This document shows positions 1 to 64,000 of a DNA stretch of 64,000 bases, in pieces. Source of the stretch: a virus; the IMG/VR virus record IMGVR_UViG_3300020000_000011, positions 1 to 64,000 of that record; one strand, written 5' to 3'. Every line of letters starts with the position of its first letter. Position 1 is the stretch's first letter. The translations under genes and the position numbers were made by a program. The notes under the pieces were generated by a model, which was given only the letters and a program-made list of their open reading frames with translations, was not told the origin of the DNA and searched no databases.

Positions 1-144
1 CGGCAACACCCTCGACGTGAAGTCGCCGTACAACGCCGACTCGACCGACCGTGAAGCCGCCCTCGCCGAAGCGCGCCGCCAGTTCGGCCCGCACCTCGAC
101 CGCAAGATCGAAGGCGTCGCCCGCCTCCCCGAAGAGACGGACGA

Positions 145-378
145 GTGATCGTCTCCGACACCCAGTTGCAGATCTTCGTGATCTACGAGAACCCGGCCGA
201 CGTCCTCGTGCCGTGTTTCGTCACCCGAATGTGGGTGATCGAAGACGGTGAGCAACGTCCGTTGTGGGCGGCGATCGCCCGCACGTTGGACGGTGCCCGC
301 TCTGCGGTCCCGCCCGGCCTGTTCCGCCTCGACCGTTCCCCCGACGACGACCCGGTGATTGTCGAGTGCTGGCTGTGA
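145..378 (+). CDS. hypothetical phage protein
   Basis: 77 aa ORF, GTGA-coupled to next gene; C-terminal RxPDDDPVIVECW. Confidence 0.7.
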   Translation: MIVSDTQLQIFVIYENPADVLVPCFVTRMWVIEDGEQRPLWAAIARTLDGARSAVPPGLFRLDRSPDDDPVIVECWL

Positions 379-584
379 CGCTGCGTACAGAGCGCCGCAA
401 GGGCGACCTGACACCGACGCACCTGGTGATCACCCCGACCGCGCAACGCACGATGTGTGGCCGGTTCCGCGACGTGACGTTCCCCCACCAGTGGCTCAAC
501 GCCGCCGTCACCGAAGCCAACCAGGGCCACGACATCTGGTTCTGCGCGAAGTGCGTGAAGGCAGCCGAGGCGCGCCTGACCTAA
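375..584 (+). CDS. hypothetical protein, possible Zn-binding (H..CG..CxxC)
   Basis: GTG overlapping upstream stop; THL, MCG, CAKC. Confidence 0.6.
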   Translation: MTLRTERRKGDLTPTHLVITPTAQRTMCGRFRDVTFPHQWLNAAVTEANQGHDIWFCAKCVKAAEARLT

Positions 585-601
585 CATCGGCGCTCGTGAC
601 G

Positions 602-1090
602 ATGGACCACGAGACGATCCGCAAGTCGGTCAAGGCCCGCACCAAGGACATCCGCCGCAAGGCCCGCGAGTCCGCAGCGACCGACGCCGAACTGATCACC
701 CGCCAACTGGACACCGTCGACCTGATCGTCAACGGGGCCACCGTCCGCCAAGTCGCCGAACTGTTCGTGCGCGACATGTCCGACGTCACCGTCGACTACC
801 ACGCCGGGCTGGCGCTGCTGATCGACAAGTCGATCGACCGCTCGATCGCCCTGCGCGAAGAGATCACCGCCCGCCAACGCTCTCTCGTGTTCGCCAACAT
901 GCCCAAGGCCCGCGCCGGTGACCGCAACGCCGCCCAGATCGTCATCGCCGCCGACGGGATGCTCGCTTCGATCTGGGGTCTGCGTTCGTTGCGGATCGAA
1001 CGCCCGCCGCGCACCGGCGACCCGGGGATCGCCGACGCCGTCGGCGCGTACCTCGCCGGGCTGGCCGACTCCGTGAAGGGCAAGTCGTGA
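602..1090 (+). CDS. HTH protein, probable terminase small subunit-like
   Basis: GATVRQVAELF HTH followed by helical region KARAGDRNAA...IWGL, a pattern seen in actinophage TerS-like proteins. Confidence 0.5.
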   Translation: MDHETIRKSVKARTKDIRRKARESAATDAELITRQLDTVDLIVNGATVRQVAELFVRDMSDVTVDYHAGLALLIDKSIDRSIALREEITARQRSLVFANMPKARAGDRNAAQIVIAADGMLASIWGLRSLRIERPPRTGDPGIADAVGAYLAGLADSVKGKS

Positions 1091-1329
1091 ACGACCAGGA
1101 ACTGAAACTGGAGCACTTCTACAAGGTGGCGACGATCGTCGACTCGGTGCAGGAAGCGTTCGAACTGGTGATGGTCGCCCTCGACGTGATCGCCGACGAC
1201 CCGCACATCGTCATCAACCCGATCTGGATCTACGGCTGCACCGGTCCCGACGGGACCACCGACAACACCCGCCGGTTCGAAGTCTCGATCTCGGGAACCC
1301 CGAAGAACCCGGCCCCCATTGCCCTCTGA
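1087..1329 (+). CDS. hypothetical protein
   Basis: 80 aa ORF, GTGA-coupled. Confidence 0.65.
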   Translation: MNDQELKLEHFYKVATIVDSVQEAFELVMVALDVIADDPHIVINPIWIYGCTGPDGTTDNTRRFEVSISGTPKNPAPIAL

Positions 1330-1343
1330 GTTACGGTAGCGGG

Positions 1344-1541
1344 GTGGCTTCCACTCGGATCTCGTTCGACCTGTCACCCGAGTTGTACGAGTTCGCTGCG
1401 GCACGGGCCGAGCGGCACGGGGTCAGCGTGAACATCTACCTGCGTGACCGGCTCGTTGACGCGTTGCAACGTCAGAAAGCCCGAGACGACGCCCGGTCCG
1501 AGCCGCGGTGGAAGCAGAGCATGACGAAGTCCAAACCATGA
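1344..1541 (+). CDS. ribbon-helix-helix (Arc/HicB-like) DNA-binding protein
   Basis: RISFDLSPELYEFAAARAERHGVSVNIYL matches RHH pattern. Confidence 0.7.
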   Translation: MASTRISFDLSPELYEFAAARAERHGVSVNIYLRDRLVDALQRQKARDDARSEPRWKQSMTKSKP

Positions 1542-1559
1542 GCATGGGAGACTGCCCCG

Positions 1560-1832
1560 ATGACTGACGTAGACGAGTCGTTCGGCGACGCCGAACCGGA
1601 AGACGCCTGGGATGCCGAGGACCCGGTCCCGGTCCAGATCGACAACCTGTTCTTGCGCCTCGCCGTGCTCGACCAGGTCGACGCCGGTGACCACGACCAT
1701 CTGCTGCTCAACCTCCTGCGCCACGCCTTCCTTCAGCGGTTCAAGGACGGGATCACCGACCGTGCCCGGCTGCGGATCGAACAGGCCCTGGAAGACATCG
1801 AGTTCGTACGAGGGAGGCTCGACAATGGGTGA
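1560..1832 (+). CDS. hypothetical acidic protein
   Basis: 90 aa ORF with GGGAG RBS. Confidence 0.6.
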   Translation: MTDVDESFGDAEPEDAWDAEDPVPVQIDNLFLRLAVLDQVDAGDHDHLLLNLLRHAFLQRFKDGITDRARLRIEQALEDIEFVRGRLDNG

Positions 1833-2757
1833 CCGCTTCTTGACCGACATGGCCGACGTGCTGCGCGCCGCCGGATGCGAGGTCGTCGAACACCTCGGAT
1901 GGGAGAAGCGCGCCCGTTCCTCCGGCGGCTACGAACCCGGCCGACCGTGGGCGATCTTTTGGCACCACACGGCGTCGCGCCCGGGGACGTCGTCGGCGAG
2001 CAACGTCGCCTACATCATCACCGGATCCCCGGTCGCCCCGGTCGCCAACCTGTACCTGCACACCGACGGCGTCTACCACGTGTGTGCCGCCGGGGCGACG
2101 AACACCAACGGCAAAGGCAACGCCATGCCGGTCAGCAAGGGAACAATTCCCAGCGACCAGGCCAACACCTATGCGGTGTCGATTGAGGCCGGGAACGACG
2201 GTGTCGGCGAGCCGTGGCGTGAAGAGATGATCGACGCCTACTTCCGAGGCAGCAACGCGCTCGCCGCCGCGTACGGATTGAAGCCATCGGACATCGTCAG
2301 TCACTCCGCCTACACCTCCCGCAAGATCGACCCAGCAACCGCTCGTGCCGTCATCGGCGCATGGTCGCCGCGTTCGATCAACACCGCAGGCTCGTGGTCG
2401 CTGGACGACATGCGCGCCGAAGCCACCCGCCGGGCTAGCGCCCCGACACCACCACCGACAGGAGACGACGTGCAAGTACGACTGCTCATCCTCACCGACA
2501 GCGACGCCCAGTTCCTGGCGATGACCGACGACGAGGGCCAGGCGCTGTACGTCACTTGGGCCGGTCCCGGCGGCGAAGGCAGTGCTGCCGACAAGGCAGT
2601 CACGGCGCACCGCGCCGAGGCCAAGCGCAAGCGCCACAAGTTCGAACAGGAGGGCGACCTCGCCGGTCTGTTCAACTGTGTCCGTGTCGGCCCGCTTCCG
2701 TACGGCGACAGCAAGCACACCTGGGATGGCTCCGAGACATGGAGCAGCGCCCCCTGA
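1825..2757 (+). CDS. endolysin, N-acetylmuramoyl-L-alanine amidase (Amidase_2)
   Basis: WHHTAS, SIEAGN, SH..TSRKIDP Zn-amidase motifs; GGGAGG RBS before ATG 1825; Pro linker then C-terminal domain. Confidence 0.9.
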   Translation: MGDRFLTDMADVLRAAGCEVVEHLGWEKRARSSGGYEPGRPWAIFWHHTASRPGTSSASNVAYIITGSPVAPVANLYLHTDGVYHVCAAGATNTNGKGNAMPVSKGTIPSDQANTYAVSIEAGNDGVGEPWREEMIDAYFRGSNALAAAYGLKPSDIVSHSAYTSRKIDPATARAVIGAWSPRSINTAGSWSLDDMRAEATRRASAPTPPPTGDDVQVRLLILTDSDAQFLAMTDDEGQALYVTWAGPGGEGSAADKAVTAHRAEAKRKRHKFEQEGDLAGLFNCVRVGPLPYGDSKHTWDGSETWSSAP

Positions 2758-2774
2758 GCCTTCGGAGGTGAGCG

Positions 2775-3068
2775 TTGTTCAGAAACCGGAGCGTGATCGA
2801 GATCATGATCCTGGTGTTCACGTGCATCGTCGGGTTCTTCATCGTCGGTCTGAGCGTGCTCATCCTGGTCGTGGAGACACGCAACCCCGAGGCCGACACC
2901 GGGATCATCGCCAACACGCTCGCCTCTCTGGTGTCCGGCATCCTCGGCGCCCTGCTCGGTGTGATCGCAGGCAAGTCGTCGGCCGATTCGGAACTGCACC
3001 GCCGCCCCGACGGCCACTCCGACTCGATTGAGCAGCCGCCGACCGAAGAGATCAAGGTGATCGAATGA
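2775..3068 (+). CDS. holin-like two-TM membrane protein
   Basis: two hydrophobic helices, directly downstream of endolysin, GGAGG RBS. Confidence 0.65.
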
Positions 3069-3643
3069 GGCTGATCGCCCCGATCTACGGCCTGTCGTGC
3101 ATCGCTGCGGCGGGGGCGTTGACGGTGAGCACCCTGTTCGTCTACCAGACCGCGGCCGGTGTCGAGACGACGGCGACGACCACGACCACCTCGACGACCA
3201 CGACGACGATCCCCGAACCGATCCCCGGTCCGCGAGGTCCGCCAGGCCCGGCCGGTCCGAAGGGCGCCCCGGGCGCGCAAGGTGTGTCCGGCCCGCCGGG
3301 ATCCACCGGCCCGCAAGGCGTGTCCGGTCCGCCGGGGCCACCAGGCGCGCAGGGCGCCCAAGGCCAGCAGGGGTCGAGAGGCTCCGACGGTGCCCAAGGT
3401 CAGCGCGGTGCGACCGGCGCCACGGGCGCCCAGGGGCTGCCAGGTGCCACGGGAGCGGCCGGAACGCAAGGTCCGCCAGGATCGGTCGGTGCGACTGGTG
3501 CGGCCGGTGAGATCGGTCCACAGGGGCCAGCGGGGCCTCCCGGTCCGCAGTGCCCGATCGGGTTCCACGGTGCTGTGGTGGCGCTGCACCAGCGCGCCCC
3601 GGTCGACCAGGACCTGACGGTCGCGGTGTGTGTCCCCGACTAG
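3065..3643 (+). CDS. membrane-anchored collagen-like protein (lysis cassette)
   Basis: N-terminal hydrophobic segment, Thr run, long Gly-X-Y repeat, C-terminal Cys pair. Confidence 0.8.
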
Positions 3644-3667
3644 AACCCGGCTGCTACGGTTACGCCT

Positions 3668-3874
3668 GTGAGAAGGACCCGCTCTGATCCGATCCAGTTC
3701 CGTCTGTTGCTCGACGACTACGCCGTGCTGGAGCAGATCGCCGACGCCGCCGGGCAGACCCCGAAGGACTTCGTGATCGACCTGACCTTGAAGCGCGTCG
3801 CCACAGAGCGCCGCAAGATGAAGACGACCACGTCGAGGACGAGCACGGCGACGAACGCCGTCGCTGGCCGTTAG
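3668..3874 (+). CDS. putative ribbon-helix-helix DNA-binding protein
   Basis: IQFRL..DDY.VLEQIADAAGQTPKDFV. Confidence 0.55.
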   Translation: MRRTRSDPIQFRLLLDDYAVLEQIADAAGQTPKDFVIDLTLKRVATERRKMKTTTSRTSTATNAVAGR

Positions 3875-3924
3875 ACACACCTCACGTATAACCTCCAATA
3901 CCCTAGACAAGGACCTGACTCCCG

Positions 3925-4167
3925 ATGACCAAGCCCGCTGGACGCCCGTCCAATTTCGTCTCTGACCAGCACACCCTGTACTGCGGCTGGGTGATGGGCC
4001 TGATGGTCAAGGCCGGGCTGCCGTTCGAACCGGTCGCCGACGAGCACGGCAACTTCACCAACCGCGTCTCCGTCCCCACCCTGTCCGGGGTGGGGATCAC
4101 GCTGCTCATCCCACCCCCGCCGGACGACTGGAAGTTCCCGCTGATCGACGAAGCGATCACCCCGTGA
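3925..4167 (+). CDS. hypothetical protein
   Basis: 80 aa ORF after promoter-like AT-richer gap and AAGGA RBS. Confidence 0.65.
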   Translation: MTKPAGRPSNFVSDQHTLYCGWVMGLMVKAGLPFEPVADEHGNFTNRVSVPTLSGVGITLLIPPPPDDWKFPLIDEAITP

Positions 4168-4568
4168 ACCCGGCGTACACCGCCGCCCAGATGTGGGTCC
4201 GCAACCTGTCCGGCGACCAGGGCTGGCAAACCCACGTCTCGACACTCGACGAAGATGTCCTGCGCCACCTCGCCGCGCTGCTGAGGATCGAGGAACGCAC
4301 CACCAAGTCCCGCCGCGGGTTCGTCGAGATCCTGCTCGACCTGCTCCCCGCCCACGAATGCAACTGCGACAAACGGTGGACATCCGATGACGTCCCCCAC
4401 GCCGCCGACTGCGAACGACTGAAGGCGTGCACCTGCTACCGCCAGTGGTCCGGCCCGGCCCTGCACATCAACGACCACTCCCCTGACTGCGAGTTGATGC
4501 GCCGCTGGATCCCGGCGCGCCCGACGATGCCGGACAACTACGACGACGAGGAAACGATCGTGCCCTGA
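4164..4568 (+). CDS. hypothetical Cys/His-rich protein
   Basis: two CxC..HxxxC units; coupled. Confidence 0.65.
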   Translation: MNPAYTAAQMWVRNLSGDQGWQTHVSTLDEDVLRHLAALLRIEERTTKSRRGFVEILLDLLPAHECNCDKRWTSDDVPHAADCERLKACTCYRQWSGPALHINDHSPDCELMRRWIPARPTMPDNYDDEETIVP

Positions 4569-4699
4569 TGCCGGACCGTAACAAGGAACTGTTGGAAGCC
4601 GCCCGGGCCTGGCGCGAGTCGCTGATCCCGAACACCTCGACCGCCGGACACGACACCGTTGTCCGACTGCTCGCTGCGATCGCTAGGTTCGACTCATGA
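4568..4699 (+). CDS. small hypothetical protein
   Basis: 43 aa ORF filling gap, TGATG/ATGA coupling both sides. Confidence 0.5.
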   Translation: MPDRNKELLEAARAWRESLIPNTSTAGHDTVVRLLAAIARFDS

Positions 4700-5007
4700 C
4701 CGACGAACCCGACCCGATCGACACCGAGTACGAGTTGATCATGCCGTTCATCGTCTGCCAGTCGAACGGTGGACCGTACGACGACGACTCGTTCGTCGCC
4801 GGGTGGGAGTTGGGCAAGCTGGACGTCGAGCTACCGACGCACGCTGCGCTCGGCTACCAGTCGTTGTCGCGGCTGGCGCACACCGGGACGGTCCCGCAGG
4901 TCGAGTTGTTGGCGATGAAGCACGGCTTCCGAGTGAGGCACGTGAGCGACGACCAGGACGGCTGGGTCAACATCGACCTGGAACGCATCGAAGACGGCGC
5001 CGAGTGA
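4696..5007 (+). CDS. hypothetical phage protein
   Basis: MPF.VC.S.GGPYDD.SFVAGWE pattern; coupled. Confidence 0.7.
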   Translation: MTDEPDPIDTEYELIMPFIVCQSNGGPYDDDSFVAGWELGKLDVELPTHAALGYQSLSRLAHTGTVPQVELLAMKHGFRVRHVSDDQDGWVNIDLERIEDGAE

Positions 5008-5285
5008 ACGACGGCGAACCGATCGGTGCGCTCGCCAACTATCCCGGCTGGGACGAGGAAACGCTGCGCGCCGAGATCCGGTTGCAGATCCCCGGCATCC
5101 CGTGCGAGATCTGTTCGGTCGGCAAGCTGCACACCCCGTCGAGCAAACTGTCGACCCGATACGTCCATCATCCGGCGAACCGGCCGTGCACCACCGTCAT
5201 GTCGTTGGAAGCCCTGACGTCGGTGGCCCCCGAGCCGCGGTGGGAGAGAGTGGCGAGCAACCGGTGGAAGTGGGTGCTGCCGTGA
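5004..5285 (+). CDS. hypothetical protein, possible Zn finger
   Basis: CEIC...HH...C; GTGA coupling. Confidence 0.55.
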   Translation: MNDGEPIGALANYPGWDEETLRAEIRLQIPGIPCEICSVGKLHTPSSKLSTRYVHHPANRPCTTVMSLEALTSVAPEPRWERVASNRWKWVLP

Positions 5286-5854
5286 GCGTGTGGAAGAACC
5301 GCGTCAAGAACCTGACGATGGAAGTCCCCGAGGACCTACTGGCCAACCCGATGAACATGCGCCGACACCCCGGCGCCCAGCGGGATGCGATGCGCGGCTC
5401 GCTCGACGAGTTGGGCTGGATCGCCCCGGTCGTCGTCAACGACGTCACCGGCCGCGTTGTCGATGGACACCTGCGGATCGAGGAAGCCATCAGTGAGGGC
5501 ACCCCGGTGATCCCGGTGATCCACGTCGATCTCACCGAGGCACAGGAACGGCTGGCGCTCGCAGTGTTCGATCCGATCGGGTCGATGGCCCGCAACGACT
5601 CCGAGCGTCTCGACGATCTGCTGGCCTCGATCTCCACGAGCAACGAGTCGTTGCAGGCGCTGCTCGATTCGTTGCAGGCCGAAGAGATCGACTCGGCCCC
5701 GATCCACGGCGGGAAATCGAAGGACACGGCGTCGTTCGTGATCCTGTTCGAAGACTCCGTCGACCAGTCCGAGTTCGTCGGTTGCCTGGCCCTGTTGTCG
5801 GGCAACAACCCGGCCGACAAGCTGCTGCGCGTGATGCGAAACGCGATCTCGTAG
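5282..5854 (+). CDS. ParB/Srx N-terminal domain protein
   Basis: NP.N.RRH, SL.ELGW..PVVVN..TG.VVDGHLR. Confidence 0.85.
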   Translation: MSVWKNRVKNLTMEVPEDLLANPMNMRRHPGAQRDAMRGSLDELGWIAPVVVNDVTGRVVDGHLRIEEAISEGTPVIPVIHVDLTEAQERLALAVFDPIGSMARNDSERLDDLLASISTSNESLQALLDSLQAEEIDSAPIHGGKSKDTASFVILFEDSVDQSEFVGCLALLSGNNPADKLLRVMRNAIS

Positions 5855-5938
5855 AACGCGCTATCATCCGCCGGTCGCCCAAGCTGGACGGGTTCGGCGC
5901 CCTGGGAGTTACGGACCGGACGCCGAAGGGTGATCAGG

Positions 5939-5972
5939 CAGCAGCACCGTGCCGGGAGGGCCGGTGCTGCTG
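5939..5972 (+). terminator. GC-rich hairpin (probable terminator)
   Basis: cagcagcaccg ... cggtgctgctg inverted repeat in intergenic gap. Confidence 0.45.
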
Positions 5973-6011
5973 ACGCGTTACAGCATCGTCGCATCTGGGT
6001 AGTGTGCGGCC

Positions 6012-6278
6012 ATGACAGACACCAACCCAGGCCCCGGCGGACCGCCGGAAGCCACACAGCTACCAGCAGAACCCGACCGCGAGGACCGCACCGACGTCGA
6101 GCGCGACGCGCGCGAAGGCCGCGAAGGTGAAGAGGGCGCCCCCGACGACGGCTCCGGCCCGCAGCCCCCAGGTTCCGGCTACCCGCCCGGCGAGTACCCG
6201 ACCGAAGGCACGTTCGGCTACCCGACCGGCGAAGAGGCCGAACCGAAGGACGAACCCGAGGTCGACCCAGAGGCGTAA
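6012..6278 (+). CDS. acidic low-complexity protein with GSGYPxGxYPTxGTFGY motif
   Basis: leaderless after TAGTGT; motif shared with next gene. Confidence 0.6.
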   Translation: MTDTNPGPGGPPEATQLPAEPDREDRTDVERDAREGREGEEGAPDDGSGPQPPGSGYPPGEYPTEGTFGYPTGEEAEPKDEPEVDPEA

Positions 6279-6289
6279 GGTTCGGTCCC

Positions 6290-6637
6290 ATGACCGACAC
6301 ACTTGAAGTCACACCAACCGCGCTGCCAGCACCGAGCAAGCCGCCTGTCGGGTCGGGCTATCCGACCGGCATGTACCCGACCACGGGCACGTTCGGTTAC
6401 GGCAACATCATCCAAGGCGCCACCGATCCGCTGACAGCGACGGCCGGGACTCCTGGCTCGTGGGACAACCCGGGCGGGAAGATCCCGGCGAACGCCGCAG
6501 CGGCCAACACCGCGGGCGTGAACGCGTCACCGGCGACCGTGTGGACGACCGGCCAGTACGTGCAAGGCTCGACCGCCGGTGTGCCTGGCCAGATGCACTG
6601 GAACGGCACCGCCTGGGTCGCCGGTCCCAAGCCCTGA
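6290..6637 (+). CDS. probable virion decoration protein (paralogous to major tail protein C-terminus)
   Basis: PANAAAANTAG..ASP...W....YVQGS.AG..G.MHW.G..W..G aligns with the end of 41761-42738. Confidence 0.65.
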   Translation: MTDTLEVTPTALPAPSKPPVGSGYPTGMYPTTGTFGYGNIIQGATDPLTATAGTPGSWDNPGGKIPANAAAANTAGVNASPATVWTTGQYVQGSTAGVPGQMHWNGTAWVAGPKP

Positions 6638-6640
6638 GTC

Positions 6641-6684
6641 GCGAGGAAGGGACCGACGTCACGTTCGCGGTCCCTTCCCCTCGT
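6641..6684 (+). terminator. hairpin terminator
   Basis: gaagggaccg / cggtcccttc inverted repeat right after stop. Confidence 0.5.
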
Positions 6685-6766
6685 ACAACTCCAGCAGCAG
6701 GCACCCGGCGGAGGTGCGCCCGGCTCTCGGTTGTAACGACCCGATCGTAGAACTTCTCGCCCCCAC

Positions 6767-6795
6767 GTTGCAATCGAGTAATAACACGCTATAGT
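6767..6795 (+). promoter_or_regulatory. sigma70-type early promoter (GTTGCA..GCTATAGT), leaderless
   Basis: TTGCAA-16 nt-TATAGT, ATG 6 nt downstream; repeated motif family. Confidence 0.7.
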
Positions 6796-6801
6796 TACCT
6801 C

Positions 6802-7323
6802 ATGAACGAGACACAGACACCAGAAACCCTCCGAGCAGCCGCAGCCGCGGCCGACAAGGAAGCCGCTGACAGCTTCGAACGCTGCGACACCGACGGCTTC
6901 GTCTCCCAGTGGGCTTCCGGCCTCACCGCCGACAAGCTGCGCCGCCAAGCCCAGATCGTCGAAGACGGCGGCATGGCAGTCTTCCCCGCCCTGTTCGACC
7001 TCGACACCAACGCCCCGGTCCCGGCCCGCCTGGTCAAGACCCGCTACGGCACCAAGTTCGCAGTGTTCGCCACCGCCGCCGATGCGCTCGCCAACCACGC
7101 CAACGTGATCGCCTGGATCGACCCGTTCGTCTCCGAGAAGACGCTGGCTCGCAAGGGCTACAAGGTCGCTGACGTGTGGGCACCGGCAGTCGCCGACATC
7201 ACCGGCACGGGCCACGGCCTCTCCGGCTCCGCCTGGGTGATCACCCGGCGCACCGACGGCGGTTTCGACCCGAACGCGAAGCTGGCCGACGCCACGAGCG
7301 ACACCAAGGGCTGGACGTCATGA
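6802..7323 (+). CDS. hypothetical early protein
   Basis: 173 aa; SFERCDTDGF.SQWA motif. Confidence 0.75.
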   Translation: MNETQTPETLRAAAAAADKEAADSFERCDTDGFVSQWASGLTADKLRRQAQIVEDGGMAVFPALFDLDTNAPVPARLVKTRYGTKFAVFATAADALANHANVIAWIDPFVSEKTLARKGYKVADVWAPAVADITGTGHGLSGSAWVITRRTDGGFDPNAKLADATSDTKGWTS

Positions 7324-7544
7324 GCGCCTGGAAGCCCTCGGTCACCTACGCCAACGAGCGCCGCCAACGCTGGACTCGCAACGGCACCAAGACCTACGTC
7401 GCTCGCGGCCTGCGCGGCGTCGCCCGGCGGATCGCCGACGGGCACGAGCAGTACGAACGCTGCGACCACGTCCACGTCAAGCGCGGCCCGGCGATGGCCT
7501 GCGCCGAGCAACTCGCCCGCCACCTCAACGAGACGTCGTCATGA
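7320..7544 (+). CDS. hypothetical protein
   Basis: ATGA-coupled; C.H.H...A..CA motif. Confidence 0.6.
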   Translation: MSAWKPSVTYANERRQRWTRNGTKTYVARGLRGVARRIADGHEQYERCDHVHVKRGPAMACAEQLARHLNETSS

Positions 7545-7798
7545 CCCCGTACGACCGCTGGCTGACCCGCGAACCCGAGGGCTACGACCGTTTCGACGAG
7601 TACGACCCGCCTTGCCCGAAGTGCGGGCACCTCTGCACCGACCACGAACCGATGCAAGTCGTCGATCTCGACGGCAACGACTACGAGACGCTGCGCTGCC
7701 CCGAGGGCGACCCCGAGTCGCTGGCCGATGACCGGGCACGGATCGAGTGGAACCGCAAGCACGGGATCTCCCGGCGCGAGTCTGCTGCCGGGTTGTGA
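7541..7798 (+). CDS. hypothetical Zn-binding protein
   Basis: CPKCGH...H...C. Confidence 0.6.
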   Translation: MTPYDRWLTREPEGYDRFDEYDPPCPKCGHLCTDHEPMQVVDLDGNDYETLRCPEGDPESLADDRARIEWNRKHGISRRESAAGL

Positions 7799-7836
7799 AC
7801 CACAGATACCCCGCTATACTGATCTCAGACCCAGAC
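7792..7836 (+). promoter_or_regulatory. early promoter with downstream AGACCCAGAC element
   Basis: GTTGTG..GCTATACT then AGACCCAGAC; near-identical to 44361-44406. Confidence 0.7.
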
Positions 7837-7851
7837 AGAAAGAACCTGACC

Positions 7852-8136
7852 ATGCCCCGCAACGACCACCCCTCCAACTGGCCCGCCAACCGGGCCTCCC
7901 TCGCCCTCGACTACCACGACCGGCTGCTGCTGGCCTACGCCCAGTGCCAACTCACCCAGGTCCGCCGCGACGGGTTCTTCTCCAACGACGACGTCCTCGA
8001 CGCCGCCGAAGCCTGGACGACCACCGACATGGCCGCATGGGCCGACGACGCGACCGACTCCAGCGACTACGTCAACCTTGTCGAAGAACTGAACGCAGCG
8101 ATCTGGCCCGACGAGTACACGGAGCCGGGACGATGA
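7852..8136 (+). CDS. hypothetical protein
   Basis: ATG after promoter leader. Confidence 0.65.
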   Translation: MPRNDHPSNWPANRASLALDYHDRLLLAYAQCQLTQVRRDGFFSNDDVLDAAEAWTTTDMAAWADDATDSSDYVNLVEELNAAIWPDEYTEPGR

Positions 8137-8519
8137 CCCCGGTCTGCGAACACGCCTGGAAGGACGCCAACGGCTACACCCACCGCTGCGACCGCCGCCC
8201 CCACGACGTCGACAGTCTCCACGTCGAGAACTCCCACGAGATCGGTCGCACCGACTGCGAGATCGGCCCGTACGGCGAAGCCGACTGCCTGTCCCTCGGC
8301 TACCACACCCGCGGCCCCCTGTGCACCCTGTGGAACGGTGGCGCGTTCAAACGCTACGTCGACTCCGGGTTCCCCCAAGGCACCTGCCGGTTCTGTGACG
8401 CCGACATCGTGTTCGACGGCAAGGACTGGATCGCGTACCGTTCCGACTCGTCGGCGTGCAACGAGGGCGACTCGACGATGCACCCCGATTCCTGCGAACT
8501 GGAGCACCTGCCGTCATGA
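8133..8519 (+). CDS. hypothetical Cys/His-rich protein
   Basis: ATGA-coupled. Confidence 0.55.
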   Translation: MTPVCEHAWKDANGYTHRCDRRPHDVDSLHVENSHEIGRTDCEIGPYGEADCLSLGYHTRGPLCTLWNGGAFKRYVDSGFPQGTCRFCDADIVFDGKDWIAYRSDSSACNEGDSTMHPDSCELEHLPS

Positions 8520-8683
8520 TGCGCGTCGACGAACTCATCGAACTACTCCAACAGCAAGACCCGAAGGCCCCGGTGATGTACTGGCAAGACGGCGACCTGA
8601 TGGACATCCTCGTTGTCGAGCGCGTCAACCCCGACCAGGCCCGCTTCGAACGCCTCCACAAGCACACGGTGACGATCTCATGA
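8516..8683 (+). CDS. hypothetical protein
   Basis: MRVDELIELLQ..DP.APV pattern. Confidence 0.6.
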   Translation: MMRVDELIELLQQQDPKAPVMYWQDGDLMDILVVERVNPDQARFERLHKHTVTIS

Positions 8684-8829
8684 AGCGGTCGTCCGGCAAG
8701 GTGTCCATCACCGTCGACGTCAAACCCGGCTTCATCGGCTGGTGGGATGCACTGACCCCTGATCAACGCAACTCGATCCGCGACCGCATCGACTCGATCG
8801 CCGACGACCTGAACGAATGGACGCCATGA
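8680..8829 (+). CDS. hypothetical protein
   Basis: ATGA-coupled. Confidence 0.5.
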   Translation: MKRSSGKVSITVDVKPGFIGWWDALTPDQRNSIRDRIDSIADDLNEWTP

Positions 8830-9083
8830 GCGCCGACGACATGAACCCGTCCCTCGCCCAGATCCTGCGAGACACGTCACCACAGATGTTCCTCAATGGC
8901 CGCGCTGCGCTGATGCGCTACCACGACTCGCCGACCGGTTGGATCGTTGTCCACCCCGGCTCACCGTGGCCGTCGTGCCCGAACCCGCTCTGCCTGGAAC
9001 AGCGTCCCCACGAGCATTACGCCGAACCGGATCCTCGTGGCGAGCAGTACGGCTCGGTCATCGGCACCCGCCTACTCGGATGA
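8826..9083 (+). CDS. hypothetical protein
   Basis: ATGA-coupled; CxxxxC..HxH. Confidence 0.55.
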   Translation: MSADDMNPSLAQILRDTSPQMFLNGRAALMRYHDSPTGWIVVHPGSPWPSCPNPLCLEQRPHEHYAEPDPRGEQYGSVIGTRLLG

Positions 9084-9092
9084 ACCACTAAG

Positions 9093-9121
9093 GTTGCGAA
9101 ACCTGTACAGTCCGATATACT
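9093..9121 (+). promoter_or_regulatory. early promoter, leaderless
   Basis: GTTGCG..GATATACT, ATG at 9128. Confidence 0.65.
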
Positions 9122-9127
9122 TACCCC

Positions 9128-9352
9128 ATGACCAAGACACAGACACCCACCATCACCTACCACGGCCCCGACCGCGAACGCCCCACCCAGTTCAAAGTCA
9201 TCGTCCGCATCGGATCCGTCGCCGTCCATCACGCCCGGCTCACCGCAGCCGAGTACGAAGCCCTCCTGGCCAGCCCATCGTTCACCCGCCCCGGCACCGC
9301 ACCCGCTCTCGCCGCCGGTGCTGCTCTCGCCGCTGAGGTCCTGGCGTCATGA
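9128..9352 (+). CDS. hypothetical protein
   Basis: leaderless ORF. Confidence 0.6.
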   Translation: MTKTQTPTITYHGPDRERPTQFKVIVRIGSVAVHHARLTAAEYEALLASPSFTRPGTAPALAAGAALAAEVLAS

Positions 9353-9491
9353 GCAAGTGGGGCCAACGAGAACCCGGCTGCCGCTGCGACTACAACTTCA
9401 CGTGCCGCGCCTGCCTCACCGCCGCCGCCCACCGGATCATCCGGTTCGGCGCACTCCAAACCACAGACCCAGACAAGAAAGCGAACCCATC

Positions 9492-9857
9492 ATGAGCACC
9501 ACCGAACAACGCATCGAAGTCCTCCGAGCCATCGACGACTTCTGCGAGATGGCCACCAACCATCCCGGCACACCCCGCCACGAATGGGGCGTCTACGGCT
9601 TCCGAGCCGACACCCCCGGCCTGAAGTTCACCCGCATCATCCAAACCATCACCCGCGACGGTGTCGCCAAGGACGAGAGCGTCCACTGCTTCGTCGACAA
9701 CATGACCGGCGACCTGTTGAAGGCCGAAGGCTGGAAGAAACCAGCACCGAAGGCCCGCTACAACCTGCTCACCGAATGGGACATCATCGTCGCCAACTTC
9801 GGCTGGGCCAGCGGCTACCTGTACGCCGACTACAAGCGCAAGCCGGTGGCGTCATGA
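9492..9857 (+). CDS. conserved phage hypothetical protein
   Basis: SVHCFVD..TGDLLKAEGWKKPA.KARYNL, a widespread phage family pattern. Confidence 0.75.
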   Translation: MSTTEQRIEVLRAIDDFCEMATNHPGTPRHEWGVYGFRADTPGLKFTRIIQTITRDGVAKDESVHCFVDNMTGDLLKAEGWKKPAPKARYNLLTEWDIIVANFGWASGYLYADYKRKPVAS

Positions 9858-10024
9858 TCGGCGAGATCTTCACCTGGCTGTACATCGGCATCGGCGTCCT
9901 CTACGCGTTCGCCACGTCCTACAAGGTCACCCGGATGTTCACCTTCCGGTGGCACCTGATGAAGAACACGTTGCTGTGGCCAGTCATCATGTTCATGGAC
10001 TTGCGCCGAGGTCGACCGTCATGA
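9854..10024 (+). CDS. small membrane protein
   Basis: hydrophobic segments; coupled. Confidence 0.55.
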   Translation: MIGEIFTWLYIGIGVLYAFATSYKVTRMFTFRWHLMKNTLLWPVIMFMDLRRGRPS

Positions 10025-10230
10025 AGACCTACAAGCCCGTGCAGGGCGACGTCGTCAAGTTCCCCAACGGCATCGAGATCAACTACGACGAGGTGACCCG
10101 CTCCCTCGTCGTGCTCCACCCCGACCCGGCCGTGACACTCACGATGCGACCCGAGATGGCAGCGAACGACCCCGACAACCACCTGCGAATGTCGGACGGC
10201 ACCCTCTGGCTGATCGGCACCGTCACATGA
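10021..10230 (+). CDS. hypothetical protein
   Basis: ATGA-coupled. Confidence 0.55.
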   Translation: MKTYKPVQGDVVKFPNGIEINYDEVTRSLVVLHPDPAVTLTMRPEMAANDPDNHLRMSDGTLWLIGTVT

Positions 10231-10385
10231 AGATCCTGTGCCCGAGCCACGTGTGGTGCGACGTCCACTGCACCATCCACGAAGCCAAGACGAACCCGTA
10301 CGGGTACGACGAACCGGACTGCAACCGCAGCCAATGGCGCAAGGTGTTCGTCGAATCCACCGACCCGAAGGAAACGTTCACATGA
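10227..10385 (+). CDS. small hypothetical protein
   Basis: 52 aa ORF coupled on both sides. Confidence 0.5.
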   Translation: MKILCPSHVWCDVHCTIHEAKTNPYGYDEPDCNRSQWRKVFVESTDPKETFT

Positions 10386-10729
10386 GCGACAACCACGACC
10401 ACCCCGAACGTCCGGCGCCGACGATCACTGTCCGCCCGGTCACGTTCTACGTCACCGGCCTCCCCGAAGACGACGAGAACTGCTACTCGTGGATGATCAC
10501 GATCGAGTGGCGCGGTCCCGGCGATCTGTGGGCCGTGATGCGCCTCGGCCGCTGCCTCGCCCACGACGGATCCTGGGACCTGGAACCGTCCCCGTCGAAC
10601 CGCGAAGACGAGTGGAAAGCCTCGCACCGGTTCACGTGGGACACCGCCGTGACCCTCGCCGTCGAAGAACTCCCGAAACTCGTCATCAACGGCCTGTGTG
10701 TCCGTGACGGCAAGCTGGTGAAGCCATGA
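10382..10729 (+). CDS. conserved actinophage hypothetical protein
   Basis: ITIEWRG...WAV....CL..DG.WD.EP.PS.R. Confidence 0.7.
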   Translation: MSDNHDHPERPAPTITVRPVTFYVTGLPEDDENCYSWMITIEWRGPGDLWAVMRLGRCLAHDGSWDLEPSPSNREDEWKASHRFTWDTAVTLAVEELPKLVINGLCVRDGKLVKP

Positions 10730-10977
10730 TCGGTACCAGCATCGGTCCGGTGTTCGTCGCCGGGCGCCCCGTACGCGGCTTCGGTGGCTTCATTGTCGGC
10801 ATGCTCCAGTTCGCACTGTGGATCATCGTCGCCTGCGTCACCGTCATCTACTACGCCATCAAGTACACGGCCCTCGCCATCATCTGGATCCACGGCCGGG
10901 TCGTCCTGCGCCGACACCGCCGTGCCCTCGCTACCCCGCCCACCGGCCCCGCCACGATCGGAATCCCGACACCATGA
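10726..10977 (+). CDS. membrane protein
   Basis: long hydrophobic stretch; coupled. Confidence 0.6.
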   Translation: MIGTSIGPVFVAGRPVRGFGGFIVGMLQFALWIIVACVTVIYYAIKYTALAIIWIHGRVVLRRHRRALATPPTGPATIGIPTP

Positions 10978-11141
10978 CAAGGAAGCACACCGTGACCTTC
11001 ACCACCCAAGAGATCGTCAACGCCCTCGTCGAGAAGTACCCCGGCGAGTTCTCCGACCAGGAGATCAAAGGCATCCCGACGCTGTACTCCCACATCGACG
11101 GCACCTGGGAAGTCCGCTACGAATCGGCGATCCCCCAATGA
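10974..11141 (+). CDS. hypothetical protein
   Basis: ATGA-coupled. Confidence 0.55.
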   Translation: MTRKHTVTFTTQEIVNALVEKYPGEFSDQEIKGIPTLYSHIDGTWEVRYESAIPQ

Positions 11142-11389
11142 CCACATCGAAGCAGTGGTTCAACGCCGCCAACGTGCTGCGCGAACACGCCGTCAAACTG
11201 GAAGACATCGCCGTACGCGAGCAGGAGATCGAACGCGCCGCCAAGGCCGAAGAGGACGAGGACGCCCCGAAGATCGTCGCTGCGATCCGCCGGGCACTCA
11301 CCGAGTTGGAAGAGGCGTACGCCCGCCACGAACACGGCGGTGTCGCCCAAGACCAGTGCATCCGCAAGATCAAGGACGCCCTCGGATGA
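11138..11389 (+). CDS. hypothetical protein
   Basis: ATGA-coupled. Confidence 0.55.
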   Translation: MTTSKQWFNAANVLREHAVKLEDIAVREQEIERAAKAEEDEDAPKIVAAIRRALTELEEAYARHEHGGVAQDQCIRKIKDALG

Positions 11390-11736
11390 GGATCACCGAC
11401 GAGATGATCGACGAGGTTGTCGCCCGCTCGATCCGAGCGCAAGGCGGCTGCTGCGGTGGCCCCGAATGGCGCGGCCGATACTGCGACTACCACCGTGGCT
11501 ACGAAGACGGCCTCGACGTCGCCCGCACCATGTGGCTCGGCGAACCCGACGACCCTCGTGCGATCATCGTCACCGACGACGCCCACGAACGCCAGGAACG
11601 ACTCCGCCGCCTCGCACGCGCCGGTGTCCCAACGGACGAGGACACGACACCGGACCGGCATATTCCACCGTCGCAACGCGACCTGTCGACCCACCCGGCG
11701 GGCTGCACCTGCATGGGATGCTTCTACGCCGACTGA
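11386..11736 (+). CDS. hypothetical protein
   Basis: ATGA-coupled; Cys clusters. Confidence 0.55.
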   Translation: MRITDEMIDEVVARSIRAQGGCCGGPEWRGRYCDYHRGYEDGLDVARTMWLGEPDDPRAIIVTDDAHERQERLRRLARAGVPTDEDTTPDRHIPPSQRDLSTHPAGCTCMGCFYAD

Positions 11737-11783
11737 CTTATATCGCGTTGTGTGAACCTCCGAGGTTCGGGCATACTCGCGTC

Positions 11784-12017
11784 ATGAGATCCCGCGAAGG
11801 AACCGGACGGCACCGCCAGCCCGAGTTCCGCATCGACTGCCCGCACTGTGGACTGTCGTGCCTCGCACGCCGCCAGGGCCGCAACCGCGTCCAGCACATC
11901 CGCGCTCACCTCGACAACGACGGCAACGTGTGCCCGCCGCTCACCCCGACCGACACCAAGGTCCTCGCCTCGACCGGCACCGACCCGCGGTTCGGCAACC
12001 AGCTTGCGTTGTTCTGA
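11784..12017 (+). CDS. Zn-ribbon hypothetical protein
   Basis: CPHCG...H.D..G.VC; leaderless after CATACT. Confidence 0.55.
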   Translation: MRSREGTGRHRQPEFRIDCPHCGLSCLARRQGRNRVQHIRAHLDNDGNVCPPLTPTDTKVLASTGTDPRFGNQLALF

Positions 12018-12319
12018 TGAAGAACTCTGCCACCTGGATCGCACGCGCCCGCCTCGCCGAAACCGCCCCCGAGTTGGTCGCCGCGCTCGTGAAGCTGGGA
12101 GACGAGTACGGTCCGACCGGTGTCGCCGACGTCGCCCAACTGATCGTCGACGGCTGGACCACACCGAACGAGATCGTCGACACACCGCAGAACATCAACC
12201 CGGCGCCGGTCTGCCCCGGCTGTGGCGCGATCGCCGTGCTGCTCGGACCAGTCTGGGAGACACGCCACGAACTCGACTGCACGTGGATGGCCGACCCCGA
12301 CGCGGAGCCGTACGACTAA
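12017..12319 (+). CDS. hypothetical protein
   Basis: TGATG coupling; CPGCG..HxxxC. Confidence 0.6.
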   Translation: MKNSATWIARARLAETAPELVAALVKLGDEYGPTGVADVAQLIVDGWTTPNEIVDTPQNINPAPVCPGCGAIAVLLGPVWETRHELDCTWMADPDAEPYD

Positions 12320-12418
12320 CCTGACCCGATCGACTGGTTCTGGAAAGCACTGGCCGTTGTCGTAGCCGTCATCGTTGTGATCGCCATCTACTGGGACCGT
12401 GTGGATTAGCCTCCGACC

Positions 12419-15400
12419 GTGGATGTGGCACTGCGTGACCTTGACGGCCCCCTGCTAGCCGCCAGATGGGCACGAGCGGTCCTCGCTCAGGACCCGGCAC
12501 TGGTAGCGGCCTGCGAACAGGAGGCGTCCGTACGGGGCTTCACAGCGGCAGGTCTGGTCGCGGCGACGAAGAAGAAGAAGGAACCGTCGTTCAAGGCCGA
12601 CATCAAACCGACCGGGAAGTCGTACCAGACCCTCGCCAACGAAGCGAAGGCCAACCGCGACGCCGGGAACCCCGGCGGGATGAAGCGCGGCAAGACGAAG
12701 CCGGAGAACGTCGGCAAGGGCAAGTTCCGCAAGAAGTCCGGCGCCGGTGGCGGTGGCCAGTTCACCTCCGCCGACGACCCTGAAGCGATCGCCGAGGGCG
12801 AGATCGTCGCCGGGCACAAGGAACAGCAGTCGCTGTCCGACGAGCGTGCCAAGGTCCGCGAGCGCCGATCCGGTGAGGACGAGCAGCAACGCCAGCAGCA
12901 CTACGCCGACGACCAGACCGACCGGGAAGCCGACCAGGCGAACCGTGACGCCGACGAACAGGACCGTGCCGCAGCCGACGCACGCAAAGCAACCCGTGAT
13001 GCGCGCAAGGCGATGGAGGCAGCCGAGGACCAAGACATCGACGACCGTGTCCGCGCCAACGACACGTACCAGCGGACCGCCCAAGGCCAGATCGCCCTGA
13101 TGCAACGGCAACTGTCCGAAGCCCGCCAGGTCGGCCACACCGACGACGAGAACAAACTGCTCGACCAGATCAAGGAAGCGAACACGGCGTTGGAACAGGC
13201 CCGCGCCGACCGTGCCGCGCTGGAGCAGGAACGCACATCGAAGAAGACCGACCGGGCGACGTCTCGTGTCGTCGACGCCACCACCGAAGCCGAAGCCCGC
13301 GCCAAGGCGGCAGCGGACAAACGGGCACGCGACAACGCCAAGCGGACCCGTGACGAGACGAAGCGATCCACCCGTGAGTCGGAGCGCCGGGCGATTCGTG
13401 AAGCCCGTGCTGCCGAGGACGCGGCGCTCGCTGCGAAGTCGGCCGAGTTGCGTGACCGGATCGAAGAAGCCCGGCAACGCAAGCGTGACGCCGCCGCAGC
13501 CCGCAAGGCCGAAGCGAAAGCGAAGAAGGAAGCCAAGGCAGCAGCCAGGGGCCGGAAGGCGTCGGGCATGGTCGCCGCGTTCGGCCGGTTCAGTGAGGAT
13601 CTCCACCCTCGTGGCAAGGACGGCAAGTGGATCGAACTCCACGGCCTCGTCGACGTGTTCGGCCTGTCCGGGTTCCAACACGGCCAGCGGGGCAACAAGC
13701 ACGTCCAGGGCGAAGTGACCGAGATCATCCCCAACCCGAAGGACCCGGGCAACCCGGTCGTCCGCGTGAAGATGACCGACCCGCGCTGGTCGCCGGACAA
13801 GTTCGGTCCGACCGTCGACGTTGACCGTCACCAGATCCAGGCCCGTGTGAAGCCGAAGGCGACACTGACACCGACCGCACCGAAGACCGGGACACCGACC
13901 GCTGTCCCGGCGGTGAAGCCCTCGATCGCCCCGGCGAAACCTGGCGTCACAGTTATACCACCGCGTACGCCAACGCCTGCGATGACCCCGCACCCCGACG
14001 GCCCCGGGTTCGCACCGCTCAACCCGCCATCCGAATGGGCAACGATGACCCAGCCCGAGCAGTTGGCGTGGATCACCGACCTGATGCACGCCGACTTCAC
14101 CAAGTGGCGCGAGCAGGAAACCGGATTCGACTTCACCGGCTTCGACTCCGGCATCGCGTTGAACACGGCGAACACGTACCGCGACCTCGCCAACTGGGAC
14201 CCGCAGACGGCACGCCGGATCGACAACCCGATCATGTCGACCGGCGGACTCGGCCAGGGCCTCAACTCCAACGCCATCGCCGTCGCCCACCCCGGCACCG
14301 AACATCCCGGCGGGATCGGCGAGAAGACCGGCCCGGCCTCGATGGTGTTCGGCGCCAAGTACATGTCGGGCATGAAGTTCTGGAAGCAGCAACAGGAAGC
14401 ATCCGGCGGCAAGGACATCCCGTGGTCGATGTCGTCGCAGTACGGCGACCCGATGTTGACCGTCACCCACGAGTTCTCCCACCAACGCCAGTTCCGTTTC
14501 CTCGACATGGCGATGCGCGACGCCAACAAGCCGTTCGCGACCGCAGTGCGCGACGACGGATTCGGGATGGTGCCCGACTCCAGCAACTGGGCAGAAACCC
14601 AGGCACTGCGCTACGACATCCAGAAACTGGCACCGACGAAGTACGGCAAGTCGAAGTCGTCCGAAGCGTTCGCCGAGTCGTGGACCGCGAAGATGACCGG
14701 CGACTCCAGCCCCGAGCTAGACAACGCGTTGGAGCAGTGGGACATGTACATGGGCCTCGTCGAACACCTGCCGACCGACCGGCACTGGGACGCCACCCCG
14801 TTCGACCAGTTGTCCGCCGCCGAACAGGACCAGTTCTGGAAGGACAACGGCAAGTACCTCGATCTCCCCGGGATGGCCGAGCACTACCCCGATTCAGCCG
14901 CGGCCTACTCGGCGTGGCAGGCCGGGACCGAAGCACCCGAGGCGACCACACCGTTCGGGCACGGCTACTCGACTCCGGCAGCCGACTGGACCGAAGACGC
15001 CCCGGCGGCGATGCGAACCGCACCGGTGACCGACCCCGCCCAACTCGACGACCTGTACACGCGGCTCAACGCCAACCGTGCACAGGCGCGGCGGCTGCGT
15101 CTCACCTACCCGGCCGGGATCGGCGACCCGCAAGCACAGACTCCGCGTGTCCGGCCCCCAGGCGCGCAAGCCGAACTCGACCGCCTCGACGCCGAGTACG
15201 CCGATCTCCGCTCCCAGTACCATCCGCCGGTCGACTACACCGGCCCCGTGGTTACCCCGGCCGCACCGGGCGATGTCGTCGAAGGCCCGAACGGCACCCA
15301 GTGGGAAGCGACCGCCAACGCCAACGGTGTCGAACTCACCTACGACCACCCGTCCGGCACACGCCTGTACGTCGACTCCGGCCCGAACGGCGTGAAGTGG

Positions 15401-16387
15401 TCGATCCACGAAGAAGGCCACGACGAACCGTTGAAGGCCGGGATGGCCCGCACCGAAGCGGCAGCGATGGACGACGCCTTGTGGTACGCCAACCTCGACA
15501 CCGGCCCGGCCGAGATGCAACCGGTCGACTACGGCGAGGCGCCGGAGCGTCCGTTCAGTCTGTCGGAGATGCCGATCTCGCCGAACGGGCAAGGTGCCGG
15601 TGGGATGGTCGGCGCCGGGATCGACTTCTACAACCAGTACCGCGGTGCGAAAGAGATCGTCGACAACCTCGGCGACGCCGGTCCGGCGATGCGCGAACAA
15701 CTCAAAGCGGTCGACATCAGGTTGCTGCCCAAGACGGTGCACACCGCCCTCGATCTGCGTGGCCCGAACGTGCCGATCTCCGGGCGTACGGCGATGCAGT
15801 TCATGGCTGCGATCGCTCACGCAGCGGCAGCCGACGACGTCGGGATCATCAACACCGCCGTCGCGAACGTGATGGCCAAGGGCCGTTCCGACGAAGAGAT
15901 CTCCGACCAGTTGACGAAACTCGGTTATACACCAGAGTTGGGTCTGGTGACGACGATGCAGAACGGCTGGAACGAGTCGTCCCGGTCGGCGTTCGGGTAC
16001 GCGATGCAGGGCCTCGTCGGCGGCAAGGCGCCACGCCAGCTACGCCGGATCTCCGACGTCGGTGGGGCCGCGGCGCTCACCGAACAGATCGGCGACCCGA
16101 TGCGAACGGTGATGGACACCCAGGCCCGAATGACCCAGGACTTCCTGCGACTCAACGGCCTCACCTCGCTGACCGTGCACCGCGGCGTGAACATCGACGT
16201 GTCCAAGCGTGAAGTGATCGCCAACCCGTTGTCGTCGTGGGCGCTCGACCCTGGCATCGCCAACCGGTTCGGGATGACGGTGTACTCCACCTCGCTCCCG
16301 GCCGAACGGATCTTCGCGGTTCCTGAAGCGACCGGGTTCGGCTACTCAACCCTCGGTGAGATCGTCGTCTACGGCGGGAAGGTGTGA
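12419..16387 (+). CDS. multidomain putative head-packaged effector: coiled coil + HPRG/SH3-like module + zincin metallopeptidase + ADP-ribosyltransferase-like domain
   Basis: LHPRGKDGKW at 13604; THEFSH (14468) with KYG..SSEAFAE; C-terminal HRG..PLSSW..GEIVV (R-S-E ART pattern). Confidence 0.75.
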   Translation: MDVALRDLDGPLLAARWARAVLAQDPALVAACEQEASVRGFTAAGLVAATKKKKEPSFKADIKPTGKSYQTLANEAKANRDAGNPGGMKRGKTKPENVGKGKFRKKSGAGGGGQFTSADDPEAIAEGEIVAGHKEQQSLSDERAKVRERRSGEDEQQRQQHYADDQTDREADQANRDADEQDRAAADARKATRDARKAMEAAEDQDIDDRVRANDTYQRTAQGQIALMQRQLSEARQVGHTDDENKLLDQIKEANTALEQARADRAALEQERTSKKTDRATSRVVDATTEAEARAKAAADKRARDNAKRTRDETKRSTRESERRAIREARAAEDAALAAKSAELRDRIEEARQRKRDAAAARKAEAKAKKEAKAAARGRKASGMVAAFGRFSEDLHPRGKDGKWIELHGLVDVFGLSGFQHGQRGNKHVQGEVTEIIPNPKDPGNPVVRVKMTDPRWSPDKFGPTVDVDRHQIQARVKPKATLTPTAPKTGTPTAVPAVKPSIAPAKPGVTVIPPRTPTPAMTPHPDGPGFAPLNPPSEWATMTQPEQLAWITDLMHADFTKWREQETGFDFTGFDSGIALNTANTYRDLANWDPQTARRIDNPIMSTGGLGQGLNSNAIAVAHPGTEHPGGIGEKTGPASMVFGAKYMSGMKFWKQQQEASGGKDIPWSMSSQYGDPMLTVTHEFSHQRQFRFLDMAMRDANKPFATAVRDDGFGMVPDSSNWAETQALRYDIQKLAPTKYGKSKSSEAFAESWTAKMTGDSSPELDNALEQWDMYMGLVEHLPTDRHWDATPFDQLSAAEQDQFWKDNGKYLDLPGMAEHYPDSAAAYSAWQAGTEAPEATTPFGHGYSTPAADWTEDAPAAMRTAPVTDPAQLDDLYTRLNANRAQARRLRLTYPAGIGDPQAQTPRVRPPGAQAELDRLDAEYADLRSQYHPPVDYTGPVVTPAAPGDVVEGPNGTQWEATANANGVELTYDHPSGTRLYVDSGPNGVKWSIHEEGHDEPLKAGMARTEAAAMDDALWYANLDTGPAEMQPVDYGEAPERPFSLSEMPISPNGQGAGGMVGAGIDFYNQYRGAKEIVDNLGDAGPAMREQLKAVDIRLLPKTVHTALDLRGPNVPISGRTAMQFMAAIAHAAAADDVGIINTAVANVMAKGRSDEEISDQLTKLGYTPELGLVTTMQNGWNESSRSAFGYAMQGLVGGKAPRQLRRISDVGGAAALTEQIGDPMRTVMDTQARMTQDFLRLNGLTSLTVHRGVNIDVSKREVIANPLSSWALDPGIANRFGMTVYSTSLPAERIFAVPEATGFGYSTLGEIVVYGGKV

Positions 16388-16500
16388 CCGTGACCGACCT
16401 CGACCCTGTGTACATCGACGAAGACGACGAGATCTCCGACCCCGACTGGCCCAAGCACGACACCACCCCGTTCGTCGACCCCGAAGAGGAACGGCCATGA
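16384..16500 (+). CDS. small acidic peptide (candidate immunity/partner)
   Basis: 38 aa, coupled GTGA/ATGA. Confidence 0.45.
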   Translation: MTVTDLDPVYIDEDDEISDPDWPKHDTTPFVDPEEERP

Positions 16501-16718
16501 CCTCGATCGCCGTGCCGATCTGCTACTCGTGCATCCGTCTCCACCCCGGCGACGGGATGACCTGCGAAGCGTTCCCCGCCGGGATCCCCGAACAGATCGT
16601 CTCCAGCGAAGCCGACCATCGCCTGCCGTTCGCCGGTGACGGTGGCCTCACGTTCGAACAAGACCCCGATCTGCCCGAACCGGACGACACCGTGTTCGAA
16701 GGGAGCACCGATGAATGA
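16497..16718 (+). CDS. small CxxC..C.AFP.GIP..H protein
   Basis: CYSC...CEAFPAGIPEQI..DHRLPFAGDGG; family recalled next to phage head/toxin genes. Confidence 0.7.
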   Translation: MTSIAVPICYSCIRLHPGDGMTCEAFPAGIPEQIVSSEADHRLPFAGDGGLTFEQDPDLPEPDDTVFEGSTDE

Positions 16719-17448
16719 CGCCGAGGTGATGACCGCGTGGCTCACCGAACTCAACCGCCCGGCCCCCGACCCTGTGACCGTCGCCGCGTTGGAGGCGTCC
16801 GCCGAAGCCAACGGCTGGCAACCGCAGGCCGTGCTCGCCGCGTTCGACGAAGTGCTGCACCCCCGTGGTCACGACGGCCGGTTCATCGAGATCGGTGGAC
16901 TGATGAAGATCATCTCCGGCGACTACAAGGACGAGCGCGGCACGGTCGAGTCGATCACCCCCGACAAGTCCGGTCGCCCGACGATCCGGTTGAAGCTCGA
17001 CGACGGCGAGTCGATCGACGTCAAACCGGATGCCATCGAACAAGCCGCCGACAAGGCCCGGCTCATCGACGCAACGGATATGCCCGCTGTCGGCCGCATC
17101 CCGAGGTCACCGAAGCGGGAGGGACCGGCGCCGACGTTCGCACCGGGCGAACTCGACTGGATCGCCAACCGCGGTCAGGTCGAAGAGACACCGAACGAGG
17201 CTGGTCACAAGAAGTGGACGTACTACGGGAACGAGACGCACACCTCTGGATGGGGCGACTCGGTCAGCAGGCCAGTGACGATTCGGACTGAACTGTCGGA
17301 CCCGGCCGAGTTGGACGACGAAGAGGTGTACCAAGCGTTGATGCTCGTGAAAGATGCACGGTACGGCGTCGATCCACCCGAGGTGACCGCCTACCGCGAC
17401 GCGCTCCAAGACGAATGGCGCATGCGGATCGCCCGGAGTTACCAGTGA
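16711..17448 (+). CDS. HPRG/KOW-like module protein with unknown C-terminus
   Basis: AVLAAFDEVLHPRGHDGRF; KOW-like MKIISGDYKDERGTV; N-terminus paralogous to 17445. Confidence 0.8.
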   Translation: MNDAEVMTAWLTELNRPAPDPVTVAALEASAEANGWQPQAVLAAFDEVLHPRGHDGRFIEIGGLMKIISGDYKDERGTVESITPDKSGRPTIRLKLDDGESIDVKPDAIEQAADKARLIDATDMPAVGRIPRSPKREGPAPTFAPGELDWIANRGQVEETPNEAGHKKWTYYGNETHTSGWGDSVSRPVTIRTELSDPAELDDEEVYQALMLVKDARYGVDPPEVTAYRDALQDEWRMRIARSYQ

Positions 17449-19955
17449 ACGATGACGCCGACGTCCTCGCAGCGTGGCTGGTCGAACTGACCCAACCGGA
17501 ACCGAACCCGGCGATCATCGCCTCACTGGAATCGGTCGCCGAAGACAGCGGCTGGTCGCCTCGCCACGCCCTCACTGCCCTGCTGGCACGCACCGACTTC
17601 AACCCCGACCTGCACCCCCGCGGTCACGACGGCAAGTTCATCGAGAAGTTCGGCATCGTCAAACTGCTCGGCAACGTCATCGCACCCGACGGACGCAAGG
17701 TCGACGCCACCGGCCGACGCGGTGTCGTCGAAGGCATCGACCCCGACCCGCGCACCCCCGGCCGACCGAACATCCGTGTCCGCATGATCGACAAGGACGG
17801 CCGACCCGGCCCGCCTGTCCACGTCAAGCCCGACGGTGTCGAACAGGCACCCGAGAAGGCCCGCCTCGACAAGCCTCTCGACCGTGCACCCAGTGGACCC
17901 AGACGCCCGGCACAGGCGCCAGGGCGTCCGCTGGCGACCCCGAAGCGCACCGTGGTACCCGAGACACCCGAACAACGCCAGGCACGCGCTGACGCCGACG
18001 AGAAGGCAGCGATCGCCCGCGAGGCACGCACCGTCCCCAACGCCGACATCGACTACCAGACCACCGTCGGCCCGTCGCAGTGGCGCGACGCGGTGATGAC
18101 CGAGAAGCAGGCCCGCGAAGCCAAAGCCGCAGCCGACCAAGCACGACGCCAGGCGCTGATCGACGACGTCAACGAACAAGCCAAGGGACTGTCAACAACC
18201 GACGCCGAAGAACGAGCCATTGGCCTCGACGCCATCCTCGCCAAGTTGCGGTTCTCGATCATCGACACCGACAAGGTCCACGACCACCTGTACCCGCCCG
18301 AAGACGGCAGCCAGTGGACCCCGGAGCGCACCGCCCAACACGAAGCGATGTGGGAAGAGTTGCTCGCCGACGTCGAGAAGGCCGGGATCCCCAAGGACAA
18401 GGACGCGTTCGTGCTCGGTGGACTCCCGGGCGCGGGCAAGTCGTACTCGCTGCGCCCCGGCGAAGCAGCCGACTCGTTCGGTGTCGTCGCCTGGGAACCG
18501 AACGTCCCCGTCCCCGAAACAGCGACGCACGTGTCGATCAACCCCGACGTCGTGAAAGAGATGCTGATCGCTCACGGCATGCTGCCCGAGGGCCTGTCCG
18601 ACGACATGAAACCGATGGAGAAGGTCACGTTCCTCCACGAAGAATCGTCGTACCTCGCCAAGATGTTCTCCGCCCGACTCGGCGAAGAGGGCTACAACGT
18701 GGTGCTCGACAACACGTTCGACTCCGAGGGCGGGATGCTGAAGCGGATGGCCCCACTCGCTCGCGAGGGCTACACGTTCCGTGGCCTGTTCGCCGACATC
18801 CCGATCGACGAATCGAAGAAGTCGGCCAAGGACCGCTACATCCGTGGCGCGCTGACACCCGAAGGTGGACGGTTCGTCCCCTCCAGCGTGCAGGGCAACC
18901 GGCAGTCGACGAAGTCGTTGTCGAAGAACCGTGACGCGTTCGATCTGATGGTCGCCCAGGACTGGTTCACCGACTGGAAGGTGATCGACAACACCGGCGT
19001 CACTGAAGGCCACCCGAAGAAAGAGATCGTCGGCGAAGGCCAAGGCACCGGCGCGGCAGCGTTCGCCTACCGTCCCGGCCAGGAGAAGAACGCACCCAAG
19101 GTCGGCCCGCGCCTGACACCCGAACAGCAACCGGCACCGACGATCGACGTGTCGACGATCGGTGGACCGAACCGCACCTCGATCTCCCCGGCCGGATCCG
19201 AACAGTTGGCCAAGGACATGATGTCCGGCAAACCGATCGCACCCGAAGACCACGACGTCGACGACATCGTCGACCACTTCGCCGACAGCGAGAACCCGGT
19301 CGACCTGACCCTGATGTCGCAGTTCTCGGCGATGCGCGCCGGTGGCATCCCCCGCTCGCAGATGCCGCAGATCTCCAAGAAACACACCGACGCGTTCCAG
19401 AACCGGTTGCGTGAATCCGGTGTCGACTTCGGCCCCGGGATCGTCGACCCGCTCGACCTGAAAGCGACCCAGTCCGAGTTGGACGGCAAGACCGTCGGCG
19501 GGATCATGCGCGCCGCGAGGGCCGGGGAGATGGACCTCCACGGGCACCCGATCTGGATCTCCAACGACGGGTACGTCCTCGACGGCCACCACCGTTGGGG
19601 CGCGGCGTCGGCACTGTCGTCGAACTGTGGTGAGCCGGGCTGTGTGCAGATCCCGGTGATCCGAGTCGACCTGCCGATGTCCGAGCTACTCCAGTTCGCC
19701 AACACGTTCAATGACGACATGGGTGTCCAGCGTCTCGGTTTCGGAGAGTCGCTCCCGGCCGGGCAGATCGCACCGGTCGCGTCGGGCATGCTCGCTGCCG
19801 CAGAGTTCGGTCCACCGGCGCAACTCCCGGCGCCGGACGACAACGGGAACTACGAGATGGCCACCGACGAAGAGGACGGCGTCAACCCCGCCGATCTGGA
19901 GGGCTTGTCGCACGGTGACGGTTCAGCGTTCGGCTATGAACCGAAGGGCGAGTAA
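17445..19955 (+). CDS. HPRG module + zeta-toxin-like P-loop kinase + ParB/Srx domain
   Basis: LHPRGHDGKF; GGLPGAGKS (18417), INPDVVKE, HEESS, VVLDNT, GGRFVP; LKATQ..ISNDGYVLDGHHRW. Confidence 0.85.
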   Translation: MNDDADVLAAWLVELTQPEPNPAIIASLESVAEDSGWSPRHALTALLARTDFNPDLHPRGHDGKFIEKFGIVKLLGNVIAPDGRKVDATGRRGVVEGIDPDPRTPGRPNIRVRMIDKDGRPGPPVHVKPDGVEQAPEKARLDKPLDRAPSGPRRPAQAPGRPLATPKRTVVPETPEQRQARADADEKAAIAREARTVPNADIDYQTTVGPSQWRDAVMTEKQAREAKAAADQARRQALIDDVNEQAKGLSTTDAEERAIGLDAILAKLRFSIIDTDKVHDHLYPPEDGSQWTPERTAQHEAMWEELLADVEKAGIPKDKDAFVLGGLPGAGKSYSLRPGEAADSFGVVAWEPNVPVPETATHVSINPDVVKEMLIAHGMLPEGLSDDMKPMEKVTFLHEESSYLAKMFSARLGEEGYNVVLDNTFDSEGGMLKRMAPLAREGYTFRGLFADIPIDESKKSAKDRYIRGALTPEGGRFVPSSVQGNRQSTKSLSKNRDAFDLMVAQDWFTDWKVIDNTGVTEGHPKKEIVGEGQGTGAAAFAYRPGQEKNAPKVGPRLTPEQQPAPTIDVSTIGGPNRTSISPAGSEQLAKDMMSGKPIAPEDHDVDDIVDHFADSENPVDLTLMSQFSAMRAGGIPRSQMPQISKKHTDAFQNRLRESGVDFGPGIVDPLDLKATQSELDGKTVGGIMRAARAGEMDLHGHPIWISNDGYVLDGHHRWGAASALSSNCGEPGCVQIPVIRVDLPMSELLQFANTFNDDMGVQRLGFGESLPAGQIAPVASGMLAAAEFGPPAQLPAPDDNGNYEMATDEEDGVNPADLEGLSHGDGSAFGYEPKGE

Positions 19956-19973
19956 CCCGCTATACTCCGGGGC

Positions 19974-20285
19974 ATGACACAGACTCTGACTCCGACCATG
20001 ATCCTGCCTATCCGCAAGGTGACGCTGGGACTCTCCGATCTCGACCAGTTCACGCTGCGCGACGGGATCGACAGTTACCTGTTGAACCCGCACGGCGCGT
20101 ACGGCTTCCCGATCGTCCACGCCGATCTCGACAACCAGCACGTGTTCCACAAGGACCTGTGCCATCCGTTGACCCGTTCCGAGGTGGAAAGCCTGTGGGC
20201 CAACGAACGCGAGATCCGTCCGCATGGTCTGTCGGCCGTGCAGTTCTGCTCGATGTGCGTCACGAACATCCACCTGGTGTTCTGA
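19974..20285 (+). CDS. hypothetical early protein
   Basis: leaderless after GCTATACT (19959-19966); FHKDLC...CSMC. Confidence 0.6.
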   Translation: MTQTLTPTMILPIRKVTLGLSDLDQFTLRDGIDSYLLNPHGAYGFPIVHADLDNQHVFHKDLCHPLTRSEVESLWANEREIRPHGLSAVQFCSMCVTNIHLVF

Positions 20286-20812
20286 TGAGCGCCGAGCTAC
20301 GAGACGAGATCGCCCAAGTCCTCAACCGGCACTCGCGAGAGAACCGGTCGGATACCCCCGATCATCTGCTCGCCGAGTTCGTGCTGGATTCGCTCGATGC
20401 GTTCGATCGTGTCGTGCGGATGCGTGAGTCGTGGTACGGGCGAGTGCTGCGCTACGGCAACGACGTCCCGGCACCGTTGCAACTCGTCCACAACGATCCA
20501 CTTCAGATCGCCGATCCCGTTCCGTCGCGTGACGCCGACCTGGATCCACCGATCCCCGTCGACCAACTGAAGTTCATCGCCGAGGTACGCGACGAGGAAC
20601 CACCCGTCGAAGAGGACCGCGTCCCGGTACGTCACTTCGACTGGGACGAGAACACACCGCTCGGCACCGCGCTCGGTGAAGCGATCGGCCTCGCGTCGAT
20701 GTGCTGGACTGAAACCCCCGGCGGGATCTTCGAATCCGAACGTGCCGGTGACATCGTCAACGAACTGCTCTGGTTCCTGACCAAACGAGACGAGGAACTC
20801 CATGCAAACTGA
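20285..20812 (+). CDS. conserved phage hypothetical protein (two-domain)
   Basis: LNRHSRENRSDTPDHLLA.F and AIGLASMCW..PGGIFES motifs. Confidence 0.7.
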   Translation: MSAELRDEIAQVLNRHSRENRSDTPDHLLAEFVLDSLDAFDRVVRMRESWYGRVLRYGNDVPAPLQLVHNDPLQIADPVPSRDADLDPPIPVDQLKFIAEVRDEEPPVEEDRVPVRHFDWDENTPLGTALGEAIGLASMCWTETPGGIFESERAGDIVNELLWFLTKRDEELHAN

Positions 20813-21134
20813 AGACGACATCGCCAAGGCCGTTCGCAAAGGGACGATGACACTCGACGAGGTGGTCACCGCGTTCCAAGGCACCGACGTCGTGGTCTAC
20901 CCGGCGATGAACCTGACCGAGGGCCAAGAGACGTGGGAACAGGTCGAAGAACTCGGCGCCGGATCCACGATGTTCGCCGCGTTGCAGACCGCCGGTGCGA
21001 CCCCCGAGCAGTTGGAAGAGATCGGCACCCAGATCGTCCGGCTGCGTGCCATCGGCAACACGATGGACCAGGTGTTCGGATGGGGACCCGGCGAAGCCGC
21101 CAACACCGCGCCCGCCGAGCCACCCAGTGAATGA
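20802..21134 (+). CDS. hypothetical acidic protein
   Basis: GAGGA RBS; 110 aa. Confidence 0.65.
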   Translation: MQTEDDIAKAVRKGTMTLDEVVTAFQGTDVVVYPAMNLTEGQETWEQVEELGAGSTMFAALQTAGATPEQLEEIGTQIVRLRAIGNTMDQVFGWGPGEAANTAPAEPPSE

Positions 21135-21399
21135 CCCGAACGCCGGGCTGGCGTCGTGGGCCGACGCCGCCAGTGTCATCTTGTACACCGCCCGCTACGC
21201 CGACGAGGAAGCCGCCACGCACGCCGCTGAACTGATCCTGCGCCACGACGGCTGGATCAACTTCGGTGGCCCTGAACTCGCCATCCTCCCCGCCGACATC
21301 GGTGTCGAGGACGGCCTGTGGTGGCTCTGCGACCTGTCCGAAGTCCCCGAAGCCCGCGCCCACGCGAAGGCCATCGTCGGTAGTACCCCGTCGGAGTGA
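21127..21399 (+). CDS. hypothetical protein
   Basis: overlapping GTG start. Confidence 0.55.
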   Translation: MNDPNAGLASWADAASVILYTARYADEEAATHAAELILRHDGWINFGGPELAILPADIGVEDGLWWLCDLSEVPEARAHAKAIVGSTPSE

Positions 21400-21422
21400 T
21401 TCGATAGAACTAGCCTCGGTCC

Positions 21423-24400
21423 GTGCCACCGAGGACGTTCGATCTCCGCGTCGACCAGATCACCACCGAGAACTTCGCGGCGATCGCTGCCAATCCCGAG
21501 ACGAGGTGGTACGCGCAACGCTCCCTGCGGCGCCTCGCCCCGGCTCTGACCGCTGCCGGTGAGTGGAACCCGCTGCTCCACCCCCGCGGGAAGGACGGCA
21601 AGTTCTTGGAACGGTTCGGGTGGGTCCGTTGGCTCGACAAGAACTTCAACTGGCAAGAGGGCTGGATCCAAGACATCGACCCGAACACCGGCGAACTGTC
21701 GGTCCGCTCCGGTGGCTCGACGAACAAGTTCCCGAACGCCAAGAACCTGTACTCGCGACCCAAGCGCAAAGCGCGCCTCGGCCTCCCCAACCCCGTCGAC
21801 GGGACCGTGCCCGACGGATGGAAGAAGGTCGGTGGCCAAGGCGGATCGAACCCCGGCGGGATGTACCAGACCGTCGGCGGCAACGCCAACGCCTCACCCG
21901 AACTCGGCCCCAGGTCGAACACCGTGTACTCGCTGATGCAGATGTCGGCCGGGCAACCGCTGTACGGACTGTTCCTGAAAGACAAGGGCCTCCCCGCCGC
22001 ATCGTTCGCCGGTGGCTCCAACGTCGTGTCCGTGCCCCGCCTCGACGGCACCAAGGGGCGCCAGGATGTCCTCTACCGATCCGGGCCTGACTGGTACCGA
22101 GTCCCGGCGTCCGGCTCGATGCTCGACGCTGACGGGGTCCTGCGTGACGATCTGAAGTGGGCGGCGACCGACGTGTTCGGCGAACCCAACTCGGAGCGAC
22201 GCAAAGCGGTCCTCGACGACCAGGACGCGCTCGGCACGAACCTCGGCGAAGGGTTCGAAGTCGACGATCTCGCCGGGCTGATCCAATCGACCGGGTCGAG
22301 CCTGCCCGACGACGGCGACAAGTTCTACGTGAAGACGATGAGCATCCCCGAACGGGCGCGCAACGAGGCGATGGCCAACCACCTGTACGAGATGCTCGGT
22401 GTCCCGGTGCCCGAGGTGGCGGTCGGCACCGACGGCAAGACGATCTCGTCGAAGCTGATCCCCGGCAACGTCCCGTTCGACCCGTCGAACACGGCGCACA
22501 TCGAAGCCGCGCAGAAGGGATTCATCGCCGACGCGCTGCTCGCCAACTGGGACGCGGTCGGGATGACCTACGACAACATGCAGGTCGACGCCGACGGCAA
22601 CGTGTGGCGGATCGACGCCGGGGGCGCGCTCGCCTACCGGGCGCAAGGCAAACCGAAGGGCGCGATGTTCGGGACCACCGTCGGCGAGATGAACTCGCTG
22701 CGGAACCCGCAGATCAACCCGCAAGCCGCACTCGTATACGGCGGTATCCCTCACGCCGACCAGGTCGCCCAAGCCGAGGTGCTGGCCACGATCCACCCCG
22801 AGGACCTGCTCGCGCTGGCCGAAGAGTTCGAACTCCCCGAGATCGGCCCGATCCTCGTCGCCCGGCGCCAGAACATCCTCGACGCCTACCACGTCACCAC
22901 GTTCAAGGCACCCGAGCCGGAACCGGTGAAGGCCCCCGAGATCAACCTGAACCCGCCACCGCAAGGCACCGGCCCGCAAGTCGCCGTCGACACCTACGAC
23001 CAGCAGTTCGCCAACCTGTCGACCGTCACGTTCGGTGGCGTGTGGAACAGCAACGTCTCCGAAGCGAACCGTGCCGAGTGGTGGAAGAACGCCGTGATCG
23101 CCCGCGGCGGCGACCTGCACACCTACTACGGCGAGTACAACCACCAGCCGAACACCGACAACGTGTCGATGCTTGCCCGCAACCAGATGAACGGCAAGGT
23201 CGAGAAGATCTACTTGTCCGACCAGACGCCGGTCCTCGGCGAACTGTTCCGCGACGACCCGGGCCTCGACAACCTCGTCGACGACTTGAAGGTGTCGCGT
23301 GAACTGGCGATCGCCGAGATCGTCGACCAGTCGAAGGGCGTCCCGCTCAACGACATCATGGCCGACACGAAGATGTTCGTCGGTGACGACTCGGTCGATT
23401 CGGGCACGATGGCGTTGCACCACTTCCAAGTCGGCATCCCGAACTGGCAGACGCTGATGGCCGGGCGGGAACGCAACTACTACGGGCCAGAGAACGCCTG
23501 GGCGCTGCGCGACGGGTACGGCCAACTGTGGGAGATCACCACGTTCCCCGAAGACGACGGCGACGACCTCGTGTTGCAGTGGATCTCACCCTCGGGCAAG
23601 GCGTCGACATGGACGCTGAACAAAGAGTCGTTCGCCAACAGCAACTGGTTCCGGGCGGGCAACGACACCACCGCAGCGATCTGGAAGTCGAAGATCCCCG
23701 AGACTGCCGCCAAGCCGAACCCCGACGACGTCGACGTCTCGCACCTGTCACCGGACGACCAGAAGTGGTACCAGCAGATGTCGGCGACCGATGTCGACAA
23801 GCCGGAACCGATCGAAGCCGACCCGGCCGACGCGCCGAGCCAGGTGTTCGTCAAGACCGACCCGACGACATGGAAGTACGCCTCCGACGAAGAGTTCAAC
23901 GAGGCGTTCCCCGACTCGACGGTCGCCACCCAGATCCAGAACGACGTCGACCCGGAACTGGAGAAGGTGATCGCCGAAGAGGAAGCGATCGCTCAGGCGG
24001 TCGCCAACGCCGCGCCGACAGTCGAGATCAAGACGAACGGCACCATCGTCGACGCCCTCGGCCCCGGCGAACCGATCATGTCGACCGAGTGGCTGCCCGG
24101 CGACATCGACCAGATCACCGCCGACCTGATGGGCAAGAACGTCGTGGTCCTGCCGCTCGGCGCGCTCGACAACCCCGACTGGGACGGCCAGATGGGGATC
24201 GCCAACGGCCTCGGCACCGTCGTCGAAGTGAAGCTGAACAACGAATGGGTCGGCGGCTACGACTCTACGGGCAAGTACAACTCCGGCTGGGAGGATGTCG
24301 TCAAGGTCAGGGTGCAACTCCCGTCCGGGCAGTTCACCACGATCATCGGTGGCGACTCCGGCAAGAACCCGAAGGTCGTGTTCCCGGTGGAGATGACCCC

Positions 24401-27400
24401 GGTGCCGATGACCCCGACGTTCAAGAAGACCGGCGAGATCGTCATCAACGGCACCGTCGTCGGCACCTGGCACGCACCGTATACCGGGCCATACGAAGAC
24501 CAGGGTTACTACTACTACCGCGGCGTGATCGACGCCGACCACTCGATCACCGGCAAGCCGGTGAAGTTCCAGACCAACAAGAAGAAGAACATGAAGGCCG
24601 GACCGGCGTCGCTCGTCGTGCCGATCGCACCGAAGCCGACGAAAGCGAAGTCGACCAAGGTGTACATGACCGAGCAGGAGATCAAGGATCTCAACGCCCA
24701 ACTCGTCAACGTCCAAGCCGACATCGCAGCGACCACCGACCTGATCGCCAACCCGACCCAGACCCCGGTCGGTGAAGGCGTCCCCCTCGCCGATGGTTCG
24801 TACCCGCAGATCGGCGACTGGGTGATGTCGACCAAGGACGGCAAGTACGGCAAGGTCGTCGAACTCTCACCGAACATCGGCCCGGCGTACTCGGCCGCGG
24901 TCGCCGCCAACTACATCAAGCTGAACTTCCAAGACCCGGCCACGGGGAAGTGGAAGAAGTCGAACCGCACCCTGCCGACACTCGTCGCCGTCGCCGGGCC
25001 GGGTGAACCACCGTTCGTGATGGAGACGAAGGCGTTGCAGGACGTCTCCGGCGACTGGTACGGGCCGGGCATGGAGGTCTATGCCGCAGGCGCAGTGGGT
25101 GGCGCCACCGACGTCGGTGACTTCTCCAACCAGTTGGTCCTCGACACCACCACCGACGGCAAGGTCAAGTTGAAGCACGCCGACGGCACCGTCCACTGGA
25201 CGACGTCGAAGAAGGTGTTCGCCCCCGGCAAGGCAGCCGAAGAGGAAGGGGCCGTGCTGCCGACGATCAAGAAACTGCCGACCGGCGCGTCCGCCGAGGA
25301 ACTCAACGCCCACCTCGCCGCGCTCAACGACACCCACACGCTGATCGCCGCACAGATCGCCAACTCGACGTCGAAGAAACCGAAAGCGAAGAAGGCGGTC
25401 GGGACCCCGTACCCCGGCCCGAACGGCAAGACCGTCAACCAGCCCGCGTACTACGCCGAGCAACGCACCGCCAAGGGCCTCAACAACTACAAGGACGGCT
25501 ACGCCCCATCGGTCGGCCAGATCCTGCGACACAACGACGGCACCCAGTACGTCGTTGCCGAAGTCGGACTGGAGTACACATCCCACAAGAACTCGGTGCG
25601 TGTCTATCCGCTCGGCGACGCGTACAACTCCAAGTGGCGTGCAGTGACCACGATGGTCGTCGACCACGAGACGACGCTGACCGACGGATTCGGCAACCCG
25701 CTACCGATCATCAACCAGGTCGAGGGCGCCGACTGGTCACCGACGTCGGGTGTGCTGTGGCGCCAGGACACCGAAGAGAGCTACTACCACAAGAACCCGC
25801 TGACCTTGAAGACCGAGTGGCGCACGAAGCCGGTGTCGAAGTTCTACGTCGTGTCCGGCGAAGGCGCGGTGTACAACATCGACGGCACCAAGGTGCAGTC
25901 GTGGAATGTCAGTTCGACGCTGGCCAACTCGGTGCGCGTCGGTTACATCGACAAGGACGACAACAGCGCCGGGGCGATGAAGCTGACGGTGTCGATCCAG
26001 CAGCACGACAAGATCGGCGCAGTCCAATACGCCGTTATACACGACCCGGCTGATTCGGCCGGTGTGATCCTCACCAAGCCGAAGGTCGAAGGCCCGAAGC
26101 CCGACCTCGGTGTCTACGACAAGGTGAAGGAAATGTACACAATCATCACGCAGGAAGAGTACGACGCCTCGCCGACGACCTACACGATCCTGCCCAACCA
26201 GGAGCACACGCAGACCGCGGCACAGTGGAAGGCAGCGCATGGCGTGCAGCCGGTCGTGCCACCCGTCGCTGAACCTGCACAGGCGCCCGAGGTGGCGCTG
26301 CCGGAACCCAGCGAGCTACCCACCGCGCCGGATCTCCCCGTGTTCGCAGGCGCCAACCCGCAAGGCACAGAGGTCCCGCACCCGGCGGTCACCACGTCGT
26401 CGGTCGGGGTCCCCTCGTACAAGGCGACCGGCGGCACGAACCTCGACGTCGCCGGGATCGGCGGGGCACGCTCGGTGATGGGCGCGCTCGCCGAAACGAT
26501 CGACACCGCCAAGGCGAACAAGCAGACCGGTGAGAAGACGTGGATCTCGACGTACGGCCTCGCCGACCACGACGTCATCGAAGACATGATGGTCCAGACC
26601 CAAGTGGTACGCGACTCCGCCGGGAAAGAGTTCGTCGAAGTCCGCTTCCGTGTCGACACCGAAGCCGCCCGCACCAACCACGCCACGTTCATCACGTCGT
26701 CGACGAACCAGTCCGGCGACTGGGACTTCAACGACCGCAACGCCAAGAACCTCGTCGCCGGTGACCTGATCGCCGTGCGCGTCTCCGGTGGTGGTGGCGT
26801 GACGGTGTCCGGTGCGCTGCGACCCGACGGTGGCGCTGGTGAAGGCAAGACCCCGAACGCGACGGTGACCGGCCCACCGACGCTGATCGGCAAGAACAAG
26901 GCCGGGACGTACGACGTGTGGCGCACCCCGGTGGTCACCGCCAACGGTGACGAAGGCTGGATCGACCTGGAAGACCGCGACGGTGCCGACACGATCGCCA
27001 CAGCGTTCTGGGATCCGACCAAGCCGCGGACGACGAACGGTAACAAGAGCCTCAACCCGAACGCCCAAGCCGACGGCTGGTCGGTGAAGACCACGAGCCT
27101 CGGCTGGGAACGTTCTGACTACCAGGACGGCAAGGACGAACGCTACGACGACGCCGTCAAGAAACTCGGCAACGGATCGAACACGACCACAGTCGGCCAG
27201 GGCTGGGTGCTGAACCGCGACTACGACGGCGCCAACATCCAGTACCAGACGTCGTCCGGCCGGAACTCCAACGACGGCAAGGTCGTGATCCGCGTCCCGG
27301 TCGACGACCCCGAAGCGCAACGCAAGATCTCCGAAGCGATGGAGTTGGTCGGCGTGTCGAAGGAAGCGCAGGCCCCGCCGGACAAGGCGGCGTTGCAGAA

Positions 27401-28226
27401 GATGGCGACGAACAAGGTGTGGGCGCAGTTCAACCCGATCTACACGAAGGGGAAGAAGCCGAACTCGCCGCAAGAGGCGCTGACGGCGATCGACAACGCG
27501 GTCGGCGCACAGTTGGGTCGCAAGGCGACGATGGACGACATCTCGCTGCGAGTGTTCGACGACGGCCGGGTGCAAGTCCTCGTGTCCGAAGACGTGTCGC
27601 GAGCGATCGTCGCCAAGAACGGTGTCAAGGCGTACACCCACCACTTCTCGTCGCAGGGCATGAAGAAGACGATCGAGGGCGCGATGACCCAAGAGCACCC
27701 GGGGTTGATGGCGACCACCGAACGGTGGCAGCACGGCATGTTCTACAACGGGATGTCGTCGGTCGCCGACCACGGTCACGACTCCGCCGACCATCTGTTC
27801 TTGCGGATGTCGAAGGACAACACGTCGTCGTCGCAGGGGACGCTGATCATGGACCCGGTGATGATCCACCGGCAGGTCGACTACTACTGGCAGCCGCACG
27901 ACACGTACGGCGAACGGCCGCACGCTCACAACTCCGACCAGTTGAACTGGTTGACGCCCGGCAGCCTTCAGTCCGGCAACGAGTTGATGATCAAGCGGCG
28001 ACTGGAAGCGACCCTGTGGGGCCACGTCATCCTCACCGCCTCCGAGCGTCAGGAGTACATCGACCGGCTGCACAAGGAAGGCGTCACCCACGCACCGAAC
28101 GGGATGCTGTTGGAGGACTTCTTCGTGACCACCGGCGGCGCGGCGGCGCTCCCCAAGGACGCCCCGTCGTTCGGGCAGGAGATCCCGCTCACGGCGCTGC
28201 CCGAGAACTTCCCTGGAGCGATCTGA
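21423..28226 (+). CDS. giant multidomain putative effector: HPRG module + HipA/PI3K-like kinase + unknown domains + putative C-terminal ART-like domain
   Basis: ALTAAGEWNPLLHPRGKDGKF; GGSNPGG, FYVK, NEAMAN.LY, DALLANWD, WRIDAGGAL; C-terminal HH..GLMATTER..SSVAD..ADHLFLR..NELM. Confidence 0.75.
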   Translation: MPPRTFDLRVDQITTENFAAIAANPETRWYAQRSLRRLAPALTAAGEWNPLLHPRGKDGKFLERFGWVRWLDKNFNWQEGWIQDIDPNTGELSVRSGGSTNKFPNAKNLYSRPKRKARLGLPNPVDGTVPDGWKKVGGQGGSNPGGMYQTVGGNANASPELGPRSNTVYSLMQMSAGQPLYGLFLKDKGLPAASFAGGSNVVSVPRLDGTKGRQDVLYRSGPDWYRVPASGSMLDADGVLRDDLKWAATDVFGEPNSERRKAVLDDQDALGTNLGEGFEVDDLAGLIQSTGSSLPDDGDKFYVKTMSIPERARNEAMANHLYEMLGVPVPEVAVGTDGKTISSKLIPGNVPFDPSNTAHIEAAQKGFIADALLANWDAVGMTYDNMQVDADGNVWRIDAGGALAYRAQGKPKGAMFGTTVGEMNSLRNPQINPQAALVYGGIPHADQVAQAEVLATIHPEDLLALAEEFELPEIGPILVARRQNILDAYHVTTFKAPEPEPVKAPEINLNPPPQGTGPQVAVDTYDQQFANLSTVTFGGVWNSNVSEANRAEWWKNAVIARGGDLHTYYGEYNHQPNTDNVSMLARNQMNGKVEKIYLSDQTPVLGELFRDDPGLDNLVDDLKVSRELAIAEIVDQSKGVPLNDIMADTKMFVGDDSVDSGTMALHHFQVGIPNWQTLMAGRERNYYGPENAWALRDGYGQLWEITTFPEDDGDDLVLQWISPSGKASTWTLNKESFANSNWFRAGNDTTAAIWKSKIPETAAKPNPDDVDVSHLSPDDQKWYQQMSATDVDKPEPIEADPADAPSQVFVKTDPTTWKYASDEEFNEAFPDSTVATQIQNDVDPELEKVIAEEEAIAQAVANAAPTVEIKTNGTIVDALGPGEPIMSTEWLPGDIDQITADLMGKNVVVLPLGALDNPDWDGQMGIANGLGTVVEVKLNNEWVGGYDSTGKYNSGWEDVVKVRVQLPSGQFTTIIGGDSGKNPKVVFPVEMTPVPMTPTFKKTGEIVINGTVVGTWHAPYTGPYEDQGYYYYRGVIDADHSITGKPVKFQTNKKKNMKAGPASLVVPIAPKPTKAKSTKVYMTEQEIKDLNAQLVNVQADIAATTDLIANPTQTPVGEGVPLADGSYPQIGDWVMSTKDGKYGKVVELSPNIGPAYSAAVAANYIKLNFQDPATGKWKKSNRTLPTLVAVAGPGEPPFVMETKALQDVSGDWYGPGMEVYAAGAVGGATDVGDFSNQLVLDTTTDGKVKLKHADGTVHWTTSKKVFAPGKAAEEEGAVLPTIKKLPTGASAEELNAHLAALNDTHTLIAAQIANSTSKKPKAKKAVGTPYPGPNGKTVNQPAYYAEQRTAKGLNNYKDGYAPSVGQILRHNDGTQYVVAEVGLEYTSHKNSVRVYPLGDAYNSKWRAVTTMVVDHETTLTDGFGNPLPIINQVEGADWSPTSGVLWRQDTEESYYHKNPLTLKTEWRTKPVSKFYVVSGEGAVYNIDGTKVQSWNVSSTLANSVRVGYIDKDDNSAGAMKLTVSIQQHDKIGAVQYAVIHDPADSAGVILTKPKVEGPKPDLGVYDKVKEMYTIITQEEYDASPTTYTILPNQEHTQTAAQWKAAHGVQPVVPPVAEPAQAPEVALPEPSELPTAPDLPVFAGANPQGTEVPHPAVTTSSVGVPSYKATGGTNLDVAGIGGARSVMGALAETIDTAKANKQTGEKTWISTYGLADHDVIEDMMVQTQVVRDSAGKEFVEVRFRVDTEAARTNHATFITSSTNQSGDWDFNDRNAKNLVAGDLIAVRVSGGGGVTVSGALRPDGGAGEGKTPNATVTGPPTLIGKNKAGTYDVWRTPVVTANGDEGWIDLEDRDGADTIATAFWDPTKPRTTNGNKSLNPNAQADGWSVKTTSLGWERSDYQDGKDERYDDAVKKLGNGSNTTTVGQGWVLNRDYDGANIQYQTSSGRNSNDGKVVIRVPVDDPEAQRKISEAMELVGVSKEAQAPPDKAALQKMATNKVWAQFNPIYTKGKKPNSPQEALTAIDNAVGAQLGRKATMDDISLRVFDDGRVQVLVSEDVSRAIVAKNGVKAYTHHFSSQGMKKTIEGAMTQEHPGLMATTERWQHGMFYNGMSSVADHGHDSADHLFLRMSKDNTSSSQGTLIMDPVMIHRQVDYYWQPHDTYGERPHAHNSDQLNWLTPGSLQSGNELMIKRRLEATLWGHVILTASERQEYIDRLHKEGVTHAPNGMLLEDFFVTTGGAAALPKDAPSFGQEIPLTALPENFPGAI

Positions 28227-28990
28227 TGGCCATGAAGCGACTGTTCGGCAACCAGTTCCCGGTGACGATGGAACGCAAAGACGGCCGACTGATCTACCTC
28301 GTCAACGAAGCGTTCTACGACGAGCACGCCCGTGAGGCGCGCATCGACGACGACTACGCCGGGAAGTTCATGGCCGTCGACACCGTCGTGTTGGACTCCG
28401 ACAACGAGTTCCGGTTCCTCGACGACTCCGGCGACAAGGTCGTGTTGCGCCCGACCCGGCCAGATGACGCCGCAGCGTCGCCCATGTTCAGCCTCGGCAT
28501 CCCACTTCCCGTCGAAATCATTGGAGCATTCATGACCGGCACCATCAGCGAACCGTCGATCTCGGCAGCCGTCGACGACGAAGGCGACGTTCACACCATG
28601 ATCCTCGAAACCGGTACGGGGTTATACGCAAGGTACTCGCGGCAGTGGATCCTGCTGTCCGACATCTCGCCGATCGAATCGCTCGACATCGTCGATGTCC
28701 CAGGGTCGGACCTGGAGCACTACGACATGGCCGACGACGTCGGCAAGGTGATCTCGATCCGTGACCTGTCGCCGATCAACCCGCCCGCAGCGTCGGCGAC
28801 CGGGCCGTCGCGTGCCGAACCACCCCCGGCGGTGACCGCCTCGGCGTCGGCGATGATCGTGGTCGCCTCCGCAGCCGACATCCCCGAGGCCATCGCCTGG
28901 GCTGAAGGCCACCCCGAGTCACGCTGGTACGTCGCCAGGAAGGCCCAGGCGCTCGGCTGGGCCGCTCCGATGCCGTGGGCTGACCAGTGA
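28226..28990 (+). CDS. hypothetical head-associated protein
   Basis: TGATG-coupled to giant ORF; AVTASA site; C-terminal HPESRWYVARKAQALG. Confidence 0.7.
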   Translation: MAMKRLFGNQFPVTMERKDGRLIYLVNEAFYDEHAREARIDDDYAGKFMAVDTVVLDSDNEFRFLDDSGDKVVLRPTRPDDAAASPMFSLGIPLPVEIIGAFMTGTISEPSISAAVDDEGDVHTMILETGTGLYARYSRQWILLSDISPIESLDIVDVPGSDLEHYDMADDVGKVISIRDLSPINPPAASATGPSRAEPPPAVTASASAMIVVASAADIPEAIAWAEGHPESRWYVARKAQALGWAAPMPWADQ

Positions 28991-29994
28991 AGCCCAGAAC
29001 GTTCCCGGTCCCTGTGGGGGCACGTAGCGGCCTCCTGGGGGCTGCTGCAACGTTCGATCAGATCGACCTCGCGGCCACGCTCGGCAACCGGTGGGCGGGC
29101 AAGATCCTGGCCCGCGAGAACGCCCGCATCCTCGGCTCGGTCCTCGGCAACGACATGCGGCTCCCGTTCGGGATCTGCACCGAAGTCGACGACGACCTGT
29201 TCGTCACCGCCCTCGTGCGCGGCAACGAGTGTTTCACCGCCGCCGGATGGCTCCCTGTGGACGACCCTGTGGACGACCCGATCCCGCTCGACGCCGACGA
29301 GGTCGCGTTCGTTGCCCGGGCGTTCGGCGAAGGGTACGACTGCGTGATCATGAAGGGCTACGCACCTGTGGCGATGCTGGCCACCTCGATGCCGGTCCCT
29401 GGCACCGACGCCCCGGCCGTCGACGTTCCTGAAGGCGCCAAGATCCTCGCCGTGGTCGACGACGGTGACCGCAACGCTGTCCTCGACGTCATCGCTGTCG
29501 CGCCTGGCCCGAAGGTGTACCGCCGCCACGACGGCACCTGGCAGGAAGACACGTCGTTCATCGCCCGGCTGCGCTCGGTGAAACCGCCGCCGGTCGTCGC
29601 CCTCGACGAGGCACAGTTGGCGTCGGTGCTCCCGCAGGTCGACGAGCAGACCGCCGGGATCCCGTTCACCAAGGAACCCCCGAAGAAAGCGACGACGGCG
29701 TCGGCGTACTCGGATCGGGCCGACGAGATGGCAATCGAGTTCGCGCTGCTCGCAGCAGGGCCGGGCAAGGCCCTGTCGCAGGCGACACCGGGCGGGCGTG
29801 AACCGGCGCAGCTACGCGAATACTGGGCGTTCGGTCCCGGCGCAGCGAAGATCCGGTGGGGCACACCAGGCGCATGGCGCAGGTGCCACCGCCAGTTGAC
29901 GAAGTACGTCGGCCCACTCATCTCCAAGGGGCTGTGTACGAATCTGGCGAAGCTGCGTGGCGGGCATGGTGTCGCCACGCACGTCGGCAGCTAG
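28987..29994 (+). CDS. head-associated protein with YW..G.GAAKIRWG domain
   Basis: LREYWAFGPGAAKIRWGTPGAWRRC..LTKY..GLC.NL, a domain recalled from actinophage head/protease proteins; ALLAAG site. Confidence 0.65.
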   Translation: MKPRTFPVPVGARSGLLGAAATFDQIDLAATLGNRWAGKILARENARILGSVLGNDMRLPFGICTEVDDDLFVTALVRGNECFTAAGWLPVDDPVDDPIPLDADEVAFVARAFGEGYDCVIMKGYAPVAMLATSMPVPGTDAPAVDVPEGAKILAVVDDGDRNAVLDVIAVAPGPKVYRRHDGTWQEDTSFIARLRSVKPPPVVALDEAQLASVLPQVDEQTAGIPFTKEPPKKATTASAYSDRADEMAIEFALLAAGPGKALSQATPGGREPAQLREYWAFGPGAAKIRWGTPGAWRRCHRQLTKYVGPLISKGLCTNLAKLRGGHGVATHVGS

Positions 29995-29998
29995 GTGC

Positions 29999-30031
29999 GG
30001 ACTCGGGCCAGCGCGGCACCGACCCGAGTCC
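29999..30031. terminator. hairpin between convergent genes
   Basis: ggactcggg / cccgagtcc. Confidence 0.5.
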
Positions 30032-30081
30032 TGGGTCGAACCGCGACTGGGTGGTAAGCAAGTCCGACCGTTGGTCGCAGG

Positions 30082-31659
30082 TTAGGCGATCTTCCGGCGG
30101 CGACTAGCGACGGCCAGCAAGGTGCCCGCGCCGACCATCAAGAATGCGATGCCCGACGTCGTGTCGGTGGTCGAACCGGTGTGCGGCAGCCCCGTCGGTG
30201 GGGGCGTGACACCAGGCGGGAACGGGCCATCAGGGTTGGCGCAGTTCGCCGACTCCGGCGGGTAGGTGACAAACGCCGTCGCCGTCGGGTTGACCGTGTA
30301 CGTCAAGTTGATCCCGGCCCGAAGGAACTCGTCGCTCGGGTCACGAACCCAGAAGCCAGCGCCGTTCAGGTTCCATCCCGGCACATCGGCGATCGTGCCG
30401 TCAGCGTTGACCCTCGTGCCCGGGTACAGCAGGTCCACCGTCGCGCCCGGCTGGTAGACCAGCGGCTGGGTCGACACCACGTTGCCGTTGACGTCGGCCA
30501 TCGTCAGCGTCCCGGTCTGCCCGGCCAACTGTGGGAACTGGTTCTGGAACACGATGCGGATCGTCGGGACCTCGCGGACGCACACCGTCGCCGCGGCTCC
30601 GAAACTGAAGGTCGGTGGCAGCGTCGTCGTTGAAGCCGGAAGCGTCGAAGTGGGGCCGGTGGGCGAGAGGGTGGTCGTGACGCCCGTGGTCGTCGGGGCA
30701 ACCGTCCCCGTAGTAGTGGGTGCGACCGTTGTCGATGTCGTTGATGTCGTTGCTCCTGTGGTCGTGGTCGCCGGGATCGTGGTGGTGCTCGTCGTCGTCG
30801 TGGCGGGCGGGCAGTCCGGCGGGAACGTCACCGACGCCGTTGCTGTCTCCTGGCCGAGCGAGAAGATCAGGTTCACGTTCTGTGTCGTGTTCGGGTAGGC
30901 GATCGTCACCGTGGTGTTCGACTGGAAGGTCAGGAACACCGACCCTCCGGTGCTGAACGACAGGACCCCGATCTGACCGTCCAAGTCGGGCCGGTTGCCG
31001 AACGTGATCGAGATCTCGGGCAGGAAGTCGGCACCGCAGAAGGCGAAGACGTTGACGCCGAACAGGCTGACTCTCGGCCCCGTCGTCGTGGTCGCCGGGA
31101 TCGTGGTGCTCGACGTGGTCGTCGCCGCGGCGGTCGTGGTCGTGTTCTTCACGGTCGTCGTTGTCGCAGCGGCAGTCGTCGTGGTGGCCTTGACCGTGGT
31201 GGTCGTGGCCTTCTCCGTCGTCGTGGTGTTCTTCACGGTGGTCGGCGGGTATGTCGTCGTGTCGTGCTTCACCGTGGTGGTCGTGTGTGCCGCGGTGGTC
31301 GTGGTGGCCTTCTCGGTCGTCGTGGTCCCACCACCATCGGCTGGCGGGCACTCGTGCACCGACGGCTCCGGCTGACCGACGTCGAAAGCGATCGCCACGC
31401 TGCGACCCTGCGCGTCGTTGAAGAAGTCACCGATCCGCACGAAGTTGCGGAGACTGTTGGTGTCGACGGAGATCGGATTGTCGCCGGTCTGCAACCGCTC
31501 ATCGACGCCGGGTTTGCCGACGTACTTGCACACGAACACCTTGTGCGACACCTCGACCGTCGTCTCCGTCGTCGGGTACGGGTTGTCCTCCAGTGCCAGT
31601 GCGGCGGTGCCGCAACTCGCGAGTAGCAATCCACTCAGCAGGGCCAGTGTGCGTTTCAC
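30082..31659 (-). CDS. LPXTG sortase-anchored, Thr-rich (mucin-like) surface protein
   Basis: signal peptide with LASC, Thr-rich repeats, duplicated ~90 aa beta domain, LPHTG + TM + RRRK tail. Confidence 0.85.
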   Translation of the reverse strand: MKRTLALLSGLLLASCGTAALALEDNPYPTTETTVEVSHKVFVCKYVGKPGVDERLQTGDNPISVDTNSLRNFVRIGDFFNDAQGRSVAIAFDVGQPEPSVHECPPADGGGTTTTEKATTTTAAHTTTTVKHDTTTYPPTTVKNTTTTEKATTTTVKATTTTAAATTTTVKNTTTTAAATTTSSTTIPATTTTGPRVSLFGVNVFAFCGADFLPEISITFGNRPDLDGQIGVLSFSTGGSVFLTFQSNTTVTIAYPNTTQNVNLIFSLGQETATASVTFPPDCPPATTTTSTTTIPATTTTGATTSTTSTTVAPTTTGTVAPTTTGVTTTLSPTGPTSTLPASTTTLPPTFSFGAAATVCVREVPTIRIVFQNQFPQLAGQTGTLTMADVNGNVVSTQPLVYQPGATVDLLYPGTRVNADGTIADVPGWNLNGAGFWVRDPSDEFLRAGINLTYTVNPTATAFVTYPPESANCANPDGPFPPGVTPPPTGLPHTGSTTDTTSGIAFLMVGAGTLLAVASRRRKIA

Positions 31660-31702
31660 CACCCGCACAGTACCCACCTGTAACGGCGAATAACCGGATA
31701 TC

Positions 31703-31780
31703 TGGTGGCAGGGGCGGGATTCGAACCTCGCGACCTCCGGGTTATGAACCCGACGAGCTACCGGACTGCTCTACCCTGCG
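31703..31780 (-). tRNA. tRNA-fMet (CAT)
   Basis: cloverleaf, CAT anticodon, GGG/CCC anticodon stem, 1:72 mismatch, CCA end; one extra base in T stem. Confidence 0.85.
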
Positions 31781-31950
31781 CTGCTCGGACTGTACATCGT
31801 CGTCGGCATCGTCGACGTCGGTTAACACGTAGATCGGCTGACCGGCACGGTCCCACGCCTCGGCGTCCTCGACCGTGTCGAACGTGATGCAGATCAGTCG
31901 CTGCCTGGCCGAGAAGGTGTGCGACCGGTGATCGTGCGGCGTGTGGCGCC

Positions 31951-32103
31951 TCACCGCTTCAACCTGTCGAGGTAGTCGATGTACGCCTCGGCCGAGTTCA
32001 ACAGTTCCGGCCCGGTGTACGGCCCCGGCGTCATCACCCCGGCGGCGACGAGGATGTCGCCGAGCGCCTGCCACGCCTGCGTTGCCTGCGCGGCCTTGAT
32101 CAT
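31951..32103 (-). CDS. hypothetical protein
   Basis: MIKAAQ... ORF after GAAGAG. Confidence 0.45.
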   Translation of the reverse strand: MIKAAQATQAWQALGDILVAAGVMTPGPYTGPELLNSAEAYIDYLDRLKR

Positions 32104-32767
32104 CAACTCTTCACGTTCGCGGCGTCGCATCCGGCAGCACCTCCGTCCAGCCGTCGTCGCCGTACATCCAGTTGCGACCGTCGTCGACGGTGTAGGCCAA
32201 CGAGCCACGGGCAAGACGGACCGGTGGGACGTACGCGGCCCATTCTTCGGTCTGGTCCGGCAGCACCGTCGGCACCGGCCCGCGCAGCGCCTCGGCGAAC
32301 CGGGCCTCTCGACGTCGCCGCTCGCGCATGATCTGGCCGACCGTGCGGGCAAACAGAACGATCCCGAAACCGATCAACAAGATCCCGATCAACGCCTTCA
32401 CAGCAGCGACTTCCACATCCCGACGTACAACCCGACCGCCAACAACGGGACACCGATGTACGCCCCGATCGCCAACGCCCGCTCCCACCGCGTGTACGGC
32501 TCCATCAACGCCTTCCCTTCCTCGGTGGCCACGGCCACCCGATATCAGCCAACGGACTGTCCGCCGCCACTCTCCACCAAACCTTGCCGCTCCGCACGAA
32601 CCGATTGATCCCGGCCAGGTGCTCGTCGCACCAATAGCGCGCCGAGATCCGCCGGTACCCGCGCTTGCGAACGACCGCCACCGCCGGGTTCTCGCAGTGC
32701 GGCTGCGAACAACGATGCTCCATCCCGACCGCCCACGTCGCCTCGTCCTCGACGACCGCCGTCCGCT

Positions 32768-33037
32768 TCACTCGACATACCCGGCCGGTAGCCACTGGCG
32801 GACCGCAGCGAGTCGCCGATCGGCCTCCGGTGTCCCACGGATATCACGCATCACCAGCCCCGTCGCTGACCGCTCGGCGAACGACAGACGTCGACGCAGG
32901 TGCATCGCGATGGTGCCCCGCTCGACCCACTCGTGGTCGGTGTCGCCGACGCCACGCAACGCCCGCTCGGCACGCGCCAGGTGGTCGGCAATCGGCGCGC
33001 CGCGGCGCCCGTGGTATGCGATCGAGGCGTGCCACAC
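32768..33037 (-). CDS. hypothetical phage protein
   Basis: WHASIA...L.GVGD..EW.E....HLRRRLS..E; start uncertain. Confidence 0.55.
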   Translation of the reverse strand: MWHASIAYHGRRGAPIADHLARAERALRGVGDTDHEWVERGTIAMHLRRRLSFAERSATGLVMRDIRGTPEADRRLAAVRQWLPAGYVE

Positions 33038-33228
33038 GGGTCCGCCGTAGCCCTGCTCAATTCATTCATAGCCGGTGTTGATCGTCAACACGAGCGACCA
33101 GGCGTCGGTGATCCGATGCCGGAACCGTGGGTGGGTCGTCTCCCCGGCGAGCAGGCACGGATGGGCGACCGCGGCGAGTTGCGCCGGGGTCACGTTTCGG
33201 CCTCGCCCGATCGGGCTACCCTCTGGGC

Positions 33229-33324
33229 ATGCTCAGTCTCTTGGCCGACGGTGTGTACATCGGTGGTGGCGCGATCCTGTTGGTCATCGTCATCCTGTTG
33301 ATCTGGGCGATCTTCTTCCGCTGA
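33229..33324 (+). CDS. small membrane peptide
   Basis: YIGGGAILLVIVILLI; leaderless after TACCCT. Confidence 0.55.
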   Translation: MLSLLADGVYIGGGAILLVIVILLIWAIFFR

Positions 33325-33413
33325 CAGGATGTGGATGGCGGCTAGGAACCCCTGGCCACACTCGCGGCATTCCGAGCCGGGCAGACCGCGAACCGACGGC
33401 TGATGACGATGCG

Positions 33414-33563
33414 TCACAGTCGCAGTTTCCAATCGTCGATCGACTCGACGAGATCCTCGTCGGCGTACTCGGCCAACGTGTTGAACAACGACTCTCCGGC
33501 CGTGTGCGGGTCGACGTCATCGGGAATCGAGACAGTGACCACGACGTCAATCTCGCGGGCCAT
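33414..33563 (-). CDS. small acidic hypothetical protein
   Basis: TGATG-coupled to upstream minus gene. Confidence 0.5.
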   Translation of the reverse strand: MAREIDVVVTVSIPDDVDPHTAGESLFNTLAEYADEDLVESIDDWKLRL

Positions 33564-33805
33564 CAGTGCCGGTCCAACTCGCGTAGGTCCACGTCGTTGA
33601 TGACCGCCTCGCAACGCAGCCGCCACTTGTCGGGGTCGGGCCTGTCGAACTTGACCCTTTCCTCGTGCAGCTTGTGCGGGATCGCTCCCAGCAGGGTGAC
33701 CGTCAGGACCCCGAAGTCGCCCTTCCGTTGCACCTTGCAGCCGTACCAGCCAGCGTCGTAACGGCGCTGCTCCCAAACGGTGTCAGTCATCTCGGTCATG
33801 GTCAT
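33563..33805 (-). CDS. hypothetical protein
   Basis: AAGGGG RBS; 80 aa. Confidence 0.6.
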   Translation of the reverse strand: MTMTEMTDTVWEQRRYDAGWYGCKVQRKGDFGVLTVTLLGAIPHKLHEERVKFDRPDPDKWRLRCEAVINDVDLRELDRH

Positions 33806-34029
33806 GGTTCCCCTTGTCTTGGTCTTGATCTTGTCGCGAGATCGGAGAAGAAGTCGAGCGTCTCGCCGATCGCAGATGGTGTCATCGGTGCCATCGCCTC
33901 GCGGGCCTCGATCTCTCGGGCCAACGTCATCCCCGGGTCGATCTTGTAGGCCAGTTCACGGCCGCGGATCCGTTCCCGCACTGCGGCAATCGCTGCCGCA
34001 ATCTTGGCGTCTTGTCTGGAAGGCATCAC
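33802..34029 (-). CDS. hypothetical protein
   Basis: coupled. Confidence 0.45.
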   Translation of the reverse strand: MMPSRQDAKIAAAIAAVRERIRGRELAYKIDPGMTLAREIEAREAMAPMTPSAIGETLDFFSDLATRSRPRQGEP

Positions 34030-34084
34030 GGCACACTACTCGACCTGTTACGGTTACCGCAACGGGCAACTTGGAGGGAAACCC

Positions 34085-34765
34085 ATGATCAACTTTCTAC
34101 GACGCAACGACCTGACCACCGACTGGGTCCGATGGGCCGTCGGTGCTCTGCTCGTCGCCGGGCTGTTCTGCCCGTACCTGACATCGTCGACGGCCACCGC
34201 CGCGCCAGCACCGGCCACCAAGGCGCCCGCCGTCGCCAAGACCACCCCGATCGGGGTGACGAATACGTTGAGGGCGCTCGATAAGTTGAGGTCCTTCGGC
34301 TACTCGATCGACACGCCCGCCCGCGCCGCCAAAGCAATCCGGCACTGGCAGAAAGTCAACGGTTTAGTCGTCGATGGGATCGTCGGTTCGGAGACTCTCG
34401 GGTCGCTGAACCTGAGCGCGCAGCCCACCGTCCCGGCTGTTCGTCTCAACCCGCCAGCCCCGGCGCCCGAACCGGTGGTGGGTAACGATCCCGCGTCCAC
34501 CGAGCAGATCATCCGCGAGGTGTGGCCCGACAACATCGAAGACTGGGCGGTGCGGATCGCCAAACGCGAGTCCGGCCCGAACCTCAAAGTCGACGCCGCC
34601 AACTACTGCTGCTACGGAATCTTCCAGATCTACTACTCGGTCCACCGGGCCTGGCTCGCCGACTACGGCGTCAACCAGCCGTCCGACCTGTTCGACCCTC
34701 GCGTCAACGCCACCGTCGCACTGGCCCTGTACGGACAGGTGGGGTGCCGACCGTGGGGATGCTGA
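34085..34765 (+). CDS. secreted peptidoglycan-binding + lytic transglycosylase (SLT/lysozyme-like) protein
   Basis: signal peptide; AIRHWQKVNGLVVDGIVGSET (PG_binding_1); IAKRES..YGIFQI..LFDPRVNA. Confidence 0.85.
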   Translation: MINFLRRNDLTTDWVRWAVGALLVAGLFCPYLTSSTATAAPAPATKAPAVAKTTPIGVTNTLRALDKLRSFGYSIDTPARAAKAIRHWQKVNGLVVDGIVGSETLGSLNLSAQPTVPAVRLNPPAPAPEPVVGNDPASTEQIIREVWPDNIEDWAVRIAKRESGPNLKVDAANYCCYGIFQIYYSVHRAWLADYGVNQPSDLFDPRVNATVALALYGQVGCRPWGC

Positions 34766-34920
34766 CCACCAAGGACCTGCTCGACGAAGCCGAAGCACAA
34801 CTGAACAACTCCGACAACGAAGCCGACACCGTCTCCGAGCGGGTCCTGTGGGCGCTGAAGTCGATCGCCGCGTCGCAACTCGTCATCGCCCGCGCCAGCG
34901 CCGGGATCCGAGCGAAGTAA
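34759..34920 (+). CDS. hypothetical protein
   Basis: coupled helical ORF. Confidence 0.55.
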   Translation: MLTTKDLLDEAEAQLNNSDNEADTVSERVLWALKSIAASQLVIARASAGIRAK

Positions 34921-35159
34921 TGCCGAAGCAATCCGCAGTCAACGTGTTCGACGTCCCGGCGTTCTCCGAGGATGTCGAACGGTTCAGGGTCCGGCGCGGC
35001 TGGTCGAAAGCGGAGATGGCCGACGTGTGCGGGATCTCACTGTCGACGTTGAAGATGTTCGTCCAGAACTCGCGCCCGCCGGGCCTGTTCCTGGTGTGTG
35101 TCCTCGCCGACGTCTGCGACCTGTCGCTCGACAAGTACCGAGTCAACGAGGGCATATGA
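34920..35159 (+). CDS. XRE-family HTH regulator
   Basis: RVRRGWSKAEMADVCGISLSTL...P....LADVCDLSLD. Confidence 0.85.
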   Translation: MPKQSAVNVFDVPAFSEDVERFRVRRGWSKAEMADVCGISLSTLKMFVQNSRPPGLFLVCVLADVCDLSLDKYRVNEGI

Positions 35160-35320
35160 GATGGCAGTTGGTCAACCTGGAGAAGCACTACGCGATGAGC
35201 GAGGCGATCTTCACCCCGAAGCTGAAACGGGCCAAGTGCGGCCTGTGTTTGCAGGAGTTCGGTCCGGCGCCGATCACGGAACTGGGCGACACGATCGTTC
35301 ACGTAGCGTGCGTGCCGTGA
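35156..35320 (+). CDS. small Zn-binding hypothetical protein
   Basis: CGLC...HVAC. Confidence 0.55.
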   Translation: MRWQLVNLEKHYAMSEAIFTPKLKRAKCGLCLQEFGPAPITELGDTIVHVACVP

Positions 35321-35408
35321 TCCCTCACTGGCTCGTCATCTGGTGGCTCTGTGGCCTGTCGATCGCCCTCGCGTTGATCGTGGTCGCCGTTGTCGTCGGG
35401 AGGAACCC

Positions 35409-35633
35409 GTGACCCCGAAGTGGACCTGGTCGGCGTTCGCGTTCGGGGTCGGGGTCGTCATCGTGTTGATCCTCGTCATCGTCGGCTGCTCGGCCCTGCC
35501 GACTCACTCGGATGATCCGAAGACGTGTCGTGAGCGGGCCGCGTACCGGCTCGCTGACACGTACCCGGATCCGGCGAACCTGGCGTTGGCGCTCAACACC
35601 GTCTGCCAAGACCAAACCGGGACCGTGCCATGA
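35409..35633 (+). CDS. putative lipoprotein/membrane protein
   Basis: hydrophobic segment ending IVGC. Confidence 0.55.
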   Translation: MTPKWTWSAFAFGVGVVIVLILVIVGCSALPTHSDDPKTCRERAAYRLADTYPDPANLALALNTVCQDQTGTVP

Positions 35634-35908
35634 GTGAACGTGACCCGATGTCGCCGATCCCACCGATCGCTCAACACGCGACGTCGCCGCAGAACCGCAA
35701 CGGGCCGCACCACGGCACCGTCGACATCACCGCCGCCGACTCACTGCACGAAGCAGTCGACCTCGCCGCGGCGTGGATCTCCGAGTTCATCGACGGCCGC
35801 AACTTTGTGATGGCGTCACACTCGACACCGATCATGATCCACCTCGGCGACGGCGTGTCGCGAGTGGCCGGGTGGAACGTGTCGATCGACTGGCGTGTCG
35901 TCAGCTAG
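35630..35908 (+). CDS. hypothetical protein
   Basis: ATGA-coupled. Confidence 0.55.
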   Translation: MSERDPMSPIPPIAQHATSPQNRNGPHHGTVDITAADSLHEAVDLAAAWISEFIDGRNFVMASHSTPIMIHLGDGVSRVAGWNVSIDWRVVS

Positions 35909-36093
35909 AGCACGAACGCGGCGACCGACACCAGACAGAGGCCGAGCGCAATGAGCACCGCTGCGGCCTTGTCTTTGGCCGGGGCGGGCGTGTGGGTCCA
36001 TGTGTAGATGACGTGGACGGCGAACACGACGGCGGCGACGAGGAACAGGAAATCGGCCAGGTCGATGTGACCCTCCGAGATCTGAGCGATCAT
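35905..36093 (-). CDS. two-TM membrane protein
   Basis: DLADFLFLVAAVVF...LIALGLCLVSVAAFVL. Confidence 0.6.
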   Translation of the reverse strand: MIAQISEGHIDLADFLFLVAAVVFAVHVIYTWTHTPAPAKDKAAAVLIALGLCLVSVAAFVL

Positions 36094-36108
36094 GCGCGCA
36101 CCGTAGCA

Positions 36109-36185
36109 CTTGCCGCTACTTGCCAAGTTAGGGCAAGTCTGGGCAAGGCGAAGGGCAAGCGAAAGGCAGCGAAAGGCAAGCGAAG
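36109..36185. repeat. helically phased GGCAAG repeat array
   Basis: GGCAAG-like units at 36122, 36132, 36142, 36154, 36165, 36175 plus inverted CTTGCC at 36109 and 36119. Confidence 0.7.
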
Positions 36186-36209
36186 CTGCACACCCGATCT
36201 GGGTGACAC

Positions 36210-36238
36210 GTTGCGATACTGGGATAGCGCGCTATACT
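36210..36238 (+). promoter_or_regulatory. early promoter, leaderless
   Basis: GTTGCG..GCTATACT, GTG at 36246. Confidence 0.65.
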
Positions 36239-36245
36239 AGAACCG

Positions 36246-36520
36246 TGACCGAGATGCTGACTTCCTCCCTCCTGGCCGGGGCCGACTTCGTGCCTGCTGG
36301 CACCGTGTTCTTGAACTGCGGCACGCTGGCCTCCCCGGCCACGATGGCCGCGGCCAACAACACGTGCGTGTGGTGCCACGAGTTGATGGTCGCCAAGGTC
36401 GGCGGTGGGCTGGTCGCCGGTGCGATGATCGGCCAACGGGCCTCGGCCTCCGACGAGTGGACCTGGTCCGGTCCGTTCTGCAAGGCATGTGATAAGGCGC
36501 ACGGGCGGATGCTCGACTGA
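36246..36520 (+). CDS. Zn-finger hypothetical protein
   Basis: CVWC ... CKAC. Confidence 0.6.
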
Positions 36521-36537
36521 CCCGCTACCGTAGCGTG

Positions 36538-36810
36538 ATGGCAATCCGGCTGGTCCACACCCTGTGCGGCGACACGGCGTTCTTCTACGACGACATGCTC
36601 GTGCCCGGCACCGCGATGCGCGCCGAGAAGGCGACGATGCCCGACGGCACCCACCCGATCAACGGGATGATGATGAAGTGCGGTTCGTGCGGTGAACCGA
36701 TCCCGACGTTCGACGGCACCGTGTTGGAACTGGAAGTCGACCCGACCACCGCCAAGCGCCTCGACGATCCCGTCGACTGGCCCGGCGAGTGGGACGGACA
36801 CGCTGGCTGA
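36538..36810 (+). CDS. Zn-ribbon hypothetical protein
   Basis: HTLCG ... CGSCG. Confidence 0.6.
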   Translation: MAIRLVHTLCGDTAFFYDDMLVPGTAMRAEKATMPDGTHPINGMMMKCGSCGEPIPTFDGTVLELEVDPTTAKRLDDPVDWPGEWDGHAG

Positions 36811-36811
36811 G

Positions 36812-36882
36812 CAGCCCCAACGGGATTCGAACCCGTGTTTCCACCCTGAGAAAGTGGAGTCCTGCCGCTGAACGATGGGGCC
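36812..36882 (-). tRNA. tRNA-Glu (CTC)
   Basis: GGCCCCA/TGGGGCT acceptor, TTCTCAG loop, GGTTCGAATCC; no encoded CCA. Confidence 0.85.
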
Positions 36883-36883
36883 G

Positions 36884-36959
36884 TGGAGCGGATGACGGGA
36901 ATCGAACCCGCGACCTCGACCTTGGCAAGGTCGCGCTCTGCCAACTGAGCCACATCCGC
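36884..36959 (-). tRNA. tRNA-Gly (GCC)
   Basis: canonical 76-nt cloverleaf with CCA. Confidence 0.95.
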
Positions 36960-36960
36960 T

Positions 36961-37030
36961 TGGTTGGCCCGGGCATCCCGGGTCGGTTGAGAGGTTTTGC
37001 AACCACCAACCAAGGACGCCGGACCGGCCA
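36961..37030 (-). ncRNA. tRNA-like RNA ending in ACCA (degenerate tRNA-Cys-like?)
   Basis: TGGCC/GGCCA acceptor-like stem + ACCA, TTGCAAA loop, no canonical T or D loops; 1 nt from tRNA-Gly. Confidence 0.4.
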
Positions 37031-37085
37031 CGACGATAGCCAGATCCGCTCCCGAAAGCACCGGCGCGTCTAACGTGTCGTACTC

Positions 37086-37778
37086 GTGAAATGGGGACTG
37101 TCGAACGGCCACGTGGCTAGCTGGTTCATCAACCCCCCGAGCCTCATCGCTGCGGCGCATGAACGCGACGCGATGCGCTCGATGTACCGGGCGTTGATGG
37201 TCGGCTCGCGACGCACCACCGACCTCACAGAGCGTGCCGCGCTGCAAGCCTCCGCGGCGGTCCTACGGCGCGCCCTGGTCGCCTCCGGCGGCTTCGATGG
37301 GGCTGCGCTCGTGCTGATGGTCGAAGGCGACGAGACGCACACCTACGACGACGGGGAGGCAGCCCCGCTGCACTGCACGATCAAGTACCTCGGCCCCGCC
37401 GCGGACCTGTCGACGATCGACAAGCACCGGGTGATCTCCACCGCCCAACGCATCGGCGACGCCGTCGGCCCGTTCACCGCCGGGGTCAACGCCGACGCCC
37501 AGTTCGGACCCGACGGCAACGTCCCGGTGAAGATCGTCGAAGCCGACGAGTTCAACACCGTCCGAGATCTCGCCCTCGACGATGCCACGGTCCGCCACTA
37601 CGGCGACCTCAACGACGAACACCCGCAGTGGATCCCGCACGTCGCTGGCCTCGACGACCGTGACGACGTCCGCTTCGACCGTGTCGCCGCGTTTCTCGGC
37701 GGCACCAACCACATCTATGACCTGACAGGAACCCAGACCCCTGACGCAGACCTTGACTCTGAGATCCACAGGAGATGA
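37086..37778 (+). CDS. 2H phosphoesterase (Acb1/LigT-like) head-associated protein
   Basis: LHCTIKYLG (37371) and WIPHVA (37638); N-terminal SLIAAA/ALVASG leader. Confidence 0.7.
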   Translation: MKWGLSNGHVASWFINPPSLIAAAHERDAMRSMYRALMVGSRRTTDLTERAALQASAAVLRRALVASGGFDGAALVLMVEGDETHTYDDGEAAPLHCTIKYLGPAADLSTIDKHRVISTAQRIGDAVGPFTAGVNADAQFGPDGNVPVKIVEADEFNTVRDLALDDATVRHYGDLNDEHPQWIPHVAGLDDRDDVRFDRVAAFLGGTNHIYDLTGTQTPDADLDSEIHRR

Positions 37779-39034
37779 CCCCAATGACCGTTCTTGAAGA
37801 CTTCGACGTGGCCGACGGCGTGTACGCCGGAACCCTCGACTGGGAAGGGATGATCCGCCAACCGGCCAGTGCGCTTGTCGCTGCCGGGTTCCCGGCCAAG
37901 CCACCCTCGGCGTGGTTCGCGAACCCGAACTTCGATCGGCTGATGCCGTTGTCGATCACCAGTGACGGTCACGCGTTCGGGCACATCGCCTCGTGGCGCC
38001 AGGACCACATCGGGATGTCCGGCAGCATCAAGGCCCCGAAGTCGAAGTCCGGGTACGCGTTCTTCGCCACCGGTGTGCTGGAGACGCAGGAAGGCAAGCT
38101 GGTCAACGTCGGCCAGATCACCCTGACCGGCGGACACGCACCGTTGGAAGCCAGCGTTGCCGAAGCGGTCGCCCACTACGACAGCACCGACTCGGCGATC
38201 ATGGACGTCGCCGTCGGCGAGGACAAGCACGGGATCTGGGTCGCCGGTGCGTTGCGCCCGACCGTCGACGAGAACCAGTTGCGTGCCATCCGCGCCAGCA
38301 GCGTGTCCGGCGACTGGCGTCCGATCAACGGCTCGTTGGAGATGGTCGCCGTGTGCGCGGTCAACGTGCCCGGGTTCCCGATCCCCCGCGCCCGTGTCGC
38401 CAGCGGACACCCGATGGCTCTCGTTGCCGCCGGGACCGGCGCCCTCGTCGACCTGGCCACGCACCTCGACACCGGTGCCACCGCCGACGTCGCCCAAGCG
38501 TTCGAAGACCGGTTGCGGTTCGTCGAGAACGTGTTGCTCGGCAAGGTCGAAGACGTCCGTATGGCGATGACCGCAGCAGTCGAGCAGGCCCGGGTCAACA
38601 ACGAGGACCAGGCGATGATCGCCGCCGCGTTGCGTGACCGTGTCCACGGTTCGGCAGCCGCCGTTGTCGCCTCGTTGCGTGACCGCGTCCACGCCAACGA
38701 CCCGCAAGAGATCTGGGACGGCGACGGGATGCCGATCGACGAGACGACCGTCGACTGCCACCAGTTGGCAATGCGCGCCAGCGTCCACCCCGAGCAGTTC
38801 CCGCTGATCGCCCGAGCCACGAAGTCGTGGACGGCAGGTGAACGCAAGAAGGCCGAGTCCCGTGGCGCGGCGATGCCCGGCGGACGGTTCCCGATCTCCG
38901 ACAAGCGCGACGTCACCAAGGCCGTCCATGCCCTCGGCCGGGCCAAGGGCGACAAGGCCAAGATCAAGTCCCACATAAAGAAGCGTGCCCGTGCGCTCGG
39001 CGCGATGGACTCGATCCCCGACAGTTGGAAGTGA
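37775..39034 (+). CDS. capsid maturation protease
   Basis: FGHIASW..DHIG, GGHA, AHYD, GED.HGIWVAG, SGDWR..LEMVAV..VNVPGFP; upstream of capsid gene. Confidence 0.85.
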   Translation: MTPMTVLEDFDVADGVYAGTLDWEGMIRQPASALVAAGFPAKPPSAWFANPNFDRLMPLSITSDGHAFGHIASWRQDHIGMSGSIKAPKSKSGYAFFATGVLETQEGKLVNVGQITLTGGHAPLEASVAEAVAHYDSTDSAIMDVAVGEDKHGIWVAGALRPTVDENQLRAIRASSVSGDWRPINGSLEMVAVCAVNVPGFPIPRARVASGHPMALVAAGTGALVDLATHLDTGATADVAQAFEDRLRFVENVLLGKVEDVRMAMTAAVEQARVNNEDQAMIAAALRDRVHGSAAAVVASLRDRVHANDPQEIWDGDGMPIDETTVDCHQLAMRASVHPEQFPLIARATKSWTAGERKKAESRGAAMPGGRFPISDKRDVTKAVHALGRAKGDKAKIKSHIKKRARALGAMDSIPDSWK

Positions 39035-39070
39035 CGAGCGATTCGCAGAATCGTTCTGCAATTCGCTCGT
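39034..39070. terminator. hairpin between convergent genes
   Basis: acgagcga..gcagaa / ttctgc..tcgctcgt. Confidence 0.55.
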
Positions 39071-39268
39071 TCACCCGTTGCTGATCGACACGACCCGCTG
39101 ACGTAGGCCCGGCCGGTTCGGGCACCTGTTGGATCGGTGCCCGTTCTGCCCGCAGTACGAGCAGTCCCCAGCGTGGATCCAGATGTGGTACTCGATCATG
39201 TGATGTGGCCCGATGTCGGGAACCTCGTCGGGTCGAGTGTGTAGCGGCGCGTCAGGCGATGGGCGCAT
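39071..39268 (-). CDS. zinc-knuckle small protein
   Basis: CSYCGQNGHRSNRC (CCHC); start uncertain. Confidence 0.45.
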   Translation of the reverse strand: MRPSPDAPLHTRPDEVPDIGPHHMIEYHIWIHAGDCSYCGQNGHRSNRCPNRPGLRQRVVSISNG

Positions 39269-39518
39269 CGTCGGCCGTCGCTGACGAGAAGTCGACGAAC
39301 ACCTCCGGCTTGCCGCGGCCCTCGCGGGCATCGTTGAGGATCGAAGCGAACCAGTCCAGCGCGGGCTGGTTGAGGATCGACATCTTGATCTCGCCGGACG
39401 GTGTCGCCTGGCTCCACGACTTGTTCTCGTCGCCGCGGCACACCGGGAACAACGACACCGACCCGCCCGAGATCGACTGAGTGATGTCTCTGACTACGAA
39501 CTTGGCACGTACGCCCAT
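39252..39518 (-). CDS. conserved phage hypothetical protein
   Basis: VRAKF...ENKSW..ATPSG.I.M.I.N..A..F...VDF; AGGAG RBS. Confidence 0.75.
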   Translation of the reverse strand: MGVRAKFVVRDITQSISGGSVSLFPVCRGDENKSWSQATPSGEIKMSILNQPALDWFASILNDAREGRGKPEVFVDFSSATADDAPIA

Positions 39519-39735
39519 GACTGTCTCCTGTTGGTTGAAGGTGCTGTCACGGATGCGACGGGCGTTCGCCAGGCCGACCTGTCCGAAGGGTATCACCGTC
39601 CGATGCTTGCATCGGTGTAACTCGTGGTCTACTGTTCCGCCCCAGGAGCGACCCGACAGAGTCTGGTACCTCCCGCATCCTGACCTTCAGACCTCCGTCG
39701 CTATCCCGTTATACGGGAAGAGAAGGTGAATCGAA

Positions 39736-41727
39736 ATGGATGCTTTCGCAGATCGTCTGGCCCGGCTCGCAGAGTTGACACCGGATGAGATCGAGGCCCT
39801 TGAAGCCGAACTCGTTGCCGCATTCGACGCGGCCGACTCGTCCGGCGACGTGGACCTGATGCAGGCCCTCGCCGACGCACTCGACACGGTTCGGGCAGCG
39901 AAGACAGCGACGCCACCCGAAGAGGCCGCACCAGCGGCTCCCGGGCAGGCCGCGCCGGTCGCCGCAGCCGCCGACGTGCTCGACGCCGACAAGGTCCTTG
40001 CAACCGACGTTCCCGAGGTACCCGAGGTCCCGACCCCGGACGTACCAGAGGCACCCGCACCCGGCGAGGTGCCTGCGGAGCCAGAGGCTCCCGAAGGCGC
40101 ACCAGCGGAACCCGCGGACCCAGCAGTCCCCGCCACCGACGACGAGATCCTGAAGGCCCTCGTGAAGCTGACCGAAGCCGAACTGAAGGCTCTCGCTCTG
40201 CTCCCCGAAGAAGACCGGCAGGCGCTCGCACAGATGGCGATCGCAGCACAAACACCAATCCCCACGGAGGCGGAGCAGGTCGCTCCCGAACTGGAGCCAC
40301 AGGAGGAACCACCCGTGTCAACCGCAGTGGTCACGCAATCAGACGTGCCGGACGCCAACAAGCCGGTCCCTGTGGCCGCATCGGCGATGCCGTTCACCAT
40401 CACAGCCGGTGGAGACATCCCCGGCGTGACATCAGGTCAGAAGCTGGACGGCATGGATGATGTCGTCGAAGCAATGACGAAGAAGATCAACTCGATGCGC
40501 GGCGTCGGTGGTGATGGCGAGTACGTCATCGTTGCCTCGCTCCGTCGAGATGAGGATGCCGTCGACGAAGACAAGATGCTTCGCAAGTCGGATCCCGAGG
40601 GGAACTCGCAGAAGATCCGCAAGTTCCTTCAGGAGAACGGCTCCCGCGAGGCGATGACCGCCGCCGGTTGGTGCGCCCCGCGCACGCCGCTGTACGACAT
40701 CCCGGGCATCGGTTCGACCGATACCCCGGTGGCCGACAGCATGGCGTCGTTCGGTGTCGACCGTGGTGGCATCATCTGGACCGAGCCGCCGTCGATCGGT
40801 GGCGTGATCGCCTCGATGGGCGCCAACGCATTCGTGCGTTGGGACCCGAACGCAGCGACCGGCTCGATCGCCCAGACCGGCGTCATCGGCACCACGCCGA
40901 CCGTCCCGGCCGACACGAAGCCGTGCATCGACATCACCTGTGGTGTCGAGCGCCACGCAGACCTGATCGCCTTGCCGATGTGCTTGTGCTTCGATCTGCT
41001 CTCCAGCCGGACGAACCCCGAGTTCGTCAAGGCCGCAACCGATCTCGTGCAAGTCGCCCAGGCGCACTTCAAGGAGCAGTACCTGTTGGCCGCGATGTGG
41101 AGCGCCCCCGGCGTTGTCAACCACTCCGCCGCCAACATCTACGGCACCCCCGACGTCAAGGTCGGCATCGCCCGCGACTGGCTGATCACGATCCGCGTCG
41201 TGGCCGCACAGTTCCGTTGGCGCAACCGCCTCTCGGCAACCCAGCAGGTTCGTGTGTACGCACCGGCATGGTTGCGTGACGCAGTCGCAGCCGACCTGAT
41301 GTTGCAGATGCCCGGCGACGACACGATGTCGACGTCGTACGCAGAAGTCGACGGCTACCTCGACGATGCCAACATCGACCCGGTGTGGTTCATCGACGAC
41401 GTCCCGGCAGTCGGCGACAACGTCGTGGCCGCGACAGCGAACTTCGATTCGTACCTCGGGTTCCCGCTCAACGCCGAATGGTTGGTGACCACGCCAGGCG
41501 TGTTCACCCGCCTCGACGGTGGCCAGGTCGACCTGGGTGTCGTGCGGACCAAGGACGACGTGCAGAAGAACAAGTTCTGCGAGTTCGCAGAGACGTTCGA
41601 AACGGTCGCCTACATGGGGCCGCAGGACGCGGCCAACGCATGGGCGGTTCGTGGCACGACACCGGTGCTGATCGCTGGGGCAACGGCTCTCGGCGTGAAC
41701 ACAGCCACCGGCGTCATCAACGAGTAA
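39736..41727 (+). CDS. major capsid protein with N-terminal scaffolding domain
   Basis: acidic Pro/Ala-rich scaffold then AMTAAGWCAP..YD, RGGI, KPC..I.C, LDGG.VDLGVVR..N.F..F.ETFE. Confidence 0.9.
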   Translation: MDAFADRLARLAELTPDEIEALEAELVAAFDAADSSGDVDLMQALADALDTVRAAKTATPPEEAAPAAPGQAAPVAAAADVLDADKVLATDVPEVPEVPTPDVPEAPAPGEVPAEPEAPEGAPAEPADPAVPATDDEILKALVKLTEAELKALALLPEEDRQALAQMAIAAQTPIPTEAEQVAPELEPQEEPPVSTAVVTQSDVPDANKPVPVAASAMPFTITAGGDIPGVTSGQKLDGMDDVVEAMTKKINSMRGVGGDGEYVIVASLRRDEDAVDEDKMLRKSDPEGNSQKIRKFLQENGSREAMTAAGWCAPRTPLYDIPGIGSTDTPVADSMASFGVDRGGIIWTEPPSIGGVIASMGANAFVRWDPNAATGSIAQTGVIGTTPTVPADTKPCIDITCGVERHADLIALPMCLCFDLLSSRTNPEFVKAATDLVQVAQAHFKEQYLLAAMWSAPGVVNHSAANIYGTPDVKVGIARDWLITIRVVAAQFRWRNRLSATQQVRVYAPAWLRDAVAADLMLQMPGDDTMSTSYAEVDGYLDDANIDPVWFIDDVPAVGDNVVAATANFDSYLGFPLNAEWLVTTPGVFTRLDGGQVDLGVVRTKDDVQKNKFCEFAETFETVAYMGPQDAANAWAVRGTTPVLIAGATALGVNTATGVINE

Positions 41728-41760
41728 TCCCGACCACTCTGAAACCGGAGGAATTGAACG

Positions 41761-42738
41761 ATGGCAAGCAGAGATGGTGCGGCGAGCATCCAGGGCGAGA
41801 TGATTCGCATTACGCCGTTGTACCTCGACGGCTCAATCGACCCAACACGCCCAATCCTCACCACCAACGGGTTCATCACGGCCTCGTTCGGTACCGAGTT
41901 CGAAGACGGCGACGAGATCACAGAGAAGGCCGCAGACGGCACGATCTGCATCCAGTACAAGGCCGACGACTCGATGAAGGGGATCACCTTCAACCTGTCG
42001 TTGTGCACGCCTGACCCGGAAGCCGCGGCGCTGTTGGCTGGTGGCAAGATCATCTGTGCTGCCGCGGACGTCATCGAGGGCGGCAACACGGTGGTCGCCA
42101 AGGGTGAAGTCATCGGCTACTCGTCCCCACCGGTCGGCGGTACCGTCGGCAACCCGGTGGCCATCGAGATCTGGTCGAAGGCGATCGTCAAGGGCAAGCC
42201 CGCACAAGGCACCCCGTACTGGCACTGGGCGTTCCCATACGTTCGTGTCCGTTACGAAGGCGACCGCGAGTTCACCAACGGTGCGCTGGCCAACGACTAC
42301 TCGGGTACCGGTGTCGGCAACGAGGCGCTCGTCGCCGATGGGCTGAACCCGGACAACGCCGGTGACGACTTCGTGACCTACAAGGACGCGTTGACCAACC
42401 CGTTCAGCTACGTCCGCTCGACGTCGAAGCCGGACATCTCGCTCGGTCACTGGACCGGCGGCGCCGGGGACACCGGCGACTGGGAGAAGACCACGGCCAA
42501 CTCGATCTCGTGCGACGCGGTCGTGCAGGTCGGTACCGCCGGGGCAGCCAATGTCGCGGGAACCTGGTCCGCCCCGGCGAGCCGACCGGCCGACGCTGCC
42601 GCAGCGAACGCGATGGGCGCCACGGCCTCACCGACCGGCAACTGGTTGACGAACACGTTCGTGCAAGGCTCGATCGCTGGTGCGTCCGGCGAGATGCACT
42701 GGACCGGTTCGACCTGGGCGTCTGGGCGAGGCGTCTAA
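41761..42738 (+). CDS. major tail (tube) protein
   Basis: IRITPL..DG, EDGDEITEKAADG.IC, LSLCTPDPE, VAIEIWS, YWHWAFP. Confidence 0.85.
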   Translation: MASRDGAASIQGEMIRITPLYLDGSIDPTRPILTTNGFITASFGTEFEDGDEITEKAADGTICIQYKADDSMKGITFNLSLCTPDPEAAALLAGGKIICAAADVIEGGNTVVAKGEVIGYSSPPVGGTVGNPVAIEIWSKAIVKGKPAQGTPYWHWAFPYVRVRYEGDREFTNGALANDYSGTGVGNEALVADGLNPDNAGDDFVTYKDALTNPFSYVRSTSKPDISLGHWTGGAGDTGDWEKTTANSISCDAVVQVGTAGAANVAGTWSAPASRPADAAAANAMGATASPTGNWLTNTFVQGSIAGASGEMHWTGSTWASGRGV

Positions 42739-42755
42739 CCCACAACACGTGAGTG

Positions 42756-42806
42756 CGAGAGTGCGTCGGCCCCCTGGCCCTAACCCCGGGGTCGGCGCAC
42801 TCTCGC
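42756..42806 (+). terminator. long hairpin terminator after major tail gene
   Basis: gcgagagtgcg(t)cg / cg(g)cgcactctcgc. Confidence 0.6.
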
Positions 42807-42828
42807 GTCTGGGGACTCGTATAGCGTG

Positions 42829-42857
42829 GTTGTGAAGTTGGGATACTGGGATATACT
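42829..42857 (+). promoter_or_regulatory. early promoter, leaderless
   Basis: GTTGTG..GATATACT; shares GATACTGGGATA with the 36210 promoter. Confidence 0.65.
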
Positions 42858-42863
42858 CGGGGC

Positions 42864-43304
42864 ATGACCAAGACCAAGACCCATCCACCGCCCATCGACC
42901 TCATCCCCGAGGAACCCATGTCCACAGCCACAAAGCCCACCAAGTCCAAGGCCCGCAAGCCCCGCAAGCCAGCGAAGAAGGTCGACACCCGCACGTCGGC
43001 ACTGCCCGCGCTGGAACCAGAGATGATGAACGACATCCTGCTTCAGATCCACGAGAAGGCCAAGGAAGTCGACGAAGCCCGCCTGCACCTCGACAAGATC
43101 GTTGCCGAGTCCGACGCCCTCGTGCGTGAAGCCGTCGACGACGGTGAACGGTACCGAGACATCGCCGCGTCCGCCGATCGAACGGTGCCGTGGGTGCAGA
43201 TGTCGCTGCGCCGGTACGCCGGTGTGCCGACCCATCCCGCTGCGCCGATCCCGGTGTCGCGTGTTCGCCGAACCCCGGCCACCCCGGCACGGAAAGCATC
43301 CTGA
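42864..43304 (+). CDS. HTH DNA-binding protein
   Basis: VREAVDDGERYRDIAASADRTVPWVQ. Confidence 0.6.
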   Translation: MTKTKTHPPPIDLIPEEPMSTATKPTKSKARKPRKPAKKVDTRTSALPALEPEMMNDILLQIHEKAKEVDEARLHLDKIVAESDALVREAVDDGERYRDIAASADRTVPWVQMSLRRYAGVPTHPAAPIPVSRVRRTPATPARKAS

Positions 43305-43343
43305 CCGTGTAACACCCCTGTGGTTGACTGATCCCGCTGGGAC

Positions 43344-43404
43344 GTTGCCACATCCTGTACAACCCGCTATAGTTACTTCCAGACCCAGACAGAAAGACCC
43401 AGAC
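43344..43404 (+). promoter_or_regulatory. early promoter with two AGACCCAGAC elements
   Basis: GTTGCC..GCTATAGT then AGACCCAGAC twice. Confidence 0.7.
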
Positions 43405-43406
43405 CC

Positions 43407-44366
43407 ATGACCGACACATCCACCATCAACCTGCCCGATCTCGTCGGGCTGTTCTGGTCGCCGCTGGCCCACCAGGCCAACTTCTCCGACTTCACCTCGA
43501 CGTCAGCGGCGACCAGCACCGACGACCCGACCATCCCCGCCACGACCACGAGCGTCGTTGTCGAGCAGAAGGAATACCTGCGCCCGAACGGCCTCGTGTA
43601 CCTGCCCCGCTCGCTGATGGTCAACGAGGTGAAGAAACAAGACGTCACCTTGGTGCGCGAGTCGATCGCCGCCGGACTCACCGTCCTGCTCTACGGCGAA
43701 CCCGGCTGCGGCAAGACCGCCCTCGTCGAGGCAGCGTTCGGCGACGACCTGTACACCGTGCAGGGCACCGTCGAAACCGAGACGGCCGACTTCGTCGGTT
43801 CGTGGGTGCAGCAGCCTGACGGCACCTACCTGTGGGTCGACGGCCCGCTGATCCGTGCGGCCGAGGAAGGCAAGAAACTGCTGGTCGACGAGATCGCTCT
43901 GATCGACTCCCGCGTCATGGCCGTCGTCTACGGCATGATGGACGGCCGAGGCGAACTCGTCGTCACCCAGAACCCGCTGCGCGGCTCCGTGAAGGCCAAG
44001 GAAGGCTTCGCCGTCATCGGCGCCTGCAACCCGAACGTGCCCGGCGCCCAGATGTCCGACGCGCTGCTGTCCCGCTTCGTGATCCACGTCGAGATGGGCA
44101 CCGACTGGGGCCTGGCCACCAAGCTGGGCTGCGGATCGAAGATCATCCAGGTGACCCGCAACCTCGTCGAGAAGTACGGCCGGGGCGAGATGACCCAGGC
44201 CCCGCAGTTGCGTGAACTGCTCCAGTTCCGCGACGTGTCCGCCACCTTCGGCGAGACGTTCGCCCTCCGCAACTTCATCTCCCAGGTGCGTCCCGAGAAC
44301 AGGGCGATCGCACAGGCAGCCGTCGAGGCCGTGTTCGGCAACAATGTCGCCCCGCTCACGGTGTGA
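43407..44366 (+). CDS. MoxR/CbbQ-family AAA+ ATPase
   Basis: GEPGCGKT, WVDGPL..A, LLVDEI, ACNP, SDALLSRF. Confidence 0.9.
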   Translation: MTDTSTINLPDLVGLFWSPLAHQANFSDFTSTSAATSTDDPTIPATTTSVVVEQKEYLRPNGLVYLPRSLMVNEVKKQDVTLVRESIAAGLTVLLYGEPGCGKTALVEAAFGDDLYTVQGTVETETADFVGSWVQQPDGTYLWVDGPLIRAAEEGKKLLVDEIALIDSRVMAVVYGMMDGRGELVVTQNPLRGSVKAKEGFAVIGACNPNVPGAQMSDALLSRFVIHVEMGTDWGLATKLGCGSKIIQVTRNLVEKYGRGEMTQAPQLRELLQFRDVSATFGETFALRNFISQVRPENRAIAQAAVEAVFGNNVAPLTV

Positions 44367-44406
44367 CCCGACAGATACCCCGCTATACTCCACTCCAGAC
44401 CCAGAC
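44361..44406 (+). promoter_or_regulatory. early promoter with AGACCCAGAC element
   Basis: cagataccccGCTATACT..ccagacccagac, as at 7792. Confidence 0.7.
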
Positions 44407-44419
44407 GAAAGGCAACACC

Positions 44420-45031
44420 ATGACCAGCACACCAGTCCCCAACTCACCCGGCCCCACGATCGGCACCCTGATCCGAGGCGACGTCACGATCCACGCCCGC
44501 GACGGAGCAGCCAACACGCTGCTGCTCGACAAGCTGGCAGCGATCCCGCACTGCTCCGGCTTCGTCCAGAAGGCCCGCACCGGTGAAGGCACCGGCGTCG
44601 TCGGCCTGTACATGGAAGCGGTCGTGTTCACCGCCGCCGGGGCGCCGTTCGCCCACCTCCGGTTCTTCGTCATCGACCGCCACATCTACGTGTACAACCG
44701 CTCGGCCGGTGACACCCGGGCCAACTGGCGGATCCGCACCGAGCAGTCGCTGGCCCACGCGCTGATGGTCGTCCACGAGGCGTTGAACCGCCCGAACGTG
44801 CGCCTCTTCGGTCACCCTGTGGTGGTCGAGTTGACCGCCGACGACCTGTCCGCCGTCGAGTCCGGCGCGATGCCACCGGCCCGGTTCCGTGGCGCCTACC
44901 GGATCGAGCGCGACTTCGGCCGCTACGACTTCGTGATGGACGTCGTGTCGAAGCCGCTCCCGGCGAAGATGGAGAAGCTGCTGTCTGATCCGTCGTGGAT
45001 CGTTCCGGCCGTCACGCCCGTCTCGGTGTAG
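44420..45031 (+). CDS. hypothetical protein (between MoxR and VWA genes)
   Basis: AAAGG RBS; 203 aa. Confidence 0.7.
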   Translation: MTSTPVPNSPGPTIGTLIRGDVTIHARDGAANTLLLDKLAAIPHCSGFVQKARTGEGTGVVGLYMEAVVFTAAGAPFAHLRFFVIDRHIYVYNRSAGDTRANWRIRTEQSLAHALMVVHEALNRPNVRLFGHPVVVELTADDLSAVESGAMPPARFRGAYRIERDFGRYDFVMDVVSKPLPAKMEKLLSDPSWIVPAVTPVSV

Positions 45032-45060
45032 AACCCGCTATACTGACTCCAGACCTAGAC
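45031..45060 (+). promoter_or_regulatory. early promoter with AGACCTAGAC element
   Basis: aacccGCTATACT..ccagacctagac. Confidence 0.65.
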
Positions 45061-45073
45061 GAAAGCCGATCCG

Positions 45074-47029
45074 ATGCCCCGACAAACCATCCTCCACAAC
45101 CTGCACTCCACCAACTCCAGGCTGATGGAACGCTCCGCCGACCTGAACGCTCTCTCGTTCGTCGGCACGATCGCCGGGCCAGGCAAGTACCCGCTGGCCC
45201 GCTACGTCGACAACGGTGACCTGCCGAACCCGCCAGCACCGGCGTGGTACCTGCCCGACACCGGCGACATCTACATCCACGTCGACGACGCCAAGGTCGG
45301 CAGCCCCGAACGGATCCTGGCAGCCGACATCCACAGCACCAGCCTGATATCGAACAAGCAGGCCCGCATCCTCGGCCTGCTGGCCCACGAAGCCGCACAC
45401 GCCGGGATCTCCGACCGGATCACGGTCATCGAGAAGCTGGCCCCGCACCACCAGTCGCTGCTCACCGCGCTGGAAGAACTCCGAGTCGAGAACCACGCAG
45501 TGCGTACCGCACCGCCGGTCCGCCGGTTCCTGCGGGCATCGTTCGGTCTGATCCTGGCCAACCTGCCCGACACGTTTGAGAACAACTCGCACGTCGTCCG
45601 AGCATGGATGCTGGCCCGAGGCCGGACCCTGGCCGGGGTCGCCGCACCCGACGAAACCGACGCCGTCGACACCGCCGCACGAACGCTGCTCGGTGACGAG
45701 ATCATCGACGCACTAACCGACCTGTTGCAGGAAGCGTTGACGCTGCGGCTCGACTCAGAGACGTCCCGCGCTGCGCTGCTGCGAATCTGTGACGAGTGGG
45801 TCGCACTGGTCGGCGAACCTGCCGAGTCGACAAGCTGCACCGGTTGCGCCCGACGGGCACGACCCGGCGAGAAGCCCGACGTCATCGCCGAACCATCCAC
45901 CGGCAAGGGCGAAGGCGACGACGAAGAGGGCGACGAGGGCGCAGGCTCCGGTTCCGGCGACGGCGACGAGCACTACGACGGCGACGACTTCGAATCCGAC
46001 TACGGCACCCCCGGCCAGGACGACCCGGCCGACGACTCCGATCTCGCCCACCTCGACGACGAACTACTCGACGACGAAGATGCCGAACTGCTGAAGATGC
46101 TGATGCGCGAAGTCGCCGAGACGATGGACGACGACTGGAAGAAAGACACCGACATGGTGCAACTCTCCAACGCCGCCGAGTGGGGCGCCAAGATCTTCGG
46201 CAACCGACGCAAGTCGCAGCGAGTCATCGCCAGCCAGCCGACGGCGAAAGCCCGCCAGCACGTCGTCGAGGTCGCCACGGTGCTGTCCAGCCTCGCTCTG
46301 CCCTCGATCACCAAGCAGGCCCGCCCACAGCAGGCGCCCCCAGGCCGCATGCGGTCACGAGAGGCCCTCAGAGCGTCCGCTGAGCGTGCCCAGGGCAAGA
46401 TGATGACCGCCAAGCCGTGGAAGGCCACAGTGCGCCGCCACACGTCAGCCAAGCCCCTCGTGGTCGGTGTCGCCACCGACACGTCCGGCTCGATGAAATG
46501 GGCCGAGTCCGGTGTCGCCGAGTTCGCCTACGTCTACGCCAACGCCGGGCACCGCATCGGCGCCCGCACCGCCGCGGTCACCTTCGGTGATCACGTCCAC
46601 CGCATCGCCCGCCCCGGCGAAGTCCTCAACGAGGTACTGACCAAGACCGCCAACGACGGCACCGAAGAGTTCGACCAGGCAATGGCGGCACTCGACGGGG
46701 TCCTCCACCTGACCACGCCGGGCACCTCAGCACGAATCCTGATCGTCGTCTCCGACGCCCAGTACGTGAAGTCCAACGAGGCCGAGCGTGCCTACCGCTG
46801 GGTGCAGGCGATGATCAAGGCCGGGACGCACATCGTGTGGATCACCGACCGCTCACAGAACATCGCCAGCGGCTCGTACACCCACTGGGTCCGCAAGGCG
46901 ATGCTGCTCCCCGGCTTCACGCTGGTCGGCGCGTTCGACGGGGCCACCGACCGGTACACCCGCTCACACGTCGGAGTGTTCGACAAGCTGAACGAGGTCG
47001 CCCTCGCAGCGATCCGCGGCGCCGACTAG
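45074..47029 (+). CDS. HExxH metallopeptidase-like + acidic linker + VWA domain protein (CobT-like MoxR partner)
   Basis: LLAHEAAH, LEELRVE; DTSGSM MIDAS, GTE, VSDA. Confidence 0.85.
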   Translation: MPRQTILHNLHSTNSRLMERSADLNALSFVGTIAGPGKYPLARYVDNGDLPNPPAPAWYLPDTGDIYIHVDDAKVGSPERILAADIHSTSLISNKQARILGLLAHEAAHAGISDRITVIEKLAPHHQSLLTALEELRVENHAVRTAPPVRRFLRASFGLILANLPDTFENNSHVVRAWMLARGRTLAGVAAPDETDAVDTAARTLLGDEIIDALTDLLQEALTLRLDSETSRAALLRICDEWVALVGEPAESTSCTGCARRARPGEKPDVIAEPSTGKGEGDDEEGDEGAGSGSGDGDEHYDGDDFESDYGTPGQDDPADDSDLAHLDDELLDDEDAELLKMLMREVAETMDDDWKKDTDMVQLSNAAEWGAKIFGNRRKSQRVIASQPTAKARQHVVEVATVLSSLALPSITKQARPQQAPPGRMRSREALRASAERAQGKMMTAKPWKATVRRHTSAKPLVVGVATDTSGSMKWAESGVAEFAYVYANAGHRIGARTAAVTFGDHVHRIARPGEVLNEVLTKTANDGTEEFDQAMAALDGVLHLTTPGTSARILIVVSDAQYVKSNEAERAYRWVQAMIKAGTHIVWITDRSQNIASGSYTHWVRKAMLLPGFTLVGAFDGATDRYTRSHVGVFDKLNEVALAAIRGAD

Positions 47030-47190
47030 GACGGTTCCTCGTCCACGCCCTCGGGCGGGCCGGGATGATCGTCGGGGAGTTCCGGCTCGGGAAGATCCGG
47101 CTCGGGACCGACGGTGTGGATGATCTTCGGGTCGAGTGTCGCCGGTCCGCCGTCCTCGATCATCGGCTCCGGTTCGGGGGTGTCGCTCAT
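47026..47190 (-). CDS. small Pro/acidic protein
   Basis: 54 aa, ATGA-coupled to 47187-47399. Confidence 0.45.
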   Translation of the reverse strand: MSDTPEPEPMIEDGGPATLDPKIIHTVGPEPDLPEPELPDDHPGPPEGVDEEPS

Positions 47191-47399
47191 CTGTCCAAGA
47201 GGGCGTTGCCCAACTCGTCCAGCTTCTGGTCGATCTTGTCCTGAATGGTCTGGACGCGCTGGCGAGCATCGTCGGCCAACTCGGCCAGCTTCGGCCCCAC
47301 CTCGGCCTTGATCTCGGTGACCGCTTGCTTGATCTCATCGACGAGATTGCTGAGTCGGGAGTTGTCCTCTGTGGGTGTGTCTGGGTTGGTGTCTGTCAT
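47187..47399 (-). CDS. coiled-coil hypothetical protein
   Basis: 70 aa amphipathic helix; leaderless after TACCGT. Confidence 0.55.
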   Translation of the reverse strand: MTDTNPDTPTEDNSRLSNLVDEIKQAVTEIKAEVGPKLAELADDARQRVQTIQDKIDQKLDELGNALLDR

Positions 47400-47429
47400 G
47401 GGCGCGACGGTAGCCCATAGTCTGAGCGT

Positions 47430-47837
47430 GTGGCCGAGATGGTGTTCGTCCCCAACGTCGTCAACTGGGAACGCGAGTTCAACGGGCCGACCGGGATGGT
47501 CGCCGAACACATCCGCAAGATCGCCCTGGAAACCACCGCCGAAGCGAAGCTGGCCGCACCGAAGAAGACCTGGCAACTCACCTTCTCGATCGTCCCGTCG
47601 CCGACCGGCGCCACCGAGTGGAAGGTCGAAGCCCAGGCCCGGTACTCGCTGTTCGTCCACGAAGGCACCGCAGCGCACACGATCAAACCGAAAGGCCCCG
47701 GCTACCCGCTCAGGTTCTTCTGGCCGAAGGTCGGCAAGTGGGTGGCGTTCATGTCGGTCCGCCATCCCGGCACCAAGGCGCAACCGTTTCTCACCGACCC
47801 GCTCACCAAGATGATGCGCCGCTACACCAAGCACTGA
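47430..47837 (+). CDS. HK97 gp10-like tail completion protein
   Basis: AP.KT..L..SI, YSLFVHEGT..H.I.P, VRHPGTKAQPFL. Confidence 0.85.
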   Translation: MAEMVFVPNVVNWEREFNGPTGMVAEHIRKIALETTAEAKLAAPKKTWQLTFSIVPSPTGATEWKVEAQARYSLFVHEGTAAHTIKPKGPGYPLRFFWPKVGKWVAFMSVRHPGTKAQPFLTDPLTKMMRRYTKH

Positions 47838-47881
47838 CCCGGTTCCCGTTGGTGGAGGTGGCCGCGGACTAGCCTCGGTCC

Positions 47882-48868
47882 GTGCATGTAGCCACGGTGC
47901 CGACGTACGAAGAGATGTGGGTCCATCCGGCGATCGTCGCCGCACTCTCCGACGGGATGTACACGTACACCCCGGCGCTGCCGTGGGATCCGCTCGTCAC
48001 CTACGAAGTGGGTGAGCACGTGCTCGCCGGGGAGTGCCCGTTCGACGGCTGCATCTACACCGCGTTGCAGTCGAGCATCGGGATCGACCCGACCACCAAC
48101 GACGTCGTCTGGGACTTCAACGAAGCGTTGACCGGTGAACGGCTGCGCCTGTACACGGCAACGACGCAGGCCACATGGCTGCTCGACACGTTGACCGGCT
48201 ACCGCCTCCACGGCTACGAGTCCTGGCTGGAGGACTACCGGGTGCAGTCGTCGACGATCACGCTGCGCCGCCAACCCGTCGCAGCGGTCACCTCGGTCAA
48301 GTCGGTGCACCGCTGCAACCAGATCGGCGAAGAGATCTCCGGGTGGTGCTGGTCGGCAGCGAACCAGGTGTCGCTGGCCTGCTCCGGCGGGCAACCGATC
48401 CCGTGGTACCCGGGGTATATCGACCCATACTACAGCGGGGGTACGATGCCGAGGCTCGGCTGCGGCTGCGACGACAACGTCGTGCGTGTCGCCTACGACA
48501 TCGAATCGAACCTCCCGCCGGGCAGCGAAGGACTGGTCGCCTGGATCGCCGTCGAGTACGGCAAAGCCGCCGCCGGACAGGCGTGCGCGCTGCCGGAACG
48601 CATCTCCAACGTCACCCGTCAAGGTGTCTCGTGGACGATCCTCGACCCGCAGGACTTCCTCGACAAGGGTTACACCGGGATGTCGCGAGTCGACAACTGG
48701 TTGGCCCCACTGAAGATGACGTTGGGCGGCAGGATCATCGACCCGTTGCGCTCGACGCGCCTGTTCAGCCAACGCCAAGACCGCGCTCCCGCAGAGCCGA
48801 TCCCACCACCGGCGTCCGGCTACGGCGCCAGCCCCTACGGCACCGGCCCCTACGGAGGATCCTCATGA
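47882..48868 (+). CDS. head-to-tail adaptor
   Basis: A..LL..LTG, CALP.RI..VTRQGVS..ILDPQ.FL..G.TG...VD.WL; N-terminal CBM5/12-like insert. Confidence 0.8.
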   Translation: MHVATVPTYEEMWVHPAIVAALSDGMYTYTPALPWDPLVTYEVGEHVLAGECPFDGCIYTALQSSIGIDPTTNDVVWDFNEALTGERLRLYTATTQATWLLDTLTGYRLHGYESWLEDYRVQSSTITLRRQPVAAVTSVKSVHRCNQIGEEISGWCWSAANQVSLACSGGQPIPWYPGYIDPYYSGGTMPRLGCGCDDNVVRVAYDIESNLPPGSEGLVAWIAVEYGKAAAGQACALPERISNVTRQGVSWTILDPQDFLDKGYTGMSRVDNWLAPLKMTLGGRIIDPLRSTRLFSQRQDRAPAEPIPPPASGYGASPYGTGPYGGSS

Positions 48869-49323
48869 GCGACACCCCGCCAGTCGTCGGCCAAGAACCG
48901 TGGGGCGACGACCTCAACGCCTACCTCGCTGCGCTGGAAGCCCGCATCGCCGCCGTCGAGTCTCGGCCCGAGTACGTGTACAGCAGCTACTCGTGGCAAT
49001 ACTCCAGCGCCGCGCCGCCACCGACCGGCAGCCAGGTGCGGTTCAACAACGCCTCGCTGCCCGCGGCGACGATCATGGTCGCCCGGCTGATCGACAACGA
49101 CGGCGGTGACCGCACCGCCCTGTTCCGTGCTCTCGACGTCGACTCGCACATCCGCATCAACGACTGGGACGACGCCGACACCGCCCACCGGTTCAGCGTG
49201 ACCGGCCCGGTGAGCATCGACGCCACCGATGTCACCATCCCCGTCGTGTGGATCTCGGGCGCCGGGACCATCCCGAACGCCAAGGTCAACGTCAGCTTCC
49301 TCGTCGCTCTGGAGGTGTTCTGA
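48865..49323 (+). CDS. minor tail/virion protein
   Basis: P.VGQ.PWG..LNAYL; PP.G.QVRFNN. Confidence 0.6.
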   Translation: MSDTPPVVGQEPWGDDLNAYLAALEARIAAVESRPEYVYSSYSWQYSSAAPPPTGSQVRFNNASLPAATIMVARLIDNDGGDRTALFRALDVDSHIRINDWDDADTAHRFSVTGPVSIDATDVTIPVVWISGAGTIPNAKVNVSFLVALEVF

Positions 49324-50219
49324 TGCCTGTTGCCAAGACGCAACCGGTCTATCCGCCCGATCCCGGCAAGGCGCTGGAAGCCGACTGGGGGATCGCCGCG
49401 TCCGAACACGTCATCCAACGGTTCGCCGACATCGCCGACCGCAACACGAAGTGGACGACACCACCGACCGGCGCGGTGTGCATCACCCTGGCCCCGTCGC
49501 TGACGTCGTGGATCTACGACGGCTCCCAGTGGATCCCGCTCGGCGGCATCCTGATCGGCGAGATCAAGATGTGGCCCGGGGTGGCGACACCGATCAACTG
49601 GTTCCCGTGCGACGGGCGAGCGTTGTCACGCACCCAGTACGCCGCGCTGTTCGCTGCGATCGGCACCGTGTGGGGACCCGGTGACGGGTCGACGTTCAAC
49701 ATCCCCGACTTCCGCGGCCGGGGACCGATCGGCACCGGCACCGGCACCGGCCTCACCGACCGGCCGTTGGCATCCAAGATCGGTGCCGAAACCGTCGCCC
49801 TCGGAGCGACCGAGATCCCGTCGCACTCGCACACGATCAACCACGACCACGGCTCGGCGGGCACCGGCCCCGGTAGCGCCCACGCCCACACCGGTTACAC
49901 CGGCGGACAGTCGCAGAACCACGTCCACGAAACCGTGCTCGGCGTGTCGTACAACTACGTCATCCAACAAGTCGGTGGCCCGTCGGCGATCCAGTTGCAA
50001 CCCGGCTCGGGTGCGACGGTCACCAGTGGCAACACGACGGCCTACGCGGCGTCGGACCACACCCACAACGTCACGACATACGGCGAAGCGTCGCACACCC
50101 ACCAGTTCGACATGCCACCGTTCGGTGGCTCCAGCGGCAACACCGGCTCGGGCGCGGCGCACAACAACATGCAACCCTCGGTCGCGGTCGGGTTCATCAT
50201 CTTCGCCGGGGCCGGATGA
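49323..50219 (+). CDS. tail collar domain / short fibre protein
   Basis: GEIKMW..P.NW..CDG..LSRT.YAALF..IGT.WG.GDGSTFNIPDFRGR; HxH repeats; HNNMQP. Confidence 0.9.
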   Translation: MPVAKTQPVYPPDPGKALEADWGIAASEHVIQRFADIADRNTKWTTPPTGAVCITLAPSLTSWIYDGSQWIPLGGILIGEIKMWPGVATPINWFPCDGRALSRTQYAALFAAIGTVWGPGDGSTFNIPDFRGRGPIGTGTGTGLTDRPLASKIGAETVALGATEIPSHSHTINHDHGSAGTGPGSAHAHTGYTGGQSQNHVHETVLGVSYNYVIQQVGGPSAIQLQPGSGATVTSGNTTAYAASDHTHNVTTYGEASHTHQFDMPPFGGSSGNTGSGAAHNNMQPSVAVGFIIFAGAG

Positions 50220-50674
50220 CCCCGCTCGGGTTCGCTCAGGCGCTCGCCGTCGACCTGGCCCCACCGTTCCCGACGGGCGGGCCGCTACCGGACCCGTTCC
50301 ACGCCCAACTCGGCGACGTCGTCATCGACTGCCCGGGCACCTACGTGACGATCCAGACGATCACCGACGTCGACCCGACCGGTGGCGGTGGCCTCGGGAA
50401 CCGGAACTGCGACAAGATCGAGATGGCGACCGTGATCATCATCGCCGCTCGCGACTGCTCGTTCGTCGCCAACGAGGACGGCACCACCGACTGGTCGAAG
50501 CAGGACGCCGTGTCCGCCCAACAGGACCGTGACGCCGAAGCGTTGCGCGAGCAGTGCGAGAAGTGGCGGGCCGACGCCTGGTACATCCCGCCCGGGGTCC
50601 CGGTGACGTTGGTGTACGCCAACACCGGCAATCTGGCCTGGGTGCAGATGACGTTACAGTTACCGATCCCGTAG
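50216..50674 (+). CDS. tail terminator-like protein
   Basis: VVIDC..TYV, IIIAARDC, DAE.L; position among connector genes. Confidence 0.6.
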   Translation: MTPLGFAQALAVDLAPPFPTGGPLPDPFHAQLGDVVIDCPGTYVTIQTITDVDPTGGGGLGNRNCDKIEMATVIIIAARDCSFVANEDGTTDWSKQDAVSAQQDRDAEALREQCEKWRADAWYIPPGVPVTLVYANTGNLAWVQMTLQLPIP

Positions 50675-50684
50675 ATTCGGGGCC

Positions 50685-52208
50685 ATGACCACGATCGCTC
50701 CTGACGTCGACATCGACGACATGAGCATCATCGAACAGATCGCGCTGCTCGACGACGACGAACGCGACCGGTTGATCGGCGACTTCGACGAGCACGATCT
50801 CCACGACCCGGAACTGTGGCTCCGGCCGTCGCAGCTACGAGCACTGCATGACGTCGCTGCGATCGTGGCGATGCTCGCCGGGCGTGGCGCTGGCAAGACC
50901 CGTGTCGGTGCCTCGTGGTCGATCGAGAAAGCCGAAGCGGAACCCGGCTCGATCGGTCACCTCGTCGGGCGGACCGTGTCCGACTGTCGTGACGTCATGA
51001 TCCAAGGCGAGTCGGGGATCCTCGCCCTGTCCCGGCCGGACTTCATGCCGACGTACACGCCGTCGCTGCGCCGGTTGGACTGGCCCAACGGCTCGCACGC
51101 GTTGACGTTCTCGTCGGAGGAACCGTCGCAGTTGCGTGGCCCGCAGTCGAACTGGACGTGGGTCGACGAGATGGCCGCGCTCAACCACCGGCCGGACAAC
51201 TCGGGGGCGACCGCCTGGGACCACGTCCGCATCGGTACCCGCCTCGGGCCGCACCCGCAGATCTTCGTGACGACGACACCGAAGCGGATCAAGGCGATCA
51301 AGGACCTCGTCGCTGAAGGCCGGACCACCCGGCGTGTGTCGCTGCACGGGGCCTCGACGTTGGCGAACCGGGCGCACCTGTCGGCCGACTACCTGCGGAA
51401 CCTGTTCGACATGTACGCCGGGACCGCGCTGGAGCGCCAGGAGTTGGGTGGCGAACTGCTCGACATCGTCGAGACGGCCCTGTGGCAACCCGACGACATT
51501 GTTATAGCGGACCATACCTTTCTGGAACGGTTCGTCGGAGTCGACACCCTGTCGGTGATCGGTGTTGACCCGGGCCTGACGACCGGCGGTGACGCCACCG
51601 GGATCGTCGTCACCCGCTCCACCCTGGAACTCGGGCTGACAACCCGGCGGGCGCTCGTCGTTGCCGACTGGACCGAAGACGGGCTGCAACCAGAACGGTG
51701 GGCCGCTCGTGTCGTCGAGGCGTGGCGCACCGAACACGACCTGACCGGGAACGTGCCGATCATCGTCGCCGAGAAGAACGCCGGTGGCGAGATGATCGCC
51801 ACCACCATCGAAGGTGTCGCCGGAGAGAACGCGCTGCCGATCGCTCTCGTCCCGGCGTCACGTTCGAAGGCTGCTCGTGCCGAACCGATCGTGCTCGCCT
51901 ACCGCCAAGGGCGCGTCCGCCACATCGAGGACTTCGTCGAGATGCAAGAGGAAATGACCGGCTGGGAACCACCGGTGCCCGGCGTGTCGAAAGGCTCCGG
52001 CTGGTCGCCGAACAAGATGGACGCGCTGGTCACGGCGTTGCGCGCCCAGCTTGTCGACGACAAGCCGTTGCGCCGGTTCGGCCGGTTGGACGCTCAGGAG
52101 ACGTCCGAAGTGCTCCACGTCGAAGAGGCCCGCTGGCGTCGCGGCATCAAGCCGCTCGGGCACATGCCGTGGCGCCAAGAGGCAGAAGACATCGACCCGC
52201 CGTACTGA
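50685..52208 (+). CDS. terL: terminase large subunit
   Basis: AGRGAGKTR Walker A, LRGPQ..WVDE Walker B, VTTTP, IGVDPG, E.NAGG, SPNKMDA nuclease motifs. Confidence 0.95.
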   Translation: MTTIAPDVDIDDMSIIEQIALLDDDERDRLIGDFDEHDLHDPELWLRPSQLRALHDVAAIVAMLAGRGAGKTRVGASWSIEKAEAEPGSIGHLVGRTVSDCRDVMIQGESGILALSRPDFMPTYTPSLRRLDWPNGSHALTFSSEEPSQLRGPQSNWTWVDEMAALNHRPDNSGATAWDHVRIGTRLGPHPQIFVTTTPKRIKAIKDLVAEGRTTRRVSLHGASTLANRAHLSADYLRNLFDMYAGTALERQELGGELLDIVETALWQPDDIVIADHTFLERFVGVDTLSVIGVDPGLTTGGDATGIVVTRSTLELGLTTRRALVVADWTEDGLQPERWAARVVEAWRTEHDLTGNVPIIVAEKNAGGEMIATTIEGVAGENALPIALVPASRSKAARAEPIVLAYRQGRVRHIEDFVEMQEEMTGWEPPVPGVSKGSGWSPNKMDALVTALRAQLVDDKPLRRFGRLDAQETSEVLHVEEARWRRGIKPLGHMPWRQEAEDIDPPY

Positions 52209-52227
52209 GTGGCTACGCTCGCGGTTC

Positions 52228-52476
52228 ATGAGCGATACCGGAGTTTCGTACAACGACGCACCGACGGAGGGCACGGAGGAAGTCGTCATCCCGGCCCCGT
52301 GCGCTGTGTCGATCTACACCGGAGTGATCACCGCCGGAGGCGAGATCGACGACATCGACCGTCGACTGCTCGTCGGCTGGAACTCGGCCGGTTCCCCGAT
52401 CGTGGTCGGCGACAACGGCGCGCTGCGCCTGCTGGAACCCGGCGAAGCGGTCACCGCCCTGGAGTGGTCCGACTGA
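52228..52476 (+). CDS. hypothetical protein
   Basis: leaderless after TACGCT. Confidence 0.55.
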   Translation: MSDTGVSYNDAPTEGTEEVVIPAPCAVSIYTGVITAGGEIDDIDRRLLVGWNSAGSPIVVGDNGALRLLEPGEAVTALEWSD

Positions 52477-52871
52477 TGCCCGGTGTCATCTCGGCACCGG
52501 CGCGCACACCGGTGTTCCTCGTGTGGGGCGCCTACGTGGCGATCACCGGTGCCCGCTCCCATCCTCGTGGCCGTGTGTGGATCCTCGCCGACTCGGCCGA
52601 CATCGACGCTCGGATGACGTGCGTGATCGCCTGGAACGACCCTGTGACCGGACGGGCCACGTACGAAGATCTCGGCGAACTCGCCCAAGCCTCGGTGCGC
52701 CCGAAGAAGCATTCGGAGTTCCACATGATCTCGGGTGAGACGATCATGACTGTCGAGCATCCGTGCGTGTGCGGCGCCGGGCAGGTCGGTAACGCCGCTC
52801 CCGCCGAAGGGCGGATCACACTGACGTACGTCAACCCGTACAACCGGCCGCGTCTGAACCTGCTGACGTGA
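52476..52871 (+). CDS. hypothetical protein
   Basis: TGATG-coupled; CVCG. Confidence 0.6.
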   Translation: MPGVISAPARTPVFLVWGAYVAITGARSHPRGRVWILADSADIDARMTCVIAWNDPVTGRATYEDLGELAQASVRPKKHSEFHMISGETIMTVEHPCVCGAGQVGNAAPAEGRITLTYVNPYNRPRLNLLT

Positions 52872-53035
52872 GAGCCGCGCAGATCGCGATTGCTGTGCTC
52901 GCCGGTGTGCTGATCGCCGCCGGGACCGTGCTGCTGGTCACCGACCGGACCGTGTCCGGCTGGATCATGGGCGGGTTCGGGCTGCTCGGGTTCATGACGC
53001 TGCTCGGCATGGTCGCCGCGGACCGGCGGACGTGA
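52868..53035 (+). CDS. two-TM membrane protein
   Basis: 55 aa hydrophobic ORF. Confidence 0.55.
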   Translation: MRAAQIAIAVLAGVLIAAGTVLLVTDRTVSGWIMGGFGLLGFMTLLGMVAADRRT

Positions 53036-53038
53036 GTC

Positions 53039-53848
53039 GTGGCCACCGCCGACGACGCAGCCGAGGCGGCACGAGCGCGTGACGACATCGAAACTCAGAC
53101 GAAGCTGGTGTACGCAGCGGCGCTCGCATGGGTGGCGTTCCACGGCGAGGACGAGGAACCGGCCAAGGACTCCACACTGGCACGTGCGTCGACGACGCTC
53201 TCACTGATGCTGCTGCGCTCGCTGAAGCGCATGACCCGAGCGCCGGTGCCGATGCCCCGCGGCGAGGACAGGGCCAAGTGGATCGACAGCACCGCCCACG
53301 ATGTCACCAGACGGGCCGTGAAGGACGCGAGGGCGCATTGGTCCACCGTGTACAAGCGGGAGAAGCGCAAGGCCGCTGACGTGTCGCTGCGGACCGTGCA
53401 GACGGTGTTCGCCGACGAGAAGGCATGGTCGGAGGCGGCAGCGCGCACCGAAGCCACCCAACTCGCTGCCGAGTCGGCGATGACGCTGCACCCCGACGTC
53501 GAGACGATCACCGGGGAACCGCACTCCAAGATGTGGATCTCGCGTGGCGATTCGAAGGTCCGCAAGTCGCACCGCCACCTCCACGCCAACGTGATCCCGG
53601 TCGGCGACGCGTTCAAACCGGGCCTGAGCTACCCCGGCGACCCGACCGCCCCGCCGGAGGAACGGTACAACTGCCGGTGCGTCCTGTTCCTGGTGCCGAC
53701 TGCCGAGGCCGACAAGGCGAACGAGGTGTTCAAGGCGGAGGACTTCGTCGGTGACGCCGACGCTCTGGCGGCATCCGGTGTGTCGAAGTGGGACCGTGAG
53801 CAGGCGCGCAGGGACTGGCTCGTCGAGCAAGGATTAATGAACCTCTGA
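53039..53848 (+). CDS. MuF-like minor head protein (short, no toxin extension)
   Basis: ARTEAT, K.WISRGDSKVR.SH..LH, YPGDP.AP.EE.YNCRC. Confidence 0.9.
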   Translation: MATADDAAEAARARDDIETQTKLVYAAALAWVAFHGEDEEPAKDSTLARASTTLSLMLLRSLKRMTRAPVPMPRGEDRAKWIDSTAHDVTRRAVKDARAHWSTVYKREKRKAADVSLRTVQTVFADEKAWSEAAARTEATQLAAESAMTLHPDVETITGEPHSKMWISRGDSKVRKSHRHLHANVIPVGDAFKPGLSYPGDPTAPPEERYNCRCVLFLVPTAEADKANEVFKAEDFVGDADALAASGVSKWDREQARRDWLVEQGLMNL

Positions 53849-53849
53849 G

Positions 53850-53881
53850 GTTGTGGCACCTACCGTACACGGTGCTATACT
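53850..53881 (+). promoter_or_regulatory. early promoter, leaderless
   Basis: GTTGTG..GCTATACT, ATG at 53889. Confidence 0.65.
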
Positions 53882-53888
53882 TCAGACC

Positions 53889-55421
53889 ATGACCGAGACA
53901 CAGACTCCCCCGCCCGCCTGCGAGAAGTGCGGCGATACCGGCACCATCCCACCCTTCATGGACGCCTGCACCTGCGGCGCGATGCCCACCAGCTACGCAC
54001 CCGAGTTCCCGGCACCCAGCGTTGTCGAGGCCGGAGCCGCGATGGACGCCTGGGACGCCGAGCACCCCGAGGTCCGCCCCATGATCCCTGGCACGACGAT
54101 CCCGACGCCCGGCTTCCCCGCCCACCCGGCCACCGGCCAGGTTCACCACCACGACAACGGCAGCGCCTACATCTTCACCGGCGCCACCTGGAACGTGATC
54201 CCGTCCGGCTTCCCGCTCGACCCGAAGGTCGGCGAGATCTCGTGGAACATGGGCAAGGCGTACGCCTGGGACGGCTCGACGTGGCGCCAGTTCGACACCG
54301 AGGCCCTGACCTACGAGCAGTTCCACGCCCGCTACGGCCCCGACGCCGTGCTGCCCGAGGCCGAGGTCGAGCGCGAAGCCGACGACGCTGCGCTGTTCGC
54401 CCGCCGTGCTGCCGAGATGGAAGCCGAAGAGAACACGGCGACATGGGGCGACATCGACGGCGGCACCCCCGAGTCCTCGTCGACCTGGTCCGGTGGCGCA
54501 ACGTGGGGTGCGCCCGCAGCCGACGACAAGGTCACCGCTGCCGGACCCGAGATCGAGTGGGCCGACGTCCACGGTGTCGCCGAGGAAACCGACGGCGAGT
54601 ACGTGACGACCACCGCCACCATCGCCGAAACCGTCGCAGCCGTCGTCGCCGCTCACCCACCGACCGGTGTGAAGCTGGCCTCGGCTCCGCAAGGTGCGCT
54701 GCTGGCCCGCCTGATCGCCGAACGCGACCCGGCCAACATCCTCGTCCAAGCCGCCAAGAGCGAATGCACCGGCCCGCCGATGACCGCCAAGCGGGCCTCG
54801 CAACTGATCGACGCCCTCGTCAAGCTGCCCTCCACGAAGCCGCCGGTCCGACCGAACAAGTACCCGGGCGCGTGCGTCAAGTGCAGCGGCGAAGTTGCCG
54901 CCGGGGCCGGACGCATCGAGAAGGACTCCAGCACCGGCCGCTGGAAGACCTACCACCTCACCGGTAGCGACTGCATCACCGACGCCGAGAAGGCCAAGCT
55001 GGAGATCGACCGAGTCGACGAGCCGGGCCTGTACAGCTACATCACCGGCGACATCTACCGAGTTCGTCACGCCCGCGGTTCGAAGCGGCTGTACGGCGAG
55101 AAGGTCGTCACCTACGAACGCCACAACCCCGACGGGACCTCCTACACCGAAGTCCGGTTCGTCTACAACGGCAACGCGATGCGGTTTCTCCGCAAGGTCG
55201 ACAAGCTGACGTGGGCCGAGGCCCGCGACTTCGGCAAGGCGTACGGCGCCTGCGTGGCATGCGGCCGGACCCTCAACGATCCCCGCTCCCTCGTCCAGTC
55301 GTACGGTCCGACGTGCGCCAAGAAATACCACTGGCCGACCGTCACGCTGAAGCAGGCCGAGGCGATCATCGCCGGGACCGTCACCTGGGAAGAGGTCACC
55401 GGGGCGCTGACCGTCCTGTAG
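53889..55421 (+). CDS. multidomain early protein with C-terminal DUF6011-like Zn finger
   Basis: ASAPQ..L...L, ASQLID.L, NKYPGACVKC, YGACVACGRTLNDPRS...YGPTCA. Confidence 0.75.
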   Translation: MTETQTPPPACEKCGDTGTIPPFMDACTCGAMPTSYAPEFPAPSVVEAGAAMDAWDAEHPEVRPMIPGTTIPTPGFPAHPATGQVHHHDNGSAYIFTGATWNVIPSGFPLDPKVGEISWNMGKAYAWDGSTWRQFDTEALTYEQFHARYGPDAVLPEAEVEREADDAALFARRAAEMEAEENTATWGDIDGGTPESSSTWSGGATWGAPAADDKVTAAGPEIEWADVHGVAEETDGEYVTTTATIAETVAAVVAAHPPTGVKLASAPQGALLARLIAERDPANILVQAAKSECTGPPMTAKRASQLIDALVKLPSTKPPVRPNKYPGACVKCSGEVAAGAGRIEKDSSTGRWKTYHLTGSDCITDAEKAKLEIDRVDEPGLYSYITGDIYRVRHARGSKRLYGEKVVTYERHNPDGTSYTEVRFVYNGNAMRFLRKVDKLTWAEARDFGKAYGACVACGRTLNDPRSLVQSYGPTCAKKYHWPTVTLKQAEAIIAGTVTWEEVTGALTVL

Positions 55422-55462
55422 GTCACGGGGCCGGTGGCCTCGGCAACGTAGTGTTGCGGGCT

Positions 55463-55948
55463 GTGAGCAACGTTCCCGCTGTATCGACGGTCTGGGCCGG
55501 GTCCACGGACCCCGCTCCAGCCCCGCAACCGAGCGCGATGGCACGCTCGGTGGCACCACAAGCCCAGCAGACCGTCCAGGTGAGCCTGCAAGCCGCCTCG
55601 CAGACGATCGTGTTCTCTCAGCCCACCGAGGTCGACCTGGTCGTCTACAGGGGCGACACGGGCCGGTTCCGTGTCTCGGTGTCGAACCCCGACGGATCCC
55701 CGCTCGATGTGTCGGCCGCGACGTGGGACTGCGACATCCGCACCAGCGAGGACGCCGAGCCGCCGTTGGCGTCGCTCAACGTCTACCCCGTCGCGGGTGA
55801 AACCGACACCATCGAGGTCCAACTCAACTCGATCACGTCGAGAACGTTGACCGGCGGCGTGTGGGATCTGGAGATGACCCTCGGCGGCGAAGTGCAGACT
55901 CTCCTGAAAGGCAGAGTCATCGTCCAGAAGGACGTGTCGAGGACGTGA
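55463..55948 (+). CDS. BppU-like/minor tail adaptor protein
   Basis: DL..YRGDT..F, WDLEMT..GEV.TLLKG.V.V..DVS. Confidence 0.7.
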   Translation: MSNVPAVSTVWAGSTDPAPAPQPSAMARSVAPQAQQTVQVSLQAASQTIVFSQPTEVDLVVYRGDTGRFRVSVSNPDGSPLDVSAATWDCDIRTSEDAEPPLASLNVYPVAGETDTIEVQLNSITSRTLTGGVWDLEMTLGGEVQTLLKGRVIVQKDVSRT

Positions 55949-57795
55949 GCGACGTCGACCCGTGCATGACCGTTGACATCGGTGTCACCGCCGGGCCGAC
56001 ACCGGAGATCGCTGCTGTTGCGCGCCCCGCTGTCGGCGGGGTCATCGTCTCGACGATCGCCGCGCAACCAGTCGCCGCTGTCGTCGGTGGACGCACCTCG
56101 ACCCTCACCGCCATCCGCCCGGCCGTTCCCCAAGTCGGCGGCACGACCCGCCTCACCGCAGGCGTCACCGCGCCGACACCGTCAGTCGGCCACGTCGGCC
56201 TGATCGGCACCCCCGGCCCGCCAGGACCGCCAGGCCCCGAAGGCCCCGAAGGCCCGGCCGGTCCGCCAGGGTCCGGCGTCGCAATCATCGGCTCGATCGA
56301 AGAAACCGATCCGCCGCCCGTCGACCCGTCGACCGGTGACATGTGGGTCCTCGGTGACCCTGTCCCGTCGTGGGCGCCACCATCGGCGACCGGTCCGGCG
56401 CAACCAGGCGACGGGATCGTGTGGGACGGCGACGAGTGGATCAACACCGGCCAGATCCAAGGCCCGTCAGGTCCGCCAGGCGAGTCGGGGCTGCTCCCGC
56501 AGTTCCACATCGACGGTGCCACAAGCTGGTTCACGGCCACCGAACCGGGGATGTACTCGACCGACAAGATCGTCCAGCCGACGGTCTTCGCTCCGCTGTA
56601 CATCTACCCGAGCTACCTCGGATGGTGGGACCCGTACTACGCGAACCCTCCCGACTGGGGCGTCGTCAACGTCGCCGGTGGGCCGGGGACCGCACCGAAC
56701 TCCGACTACACGTTGGGGATCAACACCTTGCGTGGCCTCGGGTCGAAGCTGCTCGGCTACGTCGACACGAATTACGGGGCCGTGCTGCTGACGACCGTGA
56801 AGGCCGACATCGACCTGTGGTTCTCGCTGTACAACGTCGACGGGATCTTCTTCGACCGGGTACCGACCGGGGCCTCGGCTCCCGAGATCACGTACATGGC
56901 CGACGCCGCGGCCTACGCGAAAGCGAAGCAGGCCGGGTGGAAGGTGGCGTTCAACCACGGCGACTATCCGATCGTCTCCGACTACGCCACGGTCGCCGAC
57001 TTCTCGATCGTCTTCGAGAACACGTACACCGTGTACACGACGTTCGCTATACCAAGCTATGCGACATACGTGCCGGGGTTCCCGGCGTCGCAGTGGGTGC
57101 ATCTCGTGCACGCCTGCCCCGACGAAACGAGCATGCGCGACGCCGCCGCTCGATGCACCGCCTTCGACGTCGCCAACTTCTACGCGACCGCCGACGCCAA
57201 CTTCGCCGAGATCCCGCCGTACTACTCGGCAGAGTTCGATCTCGCGACGGGGCAACAGGCGGCGCCGGATGCGCGCTGGTCGTCCGGCACGCTGACCGTG
57301 TTCCAAGGTCTGAGCGACGACCTGATGCAGATGTGGATGGGTGACAACACGAACACCTGGTTCCGTGTCTACACCGCAGAGTTCAACGCGTGGTCGGCAT
57401 GGACGACATCGGTGCGCCTCCCCTCCGAGGCCGGGCAGACGTTGGTGTCCGTCGACGACGGCTTCGGAGGGTTCACGTTCTACCCGGGGCCGTACGTGTC
57501 CGGCGACGACGCGAACGAGGTGTTCATCGGACCCGACGACCCGGGCACCGACGTCGGATTCGAACTGTGGTACGACGTCGACGACGAGGGCACCGGCGCC
57601 GGACTCAGCTACGTCCACCACCAGACCCTGTTGACGACCGTGTGGACGATCGTTCACAACCTCGGCTGGTTCCCGAACGTGCTCGTGATCGACAGTGCCG
57701 GGGCCAACGTCGAAGGCGACATCACCCAGGTCGACCACAACTCGATGCGGATCCAGTTCAGCGCCTCTTTCACCGGGACCGCCTACCTCTCGTAA
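55945..57795 (+). CDS. tail fibre with collagen repeats and spherulin-4 (GH135)-like domain
   Basis: GPP repeats; APLYIYP, VVNVAGGPG, LGYVDTNYG, VDGIFFD, NHG, IVFEN; C-terminal W.I.HNLG..P.V.V.D. Confidence 0.8.
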   Translation: MSDVDPCMTVDIGVTAGPTPEIAAVARPAVGGVIVSTIAAQPVAAVVGGRTSTLTAIRPAVPQVGGTTRLTAGVTAPTPSVGHVGLIGTPGPPGPPGPEGPEGPAGPPGSGVAIIGSIEETDPPPVDPSTGDMWVLGDPVPSWAPPSATGPAQPGDGIVWDGDEWINTGQIQGPSGPPGESGLLPQFHIDGATSWFTATEPGMYSTDKIVQPTVFAPLYIYPSYLGWWDPYYANPPDWGVVNVAGGPGTAPNSDYTLGINTLRGLGSKLLGYVDTNYGAVLLTTVKADIDLWFSLYNVDGIFFDRVPTGASAPEITYMADAAAYAKAKQAGWKVAFNHGDYPIVSDYATVADFSIVFENTYTVYTTFAIPSYATYVPGFPASQWVHLVHACPDETSMRDAAARCTAFDVANFYATADANFAEIPPYYSAEFDLATGQQAAPDARWSSGTLTVFQGLSDDLMQMWMGDNTNTWFRVYTAEFNAWSAWTTSVRLPSEAGQTLVSVDDGFGGFTFYPGPYVSGDDANEVFIGPDDPGTDVGFELWYDVDDEGTGAGLSYVHHQTLLTTVWTIVHNLGWFPNVLVIDSAGANVEGDITQVDHNSMRIQFSASFTGTAYLS

Positions 57796-57807
57796 AGGGG
57801 CACAGCA

Positions 57808-59625
57808 ATGGCACGCAACTTCCTCACCGCGATCAACCTCAACAAGAACGAGTTGCAGAACGCCGCGGTCCAGAACCTTGGTACGGCACCGCTGACGCCG
57901 GTCAAGGGCCAGTTGTACTTCAACTCGACCGGTGGTGATAACACCCTATACTGGTGGGACGGTACGTCGTGGATCCCGGCCAAAGCGACGTCGACGATCG
58001 CAATGGGACCAGTCGCAGCGGAGCAGACCTTCGGCAGCGCCTCGGCTGACGGTGTCGCTTCGACGGCGTCACGGTCCGATCACAAGCACGGCAACCCGGC
58101 ACACGACAACGCAGCCCACTCGGCGATCCCGCTGTACGCGTTGCAGAACCCGTTCGGCCCGTCGACGTCCGAGAAGGTGTTCGGCGCCGACGCCGCGAAC
58201 GGTGTGTCGAACTCGGCGGCACGAGCCGATCATACCCACGGCAACCCGTACCACGACGGCCCCGCGCACGCCTCCGTCTCGCTCTCGGCGCTCGCCGCGC
58301 CGACCGCCGATCTCAGCATGGCCGGGTTCAAGATCACCAGCCTCGGCACACCGACCGCAGGGACCGACGCAGCCAACAAGGCGTACGTCGACAACCTCGC
58401 CGCGGGTCTGATCTGGAAAGCGCCGGTGCGGTTGGCGAGTGCCCCTGCGACCAACTACGGGACACTGGCGGGGCTGATCGCAGTCGATGGCGTGACTCCG
58501 GTTGCTGGTGACCGCATCCTGCTGAAGAGCCAATCGACGCCAGCGAACAACGGCATCTACATCGCAGCCGTCGGTGCATGGACTCGGGCGACTGACGCCG
58601 ACACCAGCGCCGAGTTGGTCGACGCCGCAGTGTTCGTCTCCGAAGGCACCGTCAACGCCGACACCGCATGGGTGCAGACAGCCAACGCACCGATCACCAT
58701 CGGCACGACAACGATCACTTGGGTCCAGTTCGTTGGCGGCGGCGCGGTCACCGCCGGTGCCGGTATGACCCAAGTGGGCAACCAACTCGACGTTGTTGCC
58801 GCCAACGGCTCGATCGTCGTCGGCCCCGACGACATCCAAGTCGGCTACCCCGGCACTGGTGGCGCCAACGGTTCGGCAGTCACCGCGGCGCGCTCCGACC
58901 ACAACCACGACGCCACCTACGTCAACGTCACCGGCGACACGATGTCCGACACGCTGAACATCACCAAGAACCTCGGCATCGGCCTCGCCGCCAACGCTTC
59001 GGCAGTTCAGGCAGCGACCTTCGTCGCCCTCAACGGAGGGCTGGACGGCAACAGCGTCAACCTTCACGGTTCCGGCGCGGCGTTGACGGTCGGCGGCTCG
59101 TTCTCGTCGGTGGACTTCTCCAACCTCGCCGACCAGGTGACGCTCCCGGCGTTCACCCCGGTCCAAAACAACCACGCGGCAACGAAGGCGTACGTCGATT
59201 CTCGCGACGGGGTGATCTCGACCGACGGCGACAAGGGCGACATCACCGTTGGCGGCACCGGCACCACGATGTCGATCGACGCTGCTGCGGTGACCAACGC
59301 CAAGTTGGCGAACATGGCTTCGCTGACGGTCAAGGGCAACAACGTTTCGGCGGGTCCTCCCCTTGATCTGTCGATGGCCCAACTCTCCAACATGCTCGCC
59401 GCGACGTTGGTCAAGAAGTACATCACCCAAGCCGGTGGGTCGACCACTCATGTCATCAACCACAACATGGGCGACAAGGCCGTGATGGTGCAGGTGTACT
59501 CCAACGTCGCACCGTACGACGAGATCGAATGCGACGTCGAACACACCGACATCAACAACGTCACGTTGCGCTTCGCTCCAGTGGCCCCGGCAGCCAACTC
59601 CCTCACGGTGATCGTCCACTACTGA
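57808..59625 (+). CDS. tail fibre protein
   Basis: [11 protein letters not shown], ARxDHxH repeats, [17 protein letters not shown]....NGIY...[14 protein letters not shown]. Confidence 0.85.
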
Positions 59626-60437
59626 TGGCCAAACAGTTCCTCGTCCCGATCGTCCTTCCCGCGGACCCGACGGCGCCGTTGGAGGCTGCCACGAAGCAGT
59701 ACGTCGACGCGCTCGCTGGTGGCGCATCGAGCGACGAGGTGTTCATCGGTCCGGCCGATCCGCGGCCGGGGATCCCGAACATCGAGTTGTGGTACGACAC
59801 TGACGCGCCGACGACGCCGACGACTCCGAACCCGTTGGATGAGGTGTTCATCGGACCGACGGATCCGCACACGCTGTATCCGTCGGTCGAACTCTGGTAC
59901 GACGAATCCGACAACTCCAGCGGTGTCGTGTCGACCCCGTACGCCGGGACACCGGCACCGATCGCCGCGACCGGTTCGCCGGGTGTGTCGCCGTTGTGGG
60001 CGCGTGGCGATCACATCCACGCCCGGAACTCGGAGATCTTCCACACCGAGTTCACCGCTGACGTCACGATCACCGCGCTGGCGGTCGGATCCGCCCAGAC
60101 GGTCGTCAACCCTGGCACCTTCAGCTACGACGGGTCGCCGATCATGTTGGAGTTCTTCGCCCAGTTGCTCCCCCCGACCGGTGCCAACCTCCAGATCTTG
60201 CTCAACCTGTTCGACGGCGCCACCGATCTCGGCTACTGGATGCAGTGCATGAACGTCGCTGCGGCTTCGATGGTCGTCCCTGTCCATGCGATGCGTCGGC
60301 TCACCCCGAGCGTCGGTTCACACAACTACCACGTGCGTTCCTTCGTCAGCGCCAGTGGCACTGGCACCGTTCGCGGCGGTCTTGGCAACGCGGCTGCCGC
60401 GTTCGCGCCGGGGTTCATGAGAGCGACGAGGGTCTGA
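59625..60437 (+). CDS. tail fibre/RBP with two ELWYD adaptor repeats
   Basis: EAATKQYVD; EVFIGP.DP..ELWYD twice. Confidence 0.75.
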   Translation: MAKQFLVPIVLPADPTAPLEAATKQYVDALAGGASSDEVFIGPADPRPGIPNIELWYDTDAPTTPTTPNPLDEVFIGPTDPHTLYPSVELWYDESDNSSGVVSTPYAGTPAPIAATGSPGVSPLWARGDHIHARNSEIFHTEFTADVTITALAVGSAQTVVNPGTFSYDGSPIMLEFFAQLLPPTGANLQILLNLFDGATDLGYWMQCMNVAAASMVVPVHAMRRLTPSVGSHNYHVRSFVSASGTGTVRGGLGNAAAAFAPGFMRATRV

Positions 60438-61774
60438 TGGGGACACTCAAAGCGTGGGTCGGCGGCGCCTGGGTGCCGATCGGGGGCGGCTCCGGCAGCG
60501 GTGGTGGCGCGGAAGAAGTGTGGGTCGGTCCGGCCGATCCGGGTACCGTTGGCCCGTTCGAATTGTGGTACGACACCGACGCCTCCGCGCTCCCACCAGC
60601 GGGTACCGGGTTGCCTCCTGGTGGTGCGGCCGGGACGGTGCTTCGGAAGAAATCGGCGACGGACTTCAACACTGAATGGTTCGCCCCCCCGCTCGCCGGT
60701 CGCAACCTGCTCGACAACGGGCAGATGGCCGTCAACCAGCGACAGAACGCCAACGGTGTCATCTCGCGTATCAGTGACCGCTGGTCGATCCCTAACAACG
60801 GGGTCGGCGTGACCACCCTCAACTACGGCACGCTCGCCAACTTCGGTGGGTTCTCGTCCGTCGCCTCGCGCCCTCGGCCAGCGAACGTCCAGTTCGTGCA
60901 GATCTCCACCGCCGAAGCGGCGGGTTCGCTCGCCGCTGCCGACTACTGCCAATGGATCCAGACCGTCGAAGGGTTGAACCTCCAGCACCTCAACTGGGGC
61001 AGTGCCGACGCGCAGCCGGTGACGTACAGCTTCGATATTTACTCGACGATCGCCAGCACGTACGTCGTCGAGTTGTACCGCGCCGAAACCACGGCACGAG
61101 TGATCTCGGCGCTGCTGCCCGTCCCGGCCGGGTGGTCGACACAGTCGGTGACCTTCCCCGGTGACACGGCCGCTGGGATCACCAACGACAACCTGGGCCG
61201 GTTGCAGGTCACCGTGTGGTTGGCAGCGGGATCGAACTACACGTCCGGCACGTTGCAGACGGCGTGGGGCAACGTCGTCCAGACCAACCGTGCCGTGGGC
61301 CTGTCGAACGCCATCCAGGCGACGGTCAACCAGGTCTTCGCTCTGACGAACTGCCAGTTCGAAGTCGGGTCGGCACCGACGCCGTACGAGGTGCTCCGCT
61401 ACGACGTCGATCTGGCTCGCTGCCAGCGGTACGCGTTCTACCCGGGCAAGGACATCCCGACTGCCAACTATGTGGTGCTGGGTGGTGGCATGGCGACGGC
61501 GACAACGTCGGTGGCGTCACTGTTCTGGCTGCCGGTGGCGATGCGAACGGCGCCCACCTGGGACCTGAACGGCACCGCAGCAACGATCTACGGGTTGCAC
61601 GATCGCATCGGCACCGCCGGGGCGGTGTCGGCCATCGCACAGGACGTGGTGTCAACGCCGACGGTCGCCGCGCTCCAGTCGACGTGCAACGCCGTGCTCA
61701 CTGTCGGTCGCTACTACCAGATGCTCAGGAACTCGGGCCAGGCCGGTTGCGGTGGATGGACGGCGGACATCTGA
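60437..61774 (+). CDS. receptor-binding protein paralogue 1
   Basis: MGTLKAWVGGAWV, ELWYDTDA, GRNLLDNGQMAV.QR..DRW, QFEVG..PTPYE...DLARCQRY, PVAMRTAP. Confidence 0.8.
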   Translation: MGTLKAWVGGAWVPIGGGSGSGGGAEEVWVGPADPGTVGPFELWYDTDASALPPAGTGLPPGGAAGTVLRKKSATDFNTEWFAPPLAGRNLLDNGQMAVNQRQNANGVISRISDRWSIPNNGVGVTTLNYGTLANFGGFSSVASRPRPANVQFVQISTAEAAGSLAAADYCQWIQTVEGLNLQHLNWGSADAQPVTYSFDIYSTIASTYVVELYRAETTARVISALLPVPAGWSTQSVTFPGDTAAGITNDNLGRLQVTVWLAAGSNYTSGTLQTAWGNVVQTNRAVGLSNAIQATVNQVFALTNCQFEVGSAPTPYEVLRYDVDLARCQRYAFYPGKDIPTANYVVLGGGMATATTSVASLFWLPVAMRTAPTWDLNGTAATIYGLHDRIGTAGAVSAIAQDVVSTPTVAALQSTCNAVLTVGRYYQMLRNSGQAGCGGWTADI

Positions 61775-62967
61775 TGGGCGTCCTACGTGTTCTCGTCAAC
61801 GGTGTGTGGGTCGACATCGGTGGCGCGTCCGACGAAGTCGTCGTCGGACCGGACGACCCGATCCTTCTCACCCCGACCGCCGAATTGTGGTACGACACCG
61901 ACGCCACCAGCGTCGCTTCGGCACCGCTGTACTCCGGTCGGAACCTTGTCGACAACGGGCAGATGGCCGTGAGGCAACGCCTGGCGACGTCGGTGGCGAT
62001 GGGCGCCGCCACGGTGCTCGCCGACCGCTGGTACGTGATGAATAACGGCCTCGGCGCGTCCACTCTGACCCACGGCACGTTGGCCGGGTTCGGTCAGTTT
62101 CCGCCCGCCGGTCGACCACGGCCGGGCAACATGCAGTACATCCAGATGACCACCGCCGAGGCTGCCGGTGCGCTCGCCGCGGGCGATCAACTGCTGTTCC
62201 AACACGCCATCGAAGGGCTGTACCTCCAGCACTTGAACTGGGGCACGGCTGATGCCAAGCCGTTGACGATCAGCTTCGATATCTACTCGTCGATCGCCAC
62301 GACCTACGCGGTCGAGTTGATTCGCACCGAGCCAGCGGCGCGTTCGAACTGTCGACTGCTGCCGGTCCCTGCCGGGTTCTCCACCCAGACCTTCACCATC
62401 TCGGGTGACGCCGCCGGGACGGCGGTCACCAACGACAACGCGGCCCGGTTGTACTTCATCGTCTGGATCGGGGCCGGGTCGACCGCAACGTCGGGCGTGA
62501 TGCAGAGCGGATGGGCACCGGCCGTGTCGGCGAACCGTGCTGTCGGGATCTCCAACGCCTTCGCGGCGACGGTCGGCAACGTCGTGGGGATCACCAACGT
62601 GCAGATCGAGGCCGGGTCGCAAGCCACGCCGTACGAGGTGCGCGGCTACGACCAAGAATTGATGAAGTGCATGCGCTACTTCCGTCAGACCGAGAGGTCA
62701 TCCAACCTCCACGGTGAAGGCGGCTGGTACGGCTACAGCCCATCAGCGATGACCTTCATGCACAACATCCCCTTCCCAGTGCCAATGCGAACTACACCGT
62801 CAAGAACCTTCCGGGGTACCTTCGCCAACAACGGGCAGGTCGCCTCGCATGATGTCCTCGTCAACTCGACGTCGTACACGATCTCGATCGCAACGGTCGC
62901 TGCGGCGGGCAACTGGGCGATCTACAGCAACAACAACGGCTACCTAGAGTTCTCGGCGGAAATCTGA
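61774..62967 (+). CDS. receptor-binding protein paralogue 2
   Basis: same architecture; ELMKCMRY, FPVPMRTTP, FSAEI. Confidence 0.8.
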   Translation: MGVLRVLVNGVWVDIGGASDEVVVGPDDPILLTPTAELWYDTDATSVASAPLYSGRNLVDNGQMAVRQRLATSVAMGAATVLADRWYVMNNGLGASTLTHGTLAGFGQFPPAGRPRPGNMQYIQMTTAEAAGALAAGDQLLFQHAIEGLYLQHLNWGTADAKPLTISFDIYSSIATTYAVELIRTEPAARSNCRLLPVPAGFSTQTFTISGDAAGTAVTNDNAARLYFIVWIGAGSTATSGVMQSGWAPAVSANRAVGISNAFAATVGNVVGITNVQIEAGSQATPYEVRGYDQELMKCMRYFRQTERSSNLHGEGGWYGYSPSAMTFMHNIPFPVPMRTTPSRTFRGTFANNGQVASHDVLVNSTSYTISIATVAAAGNWAIYSNNNGYLEFSAEI

Positions 62968-63653
62968 TGGGCGTCCTCCGTGTTCGTGCCGGTGGCACTT
63001 GGGTCGACGTCGGTGGTGGCAGCGACCCGATCTGGGTCGACCCTTCGGCACCGACCGATCCGAGCTACGAGTTGTGGTACGACACCGACGCCAACGCGTC
63101 GCTCGCCACGAGTGGCGGGTTGGATGGGTCGAAACCGGCAGCGGCTCCGGCGCTCGCCGGGATGCACTACTTCGCGACCGACACGGGTCGCGACTGGTTG
63201 TGTGACGGGACCGGATGGATTGTCATGTCCGAACCCGACCAGCCGTGGGTGGTGACAACGACGAACGTGTCGTTCGGTGGTGGCGGCGGGTCGGTGAACT
63301 CGACGTTCCATCGCAGCGACGGCTACTGCGACGCGCTGCTCATCATGGGCCTCGGCTCGTCGACGTCGGGGAGCATCGGTACCGGCCCGACGTTCACGCT
63401 GCCGCGAGCGTCGCACGCCAACGAGGTGCTGAACGTGATCGGCCAGTTCTCGTTCTACGACGCGACCGGCCCGGTGTTCTCGCTCGACCCGTTGTTGGTC
63501 ACTCCCACCTACTTCGAACCACGGTTCCTTGCCACGGTGGGCAGCGGTGCACCGGCGCTCGGGCAGATCGGGGCGACGTACCCGGCAGCGATCGGTGTCA
63601 ACGACTCGTTCTTCGCCAGGCTCCGCTACCGCATGGCAACGAGGTACCTCTGA
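62967..63653 (+). CDS. receptor-binding/minor tail protein with shared N-terminal adaptor
   Basis: MGVLRVRAGGTWVDVG, ELWYDTDA, different C-terminus. Confidence 0.75.
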   Translation: MGVLRVRAGGTWVDVGGGSDPIWVDPSAPTDPSYELWYDTDANASLATSGGLDGSKPAAAPALAGMHYFATDTGRDWLCDGTGWIVMSEPDQPWVVTTTNVSFGGGGGSVNSTFHRSDGYCDALLIMGLGSSTSGSIGTGPTFTLPRASHANEVLNVIGQFSFYDATGPVFSLDPLLVTPTYFEPRFLATVGSGAPALGQIGATYPAAIGVNDSFFARLRYRMATRYL

Positions 63654-64000
63654 TGGGTGTGCTACGCGTCAAGGTCGCCGGGCAGTGGATCGACGTCGGC
63701 ACGTCGACGGTGGCGCTCGCCGCCGGGCGCAACCTGCTCGACAACGGCCAGATGGCCGTCAAGCAACGAGCCACGACCGGGTTCGCTCTCTCCAGTGCGC
63801 TGCAATTCCTGTCCGACCGGTGGGGGCTGTACAACAACGGCGTCGGTGTCATCAACGTCGGCGTCGCCGCGTTCGGTGCCGGTGCCCTCGCCGCTGGTCG
63901 GCCGCGTCCCGGCAACCAGCAATACTTCACGGTCGCCACCGGTGAGGCTGCCGGTGCGCTCGCCGTCGGCGATTACTGGCAGATCGCCCAAGGCATCGAG
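63653..64000 (+). CDS. receptor-binding protein paralogue 3 (runs off window end)
   Basis: MGVLRVKVAGQWIDVG, GRNLLDNGQMAVKQR..DRW. Confidence 0.75.
   Translation, partial: MGVLRVKVAGQWIDVGTSTVALAAGRNLLDNGQMAVKQRATTGFALSSALQFLSDRWGLYNNGVGVINVGVAAFGAGALAAGRPRPGNQQYFTVATGEAAGALAVGDYWQIAQGIE

Follow-up and report, generated by a model that had tools for sequence, protein, structure and literature searches.

A ~97-kb uncultured actinobacterial phage carries four neighbouring genes whose proteins share a cassette of ~100 residues. In it an HPRG peptide, preceded by a site that the head protease likely cuts and followed by a small KOW-like barrel, stands ahead of different enzymes. This cassette is apparently undescribed. 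We consider it somewhat better than an even bet (probability of about 0.55) that these proteins are made as precursors of cargo for the capsid interior, which would be packed into the head and released with the DNA into the cell.

Four proteins share an HPRG–KOW cassette

We scanned the window (the whole stretch of 64,000 nucleotides analysed here) and the complete contig of 96,595 bp (66% GC) in six frames for HPRGxDG[KR][FW]. The motif was found at 13604, 16858, 17613 and 21579, with no fifth copy in either. The 96.6-kb genome has exactly four copies of LHPRGxDG[KR][FW], one in each of P0001–P0004, confirming the preliminary description, which had placed them in the ORFs starting at 12419, 16711, 17445 and 21423. 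P0001–P0004 and the other genes described below are on the plus strand.

P0001 (12419–16387; 1322 aa by translation) consists of a leader with LVAA sites, a charged coiled coil of ~330 aa with a weak match to Vipp1/PspA, the junction with the HPRG–KOW module, a zincin and an ART-like C-terminus. P0002 (16711–17448; 245 aa from its ATG, the same product being recorded as P0013) has a two-helix leader, a VLAA site, the module and a C-terminal domain whose family was not recognised. In P0003 (17445–19955; 836 aa from the GTG at 17445), a leader homologous to that of P0002 is followed by the module, a Zeta-toxin-like kinase and a ParB-like DGHHRW region. P0004 (21423–28226), a giant of 2267 aa, has its own leader, an LTAAGEW site, the module, an atypical-kinase-like domain and a long conserved remainder to which no fold was assigned. 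The small ORFs at 19974–20285 and 20802–21134 gave no informative family match.

Copy 1 of the module, in P0001, spans 13574–13870 and reads MVAAFGRFSEDLHPRGKDGKWIE, then the barrel, ending in KATL. Copy 2 (P0002, 16828–17067) was delimited by motif scan, alignment, AlphaFold2 and Foldseek, and copies 3 (P0003, 17583–17870) and 4 (P0004, 21549–21782) by motif scan and alignment. In BLASTP comparisons the four modules aligned significantly: P0002 matched P0003 at 3e-33, P0001 at 4e-9 and P0004 at 2e-6, each across the module. Outside it we observed just one weak match, between the leader and the N-terminus of P0001 (E 0.074). When the four modules are aligned, 18 columns are invariant, among them those of LHPRG, DG, E, G and the final K-A-x-L.

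The AlphaFold2 model of P0002, built from a 40-sequence alignment, has five strands with pLDDT of 95–98 at residues 50–110, and in Foldseek the barrel matched the KOW domains of Spt5, NusG and eS4 (E 2e-4 to 5e-3, probability 0.98–1.0). The beta-rich stretch closing in KA[RT]L that had been noted from the sequence is thus modelled with confidence, and the predicted fold of the module is a KOW/SH3-like five-stranded barrel. It resembles the KOW domains of NusG/Spt5 and of the ribosomal proteins eS4 and uL24 in this SH3-like architecture, but differs from them in three respects: the Pfam KOW model (PF00467) reached 19.9 bits (E 6e-4) in P0002 only, under the gathering cut-off of 22.3; the barrel is preceded by the invariant HPRG peptide; and its context is that of phage head genes. 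To our knowledge, an HPRG peptide ahead of the barrel is not known from KOW proteins. DNA binding by the barrel was set aside as unlikely, because the P0002 module is net acidic as counted from its sequence. Pfam searches of the four proteins and of motif-bearing relatives gave no model covering the cassette, and the literature searched for LHPR, HPRG and capsid targeting gave no description of the motif.

The payloads differ between the four proteins

Downstream of the module, P0003 carries a Zeta-toxin-like kinase (18393–18899, aa 327–495; Pfam PF06414, 3.4e-10). The zeta-like kinase proposed earlier for this protein is borne out by the Pfam score of 40.1 bits against a cut-off of 22.3, by a match to PDB 1gvn (E 2e-3) and by the P-loop GLPGAGKS, which is invariant in 12 homologues. 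A ParB-like region with a DGHHRW motif follows at 19299–19718. The C-terminus of P0003 matches phrog_2859 (of unknown function) at 5e-24, and this region gave no match in Pfam or among PDB sequences. The motif and the phrog match hint at the ParB/Srx domain suggested previously.

In P0001, the region 13949–14938 (aa 511–840; AlphaFold2 pLDDT 80–95) contains an HEFSH motif, and VIA-align superposed it on the catalytic domain of anthrax lethal factor (1yqy_A residues 460–778) with a Z of 10.1 (205 residues aligned, rmsd 6.6). The motif and the fold match support the zincin-like metallopeptidase proposed for this protein; a Foldseek search with the 822-aa P0001 model gave no significant match. 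The ART-like domain at the C-terminus (15536–16384) we treat as a lead. It comes from a Pfam match to DRAT (E 0.032, aa 1247–1320) and from the atlas rows DUF4765, DRAT, ADPrib_exo_Tox and Mod_ADP_RT, the last three at 0.81–0.88; the model of this region has a pLDDT below 50 (AlphaFold2), and none of the listed structural matches covers it. For P0004, the atlas leads PI3_PI4_kinase, LepB_N, HipA_2 and actin-fragmin kinase (0.88–0.91) hint at an atypical kinase-like domain at about 22311–22889. Searches of PDB sequences with single sequences and family profiles of P0001 and P0004 gave nothing useful. The part of P0002 that follows the module showed no recognised family in Pfam and phrog searches, in line with the preliminary description.

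The module heads a large family and its peptide recurs in giant proteins

An exhaustive profile search retrieved 416 protein clusters at E ≤ 1e-3, where the module mostly lies at residues ~50–150 of proteins of 100–3000 aa. The Pfam families fused to it in 89 relatives are Zeta_toxin, AAA_33, GNAT, 2H/Acb1, NUDIX, WGR, PARP, ADPrib_exo_Tox and ART-PolyVal. The idea that a discrete module heads interchangeable C-terminal enzymes is supported by these relatives; instead of one fixed C-terminus unrelated to head genes, the payloads vary, and tagged genes adjoin head genes in relatives. Carriers among cultured phages are Gordonia phage Phendrix/GodonK and Streptomyces phage Gilgamesh. Megablast of the region against cultured phages gave no match, and tblastn with a 96-aa module gave none at E ≤ 1e-3; a second module gave a marginal match in Phendrix (E 0.02), which was then confirmed by sequence inspection. 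Representative bacterial genomes were scanned as well and contained no relative, so that a link to temperate phages was not seen. A plasmid search with P0178 matched a payload domain only.

In giant members of the motif family, which include proteins of 5313 and 7334 aa (the longest), the HPRG peptide occurs alone, with the barrel absent, 6–16 times between domains at a spacing of 200–500 aa. It flanks ART-PolyVal and Phage_Mu_F, domains that were detected in P0103 and P0173, two relatives with the motif. The conserved core is a peptide of ~20 residues, which recurs without the barrel where the domains of giant polyvalent proteins meet. Its recurrence between domains of the giants makes it a junction element of phage-type polyvalent proteins.

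The capsid protein and the prohead protease also carry the short T/V-A-A site

Over 251 instances of the motif, we obtained the consensus L-[TV]-A-A-x-[WF]-[DN]-[PE]-x-L-HPRG. The site [LIMV][TV]AA lies at most 20 residues upstream of HPRG in 38.6% of the instances, as compared with 2.3% of control windows (17-fold); the small-residue site noted upstream of each of the four modules is therefore real and reaches wider than had been claimed. As read from the sequences, the cassette comprises a variable leader, h-[T/V]-A-A-x-[W/F], [D/N]-[P/E]-x-L-H-P-R-G-x-D-G-[K/R]-F-I-E, the barrel ending in K-A-R-L, a Pro-rich linker and the payload.

In the proteome of the phage, h[TV]AA occurs 28 times (12.6 ± 3.5 expected) and the longer [TV]AAG[WFY] three times (0.25 expected), all three in the major capsid protein, the prohead maturation protease and g28987. 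The protease (37775–39034; 419 aa; phrog_18402, 1.8e-56) has LVAAG sites at aa 33 and 215, both conserved in an alignment with four orthologues. The capsid protein (39736–41727; 663 aa; phrog_777, 1.9e-49) begins with an acidic Pro-rich region of ~310 aa followed by EAMTAAGWCAP (40648–40680), which is conserved in two related loci (L007 and L009) and lies where the variable, acidic N-terminal region gives way to the conserved body. The product of g28987 (28987–29994; 335 aa), a conserved gene that lies 3′ of the P0004-type giant in relatives too, ends in a KIRWGTPG-W-RC domain (phrog_6439); its site is not kept in orthologues. We had also considered the leaders as copies of the capsid scaffold N-terminus and dropped this, the profile comparison not being significant (hhalign E 0.27). 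A PDB search with the capsid protein sequence gave nothing useful.

That the tagged proteins, the capsid protein and the protease share the T/V-A-A site is consistent with cleavage by the head protease. The sequence concerned is short and rich in Ala, in a genome of 66% GC, and the scissile bond and the protease specificity are guesses. The sharing suggests a role in processing, either alongside loading or in its place. It is conceivable, at rather long odds, that T/V-A-A plus HPRG is purely a protease signal for cutting polyproteins into domains, read by the prohead protease or by the co-encoded lethal-factor-like zincin and having no loading or docking role; the phage would have split a polyvalent protein into four genes, each keeping its junction. 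The barrel-free peptides of the giants, which flank MuF and ART-PolyVal like any other domain, speak for this explanation, as does the fact that one tagged protein is itself a lethal-factor-like zincin adjoining the prohead protease in relatives; Iyer et al. (PMC5512222) have proposed that such a zincin processes polyvalent proteins. Yet the capsid protein and the protease carry T/V-A-A without HPRG, which indicates that the peptide is not needed for the cut, and 20 conserved residues with a folded barrel exceed the needs of known protease sites. Moreover, one-payload proteins with a single N-terminal tag, such as P0002 and Gilgamesh gp48, would have only a short leader to separate.

Tagged genes adjoin head genes in relatives

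In this genome the cassette genes lie ~10 kb upstream of the genes for the protease and the capsid protein and ~40 kb from the portal gene. The large terminase (Pfam Terminase_6N and Terminase_6C) is encoded at 50685–52208. In eight related loci (L002, L003, L004, L005, L007, L009, L013 and L014), the order is TerL, MuF, portal (phrog_776, 3.4e-84), tagged genes, g28987, protease, tagged zincin and capsid protein, the P0001 orthologue being directly 3′ of the prohead protease and upstream of the capsid gene. The post-portal position of tagged genes also recurs with two other portal families, one in L024 (phrog_21) and one in L012 (a phrog_2662/12 portal–MuF fusion). Among the cultured phages, gp66 of Phendrix, which shares the P0004 N-terminus, follows the portal gp65, and the tagged gp48 of Gilgamesh (4624 aa) follows the portal–MuF protein gp46. 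A 2H-phosphoesterase-like gene lies just upstream of the protease gene (37086–37778), and in L014 this domain is fused ahead of an HPRG junction. Two other candidates were rejected: Rhodococcus phage E3 gp205 ("structural protein"), tried as proteomic support, shares a payload domain with P0178 and lacks the HPR motif, and Gordonia phage GMA2 Orf10, located after the portal, lacks the HPRG motif.

The stand-alone MuF-like head morphogenesis protein (53039–53848; Phage_Mu_F 7.8e-9 at residues 127–216) is, as described earlier, short and toxin-free: it has 269 aa with nothing fused and no HPRG motif. The tag had been described as MuF-independent, a property that does not hold for the family. MuF and the module occur in one ORF of 954 aa (L010), the motif flanks Phage_Mu_F in P0173, and a tagged giant follows a portal–MuF fusion in L012 and Gilgamesh. 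Separation of MuF from all four tagged proteins is confined to this genome. From the proposal of a MuF-independent capsid-loading and ejection tag, the discrete module, the varied payloads and the ties to head genes in relatives stand, and family-wide independence of MuF does not.

The neighbourhood could also be read as that of structural or ejection proteins. Like the core proteins of T7 and the ejection proteins of P22, the tagged proteins, above all the P0004-type giant, might build an inner core or a conduit for ejection, with the module as an assembly domain. P0004-type proteins are 2000–2540 aa long and conserved across many relatives, their module always lies at residues ~50–125, they stand directly 3′ of the portal, and most of their length has no enzyme family match. 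We nevertheless hold such a role to be improbable, because other tagged proteins bear clear enzymes (Zeta toxin, GNAT, NUDIX, 2H/Acb1 and ARTs) and the payload set varies among close relatives, unlike that of core structural proteins. It is equally improbable that the proteins stay in the cytoplasm and are never packaged, the KOW-like module serving as an adaptor to host RNA polymerase or the ribosome and closeness to head genes reflecting late co-expression: the fold does match KOW of NusG, Spt5 and ribosomal proteins, and the tagged genes here are not adjacent to portal or protease, but a place beside portal, MuF or protease is seen again and again, across three portal families, L010 has the module fused to MuF, the motif occurs without any barrel in giants, and the short site is common to the capsid protein and the protease.

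A model for capsid cargo and its relation to known systems

The capsid-cargo reading is partly supported, by its context; packaging, cleavage, docking and injection are what we infer for a system known here from sequence and models. The precursors would join the procapsid along with the portal, the protease and the capsid protein. The prohead protease would trim them at the T/V-A-A site, where it would also cut the capsid protein and its own chain. The HPRG–barrel unit, kept at the new N-terminus, may then hold or handle the cargo within the head. After ejection, the payloads (lethal-factor-like zincin with ART-like region, Zeta-like kinase with ParB-like region, and the atypical kinase-like giant) would act early on the host. 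In this reading the cassette is the single-gene form of the junction between domains of giant phage polyvalent proteins. Tentatively, and with odds against it, the ~20-residue HPRG peptide, with or without the barrel, could be a general portable address that loads arbitrary proteins into tailed-phage capsids for ejection, in at least three unrelated portal families, the T/V-A-A site releasing the leader.

In T4, a capsid targeting sequence on IPI–III and Alt is removed by the prohead protease gp21, which cuts at L/I-x-E. The cassette resembles it as an N-terminal address on unrelated cargo including an ADP-ribosyltransferase, with an adjoining, here putative, cut site that is also on the capsid protein. 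However, there is no sequence relation, T/V-A-A differs from L/I-x-E, and the conserved part here, which includes a folded barrel, is on the C-terminal side of the presumed cut and would be retained by the mature cargo. Encapsulin cargo-loading peptides, which are short and C-terminal and direct diverse enzymes into an HK97-fold shell, are likewise conserved peptides on diverse enzymes, the loading role being putative for HPRG; they differ from it in being C-terminal and are unrelated to it in sequence. As far as we know, how head-packed injected proteins are chosen is largely unknown for tailed phages other than T4 and P1.

Phage-type polyvalent proteins, which are encoded beside head genes, unite several enzymes and include zincin peptidases, ARTs and MuF; the proposal is that they enter the virion, are injected and are then cleaved into their domains (Iyer, Burroughs, Anand, de Souza and Aravind 2017, PMC5512222). 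True giants with ART-PolyVal and Phage_Mu_F are among the HPRG family members, whereas the enzymes here are divided among four genes that all carry this cassette ahead of the payload. At least two enzyme or effector domains per polypeptide are present in P0003 (Zeta_toxin and ParB-like) and P0001 (lethal-factor-like zincin and ART-like tail), and none was recognised in P0002. Location beside head and packaging genes, directly after portal or protease, was seen in relatives, and P0001–P0004 matched no Pfam polyvalent-protein family. The text of PMC5512222 contains no HPR motif, KOW, SH3 or linker element. In MuF polymorphic toxins, encoded near portal and terminase, a conserved N-terminal unit associated with the head precedes toxin-like C-termini that vary (Jamet et al. 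2017, PMC5576092, where the motif is not mentioned). The layout of a conserved head-linked N-terminus and a variable C-terminus is the same, but P0001–P0004 lack MuF (no Phage_Mu_F match at E ≤ 0.1), which is a separate protein here.

If the HPRG peptide were indeed a portable address, it would give actinobacterial siphophages their first known cargo-loading code and would be a ready tool for phage protein delivery. A recognisable cassette would let injected early effectors, such as Zeta kinases, ARTs, 2H/Acb1-like esterases and NUDIX proteins, be predicted from sequence, and many of these may counter host defences. The cassette would also explain the organisation of giant polyvalent proteins, hints at what a little-studied prohead protease recognises, and is a candidate tag for loading foreign proteins into phage particles.

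The shared module and its spread

In a six-frame scan of the whole genome, the pattern HPRGxDG[KR][FW] occurred four times, at 13604, 16858, 17613 and 21579, inside the ORFs of P0001 (12419-16387), P0002 (16711-17448), P0003 (17445-19955) and P0004 (21423-28226), in agreement with the preliminary description. With P0002 as query, the modules (HPRG peptide plus barrel) aligned significantly, as that description had supposed, to those of P0003 (3e-33), P0001 (4e-9) and P0004 (2e-6). Every match lay over the module, and 18 columns were invariant in the four-way alignment; outside the module, the sole match of P0002 was a weak leader similarity to the N-terminus of P0001 (E 0.074).

An AlphaFold2 model of P0002, using 40 module sequences, had pLDDT values of 95-98 at residues 50-110, with five strands following the HPRG peptide and two confidently predicted helices in the leader. 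As Foldseek grouped the barrel with the KOW domains of Spt5, NusG and ribosomal eS4, and the Pfam KOW score was slightly below the cut-off, the earlier label "SH3-like" was right and the subtype is KOW. No model in Pfam, NCBIfam or PHROG covers the cassette, and neither the polyvalent-protein paper of Iyer et al. (PMC5512222) nor the MuF paper of Jamet et al. (PMC5576092) mentions it.

When 1.84 billion representatives were searched exhaustively with a profile, 416 module clusters reached E<=1e-3 and 146 of them E<=1e-10. The module usually lies at residues ~50-150, in proteins whose length runs from 100 to >3000 aa, and was also found internally. The variable enzyme fusions anticipated for such a search were observed: Pfam families tallied across 89 of the module proteins included Zeta_toxin, AAA_33, GNAT, 2_5_RNA_ligase2, Acb1, NUDIX, WGR, PARP, ADPrib_exo_Tox and ART-PolyVal, and therefore the payloads are interchangeable.

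In very large proteins (P0083, 5313 aa; P0109, 7334 aa; also P0103, P0173, P0178 and P0179), the peptide stands alone, the barrel being absent, and is repeated 6-16 times at a spacing of 200-500 residues; [FW]S-x-WDE-x-KHPRGEHG[KR][WF] is an example of this giant type. It flanks the ART-PolyVal domain of P0103 and the Phage_Mu_F domain of P0173 on both sides. Because of these barrel-less repeats and this bracketing, we concluded that the conserved core is an inter-domain junction of phage-type polyvalent proteins.

Payload domains

By sequence, P0003 is clearly assignable to the Zeta-toxin-family kinases, as first proposed (Pfam, 3.4e-10; PDB 1gvn, matched using the family profile). Its DGHHRW region matched only a PHROG without assigned function. 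For P0001, the proposed zincin was upheld and the ART tail is only a lead: residues 511-840 have a confident predicted fold matching the anthrax lethal factor catalytic domain (VIA Z 10.1), well clear of the next unrelated rows. Iyer et al. (PMC5512222) had already linked polyvalent-protein metallopeptidases to anthrax lethal factor.

In P0004, the kinase-like domain (aa 297-489, window 22311-22889) gave PI3/PI4-kinase, LepB_N, HipA_2 and actin-fragmin kinase as atlas leads. It shares 34-40% identity with a section of ~1200-aa proteins of Gram-negative phages annotated 'ADP-ribosyltransferase' (Pseudomonas Dolphis gp117, Aeromonas ST4 and Yersinia fHe-Yen8-01). The remainder of P0004 had no match in Pfam or PDB sequence searches.

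Genome and head-gene context

The single contig (96,595 bp, 66% GC; the window is its bases 1-64000) is that of a tailed phage. We recognised the large terminase (50685-52208; Pfam Terminase_6N/6C), MuF (53039-53848; Pfam Phage_Mu_F), prohead protease (37775-39034; phrog_18402, 1.8e-56), major capsid protein (39736-41727; phrog_777, 1.9e-49), portal (genome 70593-72206, that is L018:6593-8206; phrog_776, 3.4e-84) and tape measure (genome 73285-77172; several PHROG tape-measure families). Megablast returned no close cultured relative of the phage; the nearest cultured portal relatives are from phages of Actinomycetia, Arthrobacter, Microbacterium and Gordonia (33-37% identity).

Several other features were observed. 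The genome is plus-strand except for an island (window 30082-36959) with the following minus-strand genes: a 531-aa ORF (30082-31677) without match in Pfam and PHROG scans, tRNA-Met (31703-31780), tRNA-Glu (36811-36882) and tRNA-Gly (36884-36959); GC and AT skew both flip at 30-32 kb of the window. At 61216-61289, ARAGORN called a minus-strand tRNA-Cys where two tail-fibre-like ORFs of phrog_4492 (60245-61774 and 61216-62967) overlap; the call may be false, or the boundaries of these ORFs may be wrong. Amid the head and tail genes are an AAA_5 (MoxR/CobS-like) ATPase (43407-44366; Pfam 4e-20) and a 651-aa ORF of no family (45074-47029), a pair that the related locus L003 has between terminase and portal. 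Directly 3' of MuF is a 522-aa protein with a C-terminal DUF6011 (53853-55421; Pfam 2.9e-10); DUF6011-like ends also lie near the cassette in L003, L004 and L005.

For 17 module-bearing IMG/VR loci, the context was read from tblastn with the proteins of this phage, ORF maps, PHROG scans and annotated records. In eight relatives (L002, L003, L004, L005, L007, L009, L013 and L014) the order is TerL, MuF, portal, tagged counterparts of P0003 and P0004, g28987, protease, a tagged P0001-like zincin and capsid protein, so that the expected proximity to head genes was found, the tagged genes lying between portal and capsid gene. L024, with another portal family (phrog_21), has TerL, portal and then large ORFs with the giant-type motif. 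L012 encodes an 830-aa fusion of portal and MuF, after which comes a tagged ORF of 3395 aa or more, and in L010 a single 954-aa ORF contains both MuF and module. The latter, together with the bracketed Phage_Mu_F domain of P0173, contradicts for the family the earlier proposal that the module is MuF-independent.

Two cultured phages are arranged in the same way. Phendrix, a Gordonia phage, has gp66 (1479 aa) immediately 3' of portal gp65; gp66 begins with LTAAF...WNEALHPRGADGRWI, followed by a barrel-like stretch and a P0004-type kinase-like domain. Streptomyces phage Gilgamesh gp48 (4624 aa), with a single N-terminal motif copy, comes after gp46, a 'portal and MuF-like fusion protein'. In our genome the tagged genes finish ~10 kb upstream of the protease, and the portal is elsewhere, ~40 kb from the cargo/protease/capsid block; since the portal immediately precedes the tagged genes in relatives and Phendrix, the head module is rearranged here.

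Two neighbouring genes are also of note. The conserved g28987 (window 28987-29994, 335 aa) always comes next after the P0004-type giant; its C-terminal domain, KIRWGTPG-W-RC-x-L-KY, is phrog_6439, also present within a 1668-aa PHROG polyprotein, and its counterparts in L004, L006 and L008 bear a long scaffold-like coiled-coil extension. Just 5' of the protease is a 2H-phosphoesterase-like gene (37086-37778; PF13563 E 2e-3, two HxT-type motifs). The same 2H domain is fused ahead of an HPRG junction and kinase-like domain in L014:9224-11458, and the window gene may be untagged cargo or a split form of such a fusion.

A site common to tagged proteins, capsid protein and protease

The small-residue site noticed upstream of the module proved to be enriched: [LIMV][TV]AA occurs within 20 residues upstream of HPRG in 38.6% of 251 instances versus 2.3% of control windows. 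Their consensus leading up to HPRG is L(-10), T/V(-9), A(-8), A(-7), x, W/F(-5, 94%), D/N, P/E, x, L. Capsid protein residues 305-315 are EAMTAAGWCAP (EGLTAAGWCAP and EAILAAGGYCAP in orthologues), at the exact boundary between a variable, acidic, Pro-rich N-terminal region and the conserved capsid body. In the protease, ALVAAGFP lies close to the N-terminus and MALVAAGTG past the catalytic domain, both kept in four orthologues.

In the predicted proteome, [TV]AAG[WFY] was observed three times versus 0.25 expected (capsid protein, protease and g28987), and h[TV]AA (h, hydrophobic) 28 times versus 12.6 +/- 3.5, concentrated in P0001, protease and capsid protein. We infer that the T/V-A-A site, short as it is and in an Ala-rich proteome, may be a common prohead protease substrate site.

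The acidic, proline-rich N-terminal region of the capsid protein (310 aa, window 39736-40650), whose first ~55 residues are conserved and include ELVAAFDAAD, probably represents a scaffold or delta domain in fused form. The peptide A-L-R-x-R-V-H-G is repeated in the C-terminal tail of the protease and its orthologues (window 38630-38700, aa 285-305). P0133 and P0142, both short tagged proteins, have this peptide immediately before the HPRG motif; it may represent a second signal that is shared.

A putative cargo cassette

The best-supported reading is a putative cargo cassette, in which leader, protease site, HPRG peptide with KOW barrel, linker and payload would follow in this order. The repeated location of the tagged genes between portal and capsid gene, the MuF fusions and the site in common with capsid protein and protease all argue that the tagged products would be present in the procapsid while the prohead protease acts.

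The peptide is absent at the capsid-protein and protease sites, which suggests that its role is specific to cargo, for example in docking or handling, and is not recognition by the protease. The repeats between domains of the giants fit a processing signal equally well. The leader varies from 13 to 385 residues, yet the peptide is near-invariant. A pure processing junction has lower odds than a cargo cassette, and so have the readings of the tagged proteins as structural or ejection proteins or as cytoplasmic KOW adaptors.

The cargo cassette resembles T4 capsid targeting sequences in having an address adjoining a head-protease site, putative here. Like polyvalent proteins and MuF toxins it would represent packaged multi-enzyme cargo; unlike MuF toxins, the tagged window proteins were negative for the defining MuF domain. 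The four window genes are the one-gene-per-payload form of the polyvalent-protein junction.
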